Part shown: one piece after another, positions 1-64,000 of the stretch
Layout: every line of letters begins with the position of its first letter
How positions within the stretch are numbered: the stretch's first letter is position 1
NCBI RefSeq assembly: GCF_003018235.1
Contig: NZ_CP027437.1
Source: Escherichia coli
GTDB lineage: Bacteria; Pseudomonadota; Gammaproteobacteria; Enterobacterales; Enterobacteriaceae
Direction: 5' to 3' (one strand)
Length of the DNA stretch: 64,000 nt
Notes under the pieces: model-generated
The model's database searches: none
What the model saw: the letters and a program-made list of their open reading frames with translations, nothing else
Told to the model about the DNA's origin: nothing
Program-made: the position numbers and the translations under genes

Positions 1-968
1 TGGACGGCAAACCGATTTATACGCTCTACATCGCGCTTTCGATCGATTTTCATCTTCATTACATAAATGATTTGATGAATAAACTTATTATGACCGCATC
101 GATCATCAGCATCCTGATCGTCTTTATCGTGCTGTTGGCGGTACATAAAGGTCACGCACCGATCCGCAGCGTCAGCCGTCAAATCCAGAACATTACCTCG
201 AAAGATCTCGACGTTCGCCTTGACCCGCAGACCGTGCCGATTGAGCTGGAACAGCTGGTACTGTCGTTCAACCATATGATCGAGCGTATTGAGGATGTCT
301 TTACCCGCCAGTCCAATTTCTCAGCGGATATCGCCCACGAAATTCGTACACCAATTACGAATCTCATAACGCAAACGGAAATCGCCCTCAGCCAGTCGCG
401 CAGCCAGAAGGAGCTGGAAGATGTGCTCTACTCTAATCTCGAAGAGCTGACGCGAATGGCGAAAATGGTCAGCGATATGCTGTTTCTCGCCCAGGCCGAT
501 AACAACCAGTTAATCCCCGAAAAGAAAATGCTCAACCTGGCGGATGAAGTCGGCAAAGTGTTCGATTTTTTCGAGGCATTAGCGGAAGATCGCGGCGTGG
601 AGTTGCGGTTTGTTGGTGACGAGTGTCAGGTTGCGGGCGATCCGCTGATGCTGCGTCGGGCGTTAAGCAACCTGCTTTCGAACGCCCTGCGTTATACGCC
701 GCCCGGAGAGGCGATTGTAGTGCGCTGCCAGACGGTCGATCACCAGGTGCAAGTTTCCGTCGAAAACCCCGGTACGCCCATTGCGCCCGAGCACTTACCG
801 CGATTGTTTGACCGTTTCTACCGCGTTGACCCCTCCCGCCAGCGAAAAGGCGAAGGTAGCGGCATTGGTCTGGCGATAGTGAAATCGATTGTTGTCGCGC
901 ATAAAGGCACGGTTGCAGTAACGTCAGATGCTCGGGGGACAAGGTTTGTTATCACATTACCCGCTTAA
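1..968 (+). CDS. cusS: Sensor histidine kinase CusS, C-terminal part (CDS enters the window from upstream; reading frame is open from base 3)
   Basis: Translation contains the HisKA phospho-acceptor motif (SADIAHEIRTPITNL) and HATPase motifs (LLSNALRYTP, GSGIGLAIV); matches CusS as I recall it; no in-frame stop upstream of 72. Confidence 0.9.
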   Translation, partial: DGKPIYTLYIALSIDFHLHYINDLMNKLIMTASIISILIVFIVLLAVHKGHAPIRSVSRQIQNITSKDLDVRLDPQTVPIELEQLVLSFNHMIERIEDVFTRQSNFSADIAHEIRTPITNLITQTEIALSQSRSQKELEDVLYSNLEELTRMAKMVSDMLFLAQADNNQLIPEKKMLNLADEVGKVFDFFEALAEDRGVELRFVGDECQVAGDPLMLRRALSNLLSNALRYTPPGEAIVVRCQTVDHQVQVSVENPGTPIAPEHLPRLFDRFYRVDPSRQRKGEGSGIGLAIVKSIVVAHKGTVAVTSDARGTRFVITLPA

Positions 969-1117
969 TTATTCAGCAAACGGCAACTTTTATAACCAGT
1001 GTAAAAATAACGTGCCGCAATAGTCATACCTATTAATGGTAAAAAGCTGTCACAATTCATAAAAAACCTTAATATACGCCACCCTAAACATAACCAGCGT
1101 TAATGTAAGGTTTTTGT

Positions 1118-3355
1118 GTGGACTGGCTTCTTGATGTTTTTGCTACCTGGCTCTACGGCTTAAAAGTAATCGCGATAACGTTAGCGGTCATCATGTTCAT
1201 CAGCGGGCTGGACGATTTTTTTATTGATGTCGTCTACTGGGTACGCCGCATTAAACGCAAGTTGAGTGTTTATCGCCGCTACCCGCGAATGAGTTACCGC
1301 GAACTGTATAAACCAGATGAAAAACCGTTAGCGATTATGGTTCCGGCGTGGAATGAAACGGGCGTCATCGGCAATATGGCCGAGCTGGCGGCGACCACGC
1401 TCGACTATGAAAACTATCATATCTTTGTTGGCACCTACCCCAACGACCCCGATACTCAGCGTGATGTTGACGAAGTGTGCGCTCGCTTCCCAAACGTGCA
1501 TAAGGTAGTCTGCGCGCGTCCTGGCCCCACCAGCAAAGCCGACTGCCTGAACAACGTGCTGGACGCCATCACCCAGTTTGAGCGTAGCGCCAATTTCGCA
1601 TTTGCTGGTTTTATTCTGCATGACGCCGAAGATGTGATTTCACCGATGGAATTGCGTCTGTTCAACTATCTGGTCGAGCGTAAAGATCTGATTCAGATCC
1701 CGGTGTACCCATTCGAACGCGAATGGACGCACTTCACCAGCATGACTTACATTGATGAGTTTTCAGAACTGCATGGCAAAGATGTTCCGGTGCGTGAAGC
1801 CCTCGCCGGACAGGTGCCCAGCGCAGGCGTCGGCACCTGTTTCAGCCGCCGCGCCGTGACCGCACTGTTAGCTGACGGTGACGGTATTGCTTTCGACGTG
1901 CAGAGTCTTACTGAAGATTACGACATTGGTTTCCGCCTGAAAGAAAAAGGTATGACGGAAATTTTTGTCCGTTTTCCGGTGGTGGACGAAGCCAAAGAAC
2001 GCGAGCAGCGTAAATTTTTACAGCACGCGCGGACGTCAAACATGATCTGCGTGCGCGAATATTTCCCCGATACCTTTTCGACTGCGGTTCGACAAAAATC
2101 TCGCTGGATCATCGGCATTGTTTTCCAGGGCTTTAAAACCCACAAATGGACCTCCAGCCTGACGCTGAACTACTTTCTCTGGCGCGACCGCAAAGGGGCA
2201 ATCAGTAACTTTGTCAGCTTCCTCGCGATGCTGGTGATGATCCAGCTTTTGCTGTTGCTGGCGTATGAAAGTTTGTGGCCCGATGCCTGGCATTTCCTTT
2301 CTATTTTCAGCGGCAGCGCATGGTTAATGACTCTGCTGTGGCTAAACTTTGGCTTGATGATTAACCGCATCGTGCAGCGGGTGATTTTCGTTACTGGCTA
2401 CTACGGCCTGACGCAGGGGCTGCTATCTGTCCTGCGTCTTTTCTGGGGCAACCTGATTAACTTCATGGCCAACTGGCGCGCGTTAAAACAGGTACTTCAA
2501 CACGGCGATCCACGTCGTGTCGCGTGGGATAAAACAACGCATGACTTCCCCAGCGTGACTGGCGATACCCGCTCGTTGCGTCCGTTAGGTCAAATCCTGC
2601 TGGAAAATCAGGTCATCACTGAAGAACAACTCGATACAGCACTGCGTAATCGCGTCGAAGGTCTACGCCTGGGCGGTTCAATGCTGATGCAGGGGCTGAT
2701 TAGCGCCGAACAGCTGGCACAGGCGCTGGCAGAGCAAAACGGCGTGGCGTGGGAGTCGATCGACGCCTGGCAGATCCCTTCATCACTGATTGCCGAAATG
2801 CCGGCCTCCGTGGCGCTGCATTATGCAGTACTGCCGCTGCGTCTGGAAAATGATGAGTTAATTGTCGGCAGTGAAGATGGTATTGACCCGGTTTCGCTGG
2901 CGGCCCTGACGCGTAAAGTCGGACGCAAAGTGCGTTACGTCATTGTTCTGCGGGGACAAATTGTCACGGGGTTACGCCACTGGTATGCGCGCCGACGCGG
3001 TCACGATCCGCGGGCAATGTTGTACAATGCGGTTCAGCATCAGTGGCTCACGGAACAGCAGGCCGGTGAAATCTGGCGGCAATATGTGCCGCATCAGTTC
3101 CTGTTCGCCGAAATACTGACCACGCTCGGTCATATTAATCGTTCAGCAATTAACGTGTTGTTATTGCGCCATGAACGCAGTTCTCTGCCGCTCGGCAAGT
3201 TTTTGGTCACCGAAGGCGTTATCAGCCAGGAAACGTTGGATCGCGTCCTGACAATTCAACGCGAATTACAAGTTTCGATGCAATCACTATTACTCAAAGC
3301 AGGTTTAAACACAGAACAGGTTGCGCAACTGGAGTCCGAAAATGAAGGAGAATAA
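1118..3355 (+). CDS. nfrB: Bacteriophage N4 adsorption protein B, inner-membrane glycosyltransferase-like (745 aa, GTG start)
   Basis: 745-aa ORF with N-terminal TM segment; size and sequence match K-12 NfrB; conserved position next to cusS and nfrA. Confidence 0.88.
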   Translation: MDWLLDVFATWLYGLKVIAITLAVIMFISGLDDFFIDVVYWVRRIKRKLSVYRRYPRMSYRELYKPDEKPLAIMVPAWNETGVIGNMAELAATTLDYENYHIFVGTYPNDPDTQRDVDEVCARFPNVHKVVCARPGPTSKADCLNNVLDAITQFERSANFAFAGFILHDAEDVISPMELRLFNYLVERKDLIQIPVYPFEREWTHFTSMTYIDEFSELHGKDVPVREALAGQVPSAGVGTCFSRRAVTALLADGDGIAFDVQSLTEDYDIGFRLKEKGMTEIFVRFPVVDEAKEREQRKFLQHARTSNMICVREYFPDTFSTAVRQKSRWIIGIVFQGFKTHKWTSSLTLNYFLWRDRKGAISNFVSFLAMLVMIQLLLLLAYESLWPDAWHFLSIFSGSAWLMTLLWLNFGLMINRIVQRVIFVTGYYGLTQGLLSVLRLFWGNLINFMANWRALKQVLQHGDPRRVAWDKTTHDFPSVTGDTRSLRPLGQILLENQVITEEQLDTALRNRVEGLRLGGSMLMQGLISAEQLAQALAEQNGVAWESIDAWQIPSSLIAEMPASVALHYAVLPLRLENDELIVGSEDGIDPVSLAALTRKVGRKVRYVIVLRGQIVTGLRHWYARRRGHDPRAMLYNAVQHQWLTEQQAGEIWRQYVPHQFLFAEILTTLGHINRSAINVLLLRHERSSLPLGKFLVTEGVISQETLDRVLTIQRELQVSMQSLLLKAGLNTEQVAQLESENEGE

Positions 3356-6314
3356 CCTTAATCGCGTCATCGGATGGTCTGGTTTACTGCTGACGTCTTT
3401 ATTGAGTACCAGCGCACTCGCAGACAATATCGGCACCAGCGCAGAAGAGCTGGGGCTGAGCGATTATCGCCATTTTGTTATTTATCCCCGTCTCGACAAG
3501 GCGCTGAAGGTACAGAAAAATAACGACGAAGCAACCGCCATCCGCGAATTTGAATATATACACCAGCAGGTGCCGGATAATATTCCGCTAACTTTATACC
3601 TTGCGGAAGCCTATCGCCATTTTGGTCATGATGACCGGGCGCGGCTGTTGCTTGAGGATCAACTGAAACGTCACCCAGGAGATGCCCGACTTGAGCGCAG
3701 TCTGGCGGCTATTCCAGTTGAAGTGAAAAGCGTTACGACTGTTGAAGAACTGCTTGCCCAGCAAAAAGCGTGCGATGCTGCGCCGACCCTGCGTTGTCGC
3801 AGTGAAGTTGGGCAGAATGCCCTGCGGCTGGCACAATTACCTGTCGCCAGAGCGCAACTGAACGATGCGACGTTTGCTGCATCGCCGGAAGGAAAAACGC
3901 TGCGAACCGATCTGCTGCAACGGGCAATCTACCTGAAGCAATGGTCCCAGGCAGATACGCTATACAATGAAGCACGCCAGCAGAACACATTAAGCGCGGC
4001 AGAACGCCGCCAGTGGTTTGATGTGCTTCTTGCCGGGCAGCTGGACGATCGGATCCTGGCGCTGCAATCACAGGGGATCTTCACCGATCCGCAGTCATAT
4101 ATTACTTACGCGACCGCGCTGGCTTATCGTGACGAAAAAGCACGCCTCCAGCGTTATCTCATTGAAAATACTCCGCTATTTACCACGGACGCACAAGAGA
4201 AAAGTTGGCTCTATCTGTTATCTAAATACAGCGGCAACCCCGTTCAGGCGTTGGCGAATTATACGGTACAGTTTGCCGACAACCGCCAGTATGTTGTTGG
4301 CGCGACGCTACCGGTGCTGTTAAAAGAAGGTCAGTACGACGCAGCGCAAAAACTGCTCGCCACCCTCCCCGCCAATGAAATGCTTGAGGAGCGTTATACC
4401 GTTAGCGTAGCGACCCATAACAAGGCTGAAGCTCTGCGTCTGGCACGATTGCTGTATCAGCAAGAACCGGCAAATCTTACCCGCCTGGATCAACTGACCT
4501 GGCAACTGATGCAGAACGAGCAGTCACGCGAAGCTGCCGATTTATTGCTGCAACGCTATCCTTTCCAGGGCGATGCGCGTGTCAGCCAGACTTTAATGGC
4601 GCGACTGGCGTCTCTGCTGGAAAGTCATCCTTACCTGGCAACTCCGGCGAAGGTGGCGATTTTATCGAAACCCTTACCGCTGGCGGAGCAACGTCAGTGG
4701 CAAAGTCAGTTGCCGGGTATTGCAGATAATTGCCCGGCAATAGTTCGCTTGCTGGGCGATATGTCGCCTTCCTACGATGCCGCCGCCTGGAACCGTCTGG
4801 CAAAGTGTTATCGGGACACGCTACCCGGTGTGGCGTTGTATGCATGGCTTCAGGCCGAACAACGACAACCGAACGCCTGGCAACATCGTGCGGTAGCCTA
4901 TCAGGCGTATCAGGTTGAGGACTACGCCACCGCACTGGCGGCCTGGCAGAAAATCAGTCTTCACGACATGAGCAATGAGGATCTGCTTGCTGCTGCCAAT
5001 ACCGCCCAGGCGGCAGGAAATGGTGCGGCTCGCGATCGCTGGCTTCAGCAGGCAGAACAACGTGGGCTGGGAAACAATGCCCTCTACTGGTGGCTGCATG
5101 CGCAACGTTACATTCCTGGTCAGCCGGAACTCGCACTGAACGATCTCACGCGCTCAATCAATATTGCGCCTTCTGCCAACGCTTACGTTGCGCGGGCGAC
5201 AATTTATCGCCAACGTCATAATGTCCCGGCGGCGGTGAGTGATTTGCGCGCCGCGCTGGAACTGGAACCGAATAATAGCAACACCCAGGCAGCGCTCGGT
5301 TACGCCTTGTGGGATAGCGGTGATATCGCACAGTCGCGGGAAATGCTCGAACAGGCGCATAAAGGGCTACCGGACGATCCGGCACTTATCCGACAACTGG
5401 CCTACGTGAACCAGCGTCTGGATAACATGCCTGCGACGCAGCACTACGCCCGGCTGGTGATTGATGACATTGATAATCAGGCGCTGATAACCCCACTGAC
5501 CCCAGAGCAAAATCAGCAACGCTTCAATTTCCGCCGTCTGCATGAGGAGGTCGGTCGCCGCTGGACGTTCAGTTTCGATTCTTCCATCGGCTTGCGTTCC
5601 GGCGCAATGAGTACCGCTAACAATAATGTCGGCGGCGCAGCGCCAGGGAAAAGCTATCGTAGCTACGGGCAACTGGAAGCCGAGTACCGCATCGGACGCA
5701 ATATGCTGCTGGAAGGCGACCTGCTCTCGGTTTACAGCCGTGTATTTGCCGATACCGGAGAAAACGGGGTGATGATGCCGGTGAAAAATCCGATGTCCGG
5801 CACCGGTCTGCGCTGGAAGCCGCTACGCGATCAGATCTTTTTCCTCGCCGTCGAACAGCAGTTGCCGCTGAACGGGCAAAATGGCGCATCCGATACCATG
5901 CTGCGCGCCAGCGCCTCATTCTTTAATGGCGGCAAATACAGCGACGAATGGCACCCGAACGGTTCAGGCTGGTTTGCCCAAAACCTGTACCTCGATGCGG
6001 CGCAATATATCCGCCAGGATATTCAGGCGTGGACGGCAGATTATCGCGTCAGCTGGCATCAGAAGGTAGCTAACGGACAGACTATTGAGCCTTACGCTCA
6101 CGTTCAGGACAACGGCTATCGTGATAAAGGCACTCAGGGCGCGCAGCTTGGCGGTGTCGGGGTCCGCTGGAATATCTGGACCGGCGAGACGCACTACGAC
6201 GCCTGGCCGCACAAAGTCAGTCTCGGCGTCGAGTATCAACATACCTTTAAGGCGATTAATCAACGTAACGGAGAGCGCAACAACGCGTTTCTCACCATTG
6301 GAGTGCACTGGTAA
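3342..6314 (+). CDS. nfrA: Bacteriophage N4 adsorption protein A, outer-membrane TPR protein
   Basis: Start chosen at MKENNLNRVIGW (signal peptide follows); overlaps nfrB end as in K-12. Confidence 0.85.
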   Translation: MKENNLNRVIGWSGLLLTSLLSTSALADNIGTSAEELGLSDYRHFVIYPRLDKALKVQKNNDEATAIREFEYIHQQVPDNIPLTLYLAEAYRHFGHDDRARLLLEDQLKRHPGDARLERSLAAIPVEVKSVTTVEELLAQQKACDAAPTLRCRSEVGQNALRLAQLPVARAQLNDATFAASPEGKTLRTDLLQRAIYLKQWSQADTLYNEARQQNTLSAAERRQWFDVLLAGQLDDRILALQSQGIFTDPQSYITYATALAYRDEKARLQRYLIENTPLFTTDAQEKSWLYLLSKYSGNPVQALANYTVQFADNRQYVVGATLPVLLKEGQYDAAQKLLATLPANEMLEERYTVSVATHNKAEALRLARLLYQQEPANLTRLDQLTWQLMQNEQSREAADLLLQRYPFQGDARVSQTLMARLASLLESHPYLATPAKVAILSKPLPLAEQRQWQSQLPGIADNCPAIVRLLGDMSPSYDAAAWNRLAKCYRDTLPGVALYAWLQAEQRQPNAWQHRAVAYQAYQVEDYATALAAWQKISLHDMSNEDLLAAANTAQAAGNGAARDRWLQQAEQRGLGNNALYWWLHAQRYIPGQPELALNDLTRSINIAPSANAYVARATIYRQRHNVPAAVSDLRAALELEPNNSNTQAALGYALWDSGDIAQSREMLEQAHKGLPDDPALIRQLAYVNQRLDNMPATQHYARLVIDDIDNQALITPLTPEQNQQRFNFRRLHEEVGRRWTFSFDSSIGLRSGAMSTANNNVGGAAPGKSYRSYGQLEAEYRIGRNMLLEGDLLSVYSRVFADTGENGVMMPVKNPMSGTGLRWKPLRDQIFFLAVEQQLPLNGQNGASDTMLRASASFFNGGKYSDEWHPNGSGWFAQNLYLDAAQYIRQDIQAWTADYRVSWHQKVANGQTIEPYAHVQDNGYRDKGTQGAQLGGVGVRWNIWTGETHYDAWPHKVSLGVEYQHTFKAINQRNGERNNAFLTIGVHW

Positions 6315-7205
6315 ATGCGTAAGTTCATTTTCGTATTGCTGACACTGCTTTTGGTCAGCCCTTTTTCCTTTGCGATGAAAGGTATTATCTGGCAACCACA
6401 AAACCGTGATAGTCAGGTTACCGATACCCAGTGGCAGGGGCTGATGAGTCAGTTACGTTTGCAAGGCTTCGATACCCTGGTTTTGCAATGGACCCGTTAC
6501 GGCGATGCATTCACCCAGCCAGAACAGCGCGCGTTATTGTTTAAGCGTGCCGCAGCTGCGCAACAGGCTGGCCTGAAGCTGATTGTCGGGCTGAATGCCG
6601 ATCCGGAATTTTTTATGCACCAGAAACAGTCATCCGCGGCGCTGGAAAGCTATCTTAATCGCCTGCTGGCTGCCGATCTCCAGCAAGCCAGATTATGGAG
6701 CGCCGCGCCTGGCGTAACGCCGGATGGCTGGTACATCAGCGCGGAAATTGACGACCTGAACTGGCGCAGCGAAGCCGCCCGTCAGCCTTTGCTAACATGG
6801 TTAAACAACGCGCAGCGGCTGATTAGCGATGTTTCAGCAAAACCGGTTTATATCAGTAGTTTTTTCGCCGGAAACATGTCGCCAGATGGCTATCGCCAAC
6901 TGCTGGAACAAGTTAAAGCAACCGGCGTTGATGTCTGGGTACAGGATGGCAGCGGCGTGGATAAACTTACCGCTGAACAGCGTGAACGTTATCTACAGGC
7001 CAGCGCCGATTGCCAAAGTTCCGCCCCTGCCAGCGGCATTGTTTATGAACTGTTTGTCGCCGGCAAAGGTAAAACCTTTACAGCGAAACCGAAACCGGAT
7101 GCAGAGATCGCCTCGCTGTTAGCGAAACGTTCCTCTTGCGGTAAAGACACGCTCTATTTCTCTCTGCGCTATTTGCCCGTTGCGCACGACATTCTCGAGT
7201 ATTAA
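6315..7205 (+). CDS. ybcH: Uncharacterised periplasmic protein YbcH (signal peptide)
   Basis: 296-aa ORF with N-terminal signal sequence immediately after nfrA, same order as K-12. Confidence 0.8.
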   Translation: MRKFIFVLLTLLLVSPFSFAMKGIIWQPQNRDSQVTDTQWQGLMSQLRLQGFDTLVLQWTRYGDAFTQPEQRALLFKRAAAAQQAGLKLIVGLNADPEFFMHQKQSSAALESYLNRLLAADLQQARLWSAAPGVTPDGWYISAEIDDLNWRSEAARQPLLTWLNNAQRLISDVSAKPVYISSFFAGNMSPDGYRQLLEQVKATGVDVWVQDGSGVDKLTAEQRERYLQASADCQSSAPASGIVYELFVAGKGKTFTAKPKPDAEIASLLAKRSSCGKDTLYFSLRYLPVAHDILEY

Positions 7206-7739
7206 ATCTCCTCCAGGTAAGTCGGGTACGACCTGGCTTACCTCTTTCGCTCTCGTCAGAATTCCATCAAGATTAATTGCTAAAAAGCGTGCTAAAGAAA
7301 GAAGATCGTTATCGGCGAACGGGCCGATCACTCATGCAGGAAGCATAGATCCTTTGAGCGGAGTTTCTGATATCTGAGGAGTGCGAAATGCAATTGAGCA
7401 GCAGTGAACCTTGCGTGGTGATCCTGACCGAAAAAGAGGTAGAGGTAAGCGTTAATAACCATGCCACGTTTACCCTTCCGAAAAACTACCTGGCCGCCTT
7501 CGCGTGCAACAATAACGTCATTGAACTCTCAACGTTAAATCACGTATTAATCACCCACATCAACCGCAACATCATCAACGATTATCTGTTGTTTTTAAAT
7601 AAGAACTTAACCTGCGTAAAGCCCTGGTCGCGGCTGGCTACCCCGGTTATCGCTTGTCATAGCCGTACACCGGAAGTGTTCCGGCTAGCCGCCAACCACA
7701 GCAAGCAGCAACCCAGCAAACCCTGCGAAGCGGAGTTGA

Positions 7740-9810
<2,071 letters not shown>

Positions 9811-10151
9811 TCAAAGCGATATTCAGCATTACTGGAATCTGCGAATTGTCGCCAGTTCGCTATGTTTAAGCCCCAGCCTGCTCAAAAAGAAATTAAAAAA
9901 CGAAAATACCAGCTATAGCCAGATTGTCACAGAGTGTCGTATGCGTTACGCCGTACAGATATTATTGATGGATAACAAAAATATCACTCAGGTAGCGCAA
10001 TTATGTGGCTATAGCAGCACGTCGTACTTTATCTCTGTTTTTAAGGCGTTTTACGGCCTGACACCGTTGAATTATCTCGCCAAACAGCGACAAAAAGTGA
10101 TGTGGTGAAGGGCAAAGCGGAAACAGATAAGACGGGCATAAATGAAGAAGA

Positions 10152-10198
10152 AATGGCGCGCCCTGCAGGATTCGAACCTGCGGCCCACGACTTAGAAG
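10152..10198. other. Prophage attachment-site copy: 47 bp identical to the 3' portion of argU (partial tRNA, not a functional gene)
   Basis: Exact 47-nt match to 52089-52135 (reverse complement of the tRNA-Arg 3' end including acceptor stem and T-arm); sequence diverges on both sides. Confidence 0.85.
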
Positions 10199-10620
10199 TT
10201 CCTAGAACGACATTTTAAGTCAACAAATTACCGCGCCATCTCTGCGCTCACACGTCCCACTACCTCAAAACATGTAAAGCCTTGCAAGCCATTGTGAGGC
10301 CTTATGTGTCTCAGTTTTGTCCCTCTTTTTTGTACTAAAAAACATAGTAATTGAGGATAAACCTCATGCTATTTTCGCTTATATGCCTCTAAAGGCATGG
10401 CACTTAAATAGATAAAAGCACCACAAAAGCATAAAAAACCACACAGTAAAACCGCAATATGAAACAATAACAGATAATTAAACCAAAAACAGATAGCGCA
10501 TTGTGATAATCATTCAATACTAAACAAAATATAAACAGTGGAGCAATATGTAATTGACTCATTAAGTTAGATATAAAAAATACATATTCAATCATTAAAA
10601 CGATTGAATGGAGAACTTTT

Positions 10621-11574
10621 ATGCGGGCGAAACTTCTGGGAATAGTCCTGACAACCCCTATTGCGATCAGCTCTTTTGCTTCTACCGAGACTATATCGTT
10701 TACTCCTGACAACATAAATGCGGACATTAGTCTTGGAACTCTGAGCGGAAAAACAAAAGAGCGCGTTTATCTAGCTGAAGAAGGAGGCCGAAAAGTCAGT
10801 CAACTCGACTGGAAATTCAATAACGCTGCAATTATTAAAGGTGCAATTAATTGGGATTTGATGCCCCAGATATCTATTGGGGCTGCGGGCTGGACTACTC
10901 TCGGCAGCCGGGGTGGCAATATGGTCGATCAGGACTGGATGGATTCCAGTAACCCCGGAACCTGGACAGATGAAAGTAGGCACCCTGATACACAACTCAA
11001 TTATGCCAACGAATTTGATCTGAATATCAAAGGCTGGCTCCTCAACGAACCCAATTACCGCCTGGGACTCATGGCCGGATATCAGGAAAGCCGTTATAGC
11101 TTTACAGCCAGAGGTGGTTCCTATATCTACAGTTCTGAGGAGGGATTCAGAGATGATATCGGCTCCTTCCCGAATGGAGAAAGAGCAATCGGCTACAAAC
11201 AACGTTTTAAAATGCCCTACATTGGCTTGACTGGAAGTTATCGTTATGAAGATTTTGAACTCGGTGGCACATTTAAATACAGCGGCTGGGTGGAATCATC
11301 TGATAACGATGAACACTATGACCCGGGAAAAAGAATCACTTATCGCAGTAAGGTCAAAGACCAAAATTACTATTCTGTTGCAGTCAATGCAGGTTATTAC
11401 GTAACACCTAACGCAAAAGTTTATGTTGAAGGCGCATGGAATCGGGTTACGAATAAAAAAGGTAATACTTCACTTTATGATCACAATGATAACACTTCAG
11501 ACTACAGCAAAAATGGTGCAGGCATAGAAAACTATAACTTCATCACTACTGCTGGTCTTAAGTACACCTTTTAA
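10621..11574 (+). CDS. ompT: Outer-membrane protease OmpT (omptin family)
   Basis: 317-aa ORF with signal peptide and beta-barrel C-terminal Phe; matches OmpT. Confidence 0.9.
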   Translation: MRAKLLGIVLTTPIAISSFASTETISFTPDNINADISLGTLSGKTKERVYLAEEGGRKVSQLDWKFNNAAIIKGAINWDLMPQISIGAAGWTTLGSRGGNMVDQDWMDSSNPGTWTDESRHPDTQLNYANEFDLNIKGWLLNEPNYRLGLMAGYQESRYSFTARGGSYIYSSEEGFRDDIGSFPNGERAIGYKQRFKMPYIGLTGSYRYEDFELGGTFKYSGWVESSDNDEHYDPGKRITYRSKVKDQNYYSVAVNAGYYVTPNAKVYVEGAWNRVTNKKGNTSLYDHNDNTSDYSKNGAGIENYNFITTAGLKYTF

Positions 11575-11823
11575 GAACGCCAACTAAAATTTCCCCGAGG
11601 TGAAAATCGCCCCGGGGAATAACTAGCCATATCAATGTAACAATTAACCCTTAAAATAAACCCAGAAGGTTATTAACTGAATCACATAGAAAACCATCAA
11701 TTATAGTGTGTATAAAATGGGCGACAGCAACCCAATTACAAATTAATGGTTCCAGAATATCACATCAAAAAACACGCTATATAATATTATAATTAATATG
11801 TAGACAACTTGTAATAAACATTA

Positions 11824-12573
11824 TCAGTCAATTGTTTTGTTTATTCCATCTGTGACGCCGATTACTTTCTCAAAATAATGAGATGGCGTGACACCATAAT
11901 AATCTTTAAATGCACATATGAAATATGAAGTACTGTTATAGCCACATTTCTGGGCTACAACATTGATAGAATAAGAGTTTGAAGTTATGAGTTTTTTTGC
12001 ATACCTCATCCTAGTGTCTCTCAATACTTCAGTAAATGACGTTCCTTCATCCCTTAATCTTTTTTTTATTAAACTTTCACTCGTATAAATCAATTCCGCA
12101 ATATCTTTTAAATGCCATTGCCGCTCAATATTAAAACTGATTATTCCAGTAATTTTACAGGTAAATGTATTTATATTTGTTAGTATAAATGAATTTACAC
12201 TTTCGCGTTTTTTGAACATGGCAAGTAAGGATATACATAGTCGTTCTTTTAACCAAAGGGAGTGTGAGTCTGCTATTTTAATCCCTTCAAACAGAGAAAA
12301 AACAAGCGATAATGGAGGTTCCTCTTCAGCAATATAGTCATTCTTATCAAGAGTAAATTTGCCAGGCAGCTCATTATTCACGTCGATAAAAAAGGATAAA
12401 CATGTTTTCTTATCTATATCAACAATTCTTAGTTTAGAGGGGCATACTGGTAACTCCCTTCTAATTTTGTCGCTTACAATAAACAATGAATTTTTTTTGA
12501 ACGAGATAACTCTCCTGTTTATAATTAAATCAAATGATTGACAGATGAAAACTACGGAGCAAACATAATCCAT
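11824..12573 (-). CDS. appY: AraC-family transcriptional activator AppY
   Basis: 249-aa ORF with C-terminal AraC HTH (…[26 protein letters not shown]); AT-rich gene as in K-12. Confidence 0.85.
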
Positions 12574-13234
12574 CTTGCACCTATCATAAAATTAAAACAA
12601 GTTGATAATAGTCAAATAACAACCAATTAAATACACAATCATAATCAGGATGATGTGCATTTATATTTTTATACACAAAATTATAGTTTGCAAATTTTAA
12701 TAAATTTCATTTAAGATTAAATTATTATATGTATATTATTTTTTATTCTAACGTATTTCAAAGTTACATTTTTCAACGCTTACTATGCTTTTTATTAACA
12801 TAAACTCACTACAACGCACCTGAAACCTCTTGCTATATATATGTCAACCGTTTGAATTTAAAATAAAAAGAGTATCATTTTTACTTGCATTTCTTATCAA
12901 GTCACATTCAACAACAGTAACAAAACATTATTAGAACCATTCAATTAACAAAAAACCAACATCCGGATTGCTTAACTTTTCTTTATTAAACGATATTGAA
13001 AATCAATTGATAAAATACATCTAAACAACTTTTTGGGGCGCAAAAGCATAACATCAAACCAACAAATAACACACCGAAAAAACTCACAATTAATAACCTA
13101 TGATATACATACTGTTTATTATGGTTGAATAAGCCACTCGATATCTGGCGTAACGGAAGTGTCTACACTGTTCAGCAGCACCCGATACTTCCATGCCTCT
13201 AGCAACAATCTTTCCTCCTCCGTTGTAATTTCCA

Positions 13235-13378
13235 GATCTACAGCATGCTGAAGTGGCGCAATATGCTCACTCTCATTTTACCCTCAAAAATCCGGTCACA
13301 TTCTGCACAGTTCAACGCATTACGTTGTAGATCGGTGTTCTGGTCATTTGTTGATACACGTACATAGCCAATAAGCAT
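13235..13378 (-). pseudogene. Truncated Gin/Pin/Cin-family serine DNA invertase (only about 30 N-terminal residues conserved, then frame decays to a stop)
   Basis: Minus-strand translation from ATG at 13378: MLIGYVRVSTNDQNTDLQRNAL… (canonical invertase N-terminus with catalytic Ser region) followed by unrelated residues and stop after 47 codons; no ORF of invertase length in 12.6-13.4 kb. Confidence 0.7.
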
Positions 13379-13439
13379 GTTAAATCCCCTTGGTAAAAGC
13401 AGGAATGATGCCATTTGCTTGTTATTTCTTCATTTTCAT

Positions 13440-13460
13440 AAACGTTGGTTTGGGAGAAGG
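13440..13460. repeat. Left inverted repeat / recombination site of invertible tail-fibre segment (gix/pix-like)
   Basis: AAACGTTGGTTTGGGAGAAGG; reverse complement partner at 15279-15300 with 15-nt perfect core TTGGTTTGGGAGAAG. Confidence 0.75.
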
Positions 13461-13926
13461 CTCTGCATTACCTGTTGGTGTGCCTGTTCCATGGCCTTCA
13501 GCCACACCGCCAACAGGCTGGCTGAAATGCAACGGTGCGGCATTTTCTGCTGAAGAATACCCGGAACTGGCAAAGGCTTATCCAACAAATAAATTACCTG
13601 ATTTACGCGGTGAGTTTATTCGTGGCTGGGATGACGGGCGCGGTATTGATGCAGGACGTGTTTTATTGAGTATTCAGGCCGGAATGCTGGAAAAGCACCG
13701 TCATCCTGTTGTCGCCAACGATGAGTATGACTCAAAAGAGGAATGGGAACTAGCGACAATCTTCAGAAGAGCATATAAGCAAGGCAGGGGGCTTGATGCT
13801 GCCGCTGCCGGAGGGAGTCTGATCCCATCACCGACACTTCATTCACGAGGGAGTATCGGTAATACTGGCGGGAGTGAAACCCGTCCACGAAATATTGCAT
13901 TTAACTATATCGTGAGGGCTGCATAA
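13441..13926 (+). CDS. Alternative tail-fibre C-terminal (variable) segment, currently in the non-expressed orientation
   Basis: Contains the conserved side-tail-fibre C-terminal motif (PWPSATPPTGWLKCNGAAF…YPELAKAYP…LPDLRGEFIRGWDDGRGID); begins exactly at the inverted repeat; the ORF-track start at 13390 is read-through. Confidence 0.7.
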   Translation, partial: NVGLGEGSALPVGVPVPWPSATPPTGWLKCNGAAFSAEEYPELAKAYPTNKLPDLRGEFIRGWDDGRGIDAGRVLLSIQAGMLEKHRHPVVANDEYDSKEEWELATIFRRAYKQGRGLDAAAAGGSLIPSPTLHSRGSIGNTGGSETRPRNIAFNYIVRAA

Positions 13927-14528
13927 TGGATAACGCCGTATTAAATAGCGAGCTTATTACCACGAAGGCGGGGAATATTACCGTCTATAACTATGATGGT
14001 GAGACGCGGGAATATATTTCTGCATCAACTGAATATCTTGCAGTGGGTGTCGGTATTCCAGCATATTCCTGTTTAGACGCTCCTGGTACATCTAAGGCTG
14101 GTTATACAATTTGCCGTTCTGTGGATTTAAAATCATGGGAATATGTGTCAGACCATCGCGGTGAAATCGTCTATAACACCGAAACGGGAGATGCCAAAGA
14201 AATCACAGCACTAGGCGACTATCCCGAAAATACAACCACTATCGCCCCGTTAACGCCATACGATAAATGGGATGGTGAAAAATGGGTGACAGATACTGAG
14301 GCACAACACGGTGCCGCAGTAGAAGCGGCAGAAGCACAGCGCCAGTCACTGATTGATGCAGCAATGGCTTCCATCAGTCTGATTCAACTGAAATTGCAGG
14401 CCGGACGTAAACCGACGCAGGCAGAAACAACCAGACTTAACGCTGTGCTGGATTACATTGACGCGGTGACGGCAACAGATACCAGCACCGCGCCGGATGT
14501 CATCTGGCCTGAACTGCCGGAGGCGTAG
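13926..14528 (+). CDS. Tail fibre assembly protein (Tfa family), partner of the alternative fibre segment
   Basis: 200-aa ORF, start overlaps fibre stop; C-terminal Tfa-type motif (…DYIDAV…TSTAPDVIWPELP). Confidence 0.75.
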   Translation: MDNAVLNSELITTKAGNITVYNYDGETREYISASTEYLAVGVGIPAYSCLDAPGTSKAGYTICRSVDLKSWEYVSDHRGEIVYNTETGDAKEITALGDYPENTTTIAPLTPYDKWDGEKWVTDTEAQHGAAVEAAEAQRQSLIDAAMASISLIQLKLQAGRKPTQAETTRLNAVLDYIDAVTATDTSTAPDVIWPELPEA

Positions 14529-14943
14529 GCCATTCAATATCTGGCGCACTGGAGGTATCAACCAGCTCCAGTGCATCCAGATAATCCAGCCACAAATTAT
14601 ATTGCGCCAGTTCCTCACCTTTCAGACGACCAATAGCGGCTTTACCGGGCCATTGTTTACTGTTCATGTATTCGTTGGCCTGGTTAATCAATAATTGCCT
14701 CTCTGATTCGGCCTGTTCAATAAGTTCCTCATGTGATGGTGGAGGTATTTCAGCCCATGTGGGAAAACCATTTTCCCCTGCAACTCGGATTTTCCCTTGT
14801 GGCGGTTCCGCCATATATTTTACAGAAATATCATCAGGAATATCTAATGCATTAGCAGGCCATGTTCCATTTACTTCATAAGTGTTTTTTAAATTAACAG
14901 CATAAAAAGCATTTTCCGAAGGGGAATAAATATATTGATTCAT
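14500..14943 (-). CDS. Tail fibre assembly protein (Tfa family), partner of the expressed fibre
   Basis: 147-aa ORF with the same C-terminal Tfa motif (…DYLDALELVDTSSAPDIEWPTPP); convergent with the other tfa. Confidence 0.75.
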   Translation of the reverse strand: MNQYIYSPSENAFYAVNLKNTYEVNGTWPANALDIPDDISVKYMAEPPQGKIRVAGENGFPTWAEIPPPSHEELIEQAESERQLLINQANEYMNSKQWPGKAAIGRLKGEELAQYNLWLDYLDALELVDTSSAPDIEWPTPPAVQAR

Positions 14944-14944
14944 A

Positions 14945-15583
14945 TTATCTTCCTATTGCGATAATCATAGTTCCATACAAACCATTTCCGGTTGATACTT
15001 TTAAGGTTACTGATGTCCTTGTTGTCGTGTACCCCATAAGTTTAAAGGTCGGAGCAGCCGTTAATGTGCCATCTGACCATAAGGCACTAACAGCCAGTGC
15101 GCCTGAAGGAAATGCAATAGGGAAATTACCTGTAGTTCCGTTAGTGTCCGCCCCATAAACATTCATCGAAAACATTTGGACAATATGACCACTTGGTAAC
15201 TGAAACCAGTTTTTGCCAGATGGAAATGCAGACATATCTGGTATCTGATTTTCCCCTGTTCCCACATTCCGTTTTGCCGCTTCTCCCAAACCAAGGTTTT
15301 CGAGAGCCGTTTTCACCGTGCCGTCCGATTTGATATCGCCAAACGGATTTTTGCGGCTTAACAGCAGCGCACGAAGCGCGGTAAGCAGCTGGTCATGCCG
15401 CCCCTTCTCCAGGCTGGCACCGGATGCCTCCACCACGCTGCAGAGTTCTTCCTGCAACATGTCAAAGTAGTCATCATCCAGATCGGTGGCAGGTGTGCCG
15501 GTCTGGGGGTTACCACGGGTAAAACCGTTCTTACCCGCGCCGAACTTATCCTTCTGCGCGGTTTTCGTGTCTATACGATGCAT
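14945..15583 (-). CDS. Tail fibre protein: constant N-terminal region (to about residue 100) fused to the currently expressed variable C-terminal segment
   Basis: 212-aa ORF directly downstream of baseplate genes; the right inverted repeat lies inside it at codons encoding [13 protein letters not shown]. Confidence 0.75.
15279..15300. repeat. Right inverted repeat / recombination site of invertible tail-fibre segment
   Basis: Reverse complement AAAACCTTGGTTTGGGAGAAGC pairs with 13440-13460. Confidence 0.75.
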
Positions 15584-15586
15584 GGA

Positions 15587-16171
15587 TTACTCCGGATATT
15601 TAAAAATTACGTAGGTATGCGAAGGGCAGAGTTTGTTAAGCACACACTCGACAACGGTGTCGCCCCAGATACGCAGTGCGGAATCACAGGGATCACCACA
15701 TGTCATCCAGGTGGTGTTGGTGGCAGCTGGCATGTTGACCTGCCAGTAATACCGCCATTCCGGCGCATTCACCGCGTCAGTACAGGCCGATGAGCAGGTG
15801 AAGGTGCTTTTGTCGTATCGCGTGATGGTGGCATCTGGTCTGCCCAGGGCAGCAAGCTGTGCAAGATAAAAATCCTCGTTGATGCCGCCCGCCAGGTTAA
15901 CCTTCGCATCCAGCCGTTGCTGACGCTGGCGAAGGGTCTGTGTCCCTGCGGGAATACATTCATCCGGCAGGCCGCACAGACGCTCCCAGCGGTTTATCAG
16001 TTCGGTGGTGGTGCGCGGATCCAGCTCCCGCATCAGGGCATCCGCACGCTGATGAACACGGGTTAATGACGGTGCTGCACCGGCAATCGCCGGATCGCTG
16101 GCTGACCACGCCGGACCGGGCGGCAACAGTGCTGACAACAGACGGATGTAATCATCGTTTGTCACGTCCAT
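15587..16171 (-). CDS. Mu gp48-like tail/baseplate protein (YmfQ-like)
   Basis: 194-aa ORF between baseplate J and tail fibre; order matches the Mu/e14 baseplate cluster. Confidence 0.65.
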
Positions 16172-17220
16172 GAAATCGTCCCCAGAACCGCCAGTTCGTT
16201 TTTCGCAATGGAGATATTGTCTGCCGGTGCAAGCAACTGATGGCTGTATTCCCCGTTCGCACCGGAAATCGCTTCACTGATACGCGACACCTTCAGCTCT
16301 CCCTGCGGATAACCATCACGCAGCAGGAACGAACGCAACTCCGCGGTAATGGCAGCCCGTATTTCTGGTGTGTCCGGCGTCACGCGGATATGAAAATCCA
16401 CTTTATGCGCCACCGGCCTGAATACATACAAATCAGAGCCTGCCACCGGGGCCAGTGGCTCAATGTGTTGTCTTGCAGCCGTTTCCGTTGATTCTTCCGG
16501 AATGGGATTAATCAGGTCACTGCTGGCAATCATCACACCGACAGTCCCCGTTCCCATCCAGTGGCGGTATGTCCATGCACGGGTAATGCCTGGCACTTCT
16601 TTAGCCCAGACGACATAGTCCCCGTCAGCCCCGCCCTGAGGCGTCCAGTAATACCGCTCAATGACGCGGGCGCGCCACGTTTCCAGCTCTTCAGTATCAA
16701 ATCCGCCTGTAAGGGTGTCAGCCACACCGGAAGACGGCAGACCATTCACCGGTGTGACCAGGATTAATGCCGTACCGTCGTCAGCGTTACCGACCGCACC
16801 TGCACTTGAGCAGGCGATCGGCACGCGCAGGACTCCACCTGAGCTGGTTGCATCAGAAGTTGCCGTGTACTGCACCAGGTCATCGCGCTGAATAACACTC
16901 CCGGCGGTCACCTTCAGGCCATCGCTGACACCTTCCCAGCGCATATACCCGCTGGCAGACGTGGCCCCCTTGCGCGGACACCGTTTCATCGCAGCATGTC
17001 GCGCCAGCCAGGACTCATCGCACAGGTCAGGCAGCATGTTCATTGCCAGATAATCGATGTAACCGTAAACCGTATGCAGCGCCGCCGCATACACCTTTGC
17101 CCGCACGTCTTCATCCATGCGCCGGAGCGTGTCGCTGACGTCCAGCCTGGCGAATAAATCGTTACGGAGCATACTGATATTTTCTGCCAGCGTCGGGCGC
17201 TGAAATTCACTGTCCGCCAT
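16162..17220 (-). CDS. Baseplate J-like protein (Mu gp47 family)
   Basis: 352-aa ORF in conserved position; overlapping starts and stops with neighbours. Confidence 0.7.
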
Positions 17221-17635
17221 GCGTTATCGCACTCCACAGATCATCAAAAGAAATCATTACCGGTCCGTCACGACGCCAGAGAGTGATACTGTTACCCAGT
17301 TCATTAATCCCGGTGCGGCGGATATCCAGATCAATACGGGACACCACGCCGTCATCAATCATCCATTGCAGGCATTCGCGGATATACCCCCTTACCGTCT
17401 GCACCAGTTGATTGGTCAGTTTGCTGCGCTGAAGCAGCCACAGTCGGGAGCCGTAACGGTCATTCTGTACCGCAGGCCAGGTATCCCCCCACCATCCCAT
17501 CGGGACGTCGGCATTGTCATCAGGTTCCGCCCGCCGCCAGGTAAACAGGGAAATCACCACGGCGCGGGTCAGCGGATCCAGCGGTGCGCTGGCGCAGGTG
17601 CGTTTACCGTTCACCGTCAGCCACACTTCCATCAT
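17207..17635 (-). CDS. Baseplate assembly protein (Mu gp46 family)
   Basis: 142-aa ORF, conserved position in Mu-like tail cluster. Confidence 0.6.
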   Translation of the reverse strand: MMEVWLTVNGKRTCASAPLDPLTRAVVISLFTWRRAEPDDNADVPMGWWGDTWPAVQNDRYGSRLWLLQRSKLTNQLVQTVRGYIRECLQWMIDDGVVSRIDLDIRRTGINELGNSITLWRRDGPVMISFDDLWSAITHGGQ

Positions 17636-18183
17636 GCCTCCATCGCTTTATCAGGTTTGTCGGTGTTACTGCCCTGACCGTTCTCTCTGTGACGATGCCC
17701 GTTATAGGCAAGCCGCATCGCTGACATGGTGGTGCCGCCGGAGTCGCACAGGTCTTTCACCTGTCCGGTCACTTCCAGGTCCATTTCAAAACGTGCCTTA
17801 GGCGCATTGTGAAACGTGATCGTTTTACCTGCACCGTCCACCACGATCCCCTCCCGGGTCAGCGTCACGGACTGCCCCTGATCGTCATAGACAGCCACCT
17901 CACCCGTCTGCAGCCCTTTCAGGCGGTAGCGACGGTCCGACACCGTAACAACCACCGCATGAGAACGGTCGCCATCCGGAAACAACACCACCGCTTCCGC
18001 ACCGCTGTTTGCCCTTGCGGTAAAACCGTAGGGTTCAAGATGTTCAACCCCGGCTTTGGGTTCACCGGCAATCAGGGACACATCCACGGTCTGACATTTC
18101 GTGGCGGCACTGATGCTTTTCACCACTGCCCGCCCAATCAGGCCGAGGAGTTGTCGCTGCATGGCTTCAATCGTCCTCATCAA
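17632..18183 (-). CDS. Baseplate spike/assembly protein (Mu gp45 / gpV-like)
   Basis: 183-aa ORF, conserved position; OB-fold-like N-terminus typical of spike proteins. Confidence 0.6.
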   Translation of the reverse strand: MMRTIEAMQRQLLGLIGRAVVKSISAATKCQTVDVSLIAGEPKAGVEHLEPYGFTARANSGAEAVVLFPDGDRSHAVVVTVSDRRYRLKGLQTGEVAVYDDQGQSVTLTREGIVVDGAGKTITFHNAPKARFEMDLEVTGQVKDLCDSGGTTMSAMRLAYNGHRHRENGQGSNTDKPDKAMEA

Positions 18184-19259
18184 AACGGGTCCTCCTGTAC
18201 TCTGGCTTTTTTCTTTTTCCGCGCGCCGGGGGCTTCGGGTTCAGGCAGATAAGCATCAGGTGGGCCGACACGGATTTCCGTCAGGGTGCCATTCTGGTCC
18301 TGAGTAAACGTGACTTCCGAGACAAGCAGTTCGGTATTGTCGAAACCACAGACCGGATCGAAGACAATCACCCGCTGGTTGGGCTGCCACAGCGTACCGT
18401 TACCCTGTCGCCAGCCCTGCACCACATAGGTGGTTTCATCCGTCCGCGCCGCCCGTTGTCGGGCTTCAAAGTCAGCACGCGCAATACAGCCTGCCCCCGT
18501 GGCCTGCCCTGTCTGCCTGATATACATCGGACGGTAACGGGCAATAAATGCGTCCTCTGTGCGGGCCCGCAGCGCGGTGGTGGTGGCCTCACCGAAATCA
18601 TCGTCGTTTCCGGCACGCTGCCCCGCCACCTGGTAAACTGAAAACCGCTCCCGGATACTCTTCTCCGTATCACAGGAAAGGATGTTTTCCCCAAGTACCA
18701 GCGCGGTATGTGCCCGCGTTGAGCCAATACCGCCAATCACCAGCCTGCCGTGCGGGTCGTCATAAGCCAGCGCCTGCTGCTGACCGAGTATTTTGTTGAT
18801 TACCTCAATCACCGTTTCACCGTGATCAGGCTGGACATCAGGAATAACACCCGACGGCGCACCGCTGTTCACCACCTCAATGCCGAAAGGCGCAGCAAGC
18901 GCCTGCGCAATCTGTACCAGCGATCGTCCGTTAAACTGTGTCGGTTCGGCTGCACAGTCAATCAGGTCAGCGGTCAGACTACGCCCAGCAATACCGGTGC
19001 TGACCGAACGGGCATCGTAACGAACGGGAGTCGCCTCCACCCAGCCGGTGATCACCAGCTCATCACCAATCAGCACCTCCACTTTTGAACCGTTTTTAAT
19101 GCGCGGCTGAAGCGTGGTGATACCCTCATCTCCCGGCCACTGGCGGGTGATCTCCACACTGAAATCCCGCGCCAGTCGTTCAACACCGGCACCGATGCGC
19201 ACCGATGTCCAGCCATTCCACTCCCGGCCATTTACCCGTAGCGTGACGTTATCGTTCAT
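18180..19259 (-). CDS. Tail/baseplate hub protein (Mu gp44 / P2 gpD-like)
   Basis: 359-aa ORF following the DNA circulation gene as in Mu. Confidence 0.6.
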   Translation of the reverse strand: MNDNVTLRVNGREWNGWTSVRIGAGVERLARDFSVEITRQWPGDEGITTLQPRIKNGSKVEVLIGDELVITGWVEATPVRYDARSVSTGIAGRSLTADLIDCAAEPTQFNGRSLVQIAQALAAPFGIEVVNSGAPSGVIPDVQPDHGETVIEVINKILGQQQALAYDDPHGRLVIGGIGSTRAHTALVLGENILSCDTEKSIRERFSVYQVAGQRAGNDDDFGEATTTALRARTEDAFIARYRPMYIRQTGQATGAGCIARADFEARQRAARTDETTYVVQGWRQGNGTLWQPNQRVIVFDPVCGFDNTELLVSEVTFTQDQNGTLTEIRVGPPDAYLPEPEAPGARKKKKARVQEDPF

Positions 19260-20632
19260 TGCACTGGCACCTTCAGAGGGATCACCGGCACAAAGCCGGG
19301 ATGCGTAATGGCATTACGCCGGATAATGTCCGCGTCACGCGCCGCGTTATCAAACCAGGTCGCCGCCAGCACCAGCGCGGGTAAAACCTCATCCGGCGTG
19401 CGCTGAATGATCCGTGCAGACTGTTCAAGGCGCGTGTTGATATCCGCATTCAGATCTGCTTTCACCCGGCGCAGCGCCAGAAACAGCGCATCACTGGTTG
19501 TACGGGACAACTCCTTATCAATTGCCGTATTCAGTGTGTCGCGAATGTCAGTCAGTTCTTCCCACGTTGGCAGGTCAACCGTGTTTTTCACCGCCGGTGC
19601 ATTGTTCAGTGCCGGATGCGTGACGGAAGGCCAGCCGGAGCTCTGCGCGGGTGTTGTTGACTGCCCCACTGCGGCATTCTGCATCACCGCAGAAGTTGTT
19701 GGCGCAGGCAATCGGGTGACGGCATACGCCGCTTCGCTGATTGCGGTCGTACGAAGGATGCTGGCAACCACGTTACGCTGCTGCGTCGCCGTGGCGGTGG
19801 TTTTACTGTCCGTTTTCCAGACGCCGCGCGGTTGCAGATCGCTGCCGAGGCTGACACCGGAAAGCGTTTTGATCATGGTGACCAGGTCGCTGGCGTTACC
19901 ATAAAGGCGTTTCCCGGTACGCCACATTTTCTGCACCTGCTCAACGAAATTTTTTCCTGACGATGGCGGCGGCAGAAGTACCGAGATATCCCCCTGCAAC
20001 AGCCTGGCAGCATCCGATACGGCAGAATCCACCACTTTCATCGCATCAGAAATATACCCAAGCATTGTGCCGGCATTACCGACGACGTCGTTCTGCACAA
20101 AATCTGCCACGCCATCGATACTGAAACCACTGAAACTGTCACTGATGCAGTCATCCAGTGCAGAACAGGATGACATCAGCGTCTGCGCCGTCGCCGCACC
20201 TGATGTGGGGTAAGAGAGTTCTCCCGCTTCGACAAACTTCAGGTCAAAGCGGACAATACGCCCTTCACTCTTCGATGTGCTGACCCGAACTTCTCCGTCA
20301 ACACAGACTTTCAGCTCACCGTATGTCGGATGGACAAGCGTGCCGGGACCGGGTTTATTCAGCGCGTCAATCAGGCGATCGCGCTGGTCAAAGCAGTCAT
20401 CTCCCACCACATAAGCCGTGATGGACGGGCGAAAAGTGATTTTCCCCAGGTCTTCGGTATAGGGTTTGTCGCGGTTCGGGTATTCATGTGTTTCCACACG
20501 GCGACCGGTTCCCGCACTTTCTTCTTCAACCTTAAACGGCACGCCGCGAAATGACGCGTCCTGAAGTCTGTCACGCCAGCCTGAAGACGACGAAAGTAAT
20601 GAAGGTCGGGTGGGAAATGAGGATAAATCCAT
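19256..20632 (-). CDS. Mu N-like DNA circulation protein
   Basis: 458-aa ORF immediately downstream of tape measure; N-terminal region resembles the Mu gp43 family. Confidence 0.6.
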   Translation of the reverse strand: MDLSSFPTRPSLLSSSSGWRDRLQDASFRGVPFKVEEESAGTGRRVETHEYPNRDKPYTEDLGKITFRPSITAYVVGDDCFDQRDRLIDALNKPGPGTLVHPTYGELKVCVDGEVRVSTSKSEGRIVRFDLKFVEAGELSYPTSGAATAQTLMSSCSALDDCISDSFSGFSIDGVADFVQNDVVGNAGTMLGYISDAMKVVDSAVSDAARLLQGDISVLLPPPSSGKNFVEQVQKMWRTGKRLYGNASDLVTMIKTLSGVSLGSDLQPRGVWKTDSKTTATATQQRNVVASILRTTAISEAAYAVTRLPAPTTSAVMQNAAVGQSTTPAQSSGWPSVTHPALNNAPAVKNTVDLPTWEELTDIRDTLNTAIDKELSRTTSDALFLALRRVKADLNADINTRLEQSARIIQRTPDEVLPALVLAATWFDNAARDADIIRRNAITHPGFVPVIPLKVPVQ

Positions 20633-20656
20633 AGACTGACCTCAAAAAGGACTGCG

Positions 20657-22564
20657 TTATCGTGGAAAACGAAAAGGGGAATACCCCACATCGTGCGTGA
20701 TTTTCATCAGGGGATCGGCTTTGCCCGGTACATCAATTATCTTCATACCTGGCGGAGCATTCTCGAACGTAACTTTCAGCTCGCTGTGCTGTGTCATGGA
20801 AGAAGATGGATTCAACAGCGGAACATTGGGTTTGTACTGACTCAGGCTGGCCTGATACTGCTCGTACTCTTTACGATCAAAAAAAGGCGTCCAGTCTGAA
20901 GCCAGAAACAGCCCTTTATTATCCAGCCAGTTAACCGTATCTTCAGGAACAACACTTTCCAGAGTATCTTTAACCGGCTCATACATCAGGGTTCCCAGAA
21001 AACCATATACCCCGGCCTTCCCGATAAAGCCGCGGCCTTTCCCCATCAATCCCGTTTCTGCCGATACCTTCCCCAGCGTACGCATCTCTCTGGTCACTGC
21101 GGTAATGGATTTGGTAACGTCAGCAACCCATTTGGTTGCCATAAACAGGGCAATCGCTTTCAGAACAGTTTCCCATCCCCCCATCGCCTGCGCCGTTTCA
21201 TCCACCACGTGCCAGACTTTTTTTATGACAGGACCTACGGTTTCCCAGTTATCAATAATGAGGTAAGCGCCACCAACCAGAAGAGCAATCAGCCCCTTAG
21301 CAGGCGTCATATTCATCACACCGCCGAGAACTTTCATAATTCTGGACAAAGAGCCTGCAGCGGCTCCCACCGTCAGTAAGGCCAGACCGATTTTAGCAAT
21401 GGTCTTAACGAGCTCCGGGGTTTCACGGACAAACGTTCTCACTTCCTCAAGGAGCGGTTTTACCGCTTCAAGACCATCATTAACCTCAGGAAGAAACGTT
21501 CCCCCCAGCGTGGAAGAAATGGCATCAAGTTGATTTTGCAGAAGTAAAAGCTGGTTTTCCGTCGTCGCTGCCCTCGAAGCATATTCCTTCTGCATCGAAC
21601 TGCCATACTGCTGGGAATCCGCAACCCGTCTGAAGTTGGTACGCAACAAATCAAGGTTAGTCAGCAGAGGTGCTATCGCGCCCAGAGACTCTTTCCCGAA
21701 CAGGGCATTCAGCACAGCTGCCTGTTTTTCTTTGGGCACTTTAGCCATCGCATCCAGTACAGACAGCATGGTTCCCCGGGCATCTTTCTGCATATCAGCA
21801 GCTAATTTCTTCGGATTGATCCGCAGAAAACGTAATGCCTGTTTCTGCGATTTTGTCGCGGAATTTCCCGCGGTCAGGGAAAGCATGAAGTTCTTGATCC
21901 CTGTGGCGGCAATTTCTGACTCCACGCCCATCCCGGCAATGGTTGCCCCCATTGCCGCGATTTCGCCGGAAGCCACACCTGCAACACCACCTAAAGGACC
22001 AATACGCGTAACAATATCGGAGATTCTCTTCGCATTCGCCGGGCCGGTATTACCAAGGTAGTTGATTTTGTCAGCCAGCCCGGCCACTTCATCCTGCGTC
22101 ATATTAAACGCAGTACGCCACTGGGCCATCATCTGCCCGGACTCTTCAGCCGTGGTATCAAAGGCCACGCCCATCTTCACCGCATCAGTGGCAAACTGCA
22201 TCAGTTCATCACGTGCAATCCCGGCCTGACCGCCAGCCGCCACAATTTCCGCGATCCCGTCTGCAGACATGGGAAGCTCAGTAGACAAAGCGCGTACCTG
22301 CTCCGTCATGGCCTTAAACGCATCCGGCGTATCCAGACCGTCTACCACTTTGCGGACATCAGCCATCTTCGATTCAAGGGTGATGGCTGATTTTACAGGG
22401 AGTGCCAGTGCCCCCATTATTGCAGTACCCGCCCCGGCAGCGCCCAGAGCAAGGCTGGAGACTTCTTTCTGAAACCCCTTAAGCTGACGCTGCATACCTT
22501 TAAGCGGGCCGGACAGCCTGTCAACGGCGGTGATGATGGCTTTCAGCTGAAAATTATCAGCCAT
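20657..22564 (-). CDS. Tail tape measure protein
   Basis: 635-aa Ala/Gly-rich largely helical protein with hydrophobic segments, located between tail assembly chaperone and baseplate genes. Confidence 0.8.
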   Translation of the reverse strand: MADNFQLKAIITAVDRLSGPLKGMQRQLKGFQKEVSSLALGAAGAGTAIMGALALPVKSAITLESKMADVRKVVDGLDTPDAFKAMTEQVRALSTELPMSADGIAEIVAAGGQAGIARDELMQFATDAVKMGVAFDTTAEESGQMMAQWRTAFNMTQDEVAGLADKINYLGNTGPANAKRISDIVTRIGPLGGVAGVASGEIAAMGATIAGMGVESEIAATGIKNFMLSLTAGNSATKSQKQALRFLRINPKKLAADMQKDARGTMLSVLDAMAKVPKEKQAAVLNALFGKESLGAIAPLLTNLDLLRTNFRRVADSQQYGSSMQKEYASRAATTENQLLLLQNQLDAISSTLGGTFLPEVNDGLEAVKPLLEEVRTFVRETPELVKTIAKIGLALLTVGAAAGSLSRIMKVLGGVMNMTPAKGLIALLVGGAYLIIDNWETVGPVIKKVWHVVDETAQAMGGWETVLKAIALFMATKWVADVTKSITAVTREMRTLGKVSAETGLMGKGRGFIGKAGVYGFLGTLMYEPVKDTLESVVPEDTVNWLDNKGLFLASDWTPFFDRKEYEQYQASLSQYKPNVPLLNPSSSMTQHSELKVTFENAPPGMKIIDVPGKADPLMKITHDVGYSPFRFPR

Positions 22565-22648
22565 GCTTCATCTCCTCATTTATACGGACGGCCTCTGCCT
22601 CCAGATCAGCAAAGTGGGAAATAGCCGTCCGGCGAAGTTCAAGGGGGT

Positions 22649-22972
22649 TTAATTTCCAGAACCACGCGACATTGTAGAATCGCTTCCGGAGGTCTCTTCC
22701 GTCTCCAAGCCGGTAAAAAAACGCATTACAATCATGCCTGCCTTGAAAATATCCAGCTTCGTCATCTGCGCTGCAGACGAGCGCGGGATCCCGGCCAGAA
22801 GCGGGATATATTTCAGCGCTACCTGACTGTCCATTTTCATACCACCATCAGGTGAAACAGAGAAAGGGAACCCCAGCGCCTCAATCTCGTCATACGTAGG
22901 CTCACGTATTTCCAGCACATGCAGTGTTTCTTTGTGGGCGATGATCGGTTTTTTAAGTACAAGCTCAATCAC
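22649..22972 (-). CDS. Tail assembly chaperone (Mu gp41-like)
   Basis: 107-aa ORF between tail tube and tape measure. Confidence 0.55.
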   Translation of the reverse strand: MIELVLKKPIIAHKETLHVLEIREPTYDEIEALGFPFSVSPDGGMKMDSQVALKYIPLLAGIPRSSAAQMTKLDIFKAGMIVMRFFTGLETEETSGSDSTMSRGSGN

Positions 22973-23325
22973 TGGTAATCCCCTTCTTCACCGTGGAACT
23001 CAAGATCAACCGTGCCTTCTTCGGCATTATGGTTCGCTTCGCCGTGCAGCCAGGCAGACGACAGTACATAGACCTGACCGTTCGCCAGCTCGGCAGTGAT
23101 GGTCATCTCATCAGACGAGGTGATTTTGCTCACCGGAAAATTCTTCGGCACCTTGAAGGTCCCTTTGACATAGGGCGCACGGTGAGTTTCCTTGCGGTCC
23201 ACTGAACCGTCCAGGCCGATGATGTCATCATTGACCGTCCTGTTCATGGGCACCTCAATGCCGCCGGTCAGCGATAGCTGCTGACCGTCAATTTTGAAAT
23301 AACAGGTTCCCCCGATACGGGCCAT
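22969..23325 (-). CDS. Contractile tail tube protein
   Basis: 118-aa ORF directly downstream of sheath gene. Confidence 0.7.
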   Translation of the reverse strand: MARIGGTCYFKIDGQQLSLTGGIEVPMNRTVNDDIIGLDGSVDRKETHRAPYVKGTFKVPKNFPVSKITSSDEMTITAELANGQVYVLSSAWLHGEANHNAEEGTVDLEFHGEEGDYQ

Positions 23326-24821
23326 TATGCAGACTCCTCTGAATACTGAAGACGGAACTGGTTAACCACGGCAAAGACACGCAACTGGTTAACATAGTCA
23401 GGCGGGAACAGCGTGTTCAGGCGGTTCGGATCGCTGGCATCACGCTCCACAACCAGGTACTGCTTAAACAGTTCGTAGTTTTCCACGATCCCCGCACGCT
23501 CAAGCTGACGGTAGGTTGCCAGCAGTTCCCCTTTGATCACCGCCGGGGTGACAATCGCCTGACCGGGACCAAAGCGGGTACCGTCACTGGCAAGCTTGTG
23601 ACGCCCGTACTTACTGGTAATGACGGATTTCAGTTTGCGCAGTACATACGCGCTGGTATGCAGTGTCTCACTGTCGAGGTAGCTGTTATCCGCAACCCCG
23701 TAAGCGTTTTTCCTGTACGTGGTGACATCACGCTGAATGCGCAGTACCCCGCTTTCGACATACGCCGTTGCCACGCCATGAGACAGCAGGGTCTGTTGTT
23801 CTGTCATCGTGAACCGTTTCCCCTTCGGCGCAGGCAGCATACCCACCATCTCACCGGTCTGCGTGGGACGTGCCGGATCGTTGCGGATAAACACCGCTGC
23901 GCGGGCGGTACGGCTGGCTGCCAGCTCGTCGGCAGGCGTCTGGGTCTCTTTTTCGTACCCCGCCAGGGTAATGTGCTGCTGGTTAAACTGGTCACCTGCG
24001 TTCACCAGTTCTGACAGTGTGCCGGCCTTTGCCGTATACACATGACCATACAGCTGACGCGCATAGCTCCAGCGACCGCTGGTATCGTTCATCTCGGTCA
24101 CCAGCGTGTTAACAGAGGCCGTGTCGTTGAACGGCAGACCGATATAATCAAACGGCTCATCCGCCATTGCAGCCACCGCGCCGGTGAGAACCGGAGCGCC
24201 CGTTCCGGCGGTCCCCGTCGCCACGGCAATCTGTACGCCCGCTGGCAGCACTTCGCCCCCACCGAAGCCGTAGTAATTGAGGCTGACAGGAATTTCATTC
24301 CCGCAAAGCCCCTTATGGCGAGCGGTCAATGTAACCACACCAGCCGAAGATGAGGCCGTAAACGGCAGGGCCGGAACGGCATTGATGGCATCTTTGATAC
24401 TGCTGGCAATCGTCGCGACGTTATCGCCGTTGGTCACCGGTGCCTGCACGCGGGTACGTCCCACATAAACATTCACCGTGCCGGTTTCGGTTGCTGCCCC
24501 GGTCACCGTCAGCGTAACTGTTGCCGCCGCGCCTGTGGATTCAGGAACGGCAATCACATACAGCTCGCCAAACGGGTCGGTCTGGCGATAAGCCTCGACC
24601 ATACGCGCCAGCTGACTTCCCGCACCACAAATCTGGCGTGCATAGTCTGCCGACGGCATCAGTACCAGACTGTTGGCAACAATCTCTGCACCGTTATTGG
24701 CATGACCAATCAGCAGCGATGCTCCGCTGTCCTGTGCAGTATTCGCCGCCTGGTTATCCATTTCCGCATAAAACAACGGAACCAGCGTATTCGACGGAAT
24801 GGTGTTAAAGCTTATCGTCAT
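23325..24821 (-). CDS. Contractile tail sheath protein
   Basis: 498-aa ORF; size and position (sheath-tube-chaperone-tape measure) typical of myovirus tails. Confidence 0.8.
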   Translation of the reverse strand: MTISFNTIPSNTLVPLFYAEMDNQAANTAQDSGASLLIGHANNGAEIVANSLVLMPSADYARQICGAGSQLARMVEAYRQTDPFGELYVIAVPESTGAAATVTLTVTGAATETGTVNVYVGRTRVQAPVTNGDNVATIASSIKDAINAVPALPFTASSSAGVVTLTARHKGLCGNEIPVSLNYYGFGGGEVLPAGVQIAVATGTAGTGAPVLTGAVAAMADEPFDYIGLPFNDTASVNTLVTEMNDTSGRWSYARQLYGHVYTAKAGTLSELVNAGDQFNQQHITLAGYEKETQTPADELAASRTARAAVFIRNDPARPTQTGEMVGMLPAPKGKRFTMTEQQTLLSHGVATAYVESGVLRIQRDVTTYRKNAYGVADNSYLDSETLHTSAYVLRKLKSVITSKYGRHKLASDGTRFGPGQAIVTPAVIKGELLATYRQLERAGIVENYELFKQYLVVERDASDPNRLNTLFPPDYVNQLRVFAVVNQFRLQYSEESA

Positions 24822-24975
24822 CGGTATTCACCTTTTTATTCACGCGCCGGATATCACCCGCTGCTTCACGGCGCAGCCAGTAGTTGTTCTCGTCAACATT
24901 TCGCCCTTCGGCGGGCAAAAGGTCGCCGCGGGCAGGGTCAGGCACTGACCGCCCTTTAACAGGTTTGACAAACAT
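24805..24975 (-). CDS. Small hypothetical protein (56 aa) upstream of sheath, below ORF-track threshold
   Basis: ATG-initiated ORF MFVKPVKGRSVPDPARGDLLPAEG… whose stop overlaps the sheath start; fills the only gap in a tightly packed operon. Confidence 0.35.
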   Translation of the reverse strand: MFVKPVKGRSVPDPARGDLLPAEGRNVDENNYWLRREAAGDIRRVNKKVNTDDDKL

Positions 24976-24983
24976 GAGGATCC

Positions 24984-25544
24984 TCAGGAAGGAAGGGTTA
25001 TTTCGGTGTGATGTTCGATATCGCCGTCAGGCCCGTTACCGGGCTCGAGATAATCAACATCAATCGCCAGCGTTTGCAGTTCATCCAGACTGTTCAGATC
25101 ATCCTGCTGGCGGGTATCGTCTTCAGTCAGCTCGCTGATGACCGAAAAATCGAACTGATAAGTCAGCTCATGACGATTCAGATCCAGCAGCGTGCCGCCG
25201 TCATAGGTAATCGGGTTACCGCACGCTTCCGGGTTCCAGCCCAGCAGGGCCTTAAAGAGCATCTGCCGGACATCGTCCACCACATCATACGAGGCAAACT
25301 GACCGCGCTCATCACGCCCGTTACTCAGTATGACAACCACGGAGAAGCCCTCTTTCAGCTCCTGCCAGTAGTCGGTCTGGCTTTTGTTTTCTCCCGGAGA
25401 GTCATCACCCGGTACCACATACGCCGCCGGGAGTCTCAGCTTTCCGACCTCCGGCAGATTTTTGAACTGTGCCGCGCCTGCCACCCGGTTTTCAAAATAC
25501 GGGCAGCGGGCACGCAGCGCAGCAATAACAGGCGTCAGTTTCAT
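24984..25544 (-). CDS. Putative tail completion / neck protein
   Basis: 186-aa ORF between head-tail joining genes and tail sheath; function inferred from position only. Confidence 0.4.
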   Translation of the reverse strand: MKLTPVIAALRARCPYFENRVAGAAQFKNLPEVGKLRLPAAYVVPGDDSPGENKSQTDYWQELKEGFSVVVILSNGRDERGQFASYDVVDDVRQMLFKALLGWNPEACGNPITYDGGTLLDLNRHELTYQFDFSVISELTEDDTRQQDDLNSLDELQTLAIDVDYLEPGNGPDGDIEHHTEITLPS

Positions 25545-26047
25545 CTGTGTCGTCGCTCCGGCTTCAGTGATTTACGCAATTCCCGCGCCAGAAAATAGCG
25601 TGTCCAGCTGCGGTTCTTTTCAAGCGCTTCCACCATGAAGTTATTACGTGGAGCCAGTCGCCAGCCGCTGCCACCGGATGCACCACGATGATGACTACGA
25701 CGACGTTTTGCTCCTCCCCGGACACCAAAAAACAGAAACGCCGGATAGAAGTCACCAGAGATCATCCGGTTCCCCTTCCCGTTGCGCTGGTTAGGGGCAA
25801 TGCGTGTCATAAAACCGGCTCGCTTTTTACTGGCTCTCGGCACCATATAACCAATCGAACGAGCCAGGCGTCCGGTCTGATAACCGGGGTTTTCACCCGG
25901 TGCCGACCGCGCACGGCGCATCACCAGCCGACGGGCATCACGCATATGACGCTGCCCAATCGTGACAAACGCCCGCCGGACACGGGCGCGGTTAAAGCGC
26001 ATCTCGGCGGGCTGCTGAACATCAACGTGAAAAAAGGGAGTCGCCAT
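25541..26047 (-). CDS. HK97 gp10-like head-tail joining protein (basic)
   Basis: 168-aa Arg-rich ORF in the head-tail joining block. Confidence 0.45.
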   Translation of the reverse strand: MATPFFHVDVQQPAEMRFNRARVRRAFVTIGQRHMRDARRLVMRRARSAPGENPGYQTGRLARSIGYMVPRASKKRAGFMTRIAPNQRNGKGNRMISGDFYPAFLFFGVRGGAKRRRSHHRGASGGSGWRLAPRNNFMVEALEKNRSWTRYFLARELRKSLKPERRHR

Positions 26048-26432
26048 TGCTGCCTCCGTGACTCTGCCTACATTCGCCCAGCTCCGTACACTCCAGCAGC
26101 AGAAAGCGCCGCGCCCCGTTCAGATCGCGCTGACGTTTCACCCGGTACACACTGTCACCGCAGACCACCTCATAATCAGCGGTGATCCCCCGGCGGTAAC
26201 GAATGGTGATGTAATGGGTGATGGCGTCCCCTGTCTGCGCGGTTTCCTGCCAGGTGGTGGCACTGGTCTGGATAACCTTCGCCCATGTCCGGAACGTAAC
26301 CGGGTATTGAGGCTCCACGCCAAAGTTATCCGCGGGCATATCCACCCGCAGGCGGATCAGGACGCGTTTATTCAGTTCACCGGGGTCCGGCAGAATGTAG
26401 GTTGCGCTGGTCTGCGCCTGACGAATTTTCAT
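26022..26432 (-). CDS. Head closure / head-tail adaptor protein
   Basis: 136-aa ORF in conserved position after the gp6-like connector. Confidence 0.5.
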   Translation of the reverse strand: MKIRQAQTSATYILPDPGELNKRVLIRLRVDMPADNFGVEPQYPVTFRTWAKVIQTSATTWQETAQTGDAITHYITIRYRRGITADYEVVCGDSVYRVKRQRDLNGARRFLLLECTELGECRQSHGGSNGDSLFSR

Positions 26433-26752
26433 TGCGGAAAGTACCTGTACGGGCCGACAAGCCAGCCAAAACTCTGCGGCATGTCGAGTTTCTCCACTTC
26501 CGTAACCGACGAGCGGTTTTCGTAAAAATGGCTGATAAGCATCAGCATCCCCAGACGAATATCATCCGGCAGGTGCAGCCCGTCCGGATCGCTCTCCGGA
26601 ATGGTTTCATCCGGTGCATAGAGCTTCCGGTTCAGATACGTTTCCGTCCGCTTTTGCGCCGCACAGGCCAGCAGTTGCAGATGGCGGTCATCAGCATCGA
26701 AATCCTCATCCAGCCGGAGTTGGGCTTTAATCTCTTCCATTGTCAGAAGCAT
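26429..26752 (-). CDS. gp6-like head-tail connector protein
   Basis: 107-aa ORF downstream of capsid gene; typical size and acidic N-terminus. Confidence 0.5.
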   Translation of the reverse strand: MLLTMEEIKAQLRLDEDFDADDRHLQLLACAAQKRTETYLNRKLYAPDETIPESDPDGLHLPDDIRLGMLMLISHFYENRSSVTEVEKLDMPQSFGWLVGPYRYFPQ

Positions 26753-26754
26753 AC

Positions 26755-26955
26755 TCAGCCCTCTTTACTGGTCGTGGCTTTTTTCTCTTTTGCCGCTTTA
26801 CTGCTTTTTGCACTGGTTCCGCGCTCTGCTAACCCGGCCTGAAGTGCAATCTCCTGCACCCGGGCAGGAAGCGCCCCATCGTCATACTCACCGGCCCGAA
26901 TGACCTCAACACGCATACCGTCCGGTGACCATTTCAGATCTTGTTTCAGGATCAT
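26755..26955 (-). CDS. Small hypothetical head-module protein (66 aa)
   Basis: ORF between major capsid and connector genes. Confidence 0.35.
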   Translation of the reverse strand: MILKQDLKWSPDGMRVEVIRAGEYDDGALPARVQEIALQAGLAERGTSAKSSKAAKEKKATTSKEG

Positions 26956-27004
26956 GATTCTTCACCCGTCAGAACAGGGGGCGCGGTTCCGCGCCCCTGA
27001 GTGA

Positions 27005-28210
27005 TTACGCCGCTGCAATCTTCAGCAGTTTGATGGCCTGCGAATCGACCAGCATCCCGCCGGTGCGCTTGGTGGTATAAAAACCGACAAACGGTTTATT
27101 GGTGTACGGGTCACGCAGAATGCGGGTGCCGATACGGTCAACGATGGTGTAACCCCGTTTGAAGTTACCAAATGCAATGGCTTTCGCATCAGCGGCGATA
27201 TCCGGCATCTGTTCGTTTTCAGCGATACCGTAACCCGCCAGAGAGGACGGCTGCCCCAGTTCCAGCCCCGGACGCCACAGATAGTTACCCTCGCTGTCTT
27301 TAAGCAGACGGATGGCAAACAGGCTGTTGTTGTTCATCATGAACTTCGCGCCAGTGCGGTGTGCCTTACGCAGCGTGTAAATCAGTTTGATAATGGCGTC
27401 TGCGGTCACCGCGGTCGCTTCGCCGGATACAATATGCTGAAGTTTGCCGAACGCCCGGACCTTGTCGGTTTCATCAGTGGATTCATACGCCAGGAACCCT
27501 TTCGGCTTCTTGGTGCCATCGCCTGAGGTAAAGGCAATTTCTTCCTGTTCGGCAAATTCGGTTGCCAGCTCGCTGTTGATCCAGGCCTCCACGTTGAAGA
27601 AGGCATCGTCCAGCATTTTCTGGGTAGCCTGCGGGTTGCCGTAGATTTCCCCCATGAGAGGTTCAATCAGCTCCAGTCTGGAGGTGGCAGTCTGGGATCG
27701 CGTATCCGTTTCCCCCACCCATCCGGAAGCCGTACCGCCCAGATTCACCAGTTTTTTGTAGTCGGAACCGCCAACGGTGATCACCGTGGCTTCCTGACGC
27801 ATCACCACTTCATCTTTCAGCAGGTTAAGAATGTTGCGATCCAGTTCTTCCGGCACGGCGTAGCCACCGTCTTCATCGGTACCCACCTGCAATGCCTTAC
27901 GCTCCAGATCGCGCAGACCGTCTTCACGGCCTTTACGTAGAAAGCCCACAAACGCCTCTTTATGCTCGGTGGCCAGTTTATTTTGCGCTCCACCTGCCGG
28001 ACGTTTCAGCTCAAGCAGCTCTTTTTCAAGGTCGCTTTTGAGATTTTCCAGCTCGCTGAGTTTCCCGTTCAGGGTTTCCACCTGCCCGGCAAGCTTGCCT
28101 TTTTCCTGCTCAATCGCATCCACGCGCTTGTCGTTCTTTGCTTTGAAGTCGTCAAACTTCTGCTGCAGCTCCTGCGCGACCTGTTCGACATCTTTAATAT
28201 CAACCGCCAT
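27005..28210 (-). CDS. Major capsid protein, HK97 fold (N-terminal coiled-coil delta domain)
   Basis: 401-aa ORF after prohead protease; N-terminal coiled coil followed by capsid core. Confidence 0.85.
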   Translation of the reverse strand: MAVDIKDVEQVAQELQQKFDDFKAKNDKRVDAIEQEKGKLAGQVETLNGKLSELENLKSDLEKELLELKRPAGGAQNKLATEHKEAFVGFLRKGREDGLRDLERKALQVGTDEDGGYAVPEELDRNILNLLKDEVVMRQEATVITVGGSDYKKLVNLGGTASGWVGETDTRSQTATSRLELIEPLMGEIYGNPQATQKMLDDAFFNVEAWINSELATEFAEQEEIAFTSGDGTKKPKGFLAYESTDETDKVRAFGKLQHIVSGEATAVTADAIIKLIYTLRKAHRTGAKFMMNNNSLFAIRLLKDSEGNYLWRPGLELGQPSSLAGYGIAENEQMPDIAADAKAIAFGNFKRGYTIVDRIGTRILRDPYTNKPFVGFYTTKRTGGMLVDSQAIKLLKIAAA

Positions 28211-28224
28211 CGTATTTCTCCTGA

Positions 28225-28911
28225 TTAGAAGTTCAGATTTTTCAGTGCATTCAGTGCAGAGCCCACATCCTCAGCGTCGCGCAGGGACAGTGCGCCATAG
28301 CCCCCGGCCATGAATGCTTTGGCCTGGGTACGGGAGAGTCCGACATCACGCAGGACTCTTTCGATTTTTTTCTGTTCGGGGATTTCCCCGCGGGCCAGCG
28401 CGTTCTTGACGTCGCTGATCCGCGCCTCGTCGTTAGACGGAAACGTCACCAGACTGACTTCCCAGAGGTCGATTTCTTTCAACAGAAAGGCTTCTTTGCT
28501 CCGGTCGTATTCCCAGTCTTTCAGGACGTACCCAATAGAAAGGCCGGTTAACGAACCGGCCTTCATGTGTGCATGTGCGCGTTTTGCGAGGGGATCATCA
28601 TCAATAAGCAACCGTCCCCTGACGTAAAGCCCGACATCGTCTTCCTTCATTTCGGTGTAAACACCGATGGGTTCATCCATGCGGTGCTGCCAGAGCAGCG
28701 CAGGTAACGCTTTTCTGTCACTCCACGCCCGCAGGGAAGCAGCAAATGCCCCGGACATCACCACATCATCGTGGCTGTCCTTTACACCAAAGACGGAGCC
28801 ATACCCTTCAAACTCACCGGAGTCACTGACAGATTTCAGACTCAGCGGTACATCAAGACGTTGTTTCGTCTGCATTGGCGTTATCCTTCTGCTTACCGGC
28901 TTTACTGCCAT
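28225..28911 (-). CDS. Prohead protease (HK97 family serine peptidase)
   Basis: 228-aa ORF between portal and capsid; protease-like N-terminal region. Confidence 0.75.
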   Translation of the reverse strand: MAVKPVSRRITPMQTKQRLDVPLSLKSVSDSGEFEGYGSVFGVKDSHDDVVMSGAFAASLRAWSDRKALPALLWQHRMDEPIGVYTEMKEDDVGLYVRGRLLIDDDPLAKRAHAHMKAGSLTGLSIGYVLKDWEYDRSKEAFLLKEIDLWEVSLVTFPSNDEARISDVKNALARGEIPEQKKIERVLRDVGLSRTQAKAFMAGGYGALSLRDAEDVGSALNALKNLNF

Positions 28912-30094
28912 CGGAGGGTTTCGTGGTCATGTTCATCGGTGTGAGATAGACATCCCCACCGGGACGCGGATTCATATCTTCCAGGTCGCGGCAGTCATTG
29001 GGAGAGTAAATTCCCCAGTTAATCCCGGTGGCGTAGGCTTCAAAACGGGACTTCATATCCCCGCGCAGTAACGCCCCGGCGTTAAATTTGGCGTAATAAA
29101 CGCCCTGCTTACTTTTTCGTACCAGTCCGGTGTTGATCCGCTGCTCAATGCGGGTCAGATACGGCACCAGTGAATAGTTGATAAATCCCAGCCCCAGCTC
29201 TTCGATATTGTTGAAGGTGGCGCGATCGGTGTTCTGCACCATGTGCAATGGCACACGGAACAGACGACAGATTTCTTCAAGCTGAAACTTGCGGGTTTCC
29301 AGGAACTGGCTGTCCTCGGCGTTCAGCGCCATCGACTTCCAGTCCAGCCCCATCTCAAGGATCATCGGGCGGTGAGCATTACCAAGCCCGGTGTGACGCT
29401 CCTCAAAATCTTTCTTCAGACGCTCATAAGCCTGATCCGACAGCGTCTGCTCTGTACGCAACACACCGGACGTCACCGCACCATTGCTGAACAGTCTGGC
29501 CCCGTGCTCTTCGGTCGCAGCTGCCAGCGATATTGCCTCGCGGGCATAGGCGATGGGATTCAGTCCCACCAGACCGTCCAGCGTCAGCGTGCGCACATGC
29601 CAGATATCTTCCTGGCTCAGTACATCCGTGGAGCCGTCCGGGAATGTGACCTGGTAAACCGGTTCCCAGCTACTGTTAAGCTTCGGTACCACACAACCTG
29701 GGTCGACGGGCAGCAGTTCAGCCACTTCGCCAAATGCTTTCACTTTGTAGGCGTAAAAGTTTCCCCGCAGGCACAGACAGGTGATCACCAGCTCCCAGAA
29801 CTCCTGCGGCGTCATATAGCCATTGGGATGCGTGGAGATCAGCTTATGCAGACGTTCGCCGGTGGCTCTCTGTTTCAGGCTGCCGTTCAGGTGATACAGG
29901 TTGCAGGGCAACATCCCGACCGACTCCGCCAGCACCCTGACGCAGGAAAAAACCGCCGTCAGTCGCATGGCCCGCTGGCTGCTGATCTGCTTTCCGGTAT
30001 AGGTGTCATATGACAGCCCGATAGCATCCGCCAGCTCTGCTGGCGTGGTCACCGGTGCGTCACTTTTTCGTTGAAATAATCCCGAAAAGAACAC
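28853..30094 (-). CDS. Portal protein (HK97 family)
   Basis: 413-aa ORF after terminase large subunit; conserved order TerS-TerL-portal-protease-capsid. Confidence 0.8.
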   Translation of the reverse strand: MFFSGLFQRKSDAPVTTPAELADAIGLSYDTYTGKQISSQRAMRLTAVFSCVRVLAESVGMLPCNLYHLNGSLKQRATGERLHKLISTHPNGYMTPQEFWELVITCLCLRGNFYAYKVKAFGEVAELLPVDPGCVVPKLNSSWEPVYQVTFPDGSTDVLSQEDIWHVRTLTLDGLVGLNPIAYAREAISLAAATEEHGARLFSNGAVTSGVLRTEQTLSDQAYERLKKDFEERHTGLGNAHRPMILEMGLDWKSMALNAEDSQFLETRKFQLEEICRLFRVPLHMVQNTDRATFNNIEELGLGFINYSLVPYLTRIEQRINTGLVRKSKQGVYYAKFNAGALLRGDMKSRFEAYATGINWGIYSPNDCRDLEDMNPRPGGDVYLTPMNMTTKPSDGSKAGKQKDNANADETTS

Positions 30095-30276
30095 TATTTA
30101 CCTCCGCCGACAGACGGCTGTGTACGGTCGAGATATCGCGCCACCAGCCACGACCAGAACAGGCACAGCGCCCCGGCAACAACAAACCCCGCCGGGGGAT
30201 AAATCAGCCAGGCACCATACGCCAGCAAAAGCGCACCCAGCACGCCCACCAGAGGCGCGAGAATCAGCATGATCAT
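30094..30276 (-). CDS. Small membrane protein (60 aa, two hydrophobic segments)
   Basis: ORF between terminase and portal. Confidence 0.35.
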
Positions 30277-30287
30277 AATTACCTCAG

Positions 30288-32021
30288 TTAAAGCGAGCGG
30301 ATCCCGTAGGACTCAATGTGATCAGACAGCGTGTCTTCTTTCTCGTACAGCATGGCTCTGCCAACCGCCATAATCAGCGCAACTGCACCATCAATTTTGT
30401 TTTCCGCCTGCTCCTTGACGGGCTTCACCACATCATCGTTACCCGGAATGGTTTTGCCGACCACGTTGCCGATACACCAGGTCATGATGGGATTGCCGTC
30501 ATGATGAAAACGCCCCGATTCAATTGCCGCTTCCAGCTCTTTCAGCGGGTCGGACATGTTGGTGTAGTTCTGAATGATGGTGATGGGGTTCAGGTCTTCA
30601 TCCGCAAGGTCATGCGACAGCCCGGTCGCCCCGAAGGGGTCGATGGGTGACTCACTGACCGGGCTGATTTTGTTCGCCGCTTTGGCCTCCTCGAGGATGT
30701 AGCGATAATCCACCTCCGCACCATCGGTAACGGTCAGAACGCCCATTTCCACCCATTTCTGAAAGCGCTCGGCTGTCCGGCGATCTTCATTTTTCTCGAC
30801 GCTGTACACCGTGTCATACGGTACCCAGAAGCGCGGAGCCACACTGTAGTAATGCGTTTTACCGTCAATCTCGCGGGTATAAAGTCGCGCCATACTGTTC
30901 ATATCCAGCTTACGCGCCAGGTCAAAGGCCAGAATGCACGGCTGCCCCTCAAACTGCTCAAGGGTCAGTGATTTATCCTCGCAGCTCTGCCAGCTCACCA
31001 GGTTGAAATACGCCGAACGCGCCGACACCCAGATATTGAGGTGTTTTGTTTTAAAGACGTTTGCCAGACGGGCGTTATTTTTCGCACGCTGCTGCTGACT
31101 TAACAAAAATTCGCGATAAACCGACACGCCAATATTTGGATTGGCTTTTTCCAGCACCTGCGGGTCGGTCCAGTCGTCACCTTCATCAACGGTATAGATG
31201 ATCCCGAACAGTTCATCGTTGGGCACCGAGCCGTTGAGCATCTCGATGACTTCCCGCCGCTTGTCGTAGCACGGCCCCTCAATGTTGTACCCGGCAGTAG
31301 TAATGGCCCACATCAGTGGCTGACGTCGCGCCCCCATCCCGGTAAGCATCGTGGTGTAAAGCGCATCGGTGGCGTGCTCGTGATATTCATCCACCACCGC
31401 ACAGTGGGGTGATGATCCATCACCGGGGTTACCGATCAGCGGTTCAAAACGCGCACCATCCTCCGGACGGTTCATGTTTGAGGCGTTAACCTCAATCCCG
31501 AACGCTTCCGTCAGCATGGGTGTGCGTTTACACATCAGTCGCGCCGGGCGAAAGACTTCCCACGCCTGTTTCTCTGTCGTGGCACCGGAATACACTTCCG
31601 CGCCAAACTCGTTATCACAGGCAAAACAATACAGGGCGACACCGGCAGAGATTGCCGATTTGCCGTTCTTACGGGGGATTTCGGTATACACCTCACGGAA
31701 GCGGCGCAGCCGGGAGCCTTTATTGACCCAGCCAAACGCGCAGCAGATCACAAAGAGCTGCCACGGCTCCAGCGTGATGGGCATCCTCTTGAATGCCCAC
31801 TCACCCTTGGTGTGCGGCAACAGCTGAATAAATTTGGCGGCCCGTTCAGCCAGGTCCTTGTCGAAGCGGTAACGAAACGACTTACTTTTTTCCGCCATCA
31901 GGTCATCAAGATGGCGCTGGCAGGCCTGAATCACAAACTGGCAGGCCACAATCTTTCCGCGAACGACATCCCGGGCATACTGATTGGCAGCATTTACGTT
32001 GGGGTAAGATTTCCGGCTCAT
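30288..32021 (-). CDS. Terminase large subunit
   Basis: 577-aa ORF with Walker A-like motif ([14 protein letters not shown]) and C-terminal nuclease region; overlaps small-subunit stop. Confidence 0.85.
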
Positions 32022-32521
32022 GATTCGATGATTTTCAGAAACGGGTTAGTGGCTTTCTTCTGCCCCGCCAGGCCAATCAGACGCTGGCGGCTGCTGGGGT
32101 CGAGTCCGAGCATTGCCCCCGTGCTGCTCATCTCGGACTCCTGTTCTTTTTTGGCGGTCAGCTCCGGGTTTTTGACCATACCGCCCATTGCACCGGTGAT
32201 GGTGTTGCCCTGGCTGGCAATATTCTTCACGGCACGTCGCCAGAACTCATAGGCCACGCACCACCGCTCAAGTACCGCCAGGTCAGTCACGCACAACAGG
32301 CCCTGACCGCAGAGTTCTTTGGTTGTCAGTTGCCACATGATCGTGGCGAGAGGGAGATCTTCTTCAGCGAACCACTCCGGTGGCTCAACACCTTTGATGG
32401 GCGTAAAAACAGGTTCATCTTTGTTCAGGGCTCGCTTGCCGGGGTTTCCGGCCAGCGCCTTGCGCGCCGTTGGCTTGGGGCGACGCCCGGAACGCCCCGC
32501 CGTTCCAGCCATATGCGGCAC
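32018..32521 (-). CDS. Terminase small subunit (P27 family)
   Basis: 167-aa ORF directly upstream of the large subunit. Confidence 0.75.
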
Positions 32522-32637
32522 TCCTGGTTAAATTTCATTTTTCGCGGGTATAAAAAAACGATGGGGCGGGCAGTCCGGAAGACATCAGGTCACAGGGATT
32601 TGACCCGCCCCTCCCCTCTGGCAGTGGGAACTGGTTC

Positions 32638-32988
32638 TTACTTCAGCCATTCACGGGCCGTCTTCGCCTTGTGGCACGGCCAGCACAGACTCTGCAGATT
32701 ACTGTCGGCATCAGTGCCGCCATGTGCTTTAGGGATGATGTGGTCAACGGTTTTCGCCTCACGCACCACACCGGCACGCAGACATAACTGACACAGGCCT
32801 TTGTCACGCTTCAGGACACGCACGCGGATAACATCCCACTTCGAACCATAACCGCGCTGATGACGAGATTGTCCTGGCTTGTATTGCTTCCAGCCTTCGC
32901 TTTTATGGCTTTCACAATAGCCTGACGGGTCAGTAGTGGTATTGCGGCAACCGCGAACGCGGCAGGCTTTTGGTGTTCGTGGCGGCAT
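32638..32988 (-). CDS. HNH endonuclease associated with terminase (cos-cleavage helper)
   Basis: 116-aa ORF with paired Cys clusters and H-N-H motif (…VDHIIPKAHGGTDADSNLQSLCWPCHKAKT). Confidence 0.85.
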   Translation of the reverse strand: MPPRTPKACRVRGCRNTTTDPSGYCESHKSEGWKQYKPGQSRHQRGYGSKWDVIRVRVLKRDKGLCQLCLRAGVVREAKTVDHIIPKAHGGTDADSNLQSLCWPCHKAKTAREWLK

Positions 32989-33040
32989 ATCTACTCCAAT
33001 GAAAAAGCTACCGGTTGATAACCGATGGCTTTGATTGTTC

Positions 33041-33412
33041 TTACCTGTTTTGAAGAATCTCCCGCTTTCTTACAATACATTCCGTCGTTTCTCTATAGCT
33101 GCACACGTGCTCCCGTGAACATTGGTATGTGTGCAATTCGCCGATGGCATCACCGATACCAGTCAGCACATCTTTTTCATGCAGAATGGTCACCTGCAGA
33201 CGGTTGGTTGGGCAGATAATGTTTGAATAGTTCATTTTGGTGTCTCCTTTGCTTTCGAGACACCAAAATCCCATCACGACACGTTTACCGCCACAAACAT
33301 TATTGCAGGCACCCATTGAATACCTGCGGGACTGATAAACACAGCCTCCTCCATACGTAGTGAAACCATTTTCATATCTCCAGTAATGAATTCTTTGAAG
33401 AGTCGCAATCAA
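33041..33412 (-). CDS. Hypothetical protein (123 aa); coding status uncertain
   Basis: ORF between lysis cassette and HNH; contains a perfect 13-bp hairpin inside it. Confidence 0.25.
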   Translation of the reverse strand: MIATLQRIHYWRYENGFTTYGGGCVYQSRRYSMGACNNVCGGKRVVMGFWCLESKGDTKMNYSNIICPTNRLQVTILHEKDVLTGIGDAIGELHTYQCSREHVCSYRETTECIVRKREILQNR

Positions 33413-33605
33413 TACGACTCACTAATGGGGAGGCATGTCCAACGCGTTGGACGAGTTGCCTACTTGATTTAGATGACACTTTAGAAGGACAGAATGCCTT
33501 CCTCACTCAAATAACATCAATTAAGGAGGTTCAACATGCTTCGTTCCAAAAGTCAGTTGACTGTAATTATTACTACGTCACCTTATGCCGAAGACCTTTT
33601 CCGCT

Positions 33606-33881
33606 TCACTTTGAGCCTGATTCACTTCTACCTGACCGGCTCGCCTCTATCCTTCTGATCCCCGCTTTATCCAGATTGCACTGCCCTAGCGCCGACAACA
33701 GACTGACATTCAAATCTAGACTACCCGCATAAGTCAGCGGTTCAGAAATGGCTGGTTGCGGGGTTTCAGCGGTCAGACTCGCCGGTAACGGTATAGCCGG
33801 AACTGGCACGTAAACTGTCCGCGAACTTTCGCAACCGGTCAGCAGCGGCAGCAGGCACAGGGCGTACAGCACAATCATCAT
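33606..33881 (-). CDS. Putative o-spanin Rz1-like lipoprotein, overlapping and extending past Rz
   Basis: Alternative frame inside Rz: MMIVLYALCLLPLLTGC (lipobox) followed by a Pro-rich segment. Confidence 0.5.
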   Translation of the reverse strand: MMIVLYALCLLPLLTGCESSRTVYVPVPAIPLPASLTAETPQPAISEPLTYAGSLDLNVSLLSALGQCNLDKAGIRRIEASRSGRSESGSK

Positions 33882-34158
33882 CCGCAACAGCCACTTTGAT
33901 ATCAGCCTGGGTTCTCTGTGACTCCAGTGCGATCTGCTGTTTTGCATGCTGGTTAGCCTCCAGAACTGTATTGACGATTTGCAGTGATTGCAGGACGTTA
34001 TTGGTAATAGCGGTTGCCGATTCGGCATTTTGTACAGCCTCATCAGCACGTTTCTTTTCGCGCTGGTATTTGCTGTGGTAGTGGTTAGCTGACCAGACGA
34101 GAGAACCGAATAAAGTCAGGAGGAAAGCAGAAATAACCAGCTTATAGCGAAGTTTCAT
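33766..34158 (-). CDS. i-spanin Rz-like protein
   Basis: N-terminal TM helix then coiled-coil region; directly after endolysin. Confidence 0.65.
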   Translation of the reverse strand: MKLRYKLVISAFLLTLFGSLVWSANHYHSKYQREKKRADEAVQNAESATAITNNVLQSLQIVNTVLEANQHAKQQIALESQRTQADIKVAVADDDCAVRPVPAAAADRLRKFADSLRASSGYTVTGESDR

Positions 34159-34618
34159 TAACCACCCCGCCAGCTTCTTTGAATTTGGCAATCAGACTAT
34201 CGATCTTGTGTTCATACTGACCGTAGCCAGCACCGGGCAATGAGGCCCAAATATTGCTGCAACGATCAATAGCCTGACGAATATCACCCCGATCAATCAG
34301 CGGCAGCGCGCCGCGTTCTTTAATCTGCTGTAACGCCACCGCATCCTGGCTTTTCGGGGAGAAATCTTTCAGTCCAAGCTGTTTACGGTAGGCGTCCCAC
34401 CATTTCGACAGCAGTTGATAACGCCCGGCGGCGGTGGATTTCAGTTTCGGGTTAAGCGTAACCAGCTTACGTGGATGATCGGAGTAATCAGTAAGCAGTT
34501 CGCCACCAACGATAACGTCATAACCATGATTTCTGGTCTTCTGCCATCCGTTATCAGTTCCTTCTGACCACGCCAGCATATCGAGGAAGGCTTTACGCTG
34601 AGGATTAAGGTTTTGCAT
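34142..34618 (-). CDS. Endolysin, lambda R-type lytic transglycosylase
   Basis: 158-aa ORF nearly co-linear with lambda R as I recall it (…QRKAFLDMLAWSEGTDNG…DYSDHPRKLVTLNPKLKSTAAGRYQLLS…). Confidence 0.9.
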   Translation of the reverse strand: MQNLNPQRKAFLDMLAWSEGTDNGWQKTRNHGYDVIVGGELLTDYSDHPRKLVTLNPKLKSTAAGRYQLLSKWWDAYRKQLGLKDFSPKSQDAVALQQIKERGALPLIDRGDIRQAIDRCSNIWASLPGAGYGQYEHKIDSLIAKFKEAGGVVNETSL

Positions 34619-34922
34619 TTTTCACCCCTGTCAGTCGTTCCCAGAAGTAAGTCAGCGCAACTGAACCCATTGCACCGCTGATCCCTGCTGTGGCGAGAAT
34701 CATGTAAATGCTAAATCCGCTTTCGATACTTATCAGGCCACCAATAACACCGGTAAAACCCGATACCACTATCTGAGCCAGAGCATTAATCCAGCTCCAT
34801 GTTGCTTTGCTCTGCTTCACATCAATCAGGTAACGGACAAGCCCGCCCCAGCACGCGAAGATCAGCAGAACGAGCCAGGACATCCCGGCAATGCTCTCTT
34901 TTTCGTGCATATGAATAGCCAT
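34605..34922 (-). CDS. Putative holin (start uncertain)
   Basis: Hydrophobic protein with 2-3 predicted TM segments immediately upstream of endolysin. Confidence 0.6.
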   Translation of the reverse strand: MAIHMHEKESIAGMSWLVLLIFACWGGLVRYLIDVKQSKATWSWINALAQIVVSGFTGVIGGLISIESGFSIYMILATAGISGAMGSVALTYFWERLTGVKNAKP

Positions 34923-34951
34923 GATTTTGCCGCCGACGGATGATCGGGACT

Positions 34952-35449
34952 CTAAATGATAGGGAACAGACTCACGGGGTAATTTAACGACAAAGCACGG
35001 AGTTGAAGATCCCCACAAGCCTGGAATAAAAAAGCCAGCGACAGGCTGGCAATGTGAGGGTAACGCAAAGTGCTTAGAAACAAAAAAAGGCCGCCATCGG
35101 CGACCTTCGAGGTATCTAGCGTGCTGGATACTTTCAGCTTCGCCTTCAATTCAGCGTTGATTTCTTTCAGGCGATCAACATCGTTTTTAAGTTTTTCAAT
35201 GTCTTGCCCTTTATTATCAAGGTCGCGCTGAAGACCTTTAATAATTTCTGTTTGGGCCGCCTGTACTTCTCGTGTCGTCTGGAGAGACTTATCAATATCA
35301 TCAACTTGGTTAATCAAGCGTGTACCGAAAAAGCCTACAACTAACATAGTTATCCCAACCATAAAGTTGAGAACCCAGACTTTTGTTCCGGAAGCAGTGT
35401 TTGGAGTTTCGTCGATAAAGTGCACCTTATGCCAGTTAAAGTTACCCAA
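34952..35449 (-). CDS. Hypothetical membrane-anchored coiled-coil protein; may be partly read-through
   Basis: ORF with one TM segment and a K/E-rich coiled coil upstream of holin. Confidence 0.3.
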   Translation of the reverse strand: MGNFNWHKVHFIDETPNTASGTKVWVLNFMVGITMLVVGFFGTRLINQVDDIDKSLQTTREVQAAQTEIIKGLQRDLDNKGQDIEKLKNDVDRLKEINAELKAKLKVSSTLDTSKVADGGLFLFLSTLRYPHIASLSLAFLFQACGDLQLRALSLNYPVSLFPII

Positions 35450-35908
35450 CGTCTGCGCAGATCGTTAGATTCGGCAACATTGTAACTGGATAAGGAATAG
35501 AAAACCTTGGAATTTTAAGAAGAAACTGATTGATCGATTATTTAACGAGCGAACACATCCATACACCCCAGACGGGTACTACGACAAAGGCCATGAAATA
35601 AGTAACTTTTGCTTGAATGTTTTGCATTTCGCTTCCTTAGCAGTCCGATAAGTACTGTCTGCTCATCCAACCTAACGAATGTAGATCAGAATGACAAGTC
35701 TTTCGCGCTAATTTCAATTTGATATCTGTTCGTAAACATGATGGCGCGAAATATTACGCATGAAGTGCTTCTACATCAACATAAAAGTTACTTTTTTTGT
35801 GTTCACAGCATGTAAAGTAAAAGCCCCGCACGATGGCGAGGCTGTTAATTCTTTGTCGACCAACAAAGCTATGGCGACGATATCAGATTTACATGAAATA
35901 TAAGCGTT
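35450..35908 (-). promoter_or_regulatory. Probable late promoter / Q-utilisation region between Q-like gene and lysis cassette
   Basis: Long non-coding AT-rich gap in the position of lambda PR'-qut; no specific site assigned. Confidence 0.3.
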
Positions 35909-36598
35909 TCAGTTCGGTTTTGCAAGACTTACGTGCAAACTTGTCGCCTTTTGTTGTGAACGTGATCGCGTTACTGAGATAAGCGCACCGCTATCGAGTC
36001 GCATAAAGCAGCTACGCATTGCCAACCAGTGAGGCAGGTATGTCTCTGTCCAGGTGGATTTCGCCACGCCAACCAGTTCCGCCAGCTTCTGGTATTCGTA
36101 GGCATCTTTCCCGACCAACCCTGCTTTGACATCCTGCGCTGCCAGCCATATCAGCTTCTTCAGGCGCTCCATGGTCTTGCCTGCCACCCTCTTCGCGCCG
36201 AGATACCCCCTGAATTCAGACCACGCCCACTGGGTGATCGCCACCTGGTATTCAAAGCTGATGTTTTCACTGTAACTCCACAGCAACCACGCTTTCTGAT
36301 GTTCTTCGAGAGACAGAACCGCGCGGCGCCATGAAGATGTTGAGAACTCAACCTGGCTGACCAGTGCAATGGATGAACCTTTTGCGTACGACTGCTTACC
36401 GGAAATCGGCGGATTATCCAGCGTAATCATCTTGCCCGTTACCTCATCCAGAATGCGCGGCTTCTTTCGTTTATATGTACCAGTATCAAATTGTGCATGC
36501 TCCAGCCAGGCTTCAAGCTGGCCTTTCGTTGCTCCGCTCAAATCAGCAGTAGCCACAATGAGTTGCTCGCGGACATACTGTAAATATTGGGTATTCAT
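35909..36598 (-). CDS. Putative late-gene antiterminator (Q-like)
   Basis: 229-aa ORF located between rusA and the lysis cassette, the canonical Q position; not similar to lambda Q, assignment positional. Confidence 0.5.
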   Translation of the reverse strand: MNTQYLQYVREQLIVATADLSGATKGQLEAWLEHAQFDTGTYKRKKPRILDEVTGKMITLDNPPISGKQSYAKGSSIALVSQVEFSTSSWRRAVLSLEEHQKAWLLWSYSENISFEYQVAITQWAWSEFRGYLGAKRVAGKTMERLKKLIWLAAQDVKAGLVGKDAYEYQKLAELVGVAKSTWTETYLPHWLAMRSCFMRLDSGALISVTRSRSQQKATSLHVSLAKPN

Positions 36599-36731
36599 GC
36601 GGCAGCTCCTTTCAGTGTTTTGGCGTAATTCTTCAGTATCCGGTAATCGGTCAAAACAGAACCGGGGAAACGATATAAGCGCAGGCGCATCCAGCGGTGG
36701 CGAAGACGTTCTGCCATATAAGACTCAAACA

Positions 36732-37094
36732 TCATTCATTCCCCAGTTCGGTGATGGTCAGCTCCAGCTTCCCACCTTTGGTAACGGGCATCTTCACAAC
36801 ACGGTAATCAACGACCTGAACATCATCCAGCCAGAAACCTGCTTTGGTGAGTGCGTCAAAAGCGGCTTTTTGCAGATTATCCAGGTCACGGCGACGGCGA
36901 TCCGGCATGTGGCACTCAATACGGATTTTCACAGGCATAGCCAGGCCGATATCCAGCATTGCGTTTTTAATGATTTGGGCGACGTTATCGCGGTATGCCT
37001 GCCCCTCTGCGCTGACGTGCGTGCGCCCGCGATTATGGCGGTAATAGCGATTATTGCTCGGAGGCCAGGGTAATGTGATGCTGTAGGTATTCAC
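36732..37094 (-). CDS. rusA: Holliday junction resolvase RusA
   Basis: 120-aa ORF, near-identical to RusA as recalled ([23 protein letters not shown]…). Confidence 0.9.
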
Positions 37095-37381
37095 GCCTTA
37101 ATAACCCCCTCTTTCAGCCAGATAACCTGTGTTCTCGCCATACCTTCCAGCGCGCATTCTTTTGCATATCCAGCGTCAACAAAATGCGTGCGACGGTCGA
37201 TCTCATCGTGACAGGCAGAACATGCAATGGTGGCAATCAGGTCTGGCGGTTTGGTACCGGTGCCACACAATCCAGCCAGCCGGATATGTGCCAGTACAGA
37301 CGTTTCAGGGTTGCCATTACATATGCCAGGGATTCTTACCTGGCATTCCCGACCACGCGCTGCTTTTCTCAAATCAGCCAT
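37091..37381 (-). CDS. ybcO: YbcO-like nin-region protein
   Basis: ORF overlapping rusA start; Cys-rich motif; matches DLP12 YbcO. Confidence 0.7.
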
Positions 37382-37541
37382 GATTCCTCCTTGCTGCCAG
37401 TCGCAACCATTTTTTATCAACCAGGCTGGCGGTATACCCTAGCAGCGTTGGTATTTCGGATGGCTTCAGCTCAGGCTTACGCTTACGACGATTTGGTACT
37501 CTGTAGATGTGTCCGTTCATGACCCGAATAAGCGGTGTAGT
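37374..37541 (-). CDS. ninE: NinE-like protein
   Basis: 55-aa basic ORF in the conserved nin order. Confidence 0.55.
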   Translation of the reverse strand, partial: TTPLIRVMNGHIYRVPNRRKRKPELKPSEIPTLLGYTASLVDKKWLRLAARRNHG

Positions 37542-37543
37542 CA

Positions 37544-37999
37544 TTACGCCTCCTGCTTGTCGCGCAGCAGCTGGAACTCGCAGCTCTGTGGAATAGTCAG
37601 GTGGCAACCAATATTCATCGCCCAGGCTTCAACCTTACACAGGAAGACATACATCTCTCCGGTATCAAGATCGGAGGTATGGCGTAACGACTGGATAGTG
37701 GTGATATCACCGGTTACGACATCAACCAGGTCTTTGGTTTCATAACCGAGATATGTGTGTTTGAGAGCATCTTTTACCCAAGCTGGAGTGGCGAACGTTT
37801 TACCCCTGCTGATGAGGTATTCACTGATTTCGCTGTACCACATGTGGCTGAGTGCATTCTGGGAAAGACTGCGTCTCTCGCGCCACGGTTTAAGCACCAT
37901 GCGAAAGCATTTGCCGTCCTCCAGATAAGGCTGGATCTGCCGACCGATAGCGGTGAAGTTACCGCGATGCAATTTGATACCATCTTGTGGGAGGTTCAC
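37544..37999 (-). CDS. ybcN: YbcN-like nin-region protein
   Basis: 151-aa ORF matching DLP12 YbcN as recalled. Confidence 0.7.
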
Positions 38000-38191
38000 G
38001 CTTCACCTCCGCAGAGATCAAACGCTGGATGCAAAATATCGCAGGTGCATTTCTGCATCTGTGAATGGAGAAGAGAGGTTGGATTGTATGTGCGCATAAA
38101 CGTCCCCGTTTAGCGCAGAAGTCACCGGAGGAGTTCAAACTCTGGTGACTTAATTATGGCAAGTTGATTGTTGAAAATCAATTTAGTGGAT

Positions 38192-38974
38192 TTAGGCGCA
38201 ATACAAAGGATCATTAGCAGCTCTAATACCGCCCTGAATCGCAAGCCCTGTATGGCAATTTGACATTGAGCATGATTGCCATCTGTGCAAGGGACCTCCA
38301 TTAATCGAAACTTCCAGCAGATCTTTATCTCCTTTCATCCTGACCCCTTCATACAACATATCAAGACGCTCAACAATCAATCCTGTTGGAGGTTCCATTT
38401 TTAGAACGAGGGCAAACTCTCCTGGCCCACGTCGTATTGTTATACGCGGGCCGGTACACTCCACATCCCAATTGTCTGATTTAGCTTTCCATTCATTTTC
38501 ATCTATCAGTAAAGTCTCCTTACCAATAGAATTACAGAAAATTCCTGATAAAAGCATCGGTCCATGTGGTATGGGTGAAGGTTTCACAGAAAGAATGGGT
38601 TGTTCGTTGACTACAATCAAATTTTGACAGTTATGAAACGTCACTCCTGCAAATTTTACTGTTATAGGCTCATTATGAAAATCAAACATTTCATTTGCAA
38701 AACCAGCCTGTAAGCACTTGGGATTTCTGTCAGCTATTTCCACTGTCTGTGCTGAAAGTCTACCACGAGCTCTTTTTTGATTGCATTGGGAGCAAAGAAG
38801 TGTCATTCCATTCGGATCATGTACTTTGGCATCAACGAAGTCAGGTTTAAAATGCTCATAATCATAAAATCCAAATCCACAAATTACACAGCCAAAGCCG
38901 CACCTTTGCCTTATCTGACGTTTTATTGTCTCAGGTATTCTTCTTGAGAGCCCGTGTTTATTAATATTGTCCAT
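38192..38974 (-). CDS. Hypothetical protein with N-terminal HNH/His-Me-finger nuclease motif and uncharacterised C-terminal domain (260 aa)
   Basis: CGFGCVICG…YEHFKPDF…HDPNGMTLLCSQCNQKR fits the CxxC…(D/E)H…N…CxxC(N/H) HNH pattern; AT-rich gene flanked by non-coding spacers. Confidence 0.55.
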   Translation of the reverse strand: MDNINKHGLSRRIPETIKRQIRQRCGFGCVICGFGFYDYEHFKPDFVDAKVHDPNGMTLLCSQCNQKRARGRLSAQTVEIADRNPKCLQAGFANEMFDFHNEPITVKFAGVTFHNCQNLIVVNEQPILSVKPSPIPHGPMLLSGIFCNSIGKETLLIDENEWKAKSDNWDVECTGPRITIRRGPGEFALVLKMEPPTGLIVERLDMLYEGVRMKGDKDLLEVSINGGPLHRWQSCSMSNCHTGLAIQGGIRAANDPLYCA

Positions 38975-39148
38975 ATGGTTAGTACGCTATAAGTTTGTTT
39001 CTATAATTTTACCACAATAGATAAGTTTGTATCAGAAATCGCTATATGGAGTGAGCGGAATATTTATATTATTCATGCAATTGCTCTCCCGTACGCAGCC
39101 CGCACTTCCGTCATCGCAGAATGACGGAAGCCTTACTAACTAGCGCCT

Positions 39149-39472
39149 TTATTGAAACAGATTCTGAGGTAAATGCGGCAATACTCGACTCCACTTATCA
39201 TCCTGCCACGGCTGAAGTTTTACATGTGCCGTTTCTCGGACGAGGATTGCTCGCGCTCTGTTGAGTATCTGGGGATATTCTTGCTCGATGGAAGTGAAGT
39301 GACCAGCTTCACCATGCTCCGCATCCTGAAGAAGATGAGTAACGTTCTGGTAGGCAATTAACATCACATTCCCTGCTCGCCATAACCAGGCGAGTGTGCA
39401 AAGTTCGTTATCAGTGAATTGTTTTGTGATTGGGGATTGTTGAACTGCTAGAACGAGAACGCCAGCATCCAT
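39149..39472 (-). CDS. Hypothetical protein (107 aa), no recognisable motif
   Basis: ATG ORF in the AT-rich cargo region between ybcK and the HNH-like gene. Confidence 0.45.
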   Translation of the reverse strand: MDAGVLVLAVQQSPITKQFTDNELCTLAWLWRAGNVMLIAYQNVTHLLQDAEHGEAGHFTSIEQEYPQILNRARAILVRETAHVKLQPWQDDKWSRVLPHLPQNLFQ

Positions 39473-39583
39473 TGGCAGTCCCTATAGTAAAACCATAGCT
39501 CAGGACGCTTCGTTCAGGATAGATAATTTTATTGTACTTACCTAACTTTCTTACTATAGCACGGTTGAAAAAGTGATTATTAC

Positions 39584-41110
39584 TCAAAAATAAACCTCAC
39601 CATCAACCATATATTTGAGAGTACTTATCGCCTGCCGGGCGGATATTGTTTTCATTAAAGGATAGTGTTTAAAAACAATGCCATTCATAAAATAGATATC
39701 ACAGGTTTTATTATCTGTATTGATTATGATTTTTTCGAATGTTTTATAGGCAAGTGTACGACATAGCTCTCGCCCATTTTTACTGGTTAAGTCAATAGCA
39801 TGAAAATCACCAAGTGAGCTCACCGCTTTACTCTTCAAAGTTTTTAATGATACAGAAGCCCTTCGTAATTCCTTATCTAATACTCTGATTTTTTCTGCTA
39901 TAGCGGTAACTTCAGGCGCAACAGATAATGCAGCAATTAAATTATTAATTTTCATATGGAGCTCAATAATTCTCAACTCTAAAGTTTCATTAGCATCTTT
40001 CTTGTTTTCAACTGGTTGGATTTTACTACAATTAAAAAGCAACTCATTAATGATATTATAATCAACCAAATCTCTCTTTATTGATGGCCTGCCACATCGA
40101 TGCAGTCTTCTCATCGGACAAACATAATAGCCATGCAAACTTCCAGATACCGCATGAACAATCATGGTATTACCACAAGCCTCGCACTTCATAACTGTTC
40201 GAAGTAGATTTATCAACATAGGATTTTTGCTACTATTGCTAATACCAAAAGGTGCCAACCGAATTTCCTGCACAGCGTAAAACAAATCATCTGATATGAC
40301 TCTGGGATAATAGCCAGCGATTTCACTTATTCCTTTACCTCTTGCACGATATGAAGGTACGCATATACCTATCAGAGCTTTATTCGCTAATAATTTTTCA
40401 ATTACAGAAGGCCCCCATGCACTTTCTTTTCCTGAGAAATTCTTTACAGCATGATCATTTAAATACTTGGCTATTGCATTCAATGAGCGCCTTTCCATCC
40501 TGAGTTTAAAAATTAGCTCAATAGTTTTCACCCTGTCGGGGTCTGGAACAAAAGCCGTTCTTTTGTCATCTAAGGAGAGCCATCTCGGACAAGACGCCGT
40601 CATAATCGTACCTGATTCCAGTGCATCCTGCCGTTTTTTCTTCCATGATAATTTAACCCGACTTGACTTTATCTCGCTTTCTTCATTTGCCCTTTGTGCT
40701 ATAAGTATGGCTTTTATTAATGAATATGGCTCATTCAAAGAGTCAATATTATAGACTGTATTGTCGCAAAGAGTTATAACATCAATACCGTGATTCAAAA
40801 TCAATTTCAGACGTTCAATCGCTTCACCGACTTTTTCTCTTGAAAGTCTGTCCAGACTTTCAACTAACAATGTAGTTCCTGGCAATATATAACCATGCTC
40901 TATAGCATCTAAAAATTCCGAAAAAGCTCCTGATTGTGCATGCTTTCCTTTGAATGCACTTAATCCTAAATCTTCATATGTTATGGTATCAAGATAATAA
41001 TCACTATTTACCTTTAACCATTCAGCAATAAGTCTTCTCTGTCGGTTTAATGAGTCGCCAGACATCTGACCTGGTGATGAAAATCGCATATATGCTATGG
41101 CTTTTTTCAT
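39584..41110 (-). CDS. ybcK: Large serine recombinase (YbcK-like, 508 aa)
   Basis: N-terminal resolvase catalytic region (AIAYMRFSSPGQ…SLDRLSR) and C-terminal Cys-rich zinc ribbon; size equals DLP12 YbcK. Confidence 0.8.
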   Translation of the reverse strand: MKKAIAYMRFSSPGQMSGDSLNRQRRLIAEWLKVNSDYYLDTITYEDLGLSAFKGKHAQSGAFSEFLDAIEHGYILPGTTLLVESLDRLSREKVGEAIERLKLILNHGIDVITLCDNTVYNIDSLNEPYSLIKAILIAQRANEESEIKSSRVKLSWKKKRQDALESGTIMTASCPRWLSLDDKRTAFVPDPDRVKTIELIFKLRMERRSLNAIAKYLNDHAVKNFSGKESAWGPSVIEKLLANKALIGICVPSYRARGKGISEIAGYYPRVISDDLFYAVQEIRLAPFGISNSSKNPMLINLLRTVMKCEACGNTMIVHAVSGSLHGYYVCPMRRLHRCGRPSIKRDLVDYNIINELLFNCSKIQPVENKKDANETLELRIIELHMKINNLIAALSVAPEVTAIAEKIRVLDKELRRASVSLKTLKSKAVSSLGDFHAIDLTSKNGRELCRTLAYKTFEKIIINTDNKTCDIYFMNGIVFKHYPLMKTISARQAISTLKYMVDGEVYF

Positions 41111-41364
41111 GGTGACACCTGCTAACGTATGCTTTTATAAACCTTAGTGGCGAGATATAATTTTTGTTTAATTTTTATTTAAAAAGACAATTAAGGTCAC
41201 ATTATCTTGAATATACAACAATAATCGTATTGCAATTTTCTTACGCCATAATCTTGAAAGCACAAAAGAATACATAAAAAATAAAGACATTAACAAAAAG
41301 CATAAAACGAGGCTCATATAAATATAAGAGCCTCCATATTTTAGTCGTTTAGAAACAAATTATT

Positions 41365-41697
41365 TTAATGTGGTGTGCTTCGTGACAATAAATTAATAAC
41401 CAACACACCGGCACAAATCAACATCATGCCTATAATGGCTGGCAGGTCCAGCCGTTGGCCGAAAAATCCCCATGACAGTAAGCTAATCAGGACAATACCG
41501 ACTCCTGACCAGATAGCATAAGCAATCCCTGTAGGAATATAAGCCAGCGTCTGAGCTAATAACCAGAATGATGCACAATAACAAATAATTGTACCAACAG
41601 ATGGCCATAACCGTGTAAAACCTTCTGAAAACTTCATTAAGGTTGTACCAATGACCTCTGCAAGTATTGCACCACCAAGATAAATATAAGGATTCAT
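41365..41697 (-). CDS. emrE: SMR-family multidrug efflux protein EmrE
   Basis: 110-aa four-TM protein starting MNPYIYLGGAILAEVIGTTLMK; matches EmrE. Confidence 0.9.
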   Translation of the reverse strand: MNPYIYLGGAILAEVIGTTLMKFSEGFTRLWPSVGTIICYCASFWLLAQTLAYIPTGIAYAIWSGVGIVLISLLSWGFFGQRLDLPAIIGMMLICAGVLVINLLSRSTPH

Positions 41698-41764
41698 AGC
41701 ATATTCTTTCCTGTTCAAACTGGAGAGAATTGTACTACAGTTTGAACTCAACTCACCTGTTTCA

Positions 41765-42067
41765 TCATTGTGTACCCATTGATGTTCTTTTATATACCCT
41801 CAATACCCGTTTCATCGCGGCACTCTGGCGACACTCCTTAAAAATCAGATTCGTGCTCACCTTTCCTTCCCGTTCTTCTCTGGTAGCGAACCGGTAATAC
41901 ACCGTTCGCCAGACCTTACCATCAACGACCAGGATTCCTGCCCGCGCCATTTTAGCCGCAGCCTGATTTATGCTGGTTACGGTTGCGCCTGTTACCGCGG
42001 CAACGTCCTGTGCACAGAAGCTCTTATGCGTCCCCAGGTAATGAATAATTGCCTCTTTGCCCGTCAT
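41765..42067 (-). CDS. Ren-like protein
   Basis: 100-aa ORF immediately downstream of P, the position of lambda ren. Confidence 0.5.
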   Translation of the reverse strand: MTGKEAIIHYLGTHKSFCAQDVAAVTGATVTSINQAAAKMARAGILVVDGKVWRTVYYRFATREEREGKVSTNLIFKECRQSAAMKRVLRVYKRTSMGTQ

Positions 42068-42765
42068 ACACTTGCTCCTTTCAGTCCGAACTTAGCTTTG
42101 ATTTCTGCGATCTTCGCCAGAGCCTGTGCACGATTTAGAGGTCTACCGCCCATGACAGGAAGTTGTTTTACTGGTTCAGGTATCGCCTCACCACGGTTAA
42201 TTCGCGCGGTCATACAGGACAGTTCATCGGCAGCCTTGCGCCGTAATTCCGCGTCAGTCAACGCATTGGCCCGCATGTTCTGATACAGGTTGGTAACCAG
42301 CCAGTAGTGCGCGTTTGATTTCCACGGATAAGACTCTGCATCCGGATACAGACCACGCTTCCGGCAATACTCGTAAACCATATCAACCAGCTCGCTGACG
42401 TTTGGCAGCCCGGCGGTAACGGATGCTTCTTCCCGGCACCATGCAACAAACTGCCCGGGTGATGGCAGAAATGGTCTATTCTGCCGACGGGCAACACGCA
42501 TTCCGGCGCTCACCTGTTCCATCGTGGTGATCCCGTTTTCCCGGAAAGCCAGAACCCACTGGCGGCGGATTTCGTTCAGTTCGTTCTGGTCACGATTAGC
42601 CAGGCTCGCCGGGAAAGTTGCCAGTAACTGGCTGAATACACCGTTGATTATCTGCGCTACCTGCTGTACCTGCGGCTTTTCGTCGTACTGTTCCGGCATG
42701 TTGTTGGCGATCCGACGCATCTGCTCACGGTCAAAGTTAATCATCTGTGCGGCGATGTTTTTCAT
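42064..42765 (-). CDS. Replication protein P (DnaB helicase loader, lambda P-like)
   Basis: 233-aa ORF following O; length and sequence consistent with lambda P. Confidence 0.8.
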   Translation of the reverse strand: MKNIAAQMINFDREQMRRIANNMPEQYDEKPQVQQVAQIINGVFSQLLATFPASLANRDQNELNEIRRQWVLAFRENGITTMEQVSAGMRVARRQNRPFLPSPGQFVAWCREEASVTAGLPNVSELVDMVYEYCRKRGLYPDAESYPWKSNAHYWLVTNLYQNMRANALTDAELRRKAADELSCMTARINRGEAIPEPVKQLPVMGGRPLNRAQALAKIAEIKAKFGLKGASV

Positions 42766-43781
42766 AGATCCACCCCGTAAATCCAGTCTGTGTTTGTCAG
42801 GTCGAGTTTTGGTTTGCTAGCTGTCACGCCTGCCTGTTGCTTGTTACGGTTGATTTCGAGTTGGGTCCACTTGTCGCGGAGTTTGGCCGGACTTAGCACG
42901 TTACCGGACCAGAAGTTGTCCTGGCATGCCCAGCGGAACAGCACGCACATGTCGCGGTGGTTACGTCCGTCACGTTCACGCATCAGGCGGATATCGTTAG
43001 CCCACCCTGCAAAATTCGGTTTTCTGGCTGATGGCGCGATGGTCTTCACCATGTCAAACATCCACTCTGCGGCGGTCAGGTCTTCTGCTGTCCCCCACTT
43101 GCTGCCGCTCTGAATTGCAGCATCCGGTTTCACCACAGGAAGATCGTTTTCTGGTTGGTCAGAGGATTCGCCAGAATTCTCGGACGAAAAAGGTTTTATA
43201 TTGTCTTTTGTTAGTTTGTCTTTTGTGTTTACCTGATTCGGGTAAACGCCTTTACCTGATTTGGGTAAACTTTTTTTACCTGATTCAGGTAAATTTACCT
43301 CTTTCAGGTAAACTTTATTTTTCTTACCTGATTCGGGTAATGTTGACCATTCACTGACCACATTATTAATGCCGGTATTCCGCCCGCTCTGAATAAAAAT
43401 CCCACGCTTTACCAGAACACTTTTTGCAGCAGAACACTTGTGCGGCAATATCCCGGTTAATTCGGAAAGTTGCTCGTTGCTAACCCAATCCAGTTTTTTA
43501 TTAAAGCCATATGTTTTGCGCATGACAGCCAGAAAGACCAGAAGCTGGTGCTGTGTTAATCCGGCCAGCATCACAGCTTCCAGCAACTCATTTGCAATGC
43601 GCGTATAACCATCATCGAGATCTGCCACGCGCGGCTCCTTTTGTGCCGCATCCGGCACTGGAAAATTGAATATCTCAGCAGTGTTTGCCATAATTCCTCC
43701 CGCAATGAGTGTGTTACGATTTGCACCTGAAAGTCGGTTCTGTTCCAGCAGACCGGCTTTCGCCATTTCTGAACCTGTCAT
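42762..43781 (-). CDS. Replication initiator O, with ori iterons embedded in the coding sequence
   Basis: 339-aa ORF; the internal repeated peptide LPESGKK corresponds to the DNA iterons. Confidence 0.8.
   Translation of the reverse strand: MTGSEMAKAGLLEQNRLSGANRNTLIAGGIMANTAEIFNFPVPDAAQKEPRVADLDDGYTRIANELLEAVMLAGLTQHQLLVFLAVMRKTYGFNKKLDWVSNEQLSELTGILPHKCSAAKSVLVKRGIFIQSGRNTGINNVVSEWSTLPESGKKNKVYLKEVNLPESGKKSLPKSGKGVYPNQVNTKDKLTKDNIKPFSSENSGESSDQPENDLPVVKPDAAIQSGSKWGTAEDLTAAEWMFDMVKTIAPSARKPNFAGWANDIRLMRERDGRNHRDMCVLFRWACQDNFWSGNVLSPAKLRDKWTQLEINRNKQQAGVTASKPKLDLTNTDWIYGVDL
43229..43341. repeat. Replication origin iterons: five ~19 bp direct repeats (TTACCTGATTCGGGTAAAC-like, each internally palindromic)
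   Basis: Copies at about 43229, 43251, 43277, 43295 and 43323, inside the O gene as in lambda ori. Confidence 0.8.
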
Positions 43782-44317
43782 ATTGCCCCCAGCATGGTGG
43801 TGACCATTGCCATCAGTGGACCAGCCAGATCCGGGTCCACTCGAAACATCGACACAATGCCTTCACTCATCTCCTTCAGTTTCTGGTGGCGTGGTGCGTT
43901 GAGAATGACCGCCTGCTTTGCCTCACTGAGTTCCTTTTCCATTTCAGCCAGCCGAGCCATGAAGCTATCCTGCTCAACTAGGTAACCGCGATATTCCAGC
44001 GGTAGTACCGCCAGAATTGCCGGGGTCAGTTCACGCACGTTATTTCTGTATTTTTCAGAATCGAATTTGTTATCGAGGAAGCGGAACAGCTTCTGGCGTG
44101 CACGGCTGACATCATCAGGGAAATCGATGGTGCCGCCGCCCTGCTCCCGATACTCATTCACAATGAGTGCGGCAACGACATCCTGATTATCTACAGCCGA
44201 CCAGGCGCGGACGGCATCACGGATTTTTTCGTGGCCTGGAGCTTGTTTTGTTTGAGAACGATTTATCACCGCAGTCGGGCTAAATCCGCTAGTCTGTTGG
44301 TATGTAAGTGGTTGCAT
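43778..44317 (-). CDS. CII-position regulatory protein (YdaT-like family suspected)
   Basis: 179-aa ORF directly downstream of the cro-like gene and upstream of O. Confidence 0.45.
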   Translation of the reverse strand: MQPLTYQQTSGFSPTAVINRSQTKQAPGHEKIRDAVRAWSAVDNQDVVAALIVNEYREQGGGTIDFPDDVSRARQKLFRFLDNKFDSEKYRNNVRELTPAILAVLPLEYRGYLVEQDSFMARLAEMEKELSEAKQAVILNAPRHQKLKEMSEGIVSMFRVDPDLAGPLMAMVTTMLGAI

Positions 44318-44386
44318 AATTGACTCCTTTAGTTTGAATTGACTGTTAAGTTGATTGCTTATTGTTAAAGAGCGTGAAATGGAAAT

Positions 44387-44617
44387 TTAAGCTGCGTTCT
44401 TTTCAGTGTGTGGAAACAACTTCGGAAGATCCGGGCGAATCTGGTATGCCTTCACTACTCCACCAGTAGCCGTAACAATGCTGCCGACATGTTCAGGGGA
44501 TACCTTTGCTTTGTTGTGAAGCCACTTATAGACGGCCTGCTGTGAAACTTCGCAGGCAGCGCCTAGTTTCTTTTGTGAACCAACGATATTGATCGCTGTT
44601 TTGATGGCTGGGTTCAT
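44387..44617 (-). CDS. Cro-like HTH DNA-binding protein (YdaS-like)
   Basis: 76-aa ORF divergent from cI with HTH (QKKLGAACEVSQQAVYKW). Confidence 0.7.
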   Translation of the reverse strand: MNPAIKTAINIVGSQKKLGAACEVSQQAVYKWLHNKAKVSPEHVGSIVTATGGVVKAYQIRPDLPKLFPHTEKNAA

Positions 44618-44721
44618 AACAACCTCCGTGGTTAATTTGAATCAAGATTAAAACCATGGTTGTTTTTAGTCAACAACCATTTTCGTTTGATGAAATAAAA
44701 CCTTGGTTGTACATTTGGACT
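44618..44721. promoter_or_regulatory. Divergent immunity promoter/operator region (OR-like) with three related operator sites
   Basis: AAAACCATGGTTGTTTT (about 44650-44666), CAACAACCATTTT (about 44671-44683), AAAACCTTGGTTGTACA (about 44697-44713) share the CAACCA/TGGTTG half-site. Confidence 0.6.
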
Positions 44722-45411
44722 ATGAAAACAACACTCTCAGAAAGACTTAAAGAAGCCAGATTAGCGCGAGGCCTTACACAAAAGGCGCTTGGGGATTTGG
44801 TCGGGGTTAGCCAAGCAGCTATTCAGAAAATCGAAACAGGGAAAGCTAACCAAACAACTAAAATCGTGGAGATCGCGAACGCTTTGGGTGTGCGCGCAGA
44901 ATGGTTATCTTCTGGCGTTGGAAATATGTCAGACAGTACAGTGCAACCAATACAAACAACTGTCAGCCATTCCAAATACTTTAAGATTGACGTTCTTGAT
45001 ATCGAAGTGAGTGCCGGGCCGGGAGTCATCAACCGTGAGTTTGTAGAAGTTCTACGCTCGGTTGAGTACTCGTTTGACGATGCTCGTCACATGTTCGATG
45101 GTAGGAAGGCAGAAAATATCCGCATCATTAACGTACGCGGTGACAGCATGTCAGGAACGATTGAACCTGGTGATCTTCTATTCGTTGATATCACGGTTAA
45201 ATCTTTCGACGGTGATGGTATCTATGCGTTTCTGTACGACGACACAGCCCATGTAAAGCGCCTGCAAATGATGAAGGATAAGCTGCTGGTTATCTCTGAT
45301 AACAAAAGCTACTCACCGTGGGACCCGATCGAGAAAGATGAGATGAACCGGGTATTTATCTTCGGGAAAGTTATTGGGAGCATGCCGCAGACGTATAGGA
45401 AGCATGGATAG
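44722..45411 (+). CDS. CI-like repressor (N-terminal HTH, C-terminal LexA/S24 autopeptidase domain)
   Basis: HTH (LTQKALGDLVGVSQAAIQKIETG) and S24 catalytic region (GDSMSG…, …HVKRL); start at MKTTLSERL chosen over the upstream in-frame TTG/ATG. Confidence 0.85.
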   Translation: MKTTLSERLKEARLARGLTQKALGDLVGVSQAAIQKIETGKANQTTKIVEIANALGVRAEWLSSGVGNMSDSTVQPIQTTVSHSKYFKIDVLDIEVSAGPGVINREFVEVLRSVEYSFDDARHMFDGRKAENIRIINVRGDSMSGTIEPGDLLFVDITVKSFDGDGIYAFLYDDTAHVKRLQMMKDKLLVISDNKSYSPWDPIEKDEMNRVFIFGKVIGSMPQTYRKHG

Positions 45412-45479
45412 TACCAATTAAAAATTATCAACCGGGCATTGTGCTCATTCAGTAAAACAACTTAATTATTCATTTTAGA

Positions 45480-46553
45480 ATGGAGAACTTAATGGATACT
45501 TTAAAATATGAGAAATTCTCTGATTTTGATCACAATGACCCATTTTTTGACTCTTTAAAAAAAGATTATAAAGAGTTTCCTCTTTGGTTAGAAAAAAAAG
45601 CCAGAGAAGGAGAATCAGCTTATGTGCTCTATGATGACAAGCATAAAATCGAAGGTTTTATGTATCTAAAAGAAAATGATGATGCAAATGACATTAATCC
45701 AGCGCTCCCACCAGGACGTCATCTAAAGATAGGAACATTCAAATTTGAATCTAAAGGCACCCTTCGCGGACAACGATTTCTAAAAAAAGCGTTTGACCAT
45801 GCATTTTCATCAAAATCTGATGATATTTATGTTACTGTTTTCGACAAACACGTCCATCTAATAAAACTTTTCCAAACGTACGGATTTTACATTCATGGTG
45901 AAAAAGAAACACATAACGGGAAAGAGTTTGTATATGCGAGGTCTTTGCATGAGCCTTATGGTGATATTTTATTAGATTACCCTCGAATAATGACATCAAG
46001 GGCCAACAAATATTTACTGGCGATTTATCCCGAATATCACACTAGACTATTCCCTGATTCAAAACTTGTAAATGAATCACCAGATATTGTCAAAGATATA
46101 TCCCATGCTAACAGCATTCATAAAATTTACATATGTGGAATGCGTTCTGTGATGGGAATGAAAAGAGGAGATATCATTGTCATCTATAGAACCGGAGACA
46201 AAAAAGGGCCAGCTCGCTATCGTTCTGTAGCCAGTACATTATGTGTAGTTGAGAGCGTAAAAAATATTTCTGAATTTTTAAGCGAAGATAGTTTTGTAGA
46301 CTATTGTATTCGTTTTAGCGTATTTTCTGAAGATGAACTCAGAAAAATCTATAAAGAACGTCGATACCCTTTCATTATAAGATTCACATACAATCTGTCT
46401 TTGCCAAAGAGACCCAATCGTGCTATTTTAATAGATCATGTGGGGCTAAATGGTTCGCGTGCATTCCGATGGAGTCACTTTAAACTCACAAATGAGCAGT
46501 TCTTAAAGATCATCGAGTTAGGCAAGATAAATGAAAGTTTTATTATCCATTAA
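45480..46553 (+). CDS. Hypothetical two-domain protein: N-terminal GNAT-like acyltransferase fold, C-terminal PUA/ASCH/EVE-like domain (357 aa)
   Basis: Pattern resembling GNAT motifs (…IGTFKFESKGTLRGQRFLKKAFDHAF…LIKLFQTYGFYIHG…); C-terminal half has a KRGDIIVIYRTGD segment reminiscent of PUA-like beta barrels; strongly AT-rich. Confidence 0.5.
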   Translation: MENLMDTLKYEKFSDFDHNDPFFDSLKKDYKEFPLWLEKKAREGESAYVLYDDKHKIEGFMYLKENDDANDINPALPPGRHLKIGTFKFESKGTLRGQRFLKKAFDHAFSSKSDDIYVTVFDKHVHLIKLFQTYGFYIHGEKETHNGKEFVYARSLHEPYGDILLDYPRIMTSRANKYLLAIYPEYHTRLFPDSKLVNESPDIVKDISHANSIHKIYICGMRSVMGMKRGDIIVIYRTGDKKGPARYRSVASTLCVVESVKNISEFLSEDSFVDYCIRFSVFSEDELRKIYKERRYPFIIRFTYNLSLPKRPNRAILIDHVGLNGSRAFRWSHFKLTNEQFLKIIELGKINESFIIH

Positions 46554-46908
46554 GCCTGAGTTTGCAGAAAAAATATTGAACGGAACAAAGCGGTTCGAGT
46601 TTCGTAAAGGTATATTCAAAAATCCGCAAATTAGCACCGTTGTTATTTATGCCACGATGCCATTAGGTAAAGTTGTTGGTCAATTCCGTATTGAATCAAT
46701 ACTAAGTGACGAACCGGAATCTCTTTGGAAAAAGACGGAAAAACACGCAGGTATTTCTAAGCAATTTTATGACTCATATTATTCAGGTAGAGAAAAGGCC
46801 TACGCAATAAAAATTGGTGAAGTGGAAAGATATAAAGAACCAATTCCTATCTCTGCTCTAGGTAGTAATATTAAGCCACCACAATCATATCTTTACCTAC
46901 CTGCGTAA
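46531..46908 (+). CDS. ASCH-domain protein (125 aa)
   Basis: MKVLLSIKPEFAEKILNGTKRFEFRK… is the characteristic ASCH N-terminal beta strand/helix signature; overlaps the preceding gene by 23 nt. Confidence 0.6.
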   Translation: MKVLLSIKPEFAEKILNGTKRFEFRKGIFKNPQISTVVIYATMPLGKVVGQFRIESILSDEPESLWKKTEKHAGISKQFYDSYYSGREKAYAIKIGEVERYKEPIPISALGSNIKPPQSYLYLPA

Positions 46909-47039
46909 GAATCCCGGCCACCGTGCCGGGTTTTCTTTTATCCCCTCCCCTCATCACATATACCGTTCAAAAAACCACCACAATCTCCCTTCAGTTATCG
47001 CTATGCGATGCAAGTCACAAAATAAACCCATCCTAAATA

Positions 47040-47130
47040 CAACCAGTTACATCTAAAACAACCAATAAAACAACTTTTGTTGTTGACGATAAAACAACTA
47101 TAGTTTTAAATAAATTCATCGCAACAACAC
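47040..47130. promoter_or_regulatory. OL/PL-like operator-promoter region
   Basis: Repeated AAAACAAC(C) operator-like motifs including the inverted repeat AACAACTTTTGTTGTT and a TTGACG -35-like hexamer; same half-site as the OR region. Confidence 0.5.
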
Positions 47131-47184
47131 AACGATACGGCAACCACCTGATTCACCGTTGCGATGACCGCTTAGATCCGCAGC

Positions 47185-47595
47185 TTGAATTTCAGCAGGC
47201 TCCGGGGAGTGCGAGGGGTGAAGCGGACGCGTGAACGTCGGTGTGACCAGCTGAAATCAACTCAACACTTCATACCTCAGTCGCTTCAACGAGGCGGCTT
47301 AGTTATGACAACCGGCGGCCATCCACCGCCTGAATACGCGCAGAAGTCTCCATATGTTCAGCAGCCCAGCTTACGGGCAGGAGTTTTTATGGTTCATCAA
47401 CATTATGGAACGCAGACCGTTAATCGAGGTGCGGTCATGCCAGGAATGCTGGTCAAACACAAAGATGGTACCTGGACTGCATCAGCTAATTTACGCGGAC
47501 GGCTTTATCTGCATCGCGGCATCGAGCGCACTTATACCCGTGATTTGCTCGTGGAAGTTTTTCTCGACGGACGCGGTAACGGCCTGAATCACTAA
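47185..47595 (+). CDS. Hypothetical early-left protein with N-terminal arginine-rich motif (possible N/Nun-like antiterminator); start uncertain
   Basis: N-terminus [15 protein letters not shown] resembles an ARM; first ORF downstream of the PL-like region. Confidence 0.3.
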
Positions 47596-47670
47596 TCCCC
47601 TTTCCTGTTTTCCTAATCAGCCTGGCATTTCGCGGGCGATATTTTCACAGCCATTTTCAGGAGGTCAGCC

Positions 47671-47967
47671 ATGAACGCTTATTACATTCAGGATCGTCTT
47701 GAGGCTCAGAGCTGGGCGCGTCACTACCAGCAGATCGCCCGTGAAGAGAAAGAGGCAGAACTGGCAGACGACATGGAAAAAGGCCTGCCCCAGCACCTGT
47801 TTGAATCGCTATGCATCGATCATTTGCAACGCCACGGGGCCAGCAAAAAAGCCATTACCCGTGCGTTTGATGACGATGTTGAGTTTCAGGAGCGCATGGC
47901 AGAACACATCCAGTACATGGTTGAAACCATTGCTCACCACCAGGTTGATATTGATTCAGAGGTATAA
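47671..47967 (+). CDS. gam: Gam (RecBCD inhibitor), short form
   Basis: 98-aa ORF starting [21 protein letters not shown]…, near-identical to lambda GamS; AGGAGG ribosome-binding site upstream. Confidence 0.9.
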
Positions 47968-47972
47968 AACGG

Positions 47973-48758
47973 ATGAGTACAGCACTCGCAACGCTGGCAG
48001 GGAAGCTGGCTGAACGTGTCGGCATGGATTCTGTCGACCCACAGGAACTGATCACCACTCTTCGCCAGACGGCATTTAAAGGTGATGCCAGCGATGCGCA
48101 GTTCATCGCATTACTGATCGTTGCCAACCAGTACGGCCTTAATCCATGGACGAAAGAAATTTACGCCTTTCCTGATAAGCAGAATGGCATCGTTCCGGTG
48201 GTGGGCGTTGATGGCTGGTCCCGCATCATCAATGAAAACCAGCAGTTTGATGGCATGGACTTTGAGCAGGACAACGAATCCTGTACATGCCGGATTTACC
48301 GCAAGGACCGCAATCATCCGATCTGCGTTACCGAGTGGATGGATGAATGCCGCCGCGAACCATTCAAAACCCGCGAAGGCAGAGAAATTACGGGGCCGTG
48401 GCAGTCGCATCCCAAACGGATGTTACGGCATAAAGCCATGATTCAGTGTGCCCGTCTGGCCTTCGGATTTGCTGGTATCTATGACAAGGATGAAGCCGAG
48501 CGCATTGTCGAAAATACTGCATACACTGCAGAACGTCAGCCGGAACGCGACATCACTCCGGTTAACGATGAAACCATGCAGGAGATTAACACTCTGCTGA
48601 TCGCCCTGGATAAAACATGGGATGACGACTTATTGCCGCTCTGTTCCCAGATATTTCGCCGCGACATTCGTGCATCGTCAGAACTGACACAGGCCGAAGC
48701 AGTGAAAGCTCTTGGATTCCTGAAACAGAAAGCCACTGAGCAGAAGGTGGCAGCATGA
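47973..48758 (+). CDS. bet: Bet single-strand annealing recombinase (RecT family)
   Basis: 261-aa ORF near-identical to lambda Bet as recalled. Confidence 0.93.
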
Positions 48759-49435
48759 CACCGTACATTATCCTGCAGCGTACCGGGATCGACGTGAGAG
48801 CTGTCGAACAGGGGGATGATGCATGGCACAAATTACGGCTCGGCGTCATCACCGCTTCAGAAGTTCACAACGTGATAGCAAAGCCCCGCTCAGGAAAGAA
48901 GTGGCCTGACATGAAAATGTCCTACTTCCACACCCTGCTGGCTGAGGTTTGCACCGGTGTGGCTCCGGAAGTTAATGCTAAGGCGCTGGCCTGGGGAAAA
49001 CAGTACGAGAACGACGCCAGAACCCTGTTTGAATTCACTTCCGGCGTGAATGTTACTGAATCCCCGATCATCTATCGCGACGAAAGTATGCGCACCGCCT
49101 GCTCTCCAGATGGTTTATGCAGTGACGGCAACGGCCTTGAACTGAAATGCCCGTTTACCTCCCGGGATTTCATGAAATTCCGGCTCGGTGGTTTTGAGGC
49201 AATAAAATCGGCTTACATGGCCCAGGTGCAGTACAGCATGTGGGTGACGCGAAAAGATGCCTGGTACTTTGCCAACTATGACCCGCGCATGAAGCGTGAA
49301 GGCCTGCATTATGTCGTGATTGAGCGGGATGAAAAGTACATAGCGAGTTTTGACGAGATGGTGCCGGAGTTCATCGAAAAAATGGACGAGGCACTGGCTG
49401 AAATTGGTTTTGTATTTGGGGAGCAATGGCGATGA
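48755..49435 (+). CDS. exo: Exo 5'-3' exonuclease (lambda Exo)
   Basis: 226-aa ORF near-identical to lambda Exo as recalled; overlaps bet stop. Confidence 0.93.
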
Positions 49436-49586
49436 CGCATCCTCACGATAATATCCGGGTAGGCGCGATCGCTTTCGTCTACTCCGTTACAAAGCGAGGC
49501 TGGGTATTTCCCGGCCTTTCTGTTATCAGAAATCCACTGAAAGCACAGCGGCTGGCTGAGAAGATAAATAATAAACGGGAGGCGGT

Positions 49587-49778
49587 ATGCACAAAGCATC
49601 TCCTGTTGAGTTAAGAACGAGTATTGAGATGGCACATAGCCTTGCTCAAATTGGAGTCAGGTTTGTGCCAATACCAGTAGAAACAGACGAAGAATTTCAT
49701 ACGTTAGCCACATCCCTTTCACAAAAGCTGGAAATGATGGTGGCGAAAGCAGAAGCAGATGAGAGAGACCAGGTATGA
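49587..49778 (+). CDS. Small hypothetical protein (63 aa)
   Basis: ORF in the exo-xis intergenic gene block. Confidence 0.3.
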   Translation: MHKASPVELRTSIEMAHSLAQIGVRFVPIPVETDEEFHTLATSLSQKLEMMVAKAEADERDQV

Positions 49779-49788
49779 CAACCACTGA

Positions 49789-50070
49789 ATGCATTTTTCT
49801 GGCAGCGGGCTTCATATTCTGTGTGCTTATGCTTGCCGACATGGGGCTTGTTCAATGACACCTCAGCAAGAAAACGCCCTTCGCAGCATTGCCCGTCAGG
49901 CTAATTCTGAAATCAAAAAAGCCAGACAGCATTTTCCGGATAAAAACGTCGATGACATTTGCCGTAGCGTACTAAAGAAGCACCGCGAAACGGTAACGCT
50001 GATGGGATTCACACCGACTCATTTAAGCCTGGCGATCGGCATGTTGAACGGCGTCTTTAAGGAACGGTGA
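49789..50070 (+). CDS. Hypothetical protein (93 aa)
   Basis: ORF in the exo-xis block. Confidence 0.3.
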   Translation: MHFSGSGLHILCAYACRHGACSMTPQQENALRSIARQANSEIKKARQHFPDKNVDDICRSVLKKHRETVTLMGFTPTHLSLAIGMLNGVFKER

Positions 50071-50168
50071 ACATGAAAAGCAAAATCATCAGGGAGCTAC
50101 AGGCTCCTTTTTTATTATTCGCATTTACCCTCAAGCGTATTAACCAACAATTCAGGGATTAATGAAAG

Positions 50169-50387
50169 ATGGCAGACATCATTGATTCAGCATCAGAAAT
50201 CGAAGAATTACAGCGCAATACAGCAATAAAAATGCGTCGTCTGAACTACCAGACTGTATCCGCAACTCATTGTTGTGAGTGTGGCGATCCGATAGATGAG
50301 CGAAGACGCCTGGCTGTTCAGGGTTGTCGGACTTGTGCTAGTTGCCAGGAGGAGATCGAACTTAAGAACAAACAATGGGGACTGTGA
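50169..50387 (+). CDS. TraR/DksA-family C4 zinc-finger protein
   Basis: 72-aa ORF with CCECGDPI…CRTCASCQ four-Cys motif. Confidence 0.7.
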   Translation: MADIIDSASEIEELQRNTAIKMRRLNYQTVSATHCCECGDPIDERRRLAVQGCRTCASCQEEIELKNKQWGL

Positions 50388-50434
50388 TGGCCTCAAAGCA
50401 GCAAATTTCAACATCGTCCAACTGAGGTGTAAAA

Positions 50435-50713
50435 ATGTTCAGAATCATTTTTCCTAACACCTGGTACGTCGACCACCACGGCACTCCCTGCAAAATCCTG
50501 CGTTCTACCCACAACAAAGTTCACTACATCCGAAAAGGCAGAACATGTATCGCCAGCATGTTCCGCTTTAATCATGACTTTGAACCTGTGAATAAAGCTG
50601 ATGCAGATCGGATAGCAGAAGAGATCGAAACGGCAGAACACATTAAGAAGTTACGTGACATGCGTTCAAAAAGCAGAGGTAACCATGGAATCATACAGCC
50701 TCACACTCGATGA
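50435..50713 (+). CDS. Hypothetical protein (92 aa)
   Basis: ORF upstream of xis. Confidence 0.3.
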   Translation: MFRIIFPNTWYVDHHGTPCKILRSTHNKVHYIRKGRTCIASMFRFNHDFEPVNKADADRIAEEIETAEHIKKLRDMRSKSRGNHGIIQPHTR

Positions 50714-51056
50714 GGCCTGTCAGTTTCTTAAGATATCCAGACCAACCGCCACCAACTGGATACGAACAGGCCGCCTACAGGCAACACGTAAAGATCCAAC
50801 CAAGTCAAAATCTCCTTACCTCACAACACGGCAAGCCTGCATTGCGGCGCTTCAGTCTCCGCTGCATACTGTCCAGGTGAGCGCGGGTGATGGCATAACA
50901 GAGGAAAGAAAATGTCACTCTTCCGCAGAAATGAAATATGGTATGCCTCGTATTCGCTCCCGGGCGGGAAACGAATTAAGGAATCTCTTGGCACAAAGGA
51001 CAAGCGGCAAGCTCAGGAGTTGCACGACAAGCGAAAAGCAGAACTCTGGCGAGTAG
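50685..51056 (+). CDS. xis: Putative excisionase (Xis), overlapping int start; C-terminal extent uncertain
   Basis: HTH-like N-terminus ([26 protein letters not shown]) immediately upstream of and overlapping int. Confidence 0.5.
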
Positions 51057-52075
51057 AAAAGCTAGGGGATTTACCTGATGTCACTTTTGAAGAGGCCTGC
51101 CTAAGATGGCTTGAGGAAAAAGCTGATAAAAAATCTCTCGATTCAGATAAAAGCCGGATTGAGTTCTGGCTTGAACATTTTGAGGGTATAAGGCTTAAAG
51201 ATATCTCGGAGGCAAAGATTTACTCTGCTGTAAGCAGAATGCATAACAGAAAGACGAAAGAAATATGGAAACAGAAAGTTCAGGCCGCCATCAGGAAAGG
51301 TAAAGAACCGCCTGTTTATGAACCAAAGCCAGTATCAACTCAGACAAAGGCAAAGCATCTTGCCATGATAAAGGCCATTCTCCGTGCTGCAGAACGCGAC
51401 TGGAAGTGGCTGGAAAAAGCGCCTGTCATCAAGATACCAGCGGTCAGAAACAAGCGAGTCAGATGGCTGGAAAAGGAGGAAGCAAAACGCCTTATTGATG
51501 AGTGCCCCGAACCACTGAAATCTGTCGTCAAGTTTGCGCTGGCAACTGGTCTGAGAAAGTCGAACATCATAAATCTGGAATGGCAACAAATCGACATGCA
51601 GCGACGAGTTGCCTGGGTGAATCCAGAAGAGAGCAAATCAAACCGCGCCATTGGTGTGGCGCTGAACGATACCGCCTGTAAAGTGTTGCGTGATCAAATA
51701 GGCAAGCATCACAAATGGGTGTTTGTACATACCAAGGCGGCTAAGCGAGCAGATGGAACATCAACGCCTGCGGTCAGGAAGATGCGCATCGACAGCAAGA
51801 CATCATGGCTATCAGCTTGTCGTCGTGCAGGAATTGAAGATTTCCGTTTCCATGACCTCAGACACACCTGGGCAAGCTGGCTGATTCAGTCAGGCGTCCC
51901 ATTATCAGTGCTTCAGGAAATGGGCGGATGGGAGTCCATAGAAATGGTTCGTAGGTATGCTCACCTTGCGCCTAATCATTTGACAGAGCATGCGAGGAAA
52001 ATAGACGACATTTTTGGTGATAATGTCCCAAATATGTCCCACTCTGGAATTATGGAGGATATAAAGAAGGCGTAA
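50912..52075 (+). CDS. int: Tyrosine integrase (lambda Int family; DLP12 IntD-like)
   Basis: 387-aa ORF with C-terminal catalytic signature (…[15 protein letters not shown]…VRRYAHL) adjacent to argU. Confidence 0.92.
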
Positions 52076-52090
52076 CTGATTGAATTGTAA

Positions 52091-52167
52091 TGGCGCGCCC
52101 TGCAGGATTCGAACCTGCGGCCCACGACTTAGAAGGTCGTTGCTCTATCCAACTGAGCTAAGGGCGC
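52091..52167 (-). tRNA. argU: tRNA-Arg (anticodon UCU)
   Basis: Reverse complement reads GCGCCCTTAGCTCAGTTGGATAGAGCAACGACCTTCTAAGTCGTGGGCCGCAGGTTCGAATCCTGCAGGGCGCGCCA: cloverleaf with TCT anticodon and CCA end. Confidence 0.93.
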
Positions 52168-52409
52168 GTTGATACCGCAATGCGGTGTAATCGCGTGAAT
52201 TATACGGTCAACCCTTGCTGAGTCAATGGCTTTTGATCTGGTTGCTGAACAAGTGAACGACCGCGTCTGATTTTCTGATTTATTTCGCTATAGCGGCAAA
52301 CAAACGTACACCGCTGCGCGTCTGAATCAAGAAAACCCGTATTTTCATGTATCAAAGTACAATTTCCCGCCCTAACGGAAAATTGTCCGATCCTATGAGA
52401 CTGGTAACT

Positions 52410-53042
52410 ATGAAACCAACGTCGGTGATCATTATGGATACTCATCCTATCATCAGAATGTCTATTGAAGTTCTGTTGCAAAAAAACAGTGAATTGCAAA
52501 TTGTCCTGAAAACGGATGATTATCGCATAACCATCGATTATCTCCGAACCCGTCCTGTTGATTTAATCATTATGGATATAGACTTGCCCGGAACAGACGG
52601 TTTTACCTTCCTGAAAAGGATCAAACAAATCCAGAGCACAGTGAAAGTATTATTTTTATCATCGAAATCAGAATGCTTTTATGCTGGCAGAGCGATACAA
52701 GCTGGTGCTAACGGTTTTGTCAGTAAATGCAATGATCAGAATGATATTTTTCATGCCGTTCAGATGATCCTCTCCGGATACACTTTTTTTCCCAGCGAAA
52801 CGCTCAACTATATAAAAAGCAATAAATGTAGCACGAATAGTTCAACGATCACTGTGCTATCTAATCGTGAAGTGACCATATTACGTTATCTGGTCAGCGG
52901 ATTATCTAATAAAGAAATTGCCGATAAGTTATTACTTAGCAATAAAACAGTTAGTGCGCATAAATCTAATATTTATGGCAAGCTAGGATTGCATTCAATT
53001 GTAGAGCTTATCGACTACGCCAAATTATATGAATTAATATAA
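52410..53042 (+). CDS. fimZ: LuxR/NarL-family response regulator FimZ
   Basis: Receiver domain (IIMDTHPI…DLIIMDIDLPG) and C-terminal LuxR HTH (LSNREVTILRYLVSGLSNKEIADKL). Confidence 0.88.
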   Translation: MKPTSVIIMDTHPIIRMSIEVLLQKNSELQIVLKTDDYRITIDYLRTRPVDLIIMDIDLPGTDGFTFLKRIKQIQSTVKVLFLSSKSECFYAGRAIQAGANGFVSKCNDQNDIFHAVQMILSGYTFFPSETLNYIKSNKCSTNSSTITVLSNREVTILRYLVSGLSNKEIADKLLLSNKTVSAHKSNIYGKLGLHSIVELIDYAKLYELI

Positions 53043-53044
53043 TA

Positions 53045-53560
53045 TTAATTATAATTGATCATAAATATCGCATCCGCTTTCGCCACACCTGGCTGAACAC
53101 CGCTGGCTAACGCTCGATAATTGGCAAAAAAGTTTAGTGTGACATTGCCATTTGCATCTACTTCCTCAGTCGGGCTCGCCTCCCCCAGTGCGAGCCGGGA
53201 GCGATCGCTATTACGTAATTCGATGGCGACGGTTTGTGCCATTGCGGGATCATCCAGAGCCAGCAGGTTGGCATCAGATGCCGGCGTTCCCGTAAATAAA
53301 ATCGCAACTGAACCCGGAGGACATCCCTCCAGCCGCAGGCTAAAAGGGACGAGTGCCGTGGTATCGCCAGCGCTCAGTAATTGTGTCGTAGGCCATCTGC
53401 CTAAATCTACCGTCTTATCCTTATCCGCTGTGTTTACGGTACAGGAGAAATCAACAACGTTACCGTGCAAATTGATATTAATCGTTCCTAAAGGGTCAAC
53501 TGCCCATCCACTGGAACTCCACAGTAGCCCGCAGAAACAGCTAAAGAGTACTCTTCTCAT
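53045..53560 (-). CDS. sfmF: Fimbrial minor subunit SfmF
   Basis: Start chosen at MRRVLFSCF (signal peptide); fimbrial subunit fold; last gene of sfm operon. Confidence 0.8.
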   Translation of the reverse strand: MRRVLFSCFCGLLWSSSGWAVDPLGTININLHGNVVDFSCTVNTADKDKTVDLGRWPTTQLLSAGDTTALVPFSLRLEGCPPGSVAILFTGTPASDANLLALDDPAMAQTVAIELRNSDRSRLALGEASPTEEVDANGNVTLNFFANYRALASGVQPGVAKADAIFMINYN

Positions 53561-53570
53561 TCTCCGTACC

Positions 53571-54578
53571 TCATTGATAATCGACGCGTAAATACCCCAG
53601 CGCGCTAAACGGCCCTTCGGTCGGTTTTTGACCGGTAATACTGATAGGCCAGGCGCGAAGTGTGACATTGGCTGCCGCAGCTGCATCCAGACGGAAAGGA
53701 ATAACGCTATTGAGATCGTTAGGCGTGATCGGCGTATCGTTCTGATCGGCCACAATAAAACCTAAATCCTGATTGTCCGACACCATCGCCTGACCAGAAA
53801 CGGCACTGGCTTCCAGACGCATTGTTAAATAAGCCTGCGCAGCAACATTCGTACATTTGATCGCAATGCTCTTGGTTTGCGGCATGACACCAGCTGGTCG
53901 ATTCCCCGGCCCTGCCGCACTAAATAACGATGCGCCGATATCACCAAAATCAAATTCAACAATTTGCCCGGCATTTAATTCGCAGTTTTGCGGTACTTCA
54001 ACCCGGCCACCAAAACTAATGGTATAAACAGGTGTAACCAACGGATCGTTAGGCGTTGATGTCACATACACGGTAAACATCACCTGTCTGGGGATCTCCA
54101 CCATGTTAATAAAGGGACGAATAACCTTTAAACGAAATATCAAACGAGAATCCATCACCCCGAACGGAAGGTTTTGCGAAACGTTAGGATCTGTTCCCAT
54201 ACGGATATAATTTTGCGGGGGAAACTGAATATCCATCACGCTATCAACCAGACTCATCGCACCTAATAGATAATCATTTAATTTCATATATTTATAATTA
54301 TCGATAGTTTCCTGAACAATAAAGTTGGTGACATAACTACGGTATGTATAATTCACCAGCGTGCCGGGTGGACAAATTGCTGACACACCTACCCAGCCGG
54401 ATTTTTCCGGTAAAACAACAATCTGGCCTGGCTGGTTATTGGTGCTATTAAAGACATTTGAGAGATCATAGTGTTCATCTTCTGCTACGCCAGTACTATT
54501 TGCACAAACAGTAGCCCAGGATATGTTTGCCAGACACAAACATGCCATTGCCAATAATAATCTGCAGATTATCTTCAT
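53571..54578 (-). CDS. sfmH: Fimbrial adhesin-like protein SfmH
   Basis: 335-aa ORF with signal peptide, FimH-like position. Confidence 0.8.
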   Translation of the reverse strand: MKIICRLLLAMACLCLANISWATVCANSTGVAEDEHYDLSNVFNSTNNQPGQIVVLPEKSGWVGVSAICPPGTLVNYTYRSYVTNFIVQETIDNYKYMKLNDYLLGAMSLVDSVMDIQFPPQNYIRMGTDPNVSQNLPFGVMDSRLIFRLKVIRPFINMVEIPRQVMFTVYVTSTPNDPLVTPVYTISFGGRVEVPQNCELNAGQIVEFDFGDIGASLFSAAGPGNRPAGVMPQTKSIAIKCTNVAAQAYLTMRLEASAVSGQAMVSDNQDLGFIVADQNDTPITPNDLNSVIPFRLDAAAAANVTLRAWPISITGQKPTEGPFSALGYLRVDYQ

Positions 54579-54590
54579 TGATAATTTCCT

Positions 54591-57200
54591 TTATGAGCCA
54601 GAATGTGTGCAAACTGCCGAAATAACAGTGACGGCTTGCTGTAAGCTTTGCTTCGGCAATACATAGTGCGCAATGCAGCGTGAGTTCGCGCCGTCTCCCC
54701 ACTGAACCAGTAATTCACCAGACAATGGCGCACCACTTAAATAAACTTGCCCGTCATCACCCACCATACTGGTTATTCCGGTACTGTTTTCCCGTACCAG
54801 TGATCCAAACGGCACCGGTTTTCCGCCCTGGGTAACGGTAATGAGCGCCCGCACGCCTATGCGGGTATCAAAATTGGCACGAACCAACGCGCCTTGCGTC
54901 GGCACAACGCTGCTAATATTTTTTTCAACATCGATGGAATTCCCCATCGTATTGGTATCAAGCGCGATACGGTTATACCGATAAACCGTGGCATACGGCA
55001 TCACCGCATAGCCGCGCCAGTCGGTTAAAATTCCAGTTTGATTTTCAATGCGTACACCGCCTGCGCCTGGCGCTTTAATCAAAACATTGGTATCCCCTAA
55101 AGGCTGGCTCAGCGTTATACCATTTTCATGCCCGACCACACCGCCAGACAGCTGCCAGTTAACGTCATGTTGATCGCGGTCGTAGTTATACCCGACCCCC
55201 AGCGTACCGTAAGCGGCCTGCCAGTTTGCCGTGGCGCTGCCCGTATACCCATTATTCGAGGTATCGCCCTGGCTTACGTGATAACTCAGGTTGTGGCCTT
55301 CCAGTAAGGTCCCACCAACGCCTGCCAGCCAGCTATTTTGCCCGTTGCTGTTACGGTTGGCGTTAAAGGAGGCATAAGCGCGGTCGAGCGCATTTTCCCG
55401 GGTGTAGCGACGTTTGGTCAGAACATTGAAAGGCACTGAAACATTAAGTCCGACAATACGTTCGTTATCGGGGATCCCTACAGATTCATTCCACGAAAAT
55501 GAGAGTGAATAACTGATGCCAACCCAGCTGCTGGTATACCCCACCTGATACCAGGTATCTGAATCCGAAGTATTCCAGTATTTTTGATGGGTACCAGAGA
55601 TATAAAGCGAGCCAAAGTCATTAAGTGATTGTGAAATATTTAACTGCAAACGGTCTTTACGGCTAAAGCGTAAATTGTGGTAATTCACGATTATCGGTTC
55701 ATCGCGATGCTCACCGTCATAATCGTAATCATATTCGTACCCCTCCATTCGACGATACGCAACATCATCAAGGGTATAAAAACCTTGTGTCGAATAGCGG
55801 TAACCCATTAACTGAAAATTGGTGCCGAAAGTGTTCATTGATTTCGCATAGAGGAAGCGAATGGAATCCCCCTCATGACGACTGTCGTCGGCTAACTGAC
55901 TGCGCGCATGCGTTACATCCAGCGACACTGCGCCCCAGTTCCCGAGGTTGCGCCCCAGCCCTAACAAAAAGGCGGTGTAATTGGCAGATAATTGCGTCCC
56001 GCCGTAGGCAGTAAATTCCTGTGGTAAACCGCCGAGTGCCGTACCCTGAAAAAAGAAAGGCGATGATTGCTGACTATTACCGCTACGAAAATCGCCCGCC
56101 GTCAGGTCAAATTTGAAACGCCCTTCGCGTTGTAAAATTGGCACTGTTGAATACGGAATCGTGTAATTCTGCTGATTACCATCGCGCTCGTCGATGGTGA
56201 CGTCCAGATCGCCATTTGAAGATGTCGGGTGCAAATCTGTAATTTCAAAAGCGCCGGGGGAAACATAGCTTTGATAGATAATAAAACCATTTTGCCGAAT
56301 CGTTAGCTGGGCCGCCGTACGGGCAATCCCACGTACCGTTGGGGCAAACCCTTGCTGGCTATCAGGATACATATTATCGGAAGAGTAAAGCCGTACACCA
56401 CGAAATCCAACGCCATCGAAAATATCACTTCCTGTATTGCCGTCTCCCATTACCAGTTCACTTTTCAGCGGAATAATGGCGCGCTGTACCCAGGTGCCAA
56501 TATTATTCCACTGTTCTGAATGATATCCATTTCCGCGAAAATAGTTCCAGGAACCATTGTTGCGTAAACGCCACGGGCCAATATTAATCCCGCTGAGCTC
56601 ACTAAAAAAATAGCTATCGTTACCATTACCTCTGTTACCGGTGAAATTATAATTCAGGAGTAAAGCAGGAATACCTTCATCCCACTCTTCAGGCGGAATG
56701 TAACCGTGAGCGCTACTCAACAACGCTATCTGAGGAATAGTGATGTTCAGGCGCATCGCTGCAAAATCAAAGTTAATTGTGGCATCAGGTACAGCTTTCA
56801 GTAAATTAATGCATTTATTATTTTGCTGCTGGGCTAACTCGGGGAATGCACTGCTATTAAGGCCAATTCGTTCAAGGAGTGCCTGATTAAAACAAGGCAT
56901 TAACCCACCTGATTTATCACCTGTATTTACTGTCGTCGATTCAAATACGATATCCTGTGAACCAATGAACTCATCATTACGCCAGAGATCCACCCGATAC
57001 ACGCCTGCAGGTTGATGATTACCTCTCTCAAAGCGCGATAAATCAGCAACGGATGTGCCATTCTCTAATAAAAATGCCGGGTTGAAATAACTTTCCGCAT
57101 AGCTTAAAAAGGAGGGTAAAATGGCAAGAGATGAATAACAAATTCCGGCCAGACACCAGGTATACCTCTGCGGAATATCCGTAGTAGTGGGTATTTTCAT
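54591..57200 (-). CDS. sfmD: Fimbrial outer-membrane usher SfmD
   Basis: 869-aa ORF, usher size and position. Confidence 0.88.
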
Positions 57201-57230
57201 AATTAGCTCTGATATTGTCAGATGATTCGG

Positions 57231-57923
57231 TTAGTTTAAGTTCACTTCTCTGACCGGGGTTACTGAACCATAATCATTAACGGTCTGAAATTTCAGCTTT
57301 CCCTGCACTCCTGAGGGTAAGGGAATTTGTGAATTAACTCTGGGTGCAGCCATAGCATTCCCCAGTTTTTGGCTGCCCACTTGCAAGTTAACCAGGGTGA
57401 CATAAAAAGGTGATGGATTATGAACATTGATATAGTTACCGGATCGCGAAAACTTGAGTGTGTCCGGCGCTTCTGCGGGTAATTCTTGTAATTGAATTGG
57501 ACGGAGAAATAATTTCATGCGCGATAAAATCGCCAGTTGCAAAACATTCCTGCCGTTCAATGCATTTTTATCTACCGAAGGGATCGTCTTAACATTCATC
57601 CAGAACAGAGACTCACGATCTGCCGCCAGCGGTGGACCGGTGTAAATAATACGCAAAGTATTTTCGCTTTTGGGTTCACTAACAAACAGTGGCGGTGTAA
57701 TGATGAATGACTTTTCTTTTACACCGCTGCTGTTTTCAATCCACGAATTGACCAGAAAGCGCTCATTGGTATGGCTATTTCTAATCCATACTGCAGTCTG
57801 TTTAGCATCAGCGGGATAAATAATACGCGTGGCACCTAATGCGATCCCTCCGGCAGCATGGGCGCTGGCCGAAATGATTAAATAAAATATAATGAGCATC
57901 AATAACTTTATTTTAGTCATCAT
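57231..57923 (-). CDS. sfmC: Periplasmic fimbrial chaperone SfmC
   Basis: 230-aa ORF with signal peptide; PapD-like chaperone position. Confidence 0.85.
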
Positions 57924-58142
57924 AGTTAATACGCCTTGTGTATTCCTGACGGCAAAAATAAGAATTATAAAGAAATGATTGCTTTGGTTTCTTACAACAC
58001 ATCATTCCCTTTTCATTTAATAAAGCGGCATGATACAAAGTGAACATGATTTCGATTTACATTGCCACCATACCGCTTCTGACAACCGGTACATTACTTT
58101 GTTATAAGACGTGATATATAATTCAAAACAACGTGGTTTTGA

Positions 58143-58685
58143 TTATTCGTATCTCATAATAAAAGTCGCGTCAGCATTTGCTTGCCCTGCTGATGCACTT
58201 GTACCGGTGCCTTTATAACGTGCAGAAAAATGAAGAACGTTGGTCCCGGGGATCAAGTTCTGGTTGGTTGAGAAGCTATTCCCATCAGGTTTGAGAATTG
58301 CGGATGTATTATCAAGTATTTCAATACCGACACCCGTTGCTGTTGTTGTATTAGTACTGGATGCAATGGCCAATAAATTATCATTGATTGCATCCGCCTG
58401 ACCAGAAAATGCAACGGCAGCATTAGCGGCAACGACAGGATCGCAGTCGTTCAACTGTATAGTGAATGGAATTAATGCAGAGGTATTACCAACAGCATTG
58501 AAAATATCGGTACGATATTGACCGAGTGTGACAACCTGGTCTGCCGAGTCAGTATTCACTGAACAGGCAGCATTCACCAGTTCGCCCTCAAAGTGAATTG
58601 TACCGCCATCTACAACGGCAGCATAACTACCCGTAGCGGCGAATAGTGCGGCGGCCAGCGCAGACGAAATAAATCTTAATTTCAT
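58143..58685 (-). CDS. sfmA: Type 1-like fimbrial major subunit SfmA
   Basis: Start at [16 protein letters not shown] (signal peptide); FimA-like. Confidence 0.85.
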
Positions 58686-59155
58686 ATATATTCCTTCAAT
58701 CTCATTTATCGACTCCACATCCGTATATAACCGATTACTTTATTTAAGACACTGATAGTAGTAAATTCCTTTTTATCCTCTAAGAATGTCTTAATTGAAA
58801 ATATGCACTCTATTCTAAAAAATAGAGAGCCCCGTTAGATGAATACTTCCGCGCAAAATATATTCAACACAAATATAGACCTGAAGCGGTAAATTACCAG
58901 GCTGAAAATTCTTTTTATATTGTCAGGTATTTCTTAAATTATCTTAATCCTTTGACAAGGAAATAAGTCAGTTCCAGATTTACAACGCCATCATGGACGA
59001 AAAATGAAGCTTTCAATCTCAGCGACAGTACGCCTCACCTTCGCACGAGGTCGCTTCACGCGATAAATCTGAAACGAAACCTGACAGCGCGTCCCGCTTC
59101 TGACAAAATAGGCGCATCCCCTTCGACCTACGTAACAGATGGAATCCTCTCTCTG

Positions 59156-60022
59156 ATGGCAGCAAAGATTATTGACGGTAAAACGATTGCGCAGCAGGTG
59201 CGCTCTGAAGTTGCTCAAAAAGTTCAGGCGCGTATTGAAGCCGGACTGCGGGCACCAGGACTGGCCGTTGTGCTGGTGGGTAGTAACCCTGCATCGCAAA
59301 TTTATGTCGCAAGCAAACGCAAGGCTTGTGAAGAAGTCGGGTTCGTCTCCCGCTCTTACGACCTCCCGGAAACCACCAGCGAAGCGGAGCTGCTGGAGCT
59401 TATCGATACGCTGAATGCCGACAACACCATCGATGGCATTCTGGTTCAACTGCCGTTACCGGCGGGTATTGATAACGTCAAAGTGCTGGAACGTATACAC
59501 CCGGACAAAGACGTAGACGGTTTCCATCCTTATAACGTCGGTCGCCTGTGCCAGCGCGCGCCGCGTCTGCGTCCCTGCACCCCGCGCGGTATTGTCACGC
59601 TGCTTGAGCGTTACAACATTGATACCTTCGGCCTCAACGCCGTGGTGATTGGCGCATCGAATATCGTTGGCCGCCCGATGAGCATGGAACTGCTACTGGC
59701 AGGTTGCACCACCACCGTGACTCACCGTTTCACTAAAAATCTGCGTCACCACGTAGAAAATGCCGATCTATTGATCGTTGCCGTCGGTAAGCCAAGCTTT
59801 ATTCCCGGTGACTGGATCAAAGAAGGCGCAATTGTGATTGATGTCGGCATCAACCGTCTGGAAAATGGCAAAGTTGTGGGCGACGTCGTGTTTGAAGACG
59901 CGGCTAAACGCGCCTCATACATTACGCCTGTTCCCGGCGGCGTTGGCCCGATGACGGTTGCCACGCTGATTGAAAACACGCTACAGGCGTGCGTTGAATA
60001 TCATGATCCACAGGGTGAGTAA
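59156..60022 (+). CDS. folD: Bifunctional methylenetetrahydrofolate dehydrogenase/cyclohydrolase FolD
   Basis: 288-aa ORF matching FolD as recalled. Confidence 0.93.
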
Positions 60023-60023
60023 C

Positions 60024-60236
60024 ATGGCGACATTTTCTTTAGGTAAACATCCGCACGTTGAGCTGTGCGACTTGCTGAAACTGGAAGGCTGGAGCGAAAG
60101 CGGCGCGCAGGCGAAAATCGCGATTGCCGAAGGCCAGGTGAAAGTCGACGGTGCGGTTGAAACGCGCAAACGCTGCAAAATCGTTGCCGGGCAGACAGTG
60201 AGTTTTGCAGGTCACAGCGTACAGGTTGTTGCCTGA
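60024..60236 (+). CDS. ybcJ: Ribosome-associated S4-like RNA-binding protein YbcJ
   Basis: 70-aa ORF starting MATFSLGKHPHVELCDLLK. Confidence 0.85.
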   Translation: MATFSLGKHPHVELCDLLKLEGWSESGAQAKIAIAEGQVKVDGAVETRKRCKIVAGQTVSFAGHSVQVVA

Positions 60237-60343
60237 TCCCTTTCCCGGCCTGTAACAACAGGCCGGTTCTCTTTTCAGACTTTTGCCCTCTACGCCCCGT
60301 TCATCCATGCTGATAGCATCGACATTTTGCCGAAGTGACCATC

Positions 60344-60865
60344 ATGCCAACCGTTATTACGCACGCCGCCGTTCCCCTTTGCATTGGTTTAGGGTTGGGT
60401 TCGAAAGTCATCCCTCCGCGCCTGTTATTTGCCGGAATCATCCTGGCGATGCTGCCCGATGCCGACGTCTTGTCGTTTAAATTTGGCGTTGCTTACGGCA
60501 ATGTTTTTGGTCATCGCGGGTTTACCCATTCGCTGGTGTTTGCGTTTGTTGTCCCGCTGTTATGTGTGCTGATTGGGCGTCGATGGTTCAGGGCTGGGCT
60601 GATTCGCTGCTGGCTGTTTTTAACCGTCTCGTTGCTATCGCACAGCTTGCTGGATTCGGTAACCACTGGCGGTAAAGGGGTTGGCTGGCTGTGGCCGTGG
60701 TCAGATGAACGCTTTTTCGCTCCCTGGCAGGTGATTAAAGTCGCGCCGTTTGCATTGTCTCGTTACACCACGCCGTACGGGCATCAGGTGATTATTTCTG
60801 AATTGATGTGGGTGTGGTTGCCGGGGATGCTACTGATGGGAATGTTGTGGTGGCGCAGACGATAA
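60344..60865 (+). CDS. ybcI: Inner-membrane protein YbcI (metal-dependent hydrolase-like)
   Basis: Multi-TM ORF starting MPTVITHAAVPL. Confidence 0.8.
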   Translation: MPTVITHAAVPLCIGLGLGSKVIPPRLLFAGIILAMLPDADVLSFKFGVAYGNVFGHRGFTHSLVFAFVVPLLCVLIGRRWFRAGLIRCWLFLTVSLLSHSLLDSVTTGGKGVGWLWPWSDERFFAPWQVIKVAPFALSRYTTPYGHQVIISELMWVWLPGMLLMGMLWWRRR

Positions 60866-60900
60866 CCGGATGCGAAAACTCGCATCCGGTAATAGCGCAA

Positions 60901-62286
60901 TTACTTACGACGCCAGGTGGTCCCTTGCGGGCCATCTTCCAGCACGATCCCCATCTCGTTAAGACGGTCACGCGCCGCATCTGCCGCCGCCCAGTCTTTC
61001 GCTTTACGGGCATCCAGACGCTGTTGAATTAACGCTTCAATCTCAGCCACTTCACTGTCGTCTGCCTGCGCACCGCTTTGCAGGAACGCTTCCGGTTCTT
61101 GCTCCAGCAGGCCCAATACAGCGGAAAGTTTACGCAGATGAGACGCCATTGCATTCGCCGCTGCCATATCTTCTGCTTTCAGACGGTTCACTTCACGGGC
61201 CATATCAAACAGCACGGAATAGGCTTCCGGGGTGTTGAAATCGTCATCCATCGCTTCAATAAAGCGCGCTTCAAACGCTTCGCCACCGGCAGGCGCAACG
61301 GTTTTATCTGTGCCGCGCAGCGCAGTGTAGAGGCGCTCCAGCGCCGCACGCGCCTGCTTCAGGTTCTCTTCGCTGTAGTTCAACTGGCTGCGATAGTGGC
61401 CCGACATCAGGAAGTAACGCACGGTTTCAGCATCGTAGTATTTCAGCACATCGCGCACGGTAAAGAAGTTACCCAGCGATTTGGACATCTTCTCGCGGTC
61501 AACCATTACCATCCCGGAGTGCATCCAGTAGTTCACATACTGACCATCATGTGCACAGGTGGACTGCGCGATTTCGTTTTCGTGGTGTGGGAACATCAGG
61601 TCTGAACCACCGCCGTGGATATCAAAGTGGTTACCCAACTGCTTGCAGTTCATTGCCGAACATTCAATGTGCCAGCCTGGACGGCCCGCGCCCCACGGAG
61701 ACGGCCAGCTCGGTTCGCCCTCTTTCGACATCTTCCACAGAACGAAGTCCATCGGGTTGCGTTTGTCGTCGACCACGTCAACGCGCGCGCCTGCCTGCAG
61801 CTGGTCGAGATCCTGACGCGACAGCACGCCATAAGTCGGATCGGTCGGGACGTCGAACATCACGTCGCCGTTGTCCGCCACATAAGCGTGACCTTTGGCG
61901 ATCAGTTGTTCAGTGAGTTCAATAATTTCTGCGATATGGTGCGTCGCGCGCGGCTCCATATCCGGGCGCAGAATGTTCAACGCATCAAAATCTTTGTGCA
62001 TTTCGGCGATCATGCGATCCACCAGCGCCACAAAGCTTTCGCCATTTTCATTGGCGCGTTTGATGATTTTGTCGTCGATATCGGTAATGTTGCGCACATA
62101 CTTCAGCTTATAGCCGAGGAAACGCAGATAGCGCGCAACCACGTCAAAGGCAACAAAGGTACGCCCGTGACCGATATGACAGAGATCGTAAACGGTGATT
62201 CCACACACGTACATGCCGACTTCCCCGGCGTGAATAGGCTTAAATTCCTCTTTTTGGCGTGTCAGAGTATTGAAGATTTTTAGCAT
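60901..62286 (-). CDS. cysS: Cysteine--tRNA ligase
   Basis: 461-aa class I aaRS with HIGH (CHIGHGRT) and KMSKS (KMSKSLGN) motifs. Confidence 0.95.
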
Positions 62287-62459
62287 CGAAGATTCCGTTT
62301 AGACATGTGTGGGTAATTGAGTTGCGTATAATACCCATATTTCCCGCGCGAATCAGCATACATTGCGTGATGATCCGATCGTGCGGTTATGCTATAACAC
62401 CACCCTATATATGACCCGAACCGGGTTGAAGCACCAATCAAACGGAACAGGATGCAAAA

Positions 62460-62954
62460 ATGGTTACTTTCCACACCAATCACGGCGATATTGTCATCAA
62501 AACTTTTGACGATAAAGCACCTGAAACAGTTAAAAACTTCCTGGACTACTGCCGCGAAGGTTTTTACAACAACACCATTTTCCACCGTGTTATCAACGGC
62601 TTTATGATTCAGGGCGGCGGTTTTGAACCGGGCATGAAGCAAAAAGCCACCAAAGAACCGATCAAAAACGAAGCCAACAACGGTCTGAAAAATACCCGTG
62701 GTACGCTGGCAATGGCCCGTACTCAGGCACCGCACTCTGCAACTGCACAGTTCTTCATCAACGTGGTTGATAACGACTTCCTGAACTTCTCTGGCGAAAG
62801 CCTGCAAGGTTGGGGCTACTGCGTGTTTGCTGAAGTGGTTGAAGGCATGGACGTGGTAGACAAAATCAAAGGTGTGGCAACCGGTCGTAGCGGTATGCAC
62901 CAGGACGTGCCAAAAGAAGACGTTATCATTGAAAGCGTGACCGTTAGCGAGTAA
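62460..62954 (+). CDS. ppiB: Peptidyl-prolyl cis-trans isomerase B (cyclophilin)
   Basis: 164-aa cyclophilin fold ([14 protein letters not shown]). Confidence 0.93.
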
Positions 62955-62956
62955 TC

Positions 62957-63679
62957 GTGGCGACACTCTTTATTGCAGATCTTCATCTCTGCGCGGAAGA
63001 ACCGGCGATCACCGCCGGTTTTCTGCGTTTTTTAGCGGGGGAAGCCCGCAAGGCCGACGCGCTGTATATTCTTGGCGATCTGTTTGAAGCATGGATTGGC
63101 GACGACGATCCCAACCCACTCCATCGCCAGATGGCGGCAGCGATCAAAGCGGTGTCCGATTCCGGCGTTCCCTGTTATTTCATTCATGGCAACCGTGATT
63201 TTCTGCTCGGCAAACGCTTTGCCCGTGAAAGCGGCATGACGTTATTGCCGGAAGAAAAGGTGCTCGAACTGTATGGTCGTCGGGTGTTGATTATGCATGG
63301 CGACACGCTGTGCACCGATGACGCGGGTTATCAGGCTTTTCGCGCCAAAGTCCACAAGCCGTGGCTGCAGACGCTATTCCTCGCCCTGCCGTTGTTTGTG
63401 CGCAAACGCATTGCCGCGCGAATGCGAGCGAACAGCAAAGAAGCCAACAGCAGTAAATCGCTGGCGATCATGGACGTTAACCAAAACGCGGTGGTCAGTG
63501 CGATGGAAAAACATCAGGTGCAATGGCTGATTCACGGGCATACCCATCGCCCGGCAGTACATGAACTTATCGCCAATCAGCAACCTGCTTTCCGCGTCGT
63601 GCTGGGTGCCTGGCATACGGAAGGTTCAATGGTGAAAGTCACGGCGGATGACGTTGAGCTAATTCATTTCCCGTTTTAA
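62957..63679 (+). CDS. lpxH: UDP-2,3-diacylglucosamine hydrolase LpxH (GTG start)
   Basis: 240-aa calcineurin-like phosphoesterase (DLHL…GDLFE…GNRD…HGHTH). Confidence 0.92.
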
Positions 63680-63796
63680 AAAACCCGCAACTTTGCTGAT
63701 TTCACAGCCACGCAACCGTTTTCCTTGCTCTCTTTCCGTGCTATTCTCTGTGCCCTCTAAAGCCGAGAGTTGTGCACCACAGGAGTTTTAAGACGC

Positions 63797-64000
63797 ATGT
63801 CTTCCCGCAATAATCCGGCGCGTGTCGCCATCGTGATGGGGTCCAAAAGCGACTGGGCTACCATGCAGTTCGCCGCCGAAATCTTCGAAATCCTGAATGT
63901 CCCACACCACGTTGAAGTGGTTTCTGCTCACCGCACCCCCGATAAACTGTTCAGCTTCGCCGAAAGTGCCGAAGAGAACGGTTATCAGGTGATTATTGCG
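63797..64000 (+). CDS. purE: N5-carboxyaminoimidazole ribonucleotide mutase PurE, N-terminal part (runs off window end)
   Basis: Translation MSSRNNPARVAIVMGSKSDWATMQFAAEIFEILNVPHHVEVVSAHRTPDKL matches PurE. Confidence 0.9.
   Translation, partial: MSSRNNPARVAIVMGSKSDWATMQFAAEIFEILNVPHHVEVVSAHRTPDKLFSFAESAEENGYQVIIA

Follow-up and report, generated by a model that had tools for sequence, protein, structure and literature searches.

The 64,000-nucleotide window of Escherichia coli DNA analyzed here very probably carries a complete-looking temperate prophage at the 3' end of argU, with an IntD tyrosine integrase, that is a two-parent hybrid of the DLP12 family and the SfV-like family. The DLP12-family parent, an argU-integrating lambdoid phage such as PhiR34_1 or ev243, would have contributed the attachment site, int, xis, the Red genes, the cI/cro switch, O/P, the nin region and the ompT-appY pair beside the attachment site. 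An SfV-like parent (SfI, SfII, SfIV, SfV, vB_EcoM-720R4) would have given the entire late region, with cos, the HNH and terminase genes, the HK97-family head genes, the Mu-type contractile tail and the invertible fibre segment. K-12 holds relics of both families, DLP12 being a deleted relic of the first and e14 a relic of the second.

The 3' end of argU is present twice, as an exact 47-bp direct repeat whose copies (10152-10198, 52089-52135) are spaced 41,937 bp apart. A 31-nt portion of the repeat was confined to these two sites (0 expected in 100 shuffles), and there was no third att copy, even with three mismatches allowed. Measured with its repeats, the prophage is 41,984 bp long and occupies the K-12 DLP12 position (envY / element / argU-fimZ-sfm). 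Its left flank, cusS-nfrB-nfrA-ybcH-envY, and its right flank, argU-fimZ-sfmF, are those of K-12 DLP12. The preliminary description of a complete-looking prophage of about 42 kb at this position was confirmed. Both ARAGORN and Rfam placed an intact tRNA-Arg(UCU) gene on the minus strand, at 52091-52167, and PHROGs assigned phage functions to essentially all ORFs between the repeats. The recombination features at the two ends were as follows.

10152-10198, unstranded: left 47-bp att core, duplicate of the argU 3' end (exact repeat; matches the annotated K-12 DLP12 end)
10199-10343, unstranded: phage attachment-site arm (P' arm), near-identical to the arm beside the thrW-type core in the SfIV attP
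50655-52075, plus strand: excisionase gene (50655-51056) overlapping the integrase gene intD (50912-52075) (PHROG excisionase and integrase matches)
52089-52167, minus strand: right att core (52089-52135) within the intact argU tRNA-Arg(UCU) gene (52091-52167) (repeat, ARAGORN/Rfam)

The P' arm falls inside a 97.7% match to the attP of phage ev243 and is 100% identical in metagenome contig L021. The junction predicted for the excised form (int side, core, P' arm, ompT) was present in the ev243 genome with 97.7-99.6% identity and in one metagenome contig, and a search of IMG/VR for the attP junction gave no match. That one metagenome contig is short, and an assembler might have produced it by joining sequence across the 47-bp repeat. 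At the protein level, IntD and Xis were 100 and 98% identical to those of PhiR34_1, and the overlapping xis/int layout was also found in SfIV.

The late region, from the tail fibre N-terminus through the small terminase to HNH (15233-32989), showed 96-98% nucleotide identity to SfIV/SfI/SfII, phage vB_EcoM-720R4 and the e14 remnants. For 15233-32579 the values were 96.4% to SfIV, 97-98% to 720R4 and 96-98% to the e14 remnants. The following genes and sites were assigned.

32638-32988, minus strand: terminase-associated HNH endonuclease (PHROG HNH; 95-96% protein identity to relatives)
32570-32590, unstranded: predicted cos cleavage region, at ~32579/32580 (the SfIV genome-end join aligns gap-free)
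27005-32521, minus strand: HK97-family major capsid, prohead protease, portal, YmfR, large terminase and P27-family small terminase (PHROG; 98-100% protein identity, full length)
24984-26955, minus strand: tail terminator, neck, head-closure and adaptor genes (PHROG connector matches; full length against relatives)
20657-24821, minus strand: tape measure, tail assembly protein, tail tube and tail sheath (PHROG)
15587-20632, minus strand: Mu gp48/47/46/45/44/43-type baseplate and DNA-circulation genes (PHROG baseplate matches)

In a 260-nt alignment the SfIV end join at ~32579/32580 had one mismatch, 5 nt away; the remaining 7 differences lay in the coding part of HNH. Packaging of SfIV is of the cos type (PMC3851460). 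The head and packaging assignments were backed by RefSeq product names in homologous prophages. The proteins from tape measure to sheath were 98-100% identical and full length compared with SfIV, 720R4 and strain a7, and the baseplate and DNA-circulation proteins were 97-100% identical and full length compared with SfIV and 720R4. The Pfam families Phage_Mu_Gp45, GP46, Baseplate_J, Phage_Mu_Gp48 and DNA_circ_N matched the corresponding genes in L020. The HK97-type packaging and head module and the Mu/e14-type contractile tail with invertible fibres, as originally proposed, were borne out by PHROG matches and by identity to SfIV and 720R4.

At its left end the late region is followed by the fibre segment, a recombination joint and a cargo block.

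14945-15583, minus strand: tail fibre gene in current orientation, 212 aa (PHROG tail fibre; relatives have 209-216 aa, so it is full length)
13440-15299, unstranded: invertible tail-fibre segment (20-nt inverted repeats at 13440-13459 and 15280-15299; PHROG fibre/Tfa matches)
14500-14943, minus strand: current Tfa, inside the segment along with the current fibre C-terminus
13926-14528, plus strand: alternative Tfa, inside the segment
13460-13926, plus strand: alternative fibre C-terminus, inside the segment
13284-13378, minus strand: 95-nt 5' remnant of a Pin/Gin-family fibre invertase (PHROG DNA invertase match, ~35 residues only)
13133-13271, minus strand: 3' remnant of a lambda-type tail fibre assembly gene (tfa)
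11824-12573, minus strand: appY, AraC-family regulator, cargo (99% protein identity to K-12 AppY, full length)
10621-11574, plus strand: ompT, outer-membrane protease, cargo (99% protein identity to K-12 OmpT, full length)

Inversion of the segment in silico gave an in-frame 256-aa fibre whose 96 N-terminal residues are common to the current fibre. The invertase, first taken to be decayed, is in fact cut short after its first 95 nt; at 13284 homology ends both with e14 pinE and with intact invertases of 184 aa. The tfa remnant had 80-81% nucleotide identity to the tfa 3' end of lambda, PhiR34_1 and K-12 tfaD. The left joint is probably an illegitimate fusion of the start of the invertase gene to the 3' end of a lambda-type tfa, which would have removed the invertase and thereby locked the fibre in its present orientation. 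The joint recurs in other assemblies with 99.1% identity over 10.8 kb, a recurrence that vertical inheritance of a resident element fits as well as spread. The recombination that left this scar may have taken place in a resident prophage, not in a viable phage.

The ompT and appY genes fill the left 3 kb inside the repeats. They could be read as one of two adjacent elements, in which the ompT-appY block (10199-13271) is an older, immobile DLP12-type leftover and the present phage ends at ~13280. The sequence 9729-13271 is indeed common at 98% to E. coli strains with quite different, lambda-type tails after appY, the GC content of the block falls to 37-40%, and the tfa remnant belongs to an older tail type. 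Such a smaller unit would nevertheless lack an inner boundary, given the absence of a third att copy. In phage ev243 the packaged genome has ompT at this very place, adjoining the same attP, and SfV-like phages carry the conversion genes gtrABC in exactly this slot, from conserved arm to tail fibres (PMC3851460). We regard the two-element reading as quite improbable and treat the pair as cargo of a single prophage.

The right half (Q, nin genes, emrE, ybcK, ren-P-O, cro/cI, kil-gam-bet-exo, xis, intD) was 96-99% identical to DLP12-family phages such as PhiR34_1 and ev243 and to the remains of DLP12 in K-12, with Q diverging. For its early region the values were 98-99% against PhiR34_1 and 95.8-99% against the portions of DLP12 that K-12 retains.

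47389-50713, plus strand: kil, gam, bet, exo, orf60a/63/61-like genes, a TraR-like gene and a DUF4222 gene (PHROG matches)
45480-46908, plus strand: PDC-M11A and PDC-M11B, candidate defence pair in the rexAB slot (PADLOC E-values 2e-133 and 7e-52)
44656-45411, plus strand: CI-type repressor, S24 peptidase family (PHROG_4, PHROG_6201; 99% protein identity to PhiR34_1 cI)
41765-44617, minus strand: ren, P, O, YdaT/CII-position protein and cro (PHROG matches; 98-100% protein identity to phage PhiR34_1)
38192-41751, minus strand: nin-region cargo, namely a 260-aa protein of unknown function, a P22AR C-terminal domain protein, ybcK (large serine recombinase) and emrE
36732-37999, minus strand: DLP12-type nin region, rusA, ybcO, ninE and ybcN (PHROG; 97-98% protein identity)
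35909-36598, minus strand: Q-type late antiterminator (PHROG_304; 100% protein identity to S1bESBLb)
33606-35018, minus strand: lysis cassette with holin (34605-34922), endolysin (34142-34618), Rz i-spanin (33766-34158) and an overlapping Rz1 o-spanin (PHROG, translations)

Nucleotide identity was 97.1% for the block at 47389-50713 against lambda 30418-33193 and 95.8% for the rusA-ybcN stretch against K-12 DLP12, and YbcK and EmrE had 97-99% protein identity to K-12. Near-identity to lambda or DLP12 had been suggested for several proteins; it held for Bet (100%), Exo (98%), Gam (97%) and RusA (97%), but the endolysin, with 90% protein and 82% nucleotide identity to lambda R, is similar only. 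The immunity region, described earlier as lambda-type, is lambdoid in layout but does not contain lambda's own cI/cro, for which neither nucleotide nor protein comparison gave a match; judged by these comparisons, it is heteroimmune to lambda. P and ren were ~95% nucleotide-identical to lambda. An N antiterminator gene was not found among the prophage genes; the isolated relative PhiR34_1 is likewise without an annotated N. The PDC-M11B protein carries an ASCH domain, and the PDC-M11 pair was absent at the corresponding point of PhiR34_1, LR-71-1 and S1bESBLb. By sequence identity, Q and the lysis genes appear as a third, more mosaic block. Compared with the DLP12-family prophage LR-71-1, Q was only 76% and the endolysin 92% identical, and the closest match to the block was the S1bESBLb hybrid prophage (99-100%, lysis proteins included). 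The lysis cassette is intact with both spanins, and the Rz1 frame has an LLTGC lipobox.

The preliminary description called the mosaic notable. However, SfI, SfII, SfIV and SfV have been described in just these terms, as phages that pair lambdoid early genes with a contractile tail and a head of the HK97 family (PMC3851460); the design is well described, this gene combination has defined SfV-like phages for years, the structural half is 96-98% identical to theirs, and the joint occurs in S1bESBLb. The Sf phages and 720R4 have late proteins of equal length with 97-100% identity. Like the argU prophage, the Sf phages have the cos junction, P' arm, invertible fibre segment, integrase family, overlapping xis and conversion cargo between arm and fibres, but they insert at thrW, carry gtrABC instead of ompT-appY and have a CPS-53/e14-type early region (ymfL, yfdN and others) where the argU prophage has a lambda/DLP12-type one (Red, O/P, ybcN-rusA). 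The fibre invertase is truncated in the argU prophage, unlike in the Sf phages.

With the DLP12 family (K-12 DLP12, PhiR34_1 and the Nesevirus ev243) the prophage has in common the 47-bp argU core, intD (99-100% protein identity), xis, the Red genes, cI/cro, O/P/ren, emrE, ybcK and ybcN-ninE-ybcO-rusA. In ev243 and K-12, too, ompT adjoins the attachment site, and in K-12 appY comes next as it does here. That family has lambda-type Nu1/A packaging and a non-contractile tail, whereas the late region here is SfV-like; Q and the lysis genes also differ, and nmpC and bor are absent from the argU prophage. In K-12 DLP12 the stretch from exo to P, cI/cro and almost every late gene are gone and IS3 and IS5 are present, and PhiR34_1 has a different P' side without ompT.

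The same hybrid design and early/late joint were found in the E. coli S1bESBLb prophage and four other complete genomes; in all, 5 of 5,426 complete E. coli genomes had the joint. The S1bESBLb prophage shares ~27.5 kb at 96-98% (98.4% for the HNH-lysis-Q-rusA stretch) but lies at the lambda attachment site, at bio/ybhC, with lambda-type int/xis. It has Kiwa in place of emrE/ybcK, no PDC-M11 pair, a different tape measure and fibres, and acyltransferases rather than ompT/appY as terminal cargo. Lambda itself has the same gene order, with 97% nucleotide identity from orf61 to gam and ~95% over O (C-terminus)-P-ren; its cI, cro, operators, N, int, att, Q and structural genes gave no match.

Every gene compared (~60 ORFs) was full length against its counterparts in isolated phages, with the exception of the fibre invertase. 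Comparison with isolated phages gave no frameshift or truncation in essential genes, in agreement with the earlier view that the other modules are intact, and at 42.0 kb the prophage fits the size span of SfV-like phage records (35-43.5 kb). Inducibility is plausible from the gene content. SOS induction would lead to CI self-cleavage, upon which Int and Xis would recombine the two 47-bp cores; the excised circle would replicate from O/P, and genomes would be cut at cos near 32579. We lean slightly toward the argU prophage actually yielding infectious particles. It is also possible, though we favour it less, that the prophage is grounded, with intact-looking ORFs but with excision or infectious particles lost, and is a vertically inherited island kept for ompT, appY, emrE and the defence genes, like K-12 DLP12. 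Elements at the DLP12 position are very common (found in 74% of 638 genomes; PMC6379469) and usually defective, recombination at the left joint destroyed the invertase and left a scar that recurs at 99.1% identity in other assemblies, and both the missing N gene and the lack of an attP match in IMG/VR point the same way. Against this stand ~60 genes with zero frameshifts or truncations and 96-100% identity to isolated phages, while decay usually becomes visible quickly, as in K-12 DLP12 and e14. The att core, both arms, Int and Xis agree with phage ev243, which also counts against a grounded prophage, and cos is conserved. If the prophage is productive, its myovirus particles would carry ompT, appY, emrE and the PDC-M11 pair to new hosts, a cargo that the preliminary description had overlooked.

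The element is a real, complete-looking prophage of 41,984 bp integrated at argU. The sole tRNA gene in the window is tRNA-Arg(UCU) at 52091-52167 on the minus strand (Rfam, 72 bits), and positions 10152-10198 are an exact second copy of its 3' 45 nt together with two more bases. The spacing between the two 47-bp copies (the second at 52089-52135) is 41,937 bp. A 31-nt part of the repeat found no third match in the window even at three mismatches and gave zero matches in shuffled sequences, and a search of the window revealed no inner att copy between the repeats. The flanking genes (cusS, nfrB, nfrA, ybcH and envY on the left; argU, fimZ and sfmF on the right) are as at the DLP12 relic of K-12, which as annotated there extends from within argU to a position equivalent to the left repeat. 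The 47-bp repeat has previously been described for DLP12 (PMC6379469). A complete-looking prophage bracketed by the argU repeat at the DLP12 position, as proposed in the preliminary description, is thus borne out by the exact repeat, the tRNA gene and the K-12 flanks. The genes of the element, from left to right, are as follows.

Next after the left arm: ompT, 317 aa, 99% to the K-12 protein
After ompT: appY, 249 aa, 99% to the K-12 protein
13133-13271: 139-nt 3' remnant of a lambda-type tfa gene
13284-13378: 95-nt 5' remnant of a Pin/Gin-type invertase gene, twelve bases beyond the tfa remnant
Late region (PHROGs): Mu gp48-43-type baseplate genes, tape measure, tail assembly protein, tube, sheath
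Late region (PHROGs): terminator, neck, head closure, adaptor
Late region (PHROGs): HK97-family capsid, protease, portal
Late region (PHROGs): YmfR, large terminase, P27-type small terminase, HNH
After HNH: holin, endolysin, overlapping Rz/Rz1 pair with lipobox
After the lysis genes: Q, then rusA-ybcO-ninE-ybcN
After ybcN: cargo block of a 260-aa protein of unassigned function, a P22AR-C domain protein, ybcK and emrE
After the emrE block: ren, P, O, a YdaT/CII-position gene, cro, cI
After the PDC-M11 pair (45480-46908): kil, gam, bet, exo and small orf60a/63/61-like genes, 97.1% to lambda at the nucleotide level, Bet identical
Right end: TraR-like gene, DUF4222 gene, xis, intD

Two families of phages are represented in this order. 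Traits of the DLP12 family, the argU-integrating lambdoid phages, are IntD with the 47-bp core of the argU 3' end at both ends of the element (IntD protein 99% to K-12 and 100% to phage PhiR34_1) and the early and nin genes emrE, ybcK, ybcN, ninE, ybcO and rusA, which show 95.8-97% nucleotide and 97-99% protein identity to K-12 DLP12. The DLP12-family lambda-type late genes (Nu1/A terminase, non-contractile tail) are not present; the 139-nt tfa remnant alone survives. Instead, a continuous SfV-type late region spans 15233-32989, with an identity of 96.4% over 17.4 kb to SfIV, 97-98% to vB_EcoM-720R4 and 96-98% to what is left of e14 in K-12. Its packaging and head module (HNH, P27-type TerS, TerL, portal, HK97-family protease and capsid) encodes full-length proteins 98-100% identical to those of SfIV. 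Genes for a contractile tail (sheath, tube and Mu gp43-48-type baseplate) are likewise full length compared with SfIV; near-identical loci carry the Pfam names Mu Gp45, Gp46, Gp47 and Gp48. Joined end to end, the SfIV genome termini align over 32579/32580 with one mismatch close by; the cos site common to SfI, SfII, SfIV and SfV is therefore present and conserved in the element. Packaging from cos has been described for SfIV (PMC3851460). The tape measure and tail assembly genes at 20572-22935 form a separate mosaic patch: the 635-aa tape measure of the element is also found in SfIV and strain a7, whereas the otherwise closest prophages, in strain S1bESBLb and in the related assembly L015, have an unrelated 611-aa protein (24% identity).

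K-12 DLP12 corresponds to the element's right half and extreme left end, less a series of deletions, with the remaining parts 95.8-99% identical, and K-12 e14 maps on the late region as ordered deletion remnants. PhiR34_1 has 50817-52092 and the whole early region in common with the element, but its late genes are lambda-type; tails of the lambda type also follow appY in other E. coli strains. The element is therefore a DLP12-family genome in which an SfV-type late region took the place of the original one, with the left crossover at the invertase/tfa scar (13271-13284) and the right crossover within the HNH-lysis-Q area. Since each K-12 relic maps onto the element as a set of deletions, the element also offers a near-complete picture of DLP12 and e14 before decay. 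The DLP12 remnants are, in order, int-xis, the exo 3' end, the P 3' end to ybcK, ybcN to ylcG, and tfa to ompT; those of e14 are the terminase 3' end to the portal 5' end, the gp47 3' end to the fibre, and Tfa to the pin 5' end.

The combination of lambdoid regulation with a contractile tail had been regarded as a notable mosaic. This assessment did not hold, as lambdoid organisation with an HK97-type head and a contractile tail is the defining trait of SfI, SfII, SfIV and SfV, which further have cos packaging and conversion genes beside int-attP (PMC3851460). These phages integrate at thrW and carry gtr or oac O-antigen genes by int-attP, whereas the element has the argU core and the ompT-appY cargo. 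The SfV genome paper by Allison and colleagues (2002) reportedly gives the same description of lambdoid myovirus traits. Compared with the SfV-like group, the DLP12/lambda-type early region, the argU site, ompT-appY, the lost invertase and the PDC-M11 pair are distinctive.

The occurrence of this arrangement was surveyed in 5,426 complete E. coli genomes. None carried 80% of either half of the element in one place, and the exact combination is therefore rare. The early/late joint (31800-37100) was found at a coverage of at least 80% in five of them. In one of the five, with 100% coverage and 98.4% identity, the prophage lies at the lambda attachment site and has ~27.5 kb in common with the element. 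The left joint was absent from the complete genomes; draft assemblies such as GCA_013606115.1 contained it at 99.1% identity over 10.8 kb, alongside an uninterrupted envY and a tape measure unlike that of the element.

At the left end, the arm following the core is ~145 bp long, and ~80 nt of it, beginning ~45 nt past the core, are almost identical to the SfIV attP arm beside a thrW-type core. The match to the Sf phages at this end comprises the attP arm only. 'Glucosyltransferase' in the phage matches had raised the expectation of gtrABC here, but the ORFs read as ompT and appY. SfV-like phages carry their conversion genes in the same slot, beside the same arm (PMC3851460). This, the lack of an inner att copy and the ev243 genome described next all speak for ompT-appY belonging to the mobile unit. 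The DLP12-family trait of ompT (plus appY, as in K-12) within the element beside the distal att copy is present, and phage ev243 (NC_049955, genus Nesevirus) is arranged likewise, with the genome order tfa, hydrolase, ompT, arm, core, int. OmpT is a surface protease linked to virulence. The distal end of PhiR34_1 has nothing in common with the P' arm of the window; the match was supplied instead by ev243, which aligns to 11620-10152 at 97.7% and to 52138-49980 at 99.6%. Because ev243 matches both sides, the predicted excised junction already exists in a phage genome, and because this isolated phage carries ompT beside attP, the gene is genuine phage cargo and more than a neighbour of a dead prophage. 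In the ev243 record, ompT adjoining attP and the IntD-type integrase are located at 25469-28068. A search for the attP junction in JGI metagenomes yielded one short contig (OLEA01004031.1, 1,776 bp) in attP configuration, with the P' arm 100% identical to 10343-10152, the core, and then int and xis at 98.2%; a search of IMG/VR gave no match. The contig is short and ends where arm-sharing phages diverge, and its junction may be an assembler join or graph artefact across the repeat. It carries little weight as attP evidence. When the two arms were compared for arm-type integrase sites, the k-mers in common came to a single 10-mer (ACGACATTTT), as could occur by chance.

To assess the integrity of the genes, 62 ORF translations were compared with the ORFs of eight records from relatives: the phages SfIV, 720R4, PhiR34_1 and lambda, three prophages of E. 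coli, and the relics in K-12. All genes with a counterpart aligned end to end at 90-100%, except the naturally variable fibre and Tfa genes. The invertase was the single casualty among the genes compared; careful alignment revealed no other frameshift or truncation, and the earlier view that the modules are intact apart from the invertase was upheld. Two overlapping ORFs after the endolysin (itself 90% identical to lambda R) were considered as a possible frameshift. They represent the normal overlapping Rz/Rz1 pair, 99-100% identical to that of the hybrid prophage of S1bESBLb.

The invertase remnant retains ~32 codons compared with 184 aa in intact relatives, and homology to these ends at 13284. 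The adjoining 20-nt inverted repeats at 13440-13459 and 15280-15299 enclose a 1.86-kb segment that encodes two alternative C-termini of the fibre, each accompanied by a separate Tfa. Inversion in silico yielded an in-frame 256-aa fibre that has its first 96 residues in common with the current 212-aa fibre. The inverted crossover sites around in-frame alternative C-termini and Tfa genes of a Gin/Pin/Cin-type switch are present, and an intact serine invertase adjoining the segment is not. Since the inversion is in frame and the invertase is reduced to a remnant, the switch is structurally whole but lacks its enzyme.

The element does not have the immunity (cI, cro, operators) or the N/nut system of lambda itself. 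In the immunity region, cI and cro had no nucleotide or protein match to lambda. For the antiterminator N, neither a PHROG match nor a conserved ORF was found in the element. The isolated phage PhiR34_1, whose early region is 98-99% identical, is also without an annotated N, and the missing gene is therefore not evidence of decay. A literature search found no publications on the PhiR phage series. At 47185-47390, upstream in the ORF whose end is Kil, an Arg-rich stretch of 13 residues resembles the RNA-binding motif of N proteins; this part is not open in relatives and so is probably non-coding.

The genes compared and the cis sites examined (att cores, P' arm and cos) all match isolated phages, which makes inducibility plausible, and judged from the sequence we lean slightly towards an inducible element. 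More tentatively, and with somewhat greater doubt than confidence, the element may be a live, transmissible myovirus version of DLP12 that can be induced and would package and spread ompT, appY, emrE and the PDC-M11 pair. If so, the DLP12 backbone could stay viable after exchange of the non-contractile tail of lambda type for a contractile one of SfV type, and an active element would be a vehicle for ompT, appY and emrE. The element is also an example of lambdoid families exchanging a whole module, with the joint mapped. Its broader importance is limited, and a phage genomicist would find none of it surprising. The databases already contain both lambdoid myoviruses of the SfV-like group and IntD phages that carry ompT.

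A candidate defence pair occupies the classic rexAB slot, inserted exactly where the cI stop is followed by the leftward early genes. Both component genes of the PADLOC candidate system PDC-M11 are present and adjacent: PDC-M11A (357 aa; E = 2e-133, near full length), for which Pfam gave no match, and PDC-M11B (125 aa; E = 7e-52), which has an ASCH domain. The pair is followed by its own terminator-like hairpin at 46913-46930. Its 1,377 bp are absent at precisely the same point in PhiR34_1, the DLP12-family prophage LR-71-1 and S1bESBLb.

Over the element, Rfam matched argU and the isrJ family only. The match to the Hfq-binding sRNA family isrJ is located at 35820-35893 on the minus strand (64.9 bits, gathering score 37), 16 nt downstream of the Q gene. 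The site 3' of Q in lambdoid phages is that of a short late leader transcript. Within the nin-region cargo (38192-41110), ybcK encodes a 508-aa large serine recombinase, which is located mid-phage and coexists with the tyrosine integrase. The position of ybcL-ybcM in K-12 is taken here by the protein with the P22AR C-terminal domain and the 260-aa protein (phrog_6544).

Outside the prophage, a 1,952-bp IS21-family (IS100-like) element with istA and istB lies inside envY at 7777-9728. Matches to Sanji and CRE1493, which at first appeared to span the left flank together with the late region, were dropped as evidence of argU occupancy; they have only an IS21-family element in common with the window and are located at another locus. 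In other E. coli, the matches on either side of the insertion share a 7-bp overlap, the target duplication, and in L015 envY is uninterrupted.

Follow-up and report, generated by a model that had tools for sequence, protein, structure and literature searches.

ompT and appY lie inside, and envY outside, a 42-kb prophage at argU in Escherichia coli

OmpT cleaves antimicrobial peptides and degrades recombinant proteins, and in Shigella and enteroinvasive E. coli (EIEC) it acts as an anti-virulence factor. AppY controls operons of anaerobiosis and the stationary phase. The residence of both genes in the DLP12 prophage at argU has been textbook knowledge since about 1990. A passage of PMC5723341, citing Nakata et al. 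1993, places ompT within DLP12, as does PMC2588501, and PMC7545054 lends further support to cargo of this kind in the DLP12 family. Because ompT in DLP12 is established in the literature, the placement of ompT and appY that we report here is correct but already known. That one phage attachment site accounts for the presence or absence of ompT and appY across E. coli is likewise an established fact, and the stretch we analysed (64,000 nt, hereafter the window) adds current genome numbers to the known picture of DLP12 cargo.

Prophage boundaries at argU

In the window, ompT and appY lie inside a 42-kb, att-bounded prophage in argU and envY lies beyond it, because an att copy separates envY from ompT, and intact argU (52091-52167), with the integrase gene beside it, stands at the other end. 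The features that define the boundaries are as follows.

7388..10108, plus strand: envY, outside the prophage and split (alignment to K-12 envY)
10154..10199 (core 10154-10198): envY-side att copy, which is the displaced argU 3' end (repeat search, blastn-short)
10200..10620, plus strand: attachment-site arm of the phage and ompT upstream region; in phage Kati it forms an uninterrupted stretch with the att core and int
50912..52075, plus strand: tyrosine integrase, 387 aa (Pfam Phage_integrase, E = 5.5e-47), ending 15 nt from argU
52091..52167, minus strand: argU, intact tRNA-Arg(TCT) (ARAGORN), whose 3' 45 nt (52091-52135) are the integrase-side att core

The repeat search aligned the att copy with the argU 3' end (52091-52136) at 45 of 46 positions, 45 nt of them exact. 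The same 45-nt exact repeat was returned by blastn-short (10154-10198 against 52091-52135, 45/45), and 100 shuffles gave no match comparable to the 45/46 repeat. When genomes with an empty site were aligned to the window, the match stopped at 10198-10201, that is, at the att copy. An earlier, sequence-only reading had placed an att copy between envY and ompT, which the exact 45-bp repeat of the argU 3' end bears out; the positions of both att copies also agree with its placing of ompT and appY within the boundaries and envY outside them. A gap of 45 nt separates the att copy from the 3' part of envY, which ends at 10108. Upstream, the gene is interrupted by an IS21-family element of 1,954 bp (7776-9729) with a 5-bp target duplication, CTTTC, at its junctions; the two IS ORFs match Pfam rve and IstB_IS21.

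Insertion in the argU 3' end with a direct repeat at the far boundary, and an adjoining DLP12-type integrase, are marks of the DLP12 family, and both were found here. The integrase is equal in length to that of phage PhiR68_2, and the DNA around it is 97.5% identical to PhiR68_2 and 99.4% identical to Kati. The predicted attP (51700-52135 joined to 10199-10700) aligned without interruption on Kati 5545-6483 (938 nt, 99.1% identity), and on PhiR68_2 it aligned across the record ends. Within the arm, an 80-nt segment (10242-10321) recurs in the Shigella phages SfI, SfII, SfIV and SfV at 96-97.5% identity, its SfIV counterpart sitting between gtrA and int, and phage 21 matches a shorter piece (10264-10323, about 92%).

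During integration, the integrase recombines the tRNA gene with an attP core that repeats the final 45 nt of argU exactly. Beside int, argU is then completed by the phage-derived core, and the chromosomal 3' end of argU that it displaces stays next to envY, where the prophage ends. The cargo slot lies between the tail-fibre genes and attP, the position that corresponds to the b region in lambda and to gtrABC in SfV-type phages. Cargo in a slot next to attP would therefore come to lie just inside the envY-side att copy after integration.

Two cargo genes and their distribution in E. coli

Three features make up the cargo region between the arm and the tail genes.

10621..11574, plus strand: ompT, omptin outer-membrane protease, 317 aa (Pfam Omptin PF01278, E = 5.5e-130)
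11824..12573, minus strand: appY, AraC-family regulator, 249 aa (Pfam HTH_18 and HTH_AraC; annotated AppY in K-12 and PhiR68_2)
12574..13123, unstranded: very AT-rich intergenic region upstream of appY, 25-33% G+C (composition profile)

The coordinates of the sequence-only reading, 10199-12573, have as their exact limits the end of the att copy and the start codon of appY. The ompT match spans the full omptin profile (positions 1-283 of 283), and at the DNA level the gene is 98.5% identical to K-12-type ompT genes and 100% identical to ompT of strain 2014C-4587. appY is convergent with ompT, and the intergenic region upstream of it is 97.5-99.5% identical to K-12. In the composition profile, G+C was 25-39% over 11600-13200 and 36-48% over ompT, compared with 50-58% in the flanks. 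The deviating base composition expected of morons was thus present, and the description of the cargo as AT-rich (25-48% against 50-59% in the surrounding phage genes) was accurate.

Presence and absence among phages also followed the pattern of morons. Thirteen phage records contain ompT, and two of the thirteen also contain appY; SfIV and vB_EcoM-720R4, the relatives of the late genes described below, carry neither. Both genes are present in Kati (PP925833) and PhiR68_2 (PV340576), and Turner, 2G7b, ev243, PhiR49_1, PhiR26_1, PhiR30_1, PhiR29_1 and PhiR29_2 are ompT-only records. Recorded hosts of ompT-bearing phages include E. coli C, K-12 MG1655 and ECOR13. In literature searches with mostly irrelevant returns, no published description of the PhiR phages, Kati or Turner turned up.

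By comparative alignment, ompT and appY are separable modules rather than one block. The ompT module spans 10199-11577, and homology in many genomes and phages breaks at 11577, 3 nt past the stop codon; appY belongs to a second cargo module (about 11578-13130). The ompT module occurs in about half of all E. coli, the appY module in a minority. The sequence-only reading had treated ompT-appY as prophage cargo and as a single block: the first part is upheld by the phage genomes and the empty sites, and the second gives way to two modules.

We related att state to ompT in 5,426 complete E. coli genomes, using total counts and evenly spaced genome samples. The envY-argU-fimZ site was empty in 2,515 genomes (about 46%), and the att-ompT junction was present in 2,728 (about 50%), leaving about 183 outside both classes. 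An ompT match was found in 3,078 genomes and no match in 2,332. Only 816 genomes had the full envY-to-appY stretch, compared with the 2,728 that had the att-ompT junction. Among sampled ompT-negative genomes, envY lay directly beside intact tRNA-Arg in 12 of 12, and in a second sample a single att copy was present in 17 of 17. The proposed check, that genomes without a prophage at argU should also lack ompT-appY, therefore held in both samples, with the O157:H7 lineage as the exception.

About 6% of genomes had ompT without the att-ompT junction, and the sampled cases were O157:H7-type, with ompT in another prophage. In O157:H7 the argU site is empty, and ompT occupies one end of a prophage-like element close to minCDE; the cargo downstream of it matches that of the argU element in strain 2014C-4587. 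Because ompT here sits in a different prophage, this exception also argues for phage carriage. In phylogroup B2-type genomes, ompT lies in a 3.4-kb remnant between the att copy and argU, and the att-ompT junction is 92-94% identical to the one in the window.

Taken as a whole, the position of the genes, the boundaries, the population pattern and the carriage in phage genomes lead us to give a probability of about 0.9 to the reading that ompT and appY are lysogenic-conversion cargo (morons) of argU-integrating, DLP12-family lambdoid phages. In the lysogen, the two genes are presumably driven by signals of their own, independent of phage development. A consensus scan of 10100-13400 found 11 promoter-like sites, compared with 12.1 expected from shuffles, among them a candidate upstream of ompT (10554-10581). 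The scan called no canonical terminator after ompT, where a hairpin without a T run is present. For K-12, expression of ompT and appY from the repressed prophage, with an effect on host phenotype, is known (e.g. PMC2588501, on ompT regulation).

A mosaic prophage and the seam beside the cargo

Beyond the appY module, the prophage changes character at a short seam and again about 23 kb further on.

13124..13271, minus strand: tfa', C-terminal remnant of a tail-fibre-assembly gene (translation; annotated as partial tail fiber assembly protein in K-12 and KOr019)
13274..13378, minus strand: decayed invertase, first 35 codons of a PinE-type serine recombinase (BLASTP)
13390..14528, plus strand: inverted alternative tail-fibre tip and tail-fibre-assembly gene, a former invertible segment (Pfam Collar, Caudo_TAP)
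13272..36604, minus strand: late module of SfIV/SfII/SfI/SfV type (lysis, terminase, HK97-like head, contractile tail)
36605..52142, unstranded: early region of DLP12/PhiR68_2 type (ybcN-to-rusA block, ybcK, ren, P, O, cII, gam/bet/exo, int)

The tfa' remnant is in effect the limit of the DLP12-type cargo block, and within it identity to K-12 falls from 97-100% to 86%. Fused to this remnant is that of the invertase, whose 35 residues agree at 30 positions with the N-terminus of PinE from strain A22, a 184-aa protein (BLASTP); the decayed invertase said to border the cargo is real. The neighbouring segment has the layout found beside pinE in A22. An equivalent tfa'-pin' fusion (85.7% identity) occurs in a prophage of KOr019 at another site and with other cargo. 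A strain-specific deletion as the origin of the invertase truncation was dropped because this homologous fusion exists.

SfIV matches 75% of the late module at 97.1% identity and vB_EcoM-720R4 matches 84% at 96.7%; of the 18 ORFs that run from large terminase to baseplate, 17 are as long as their SfIV counterparts or differ by a single residue. Against PhiR68_2 and Kati, the late module gave no megablast match of at least 150 nt, and 13272-36604 lacks the lambda-type late genes of the DLP12 family (nohD-type terminase, lambda-like tail). The early region, by comparison, has DLP12-type early genes, with four stretches at 95.4-98.4% identity to PhiR68_2. The cargo block (97.8%) and the int/early end (97.5-98.4%) are equally diverged from PhiR68_2. 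By these alignments, the prophage is a mosaic: between its DLP12/PhiR68_2-type ends, an SfIV-type myovirus module has taken the place of the late genes. Since both ends share the PhiR68_2/DLP12 lineage and the same divergence, the foreign piece is the middle and not the cargo.

This combination was found in none of the 5,426 complete E. coli genomes and none of 50,697 phage records. The best full-region match in the complete-genome set was 98.2%, and the source genome is itself outside that set. The appY-tfa'-pin'-tail junction (12800-13900) was matched at 80% coverage or more in 0 of 5,426 genomes (megablast), and a 50-nt exact pattern from the tfa'-pin' seam (13250-13299) was absent from IMG/VR viral contigs. 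With the seam absent from these sets, this 42-kb hybrid may not have travelled as a single phage. The one new detail here is a previously unrecorded mosaic vehicle for ompT-appY, which is of modest interest for research on phage mosaicism.

In one history of the mosaic, to which we give slightly less than an even chance, the cargo and early region are an older resident prophage into which an SfIV-type module recombined on the chromosome, with crossovers near 36605 and 13130-13270. ompT-appY would then lie inside the boundaries yet have arrived apart from the current morphogenetic genes. Ends alike in lineage and divergence around a different middle would fit such an origin, as would the drop in K-12 identity inside the tfa remnant, the tfa'-pin' module with other cargo elsewhere in KOr019, and the absence of the combination from the genomes, phage records and viral contigs. 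However, mixed infection followed by integration as a unit could form the same mosaic equally well, and sequence alone cannot discriminate between the two. The older-resident course is also a history of the cargo reading and no contradiction to it: an earlier DLP12-type prophage at this site may have left the cargo where it now lies.

A much less probable history, one we consider a long shot, makes ompT-appY a separate remnant island of an earlier phage, with the present 39-kb body integrated later in tandem at argU. The tfa remnant and truncated invertase between appY and the tail genes, a late module of another phage type than the cargo block, and the unique junction are what such an island could leave behind. 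But tandem integration should also leave an att copy at the seam, the very repeat that had been named as fatal to the cargo claim, and a search of the whole element found none above chance. From appY to the tail genes, the best local Smith-Waterman score against the att core was 8, reached by 200 of 200 shuffles, compared with 46 for the real copy. Scores were at shuffle level in every sub-region of the element, and blastn-short found no internal att-like fragment longer than 10 nt anywhere inside it. The shared lineage and divergence of int, early region and cargo also speak against an island, as do working-looking phages that carry the same tfa' remnant and appY-ompT next to attP. The position of the right-hand seam within the tfa remnant points to recombination rather than tandem integration.

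That ompT and appY are ancestral chromosomal genes by envY, with an argU 3' end duplicated by chance or secondarily and so mimicking a prophage, could accommodate the B2-type junction, whose lower identity is consistent with long residence at the locus, but is refuted by the 2,515 genomes with nothing between envY and argU and by the phage records with ompT/appY next to attP, and is further opposed by the missing second att copy in all sampled ompT-negative genomes, by the different prophage that holds ompT in O157:H7, and by a 45-nt repeat that is not a chance expectation.

Returning to the mosaic itself, it is less likely than not that the 42-kb element is an intact, inducible hybrid phage combining DLP12-type integration and early genes, ompT-appY, and an SfIV-type head and contractile tail. 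If it were, ompT and appY would have a second kind of virion, with a different host range, for their horizontal spread, and tfa remnants would be recombination seams that allow one late module to exchange cargo blocks with another, unrelated one.

Comparison with known phages and prophages

K-12 DLP12 shares the integration site and att core with this element, its early genes are of the same family, and its envY-att-ompT-appY-tfa' stretch is 98.1% identical over window positions 9729-13271. However, DLP12 is a 21-kb defective remnant with a lambda-type late region, whereas the element here is 42 kb, with apparently intact genes and an SfIV-type late region. After the tfa remnant, K-12 has a ybcY methyltransferase pseudogene that this element lacks, and envY is intact in K-12 but IS-interrupted in the window.

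In PhiR68_2 and Kati, int, attP, ompT and appY are contiguous and the cargo block is 97.8-98.0% identical to ours; with PhiR68_2, the early region is also held in common (95-98%), whereas that of Kati is unlike the one here. Unlike this element, both phages have a lambda-type head and a non-contractile tail (genes V, H, J, lom, stf), and in both a full-length invertase, ybcY and ynaE separate appY from the tail fibres.

SfIV, SfII, SfI and SfV share the late module (97% identity) and the 80-nt segment of the attachment-site arm, and in SfIV the conversion genes gtrIV, gtrB and gtrA occupy the same slot, from the tail-fibre genes to attP/int. Their cargo consists of O-antigen glucosylation genes (gtrABC) rather than ompT/appY, their early regions differ, and they integrate at thrW rather than argU.

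The lom and bor genes and the b region of lambda offer a more general likeness, being accessory envelope or virulence genes that are expressed from the prophage, dispensable for phage growth, patchily distributed and deviating in base composition. lom and bor are embedded in the late operon region, whereas ompT and appY are at the attP-proximal end; PhiR68_2 carries lom, bor, nmpC, ompT and appY together.

Attachment sites and the ompT-appY cargo

The window contains the nfrBA-ybcH-envY / argU-fimZ-sfm region of E. coli in the orientation opposite to the K-12 map. The two copies of the attachment (att) sequence bounding the prophage in argU matched exactly over 45/45 positions (blastn-short).

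Features of the argU prophage locus (window positions)
10154-10199, att copy: 46-mer matching 52091-52136 at 45/46 positions (equalled by 0/100 shuffles)
10621-11574, plus strand, ompT: Omptin, full profile (E = 5.5e-130), just within the envY-side repeat
11824-12573, minus strand, appY: AraC-type HTH (Pfam), within the envY-side repeat
13378 down to ~13274, minus strand, invertase remnant (pin'): N-terminal 35 residues of a PinE-type invertase (184 aa)
50912-52075, tyrosine integrase ORF, 387 aa: Pfam Phage_integrase (E = 5.5e-47), ending 15 nt short of the tRNA
52091-52167, minus strand, tRNA-Arg(TCT) (argU): sole tRNA found by ARAGORN in the window

The sequence-only reading had placed ompT and appY inside the att boundaries, at 10199-12573, and envY outside. 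This geometry was right and the coordinates were exact, as the repeats lie at 10154-10199 and 52091-52136 and envY stops at 10108, 45 nt short of the nearer one. As also proposed, the cargo is AT-rich, with a G+C content of 25-39% over 11600-13200 and 36-48% over ompT (25-48% together) vs 50-59% in the flanking chromosome and phage tail genes. The decayed invertase beyond appY is likewise real. Its 35-codon PinE-type N-terminus (30/35 residues identical to PinE of strain A22) is fused to tfa', the final ~50 codons of a gene for tail-fibre assembly with its stop near 13124, and RefSeq labels the homologous tfa' stretch in K-12 and KOr019 a partial tail fiber assembly protein.

Internal att-like fragments would count against ompT-appY being cargo of this phage, and none rose above shuffle level in any sub-region. 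With the whole argU gene as query, blastn-short (word size 7) gave no argU match longer than 10 nt in 10200-52090, and the hits found had E of at least 3. Smith-Waterman alignment to argU, run on both strands, peaked at 7 in the ompT-appY spacer (reached by 199/200 shuffles), 8 from appY to the tail genes (200/200), 12 over the whole cargo (100/200) and 15 in the rest of the prophage (16/20), compared with 46 for the genuine att copy as control. Nothing in the element points to tandem or sequential integration through att.

ompT was present in 13 records of the phage collection (50,697 records). We predicted attP by joining window 51700-52135 to 10199-10700, and this aligned with phage Kati (46 kb) in a single unbroken stretch of 938 nt at 99.1% identity; in PhiR68_2 the alignment spans the record ends. 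Kati has the order integrase, att core (mis-annotated as tRNA-Pro), ompT, appY, tfa remnant, methyltransferase, invertase and tail fibres. The int-attP-ompT contiguity would be the product expected from excision at the two repeats, and the cargo reading therefore rests on more than position.

As the data show or directly imply, the integrase recombines argU with an attP core that equals the last 45 nt of this tRNA gene. The phage att copy then completes argU beside int, the displaced argU 3' end marking the opposite prophage boundary. The cargo slot lies between the tail-fibre genes and attP. In SfIV, gtrIV, gtrB and gtrA occupy the slot that holds ompT-appY here. From established K-12 knowledge, we infer that in the lysogen ompT and appY would each rely on their own transcription signals. 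Consensus scans spoke neither for nor against this: 10100-13400 contained 11 promoter-like sites vs 12.1 expected from shuffles, and no canonical terminator was called after ompT.

Two further observations concern the envY side. envY is split into halves (7388-7775 and 9730-10108) by a 1,954-bp IS21-family element (7776-9729) with IstA-like rve (7862-8884) and IstB (8881-9663) ORFs and a 5-bp target duplication, CTTTC, at 7771-7775 and 9730-9734; envY is therefore probably inactive in the strain carrying the window, though it lies outside the prophage. Just inside the att copy, an 80-nt segment of the attachment-site arm (10242-10321) was 96-97.5% identical to SfI, SfII, SfIV and SfV, and phage 21 matched a shorter part only (10264-10323, ~92%). 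Its SfIV counterpart sits between gtrA and int, and its SfII counterpart is annotated as a terminator. The segment may serve as an arm site for integrase or IHF, or as a terminator.

ompT among complete E. coli genomes

Of 5,426 complete E. coli genomes, 2,515 had an empty site in which envY, argU and fimZ adjoin (a synthetic envY-argU-fimZ junction covered to at least 80% in one place) and 2,728 carried the att-ompT junction (10154-11000), a sum of 5,243 that leaves ~183 genomes in other states. ompT was found at 80% coverage or more in 3,078 and was wholly unmatched in 2,332. We sampled 12 evenly spaced matches ranked below the ompT genomes; these are ompT-negative because the ranking puts every ompT genome above matches to envY and att only. 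envY directly adjoined an annotated full tRNA-Arg in 12/12, and a separate att-ompT junction search gave a single att-core copy in 17/17 sampled ompT-negative genomes, bearing out, with O157:H7 as an exception, the expectation that ompT-appY are absent without an argU prophage.

The whole envY-att-ompT-appY stretch occurred in 816 of the 5,426 genomes, and of the 2,728 att-ompT genomes no more than 816 have appY alongside ompT, as do 2 of the 13 phage records. Homology breaks at 11577, 3 nt past the ompT stop, in many genomes and most ompT phages, with other cargo beyond. ompT and appY are thus separable modules.

ompT occurred without the att-ompT junction in ~350 genomes, and the sample of these was O157:H7. 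This lineage has an empty argU site, and its ompT is found close to minCDE, where it ends a prophage-like element (strain F8797, locus positions 7031-17071), with homology to the window starting only at 10508. The series following ompT there (alpha/beta hydrolase, tfa remnant, SAM methyltransferase, stress and ferritin-like proteins, Mn catalase) is shared with the argU element of 2014C-4587 (locus positions 6001-12954); ompT has therefore moved between prophages of differing insertion sites, within a cargo block of at least 8 kb. In B2-type genomes, ompT occupies a 3.4-kb stump of att, ompT, methyltransferase, tfa pseudogene, int pseudogene and argU (GPEC673, locus positions 4001-7461), whose flanks lack envY and fimZ. 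ompT appears to be the sole functional gene retained, and the junction has only 92-94% identity to the window. ompT has been lost in Shigella and EIEC (PMC5723341).

Large avian E. coli plasmids carry an omptin gene that shares 89% identity with ompT over the 5' half of the latter (for example the 158-kb avian NZ_CP095800.1; 25 ompT-search matches were on plasmids). Such plasmids are a second, non-phage vehicle for omptins.

Mosaic structure and relation to DLP12

PhiR68_2 (49.7 kb; recorded host ECOR13) amounts to an intact DLP12. Its early genes (int, exo/bet/gam, cI/cro/cII, O/P/ren, a transporter gene resembling emrE, ybcK/L/M/N) lead into rusA, Q, a porin of the nmpC type, lysis genes and bor; a complete head and tail of lambda type comes next, then lom, stf/tfa, pin, ynaE and ybcY, and the record ends with a tfa remnant, appY and ompT, cut at attP. 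The window matched it over 10199-13271 and 36605-52142 (95.4-98.4% identity, the two largest blocks being equally divergent), with no megablast match of at least 150 nt over 13272-36604. That late region, comprising lysis, terminase, head, contractile tail and baseplate genes, was 97% identical to late genes of SfIV, SfII, SfI and SfV, which are serotype-converting Shigella phages, and of vB_EcoM-720R4. From large terminase to baseplate, 17/18 ORF lengths equal those of SfIV or differ by one residue, so the element looks intact.

Identity to K-12 was 97-100% up to ~13129 and then fell to 86% within the tfa remnant. The tfa'-pin' fusion (13124-13378) has a homologue in KOr019 (locus positions 6941-7212, 85.7% identity), at the end of a different, unrelated prophage near yfhH. 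The seam therefore falls within the tail-fibre-assembly remnant, which indicates recombination and not integration. The fusion is not strain-specific, and it seems that tail modules with an inactive invertase are in circulation. The junction (12800-13900) was in 0/5,426 complete genomes at 80% coverage or more, no record of the phage collection reached beyond 13271 into the truncated invertase, and the 50-nt exact seam pattern (13250-13299) was not found in IMG/VR viral contigs. The exchange may have taken place in a chromosome or during a mixed infection, the sequence being compatible with either. Elsewhere, a repressor-like ORF (44656-45411) encodes 251 aa vs 212 aa for PhiR68_2 cI, which matches only over 44960-45409 (95.6%), suggesting that the immunity region is one more patch of the mosaic.

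The finding of ompT-appY as prophage cargo is correct and its interpretation supported. ompT in an argU prophage is already known: DLP12, a defective prophage of the lambdoid type, contains it (PMC5723341, citing Nakata et al. 1993; PMC2588501), and argU islands with ompT are listed for ExPEC strains in a review (PMC7545054). The sole new item is the previously unrecorded mosaic vehicle for the cargo. The element agrees with the DLP12 family in site, att, integrase and early genes, but lacks the lambda-type late genes of that family; it is best described as a DLP12/SfIV hybrid.

Follow-up and report, generated by a model that had tools for sequence, protein, structure and literature searches.

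The window, that is, the whole 64-kb stretch of Escherichia coli DNA analysed here, contains a tail-fibre host-range inversion switch of the Din family (Gin/Cin/Pin/Hin) and of the e14 P-segment type, carried by a lambdoid, largely complete prophage with Mu-like tail genes. The best explanation of the data, which we consider quite probable, is that this switch has lost its own invertase, has kept its cis elements and is flipped by a Pin-family invertase acting in trans. Near-identical genomes with the same invertase remnant were found in both orientations, which indicates that an enzyme encoded elsewhere probably still flips the segment. Invertible fibre segments belong to textbook knowledge, and the kind of system described here is already known; the orphan (invertase-less) configuration is unusual. 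The features of the locus are listed in Table 1.

Table 1. Features of the tail-fibre inversion switch and its surroundings, in coordinates of the window.
Feature	Position	Strand	Details
Prophage with switch			~39 kb; integrated at tRNA-Arg (argU, DLP12 site)
Tail-fibre-assembly (tfa) gene 3' remnant fused to stub	13119..13271	-	homologue of K-12 DLP12 tfaX
Invertase stub	13272..13378	-	first 107 nt (35 codons) of pinE-type serine invertase gene; ORF stop at 13238 (46 aa)
Predicted recombinational enhancer	13291..13358	-	stub nt ~21-88, ~88-155 bp from core; placed by collinearity with gin and pinE and by the hin enhancer description
Candidate Fis cores	about 13341-13357 and 13294-13308		47-49 bp apart by register; exact 15-bp cores uncertain
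Invertase-proximal 26-bp crossover site (pix-like)	13433..13458		TTTTCATAAACG-TT-GGTTTGGGAGAA; core TT at 13445-13446
Invertible segment	13447..15292		1,846 bp between core dinucleotides; holds two opposed fibre-tip/chaperone gene pairs
Silent alternative tip, tail-collar type, StfE homologue	13459..13926	+	phrog_523, E 1e-72; listed ORF begins 13390
Tfa chaperone for silent tip, TfaE homologue	13926..14528	+	200 aa, intact; phrog_105, E 4e-96
Tfa chaperone for expressed tip	14500..14943	-	147 aa, TfaP-like; phrog_188, E 3e-64
Tail-fibre gene, orientation now expressed	14945..15583	-	212 aa, StfP homologue; phrog_1396 tail fibre, E 1e-72
Fibre variable tip, gp53-like	14945-15292	-	
Constant-side 26-bp crossover site	15281..15306		TTCTCCCAAACC-AA-GGTTTTCGAGAG; core AA at 15293-15294
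Fibre constant part	15293-15583	-	97 codons; 96% identical to K-12 e14 ymfQ-stfP
YmfQ / Mu gp48-type baseplate wedge gene	15587..16171	-	directly upstream of fibre gene; late operon reading into switch

A repeat search returned inverted arms at 13440-13459 and 15280-15299 (20 nt, 95% complementary), with a perfect 15-nt core, TTGGTTTGGGAGAAG, at 13445-13459 and its complement at 15280-15294. The inverted repeat described in the initial annotation was in this way recovered computationally, its length of 21-22 bp having been given too long by 1-2 nt per end. Two ~26-bp imperfectly palindromic sites, in inverted orientation and with identical 2-bp cores (AA/TT), are present, and no others were found in the 64 kb. 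The 14-mer TTCTCCCAAACCAA has exactly two copies in the window, one on each strand; with up to one mismatch allowed, 0.04 copies are expected in shuffled sequence, and a count of 2 was reached in 0 of 100 shuffles. The 16-nt sequence TTGGTTTGGGAGAAGG (13445-13460) is identical to the repeat that PMC12529663 gives for the e14 P segment. The constant-side site spans codons L-E-N-L-G-L-G-E of the fibre gene, and the constant/variable junction of the 212-aa fibre coincides with one crossover site, in agreement with the intact sites that had been placed at this junction beforehand. Inversion in silico joins the silent tip in frame to the constant part, producing a 256-aa fibre. By this anatomy, and by homology of the module to the P segment of the K-12 prophage e14, whose 15-nt crossover core is identical, assignment to the Mu G-segment/e14 P-segment type was confirmed.

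The adjacent invertase gene had been described as retaining only an N-terminus, and this is what was found: collinearity of the stub with intact PinE lasts for 35 codons (13378 to 13272), beyond which the sequences diverge, so that codons 1-35 only are present of a small serine invertase that would, when intact, be ~184-193 aa in length with resolvase and HTH_7 domains. The loss had been attributed to collapse of the reading frame, and on this point the earlier reading was mistaken. A frameshift is not the cause; the lesion is a fusion junction (13271|13272) that joins the stub to a tfa 3' remnant shared with K-12 DLP12 tfaX, and the invertase gene was destroyed long ago by a deletion that fused codon 35 to the tfa tail. 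The identical breakpoint is present in the yfhH-locus prophages of KOr019, P4, FP4 and A34, which belong to an unrelated prophage family, and the stub is therefore old and has spread. The exact 46-aa stub product was found in 55 blocks of public assemblies. Examples of carriers are the assemblies GCA_025095815.1 and GCA_023091305.1 and the runs SRR11357309 and SRR21083355. A 58-aa version of the stub ORF had no match in NCBIfam or in the public-assembly look-up, and an exact search for the 41-nt junction in one-genome-per-species contigs (probably with one E. coli representative) returned no match. At the pin/tfa breakpoint no crossover-site-like sequence, which would be a sign of invertase-mediated deletion, was found, and possible microhomology is limited to 2-3 nt. 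Stub sequences show 7-9 differences in 107 nt; this low divergence could be due to gene conversion from intact pin genes and not to selection. For the tfa remnant, a difference count made without gaps was set aside, being inflated by a 3-nt indel.

Both crossover sites survive, and a putative Fis-dependent enhancer appears to have been retained as well. The hin enhancer is 65 bp in length and has two Fis sites 47 bp apart, is located ~100 bp from hixL, and carries ATTTA/TAATG between the Fis sites (PMC3798978); the enhancer positions given here are based on that description and on collinearity. The stretch that corresponds by collinearity to the Fis-dependent enhancer of hin and gin falls wholly inside the retained 107 nt and is conserved, and the AT-rich sequence GATCTACAACGTAATGCG (13316-13333), collinear with ATTTA/TAATG of hin, lies between the candidate Fis cores. 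Retention of the enhancer is not surprising in itself: this stretch is kept whenever the breakpoint falls within the final ~84% of the gene.

The switch had initially been taken as probably locked in its current orientation, and five truncated loci at the complete-genome level (the window, KOr019, P4, FP4 and A34), all in one orientation, suggested the same; wider assembly look-ups overturned this. When exactly 13447-15292 was inverted in silico, the result differed from one public contig (L016) by a single mismatch over 10,415 nt and from another (L015) by 2 mismatches and 1 gap over 10,771 nt; a third contig (L013), oriented like the window, matched it without any mismatch over 7.2 kb. There are 6 public contigs that encode the exact 256-aa inversion product, and in L016 and L015 its gene lies beside the 46-aa stub ORF and the appY/ompT flank that the window also has. 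In a second lineage, located at yfhH and carrying the same stub, L018 and L025 are exact flips of one another, as are L021 and L017, with flanks 100% identical, and these two pairs stand in two different allele backgrounds. The exact flips are three independent events with exchange at the core dinucleotide, and the half-site partners are exchanged exactly at the AA core. Locking is refuted by the near-identical, exactly inverted contigs with the same stub and appY/ompT flank and by the two second-lineage pairs, and the caveat originally attached to it, that another invertase might act in trans, becomes the best-supported reading given the flipped same-stub assemblies. Several assemblies end within 5-42 nt of a crossover site, as expected if the reads held both orientations. 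E. coli MB06231, whose pinE is intact, carries this segment (99.5% identical) in the flipped orientation. Both junction types occur with intact pinE (931 vs 24 vs 8 genomes by junction type), counts which are used solely to establish that both types exist, as they are confounded by allele frequency, the collar-type tip being far commoner. The dN/dS of the silent genes, compared between truncated loci, was 0.13-0.17; this was rejected as evidence of expression because segments recombine with intact loci, and the value is not separable into a period after truncation.

A locked relic, frozen without an invertase, always producing the 212-aa gp53-like fibre and with a decaying silent pair, would be in keeping with an invertase reduced to 35 codons, with the absence of any other Pin-type gene from the 64-kb window (tblastn with PinE), with the four complete genomes in which the same stub is oriented like the window, and with the report that K-12 is locked upon deletion of pinE (PMC12529663). 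It is nonetheless quite unlikely in view of the near-identical same-stub contigs in the opposite orientation and the two further exact flip pairs; moreover, the silent genes are intact, the silent-tip Tfa being 100% identical to the copy at the intact-pinE locus of MB06231. Flipping without a site-specific invertase, either by RecA-type recombination at the 15-20-bp repeats or by import of a flipped segment through homologous replacement from another e14-type prophage, was judged very unlikely. Repeats of 15-20 bp are a very poor RecA substrate, which counts against the former route. Points in favour of such flipping are the clearly mosaic fibre and Tfa modules, spacer polymorphisms of truncated loci that match different intact alleles and the existence of flipped loci with other alleles (L011 and L012), but replacement would usually carry linked polymorphisms along, and the flip pairs differ by only 0-2 substitutions over 7-10 kb, with the exchange point exactly at the core dinucleotide in three independent exact flips.

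The prophage does encode a serine recombinase of its own (39584-41110, 508 aa), and inversion of the segment by this protein is highly improbable: it matches large serine recombinases of the integrase/XisF type and gave no match in tblastn with PinE, the crossover sites are of canonical Pin type, and the yfhH lineage also flips, with no such gene listed in the 7-10-kb stretches read there. Almost no probability can be given to mis-assembly of the stub junction or of the flipped contigs. As repeated sequences in E. coli genomes, tfa genes can mislead assemblers, but this junction recurs in four finished genomes and dozens of independent assemblies. The 20-nt inverted repeat is shorter than the usual assembly k-mers, and an assembler would therefore not be expected to introduce a flip without supporting reads.

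Under the preferred explanation of inversion in trans, transcription of the late operon would pass through ymfQ into the 97-codon constant head of the fibre, and recombination at the 2-bp cores of the inverted 26-bp sites would link this head to either tip, each alternative tip carrying its own Tfa chaperone behind it. A deletion long ago removed the invertase after codon 35, leaving the sites and the putative enhancer, and a Pin-family invertase from another prophage elsewhere in the genome would now invert the segment. It has been known since the 1980s that Gin, Cin, Pin and Hin cross-complement one another. Genes of this type are common in E. coli: a match covering at least 80% of the length of the pinE part that is missing here was found in 2,320 of 5,426 complete E. 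coli genomes; tblastn with PinE against a phage collection added nothing. PinQ, which is encoded by prophage Qin, acts in trans to invert the e14 segment (PMC12529663).

The locus provides a natural example of a switch without its own enzyme that is demonstrably still flipping, and a natural separation of the cis requirements (the sites and a stub bearing the predicted enhancer) from the trans requirement. Annotation of a truncated invertase beside an invertible segment as a dead switch is unwarranted. These results agree with the recent report that the invertases of one cryptic prophage rearrange the fibre genes of another and affect phage defence, and the other prophages in a cell may influence a prophage's host range or defence state. 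More tentatively, the stub may be the working enhancer of an orphan switch that has spread across at least two unrelated prophage families, with the choice of fibre tip set by the invertase of another prophage; this extension is possible rather than probable. If true, it would constitute a cross-prophage regulatory dependency, for which a phage-inducible PinQ-type enzyme is an example of the controlling invertase, and, provided that chimeric fibres of the e14 kind behave in the way reported for StfE2, receptor-masking defence would also be under its control.

With the K-12 e14 P segment and its invertase PinE, the locus shares gene order (stfP-tfaP / tfaE-stfE) and one arm of StfE- and TfaE-type genes, with DNA identities of 96% over ymfQ and the constant fibre part, 93% over the 5' part of stfE and 88% over tfaE. 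On the StfP side, the tip and chaperone of the window represent another allele, and 14668-15264 has no match in K-12; e14 is located at icd, whereas the window module lies in the prophage at argU, and in place of the 184-aa PinE of K-12 e14 the window has the stub fused to the tfa remnant. The G segment of phage Mu (Gin) and the C segment of phage P1 (Cin) have the same Sc-Sv-U / U'-S'v layout, and their invertase genes likewise start ~68 bp outside one site and point outward from the segment. Collinearity covers the first ~100 nt of the invertase gene, and spacer and gene start together (138 nt) are 75% identical to Mu gin. The fibres of Mu and P1 are ~500 aa, whereas that of the window is much shorter (212 or 256 aa); the window variable parts have no DNA similarity to Mu or P1, and the window lacks a functional cis invertase. 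The Salmonella Hin/hix system has 26-bp sites with a 2-bp core, as in the window, and an enhancer within the 5' part of its invertase gene, at ~100 bp from one site; of this enhancer the window keeps a collinear ...CTACAACGTAATG... centre that may serve the same function. Hin sits inside its own invertible segment and controls a promoter, whereas the window switch acts on a fibre gene. In the PinQ/e14 system (Kirigo et al. 2025, PMC12529663), the invertase of one prophage flips a fibre segment with the same repeat in another prophage; the K-12 target of PinQ retains its own pinE, whereas the window target has no invertase of its own, and action in trans would therefore be obligatory.

A repeat search of the window recovered inverted arms at 13440-13459 and 15280-15299 (20 nt, 95% complementary, spacing 1,820 nt), so the inverted repeat of the initial annotation is real. 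A 14-mer common to both crossover sites was found in exactly two copies in the 64 kb, one per strand, against a chance expectation of 0.04 (shuffles, ≤1 mismatch). Positions 13445-13460 carry the 16-nt repeat that Kirigo et al. (PMC12529663) give for the e14 P segment. Inversion of 13447-15292 in silico placed the 97-codon constant head of the fibre gene in frame with the silent tip, yielding a 256-aa fibre.

Features of the switch and its surroundings (window coordinates)
Feature	Position	Strand	Details
Crossover site 1	13433-13458		26-bp imperfect palindrome, TTTTCATAAACG-TT-GGTTTGGGAGAA
Crossover site 2 (right-hand)	15281-15306		26-bp imperfect palindrome, TTCTCCCAAACC-AA-GGTTTTCGAGAG
Predicted enhancer centre	13333-13316 (stub nt 46-63)		GATCTACAACGTAATGCG; collinear with hin
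Candidate Fis core	stub nt 22-36		GTATCAACAAATGAC; flanks predicted enhancer centre
Candidate Fis core	stub nt 71-85		GTGCAGAATGTGACC; flanks predicted enhancer centre
Tail fibre, 212 aa	14945-15583	-	codons cross right-hand site
Tfa chaperone of 212-aa fibre	14500-14943	-	
Silent fibre tip, tail-collar type	13459-13926	+	
Second Tfa	13926-14528	+	
Flank genes, appY side			nfrB, nfrA; ybcH; envY (IS21-family-interrupted); ompT; appY
IS21-family element	7862-9663		istA 7862-8884, istB 8881-9663; inside envY
Large serine recombinase, 508 aa	39584-41110	-	phrog_95 integrase, E 2.5e-119; weak XisF match
tRNA-Arg(tct)	52091-52167		far side, with fimZ and sfm fimbrial genes

The lesion was defined by alignment of the window with intact pinE (muskdeer13-4, MB06231 and K-12) and Mu gin. 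Collinearity extended from the ATG at 13378 to nt 107 (…GAG GGT AAA ATG AG) and was followed by unrelated sequence, namely the final ~150 nt of a tail-fibre-assembly (tfa) gene in another frame, which shares 92-96% identity with tfaX, a pseudogene of K-12 DLP12, and with the flank of tfaX towards appY. The invertase is therefore not frameshifted, and the collapsed frame described initially was a misreading; the gene breaks off at codon 35, where the junction 13271/13272 joins it to a tfa remnant. The N-terminus was correctly recognized, codons 1-35 being collinear with pinE. This stub includes the catalytic serine; the remainder of the catalytic domain is missing, as is the DNA-binding domain, and no second Pin-type gene was found in the 64-kb window. 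Positions 12574-13271 (remnant 13119-13271 plus spacer to appY) match the K-12 tfaX region (L002 3001-3713) at 92-96% identity. K-12 tfaX extends ~12 nt deeper into tfa than the window breakpoint, and K-12 is thus not derived from the window junction. The window prophage, at the DLP12 (argU) site, may offer a view of DLP12's lost tail end.

The 46-aa product of the stub ORF was found exactly in 55 blocks of public assemblies. One contig (L013, SRR21083355) has the window orientation with 0 mismatches in 7.2 kb. Six contigs encode exactly the 256-aa product expected after inversion; in L016 (SRR11357309) and L015 (GCA_025095815.1) it adjoins this same stub and tfa remnant, along with appY and ompT. 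The in-silico inverted window differed from L016 by 1 mismatch in 10,415 nt and from L015 by 2 mismatches and 1 gap in 10,771 nt, with half-site partners swapped exactly at the AA core. Prophages at the yfhH-tadA locus supplied two more exact flip pairs (L018 versus L025/L019/L022, and L021 versus L017), in allele backgrounds 93% identical to each other. Both flanks were 100% identical between L018 and L025; in the other comparisons one flank was 100% and the pin-side flank 99.7-99.8% identical. Several short-read assemblies break 5-42 nt from a crossover site (L023, L026 and L028, besides eight similar contigs), as would be expected if reads of the two orientations were mixed.

The initial view that the switch is probably locked, a relic with its segment frozen, has a precedent in the e14 segment, which is reported to be locked by deletion of pinE (PMC12529663), but is contradicted by the exact inversion in L016 and L015, which carry the same stub, and by the yfhH flip pairs. 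Mis-assembly is unlikely, since the junction is common to finished genomes and many independent assemblies and the repeat is shorter than usual assembly k-mers. RecA-type recombination on the 15-20-bp repeat, or import of a pre-flipped segment, is likewise improbable, as three pairs show almost no divergence and an exchange exactly at the core. The prophage's own 508-aa large serine recombinase might be proposed to flip the segment, but it is of the integrase/XisF-type class and had no similarity to PinE detectable by tblastn.

The exact exchange point, canonical sites and repeated independent flips instead point to a Pin-family serine invertase acting in trans as the agent of site-specific inversion, the alternative that the initial annotation had allowed for. 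Such an enzyme, encoded outside the 64-kb window, would recombine both 26-bp sites at the core dinucleotide, and inversion would join the constant fibre head to the alternative tip. Gin, Cin, Pin and Hin complement one another. Pin-type genes are common: a match to the part of pinE missing here (counted at ≥80% length) was present in 2,320 of 5,426 complete E. coli genomes. The e14 segment, whose repeat is the one found here, is inverted by PinQ from prophage Qin (PMC12529663).

The hin enhancer is a 65-bp element inside the invertase gene, ~100 bp from hixL, with two Fis sites 47 bp apart and AT-rich ATTTA and TAATG between them (PMC3798978); that paper also lists Kahmann et al. 1985 among its references, on a stimulatory site inside the invertase gene of Mu. 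Judged by collinearity, the whole predicted enhancer stretch would lie within the retained 107 nt, with GATCTACAACGTAATGCG 113-131 bp from the crossover core. Fis cores have boundary G/C and Y-R steps at ±(3-4) (PMC4784862); the distal candidate has both, and the proximal candidate has the boundary G/C with displaced Y-R steps. Retention of the enhancer is unsurprising alone, because most breakpoints in the gene would spare it. Full-gene deletion of pinE takes the enhancer too and the stub alleles keep it and flip, which would fit a requirement for the enhancer in cis.

Among 5,426 complete genomes the identical breakpoint occurred in only four, E. coli KOr019, P4, FP4 and A34, where it terminates a different prophage, at the yfhH-tadA locus and with a DUF2612/Wedge1-type baseplate; overall identity across the junction was ~83%. 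The yfhH-tadA prophages (L004-L007, L017-L029), an unrelated family, have the stub-tfa fusion at the same nucleotide, with the segment in both orientations. The stub is therefore old and has spread. Between stub and crossover site the two lineages carry polymorphisms that match different alleles of intact pinE, so truncated and intact loci exchanged sequence after the fusion. The stub differs between lineages at 7-9 of 107 nt versus 8 of 54 in the adjoining spacer; selection for the stub as an enhancer may lie behind the lower value, but gene conversion could explain it too. Decay has gone further in some relatives. In L012 (GCA_946056985.1) the interval from replication gene to invertible segment is lost and the stub kept; L037 (GCA_019372635.1) has a differently truncated invertase of 119 aa.

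The window flanks are E. coli chromosome of the K-12 DLP12 neighbourhood (nfrB and nfrA 99.5% identical to strain 042 and others), and a ~39-kb prophage fills the appY-argU interval. It encodes an integrase, O-like replication protein, Q-like antiterminator, terminase, portal, major head protein, tail sheath, tape measure and Mu-type baseplate (gp44-48/YmfQ), with the switch as the final module of its late operon. After the IS21-family element only the C-terminal 114 codons of envY remain (9764-10108); envY is intact (253 aa) in the close relatives L010, L012 and L014. Besides its tyrosine integrase (50912-52075), the prophage thus carries the 508-aa recombinase in its early region, between ORFs of unassigned function (38192-38974 and 41365-41751); this recombinase could represent either an inserted element or a second recombination system.

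In its working the switch is of the e14 P-segment/Mu G-segment type, as initially proposed: sites, layout, homology and two orientations all agree with that family, and the adjacent intact invertase is the feature that fails. The module is homologous to ymfQ-stfP-tfaP-tfaE-stfE-pinE of K-12 e14, with 96% identity over ymfQ and the constant portion of the fibre, 93% over the beginning of stfE (5' part) and 88% over tfaE; tip and chaperone on the StfP side belong to a different allele. A short reading frame of its own precedes the silent tip (13390-13458), starting with TTG at 13390 where K-12 stfE and other relatives have ATG; inversion would join this leader to the gp53-like tip. The predicted fusion is the counterpart of the 'StfE2' chimera, which is reported to block T2 adsorption in K-12 (PMC12529663). 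The locus is best seen as an orphan form of a known kind of switch, with cis elements kept and the enzyme borrowed, and the occurrence of this stub-bearing design in two prophage families, flipping in both, is a modest but genuine addition.

What the first reader, a model, noticed from the sequence alone, without database searches (positions are those of the whole stretch)
32522..32637. GC-rich inverted repeat and T-tract between HNH endonuclease and terminase small subunit: candidate cos-proximal structure or terminator
GGGGCGGG (32563-32570) and CCCGCCCC (32604-32611) form an 8 bp GC stem around a ~33 nt spacer, followed on the minus strand by a T-rich run. The position between the HNH gene and TerS is where cos sites of HK97-like phages lie.
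Basis: seen in the sequence. Interest (0 to 1): 0.3.

Follow-up and report, generated by a model that had tools for sequence, protein, structure and literature searches.

The report
Prophage cos (genome-end) site
The GC-rich repeat sits in the already-known DNA-packaging cut site (cos) of an SfV/SfI-type prophage, and one arm of the repeat is the sticky end itself, so the feature is real but ordinary.

Summary
GGGGCGGG (32563-32570) and CCCGCCCC (32604-32611) are perfectly complementary with a 33-nt spacer, and a T7 run follows on the minus strand. It lies between an HNH endonuclease gene and a P27-family TerS gene, both on the minus strand. An 8-bp inverted repeat arises in about 10% of shuffles, so the repeat alone proves little.

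Comparison settles what it is. Linear records of phages SfI, SfV and SfIV break inside this spacer. Virion-end sequencing of SfI gave a 10-nt cohesive end, 5'-TGCCCGCCCC-3', which is identical to window 32572..32563 on the minus strand. The downstream arm is therefore the sticky end. The upstream arm is part of a conserved G-block.

The mapped 10-nt 3' ends of Burkholderia phages (CGCCCGCTTC) and the HK97 record end align column for column with it. A profile built only from distant relatives hits the window once, here (E=1.9e-17).

The stem shows no covariation and is broken without compensation in close relatives. The T-run is part of a conserved AT-rich stretch upstream of a CCCGCGAAA box, which I infer to be the TerS-binding site. 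A terminator role is poorly supported.

Verdict: a known cos site, of low interest.

The parts
32638..32988 (-). HNH endonuclease gene (116 aa), the accessory nuclease of the packaging module
   Evidence: Pfam PF01844 E=2.3e-16. PHROG 144 'HNH endonuclease' E=2e-45. Homologous to orf53 of SfV and the HNH gene of SfI.
32597..32616 (-). Upstream G-block GGGGAGGGGCGGG followed by TCAAATC. This is a conserved cos sub-element of unknown role.
   Evidence: A G-run block at the same distance from the nick is present in all 21 diverse relatives aligned, including HK97 (GGGGGGGGATCAAATC) and phi1026b-type phages (GGGGAGGGGGGG).
32573..32596 (-). Variable spacer ending in the conserved GGAC that precedes the bottom-strand nick
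   Evidence: The spacer is mosaic among loci whose TerS is 99% identical. GAC is invariant or nearly so immediately 5' of the cohesive end in HK97, phi1026b, Kp4886-1 and Psymv2.
32563..32572 (-). 10-nt cohesive end 5'-TGCCCGCCCC-3' (the cosN equivalent). Inferred nicks: minus strand between 32563 and 32562, plus strand between 32572 and 32573, giving 3' overhangs.
   Evidence: Identical to the 10-nt gap found by sequencing SfI virion DNA ends (PMC3636060). The SfI record ends with this sequence. It aligns column for column with the 10-base 3' extension CGCCCGCTTC of phi644-2/phiE125/phi1026b (PMC2920897) and with the last 10 nt of the HK97 record.
32552..32558 (-). T7 run at +5..+11 after the top-strand nick, part of a conserved AT-rich stretch.
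   Evidence: The equivalent positions are T/A-rich in all relatives (AAATTTT, GAATTTTT, TTTTTTT, AATTTTTT), including those with no hairpin directly upstream.
32530..32549 (-). ACCCGCGAAAAATGAAATTT box at +14..+33, the inferred TerS-binding site (cosB equivalent)
   Evidence: The CCGCGAAA core is conserved in nearly all the diverse relatives whose TerS is only about 45-50% identical (E. coli, Klebsiella, Burkholderia, Pseudomonas, Moraxella phages). It is analogous to the mapped HK97 TerS site at +15..+29 (CTAACCCGATTTTTT: a C:G pair plus an A-tract) (PMC11331095).
32018..32512 (-). Small terminase subunit gene (P27 / Terminase_4 family), with an AGGAG ribosome-binding site at 32525..32521
   Evidence: Pfam PF05119 E=4.4e-21. 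98% identical to SfV orf1. The SfV annotation starts at the corresponding ATG.
30288..32021 (-). Large terminase subunit gene (ATPase and nuclease domains)
   Evidence: Pfam PF03354 and PF20441.

Best explanation
The region is the cos site of an apparently complete SfV/SfI-type (HK97-style, HNH-dependent) myovirus prophage.

During lytic growth, concatemeric phage DNA is recognised by the small terminase at the conserved CCCGCGAAA/A-tract box. This box lies about 14-33 bp downstream of the cut, in the direction of the head genes.

TerL, together with the adjacent HNH endonuclease, then makes two staggered nicks. One is on the coding (window minus) strand between 32563 and 32562. The other is on the window plus strand between 32572 and 32573. 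This leaves 10-nt 3' cohesive ends: TGCCCGCCCC on the right genome end and its complement on the left.

The 'inverted repeat' is the juxtaposition of two separately conserved cos elements, the C-rich cohesive end and an upstream G-block. It is not a selected hairpin. The T7 run belongs to the AT-rich, bendable DNA between the nick and the TerS box.

What is shown: sequence identity to a cos that was mapped experimentally, conserved architecture, and intact packaging genes. What is inferred: the polarity of the overhang in this phage, which protein cuts which strand, and the TerS-box assignment.
For: 1. Linear genome records of SfI, SfV and SfIV end inside this intergenic region.
2. SfI virion-end sequencing found a 10-nt gap, 5'-TGCCCGCCCC-3' (PMC3636060). 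The SfI record ends ...GGACTGCCCGCCCC and restarts GTCGTTTTTTTATACCCGCG. The window has the same 10-mer at 32572..32563.
3. phi644-2/phiE125/phi1026b carry 10-base 3' extensions, CGCCCGCTTC (PMC2920897). HK97 has 10-nt 3' overhangs (PMC11331095; PMC9410871). Their record ends align without gaps to the same columns. The distance from TCAAATC to the genome end is 41 nt in both HK97 and the window.
4. An nhmmer profile built from 18 distant relatives only matches the 64-kb window once, at 32623..32523 on the minus strand (58 bits, E=1.9e-17, ungapped).
5. HNH, TerS, TerL and portal are intact. The rest of the prophage is present: integrase beside a tRNA-Arg gene, Q, endolysin, protease, capsid, sheath and tape measure.
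6. In HK97, the adjacent HNH protein gp74 stimulates cos cleavage, and TerS binds +15..+29 downstream of the cut.
Against: - No virion DNA from this particular prophage has been examined.
- The SfV GenBank record is broken 8 nt upstream of the SfI-mapped end, and the original SfV paper could not be read.
- The base after the overhang is A here and in SfV, but G in SfI and most relatives.
- The 3' polarity for the SfI group is inferred from the 'gap' seen in run-off sequencing and from relatives. The SfI paper does not state it.
- HK97 TerS is not detectably homologous to this TerS, so the TerS-box assignment rests on analogy and conservation.
Confidence: 0.9

Rival explanations
1. The inverted repeat plus U7 acts as an RNA hairpin or intrinsic terminator on the minus-strand late transcript. 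It would insulate the head genes from upstream transcription, except when RNA polymerase has been modified by Q.
For: In the window the 64-nt core folds at -26.4 kcal/mol, z=-3.4, with only 1 of 200 shuffles folding as well. A U7 run follows. A Q-like antiterminator gene lies upstream at 35909-36598, so a read-through design is conceivable.
Against: - The loop is 33 nt and the U-run starts 4 nt after the stem, so the terminator scan does not call it.
- There is no Rfam match.
- None of the 8 pairs shows compensatory change. Six of 21 near relatives, with the same TerS and the same cohesive end, break two central pairs and fold no better than shuffles (z=+0.3).
- In distant relatives the complementarity is 2-7 nt, yet the T-rich run is still present, up to 22 nt away from any hairpin.
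Confidence: 0.1
2. The two arms are symmetric half-sites (5'-CCCGCCCC-3' on each strand) bound by a dimeric packaging protein, TerL or HNH. On this view the dyad itself is functional at the DNA level.
For: A G-run upstream and a C-rich cohesive end downstream are found throughout the family, which gives an approximate dyad. Lambda cosN has partial two-fold symmetry (established knowledge).
Against: - The centre of the repeat (about 32587) lies about 19.5 bp from the centre of the two inferred nicks (32567.5), so it is not the symmetry axis of cutting.
- Exact complementarity is confined to the SfV group: 8 nt there against 2-7 nt elsewhere.
- The GGGGGAGG variants keep the same cohesive end and TerS.
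Confidence: 0.15
3. The site is a relic. The prophage is cryptic, and the cos sequence is conserved by descent but no longer used.
For: Nothing specific. Many E. coli prophages are defective, and related sequence occurs in 1174 of 5426 complete E. coli genomes.
Against: All packaging and morphogenesis ORFs that were checked are full length and match their families end to end. Integrase and the adjacent tRNA-Arg gene are present. The cos core is identical to that of the viable phages SfI and SfV.
Confidence: 0.07

Closest known systems
cos site of Shigella flexneri serotype-converting phages SfI / SfV / SfIV / SfII
   Same: - Identical 10-nt cohesive-end sequence TGCCCGCCCC.
- The same G-block, GGAC, T7 run and CCCGCGAAAAATGAAATTT box.
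- The same HNH-cos-TerS-TerL gene order.
- TerS about 98% identical.
   Different: The base after the overhang is A, as in SfV, whereas SfI has G. There are a few substitutions in the spacer, for example GATGTC against GACGTC. The host locus differs: integrase lies beside tRNA-Arg(tct), whereas SfI integrates at tRNA-thrW.
cos site of Burkholderia phages phiE125 / phi1026b / phi644-2
   Same: - 10-base 3' extension at the aligned position (CGCCCGCTTC against TGCCCGCCCC), preceded by GGAC.
- Upstream G-block.
- Downstream AT-rich run and the ACGCCCGCGAAA box.
- HNH gene directly upstream and a Terminase_4 TerS about 50% identical.
   Different: These are siphoviruses of another host. Their spacer carries a covarying 6-bp dyad (GAAGGC/GCCTTC and variants) that the window lacks. 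Their G-block is not complementary to the cohesive end.
cos site of coliphage HK97 (HNH gp74-dependent, TerS site at +15..+29)
   Same: - 10-nt 3' overhang preceded by GAC.
- GGGGGGGGATCAAATC lies 41 nt upstream of the genome end, the same spacing as in the window.
- A CCCG plus A/T-tract box downstream of the cut.
- An adjacent HNH gene that stimulates cos cleavage.
   Different: HK97 TerS shows no detectable sequence similarity to this TerS and has no Terminase_4 hit. Its CCCG box sits about 4 bp further from the nick. In HK97 a further open reading frame seems to lie between the HNH gene and cos.
cos of phage lambda (cosQ-cosN-cosB)
   Same: The logic is the same: a nicking site, with a TerS-binding region on the head-gene side and a further element upstream.
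   Different: Lambda makes 5' overhangs of 12 nt (from my own knowledge; PMC9410871, gives 10 nt). It needs no HNH protein, and it has R-sites and an IHF site in cosB. There is no sequence similarity.

Membership tests
cos site of SfV/SfI-type (P27-family TerS + HNH) phages | Lies in the intergenic region between the HNH endonuclease gene and the TerS gene, upstream of TerL and portal | tested here: met
   ORFs and Pfam; PHROGs.
cos site of SfV/SfI-type (P27-family TerS + HNH) phages | Contains the experimentally mapped 10-nt cohesive-end sequence 5'-TGCCCGCCCC-3' | tested here: met
   Window 32572..32563 on the minus strand, compared with SfI virion-end sequencing (PMC3636060) and the SfI record end.
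cos site of SfV/SfI-type (P27-family TerS + HNH) phages | Flanks are homologous to the termini of linear phage genome records | tested here: met
   Megablast hits at 92-98% identity, with records ending inside the region. Sequences of the ends.
cos site of SfV/SfI-type (P27-family TerS + HNH) phages | Virion DNA of this phage is actually cut here | not testable with these tools
   Needs induced particles and end mapping.
HNH-dependent 3'-overhang cos architecture (G-block / GAC|10 nt| / AT-run / CCGCGAAA box) | Matches a profile of the architecture built from distant relatives only | tested here: met
   nhmmer gives a single significant hit in 64 kb, at 32623..32523 on the minus strand (E=1.9e-17, ungapped). 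Alignment.
HK97 cos (Byrnievirus) | TerS homologous to HK97 gp1, which recognises +15..+29 through an arginine clamp | tested here: not met
   BLASTP finds no similarity. HK97 gp1 has no Pfam family, while the window TerS is Terminase_4.
HK97 cos (Byrnievirus) | C:G pair plus adjacent A-tract about 15-30 bp downstream of the cut | tested here: inconclusive
   An analogous ACCCGCGAAAAAT lies at +14..+26, about 4 bp closer to the nick than in HK97. Binding was not tested.
Rho-independent (intrinsic) terminator | GC-rich stem with a short loop (about 3-8 nt) | tested here: not met
   The stem is 8 bp and all G/C, but the loop is 33 nt and only partly self-paired. The terminator scan does not call it.
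Rho-independent (intrinsic) terminator | U-tract immediately (0-2 nt) after the stem | tested here: not met
   AUCG separates the stem from the U7 run.
Rho-independent (intrinsic) terminator | Stem maintained in relatives (covariation or conservation of pairing) | tested here: not met
   No compensatory changes, and 6 of 21 distinct relatives break 2 pairs. Variant fold z=+0.3. Outer complementarity is 2-7 nt in distant relatives.
Lambda-type cos | 5' overhang of 12 nt with cosB R-sites and IHF site, and no HNH partner | tested here: not met
   The cohesive end is a 10-nt 'gap' and is a 3' extension in relatives. An HNH gene is adjacent.

The most novel reading that the evidence does not exclude
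The G-block that supplies the upstream arm (GGGGAGGGGCGGG-TCAAATC, about 35-54 bp upstream of the top-strand nick) may be a cos sub-site that has not been described. It could be a cosQ-like termination signal or a docking site for the HNH/TerL nuclease. It is shared at fixed spacing by HNH-dependent, 3'-overhang cos phages of E. coli, Klebsiella, Burkholderia, Pseudomonas, Moraxella and Psychrobacter, and by HK97, even where the TerS proteins are not detectably related. In the papers I could read, only the downstream TerS site of HK97 has been mapped.
Probability: 0.3. Interest if true: 0.4.

Novelty: already known. Interest (0 to 1): 0.15.

Why it matters
It matters little beyond annotation. 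The result fixes the genome ends of this prophage. That helps with defining the virion chromosome, with predicting cos-dependent transduction or satellite hijacking, and with avoiding a 'terminator' annotation for the repeat.

The comparative by-product could guide mutational dissection of HK97-type cos sites. That by-product is a four-part architecture conserved from E. coli to Burkholderia and Moraxella phages. It includes an upstream G-block with no assigned role and a CCGCGAAA box that probably binds P27-family TerS. So far only the downstream TerS site of HK97 has been defined.

Tried and rejected
- **Rfam search** of 32000-33500 at E<=1 found no family.
- **Promoter and terminator scan** of 31500-34000 called nothing at the site. 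The two terminator-like hairpins it found lie upstream of the HNH gene.
- **Papers not held.** The original SfV genome paper (PubMed 11889106, guessed id PMC134923) and Kala et al. 2014 (PMC4000778) could not be read. The reason the SfV record is broken 8 nt upstream of the SfI-mapped end therefore stays unresolved.
- **TerS homology to HK97 gp1** was rejected: no BLASTP similarity and no Pfam hit for gp1.
- **First IMG/VR scan** with the window TerS returned only loci with 99% identical TerS. These were useful for micro-variation but not for depth. A second scan with phi1026b gp1 gave the needed diversity.
- **Inner dyad in the spacer as a general feature** was rejected. It is significant only in the phi1026b group and in Psymv2 (P 0.02-0.04). 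It is not significant in the window (3 bp, P=0.65) or in most other relatives.
- **phiGamma-type HNH nicking specificity (AC^CGR)** as the explanation of the GAC|CG nick was considered but not pursued. HK97 gp74 is reported as non-specific (PMC3592412), and the window has GAC|TG.
- **Literature search** for a described G-rich cos element in HNH phages returned nothing relevant.

Full report
**Observation**

The + strand reads GGGGCGGG at 32563-32570 and CCCGCCCC at 32604-32611. The arms are perfectly complementary and lie 33 nt apart.

Read on the minus strand, which is the coding strand here, the region runs as follows: HNH stop codon TAA, then GAACCAGTTCCCACTGCCAGAGGGGAGGGGCGGGTCAAATCCCTGTGACCTGATGTCTTCCGGACTGCCCGCCCCATCGTTTTTTTATACCCGCGAAAAATGAAATTTAACCAGGAGTGCCGCAT, then the ATG of TerS.

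Pfam and PHROGs confirm the gene order on the minus strand:
- HNH endonuclease, 32988..32638.
- TerS of the P27/Terminase_4 family, ending at 32018. Its likely ATG is at 32512, as annotated in SfV.
- TerL, 32021..30288.
- Portal, 30094..28853.

The repeat alone is not beyond chance. An inverted repeat of at least 8 bp with a 3-60 nt loop arises in 9.9% of dinucleotide-preserving shuffles of the 116-nt segment. The window holds 78 such repeats, three of them all-GC.

**What it is**

Megablast of 32300-32900 against phage records found the SfV/SfI/SfII/SfIV/ST64B/118970_sal3 group. Several linear records end inside this spacer.

The SfI paper reports direct sequencing of virion DNA termini. Comparison with the prophage revealed a 10-nt gap, 5'-TGCCCGCCCC-3', which the authors took as the cos cohesive end (PMC3636060). 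The SfI record ends ...TCCGGACTGCCCGCCCC and restarts GTCGTTTTTTTATACCCGCGAAAAATG.

The window carries the identical 10-mer at 32572..32563 on the minus strand.

The SfIV paper states that SfI, SfII, SfIV and SfV share this cos (PMC3851460). The SfV GenBank record is broken 8 nt further upstream. I could not read the SfV paper to learn why.

**Deeper relatives**

A tblastn search with TerS found relatives at about 45-50% identity in phages of Burkholderia, Pseudomonas, Vibrio, Moraxella and Psychrobacter.

For phi644-2/phiE125/phi1026b the literature gives 10-base 3' single-stranded extensions, with the right end 5'-CGCCCGCTTC-3' (PMC2920897). The phi1026b record ends ...GGGGAGGGGGGGAGAAAAAGTCTGGAAGGCGCTGCCTTCGGGACCGCCCGCTTC and restarts GTCAAATTTTCACGCCCGCGAAATTAAAAATTCAGGAG.

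HK97 has 10-nt 3' overhangs. Its record ends ...GGGGGGGGATCAAATCTTCAAAACCTTTGCCCCAAATGACCGCCGCCAAA and restarts GTTTGAATTTAACGCTAACCCGATTTTTTTAG.

A MAFFT alignment of 21 diverse cos regions is essentially ungapped. It gives this shared plan:
- a G-block;
- a spacer of about 25 nt ending in GAC;
- a 10-nt C-rich end beginning CG/TG;
- GTC or ATC followed by an AT-rich, T-run stretch;
- an ACg.CCGCGAAA box followed by AAATT;
- the ribosome-binding site of TerS.

The distance from TCAAATC to the genome end is 41 nt in both HK97 and the window.

A profile built only from the 18 distant relatives, excluding the window, SfV and the Klebsiella phage, hits the 64-kb window once. The hit is at 32623..32523 on the minus strand (58 bits, E=1.9e-17), and the next best hit has E=3.1.

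**Is the hairpin a selected structure?**

Eighty IMG/VR loci with 99%-identical TerS gave 46 distinct upstream regions. Everything from the cohesive end to the TerS start is nearly invariant, while the upstream half is mosaic.

Twenty-one distinct cores, counting the window, were aligned and tested:
- The 8 pairs show no compensatory change.
- Six sequences carry GGGGGAGG in place of GGGGCGGG with an unchanged CCCGCCCC, which breaks two central pairs.
- The window core folds well as RNA (-26.4 kcal/mol, z=-3.4). The GGGGGAGG variant folds no better than shuffles (z=+0.3).
- In distant relatives the longest complementarity between the G-block and the cohesive end is 2-7 nt.

The centre of the repeat (about 32587) is about 19.5 bp from the centre of the inferred nicks, so it is not the dyad axis of cutting either.

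I conclude that the perfect repeat is a by-product of two independently conserved elements, a G-run and a C-rich end.

**The T-tract**

The T7 run occupies +5..+11 after the top-strand nick. Equivalent positions are T/A-rich throughout the family. This holds even in the Burkholderia group, where the only hairpin lies 22 nt upstream.

The run is separated from the stem by AUCG, and the loop is 33 nt. The terminator scan does not call it, and Rfam has nothing.

In HK97, TerS binds +15..+29 (CTAACCCGATTTTTT). It reads a C:G pair through Arg128 and needs the adjacent A-tract for DNA deformability (PMC11331095). The window's ACCCGCGAAAAATGAAATTT (+14..+33) is the analogous box.

The CCGCGAAA core of that box is conserved across hosts where TerS itself is only about 50% identical, which indicates strong constraint. 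Because HK97 gp1 is not detectably related to this TerS, assigning the box as the TerS site is an inference.

**Mechanism**

Parts taken from the literature on relatives:
- Terminase cuts concatemers at cos.
- The HNH protein gp74 of HK97 stimulates cos cleavage.
- The ends are 10-nt 3' overhangs.

Parts inferred for this prophage:
- The nicks fall at minus-strand 32563|32562 and plus-strand 32572|32573.
- The overhangs are 3'. A gap, rather than an overlap, in run-off sequencing from both ends is what recessed 5' ends would give.
- TerS docks on the +14..+33 box.
- One strand is cut by TerL and the other by HNH, or by TerL after a translocation step. Both models are discussed for HK97 in PMC11331095.

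**Context**

The prophage looks complete:
- integrase 50912-52075 beside tRNA-Arg(tct) at 52091-52167;
- Q-like antiterminator 35909-36598;
- endolysin 34142-34618;
- protease, major head protein, tail sheath and tape measure.

Related HNH-cos-TerS sequence is present in 1174 of 5426 complete E. coli genomes.

**Verdict**

The cos interpretation is right and can be sharpened, since one arm is the cohesive end itself. The hairpin or terminator reading is poorly supported.

The element is an already-described cos site, so interest is low. The only mildly new point is the family-wide G-block, whose role is unknown.

Noticed in passing
window 33000-33600 (minus strand), ORF 33041-33412: A stretch of about 600 nt with lower GC (0.43-0.47 against about 0.55-0.6 in the flanks) lies between the Rz/Rz1 lysis genes and the HNH gene. 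SfV has only 27 nt at this position. It encodes a 123-aa ORF whose C-terminal half matches phrog_31491 (unknown function). Terminator-like hairpins lie within it at 33327-33305 and at its HNH-proximal end at 33026-33010. Full-length copies occur in only 19 of 5426 complete E. coli genomes. It looks like a moron-type insertion.
   Followed up: partly
window 35820-35893 (minus strand): There is an Rfam match to the isrJ Hfq-binding sRNA (64.9 bits against a gathering score of 37). It lies immediately downstream of the Q-like antiterminator gene (35909-36598) and upstream of the lysis genes. This is the position of a lambdoid late-promoter leader RNA.
   Followed up: no
window 50912-52167: A tyrosine integrase gene (50912-52075, + strand) abuts a tRNA-Arg(tct) gene (52091-52167, minus strand). 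This is probably the prophage attachment site, and it differs from the thrW site used by SfI and SfV.
   Followed up: no
L093-L165 (Burkholderia-type loci), about 25 to 5 nt upstream of the GAC| nick: The cos spacer of phi1026b-type phages carries a 6-bp dyad with apparent compensatory variation: GAAGGC/GCCTTC, GGAGGC/GCCTCC, GAGGGC/GCCCTC and GAAGCG/CGCTTC-type variants. Psymv2 has GAGGG/CCCTC at the same place. The window and most other relatives lack it (3 bp in the window, P=0.65).
   Followed up: partly
L091:142-498 (phi1026b gp82): The GenBank record annotates gp82 of phi1026b as a 'putative class I holin'. Pfam shows it is an HNH endonuclease (PF01844, E=4e-13) sitting directly upstream of cos. 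Vibrio phage H2 has a similar 'holin' label on its HNH gene.
   Followed up: yes
L005-L084 (IMG/VR loci with 99% identical TerS), spacer equivalent to window 32573-32596: There is a sharp mosaic boundary inside cos. From TCCGGAC onward, through the cohesive end, T7 run, TerS box and TerS gene, the sequence is nearly invariant. The G-block side and the HNH gene fall into several divergent classes. This suggests recombination between phages at or near the cos spacer.
   Followed up: partly
window 30867-30883 (minus strand, inside TerL): A second copy of the TerS-box core, TTTATACCCGCGAGATT, lies within the TerL coding region. It is a weak, non-significant profile hit (E=3.1) and is probably chance.
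   Followed up: no
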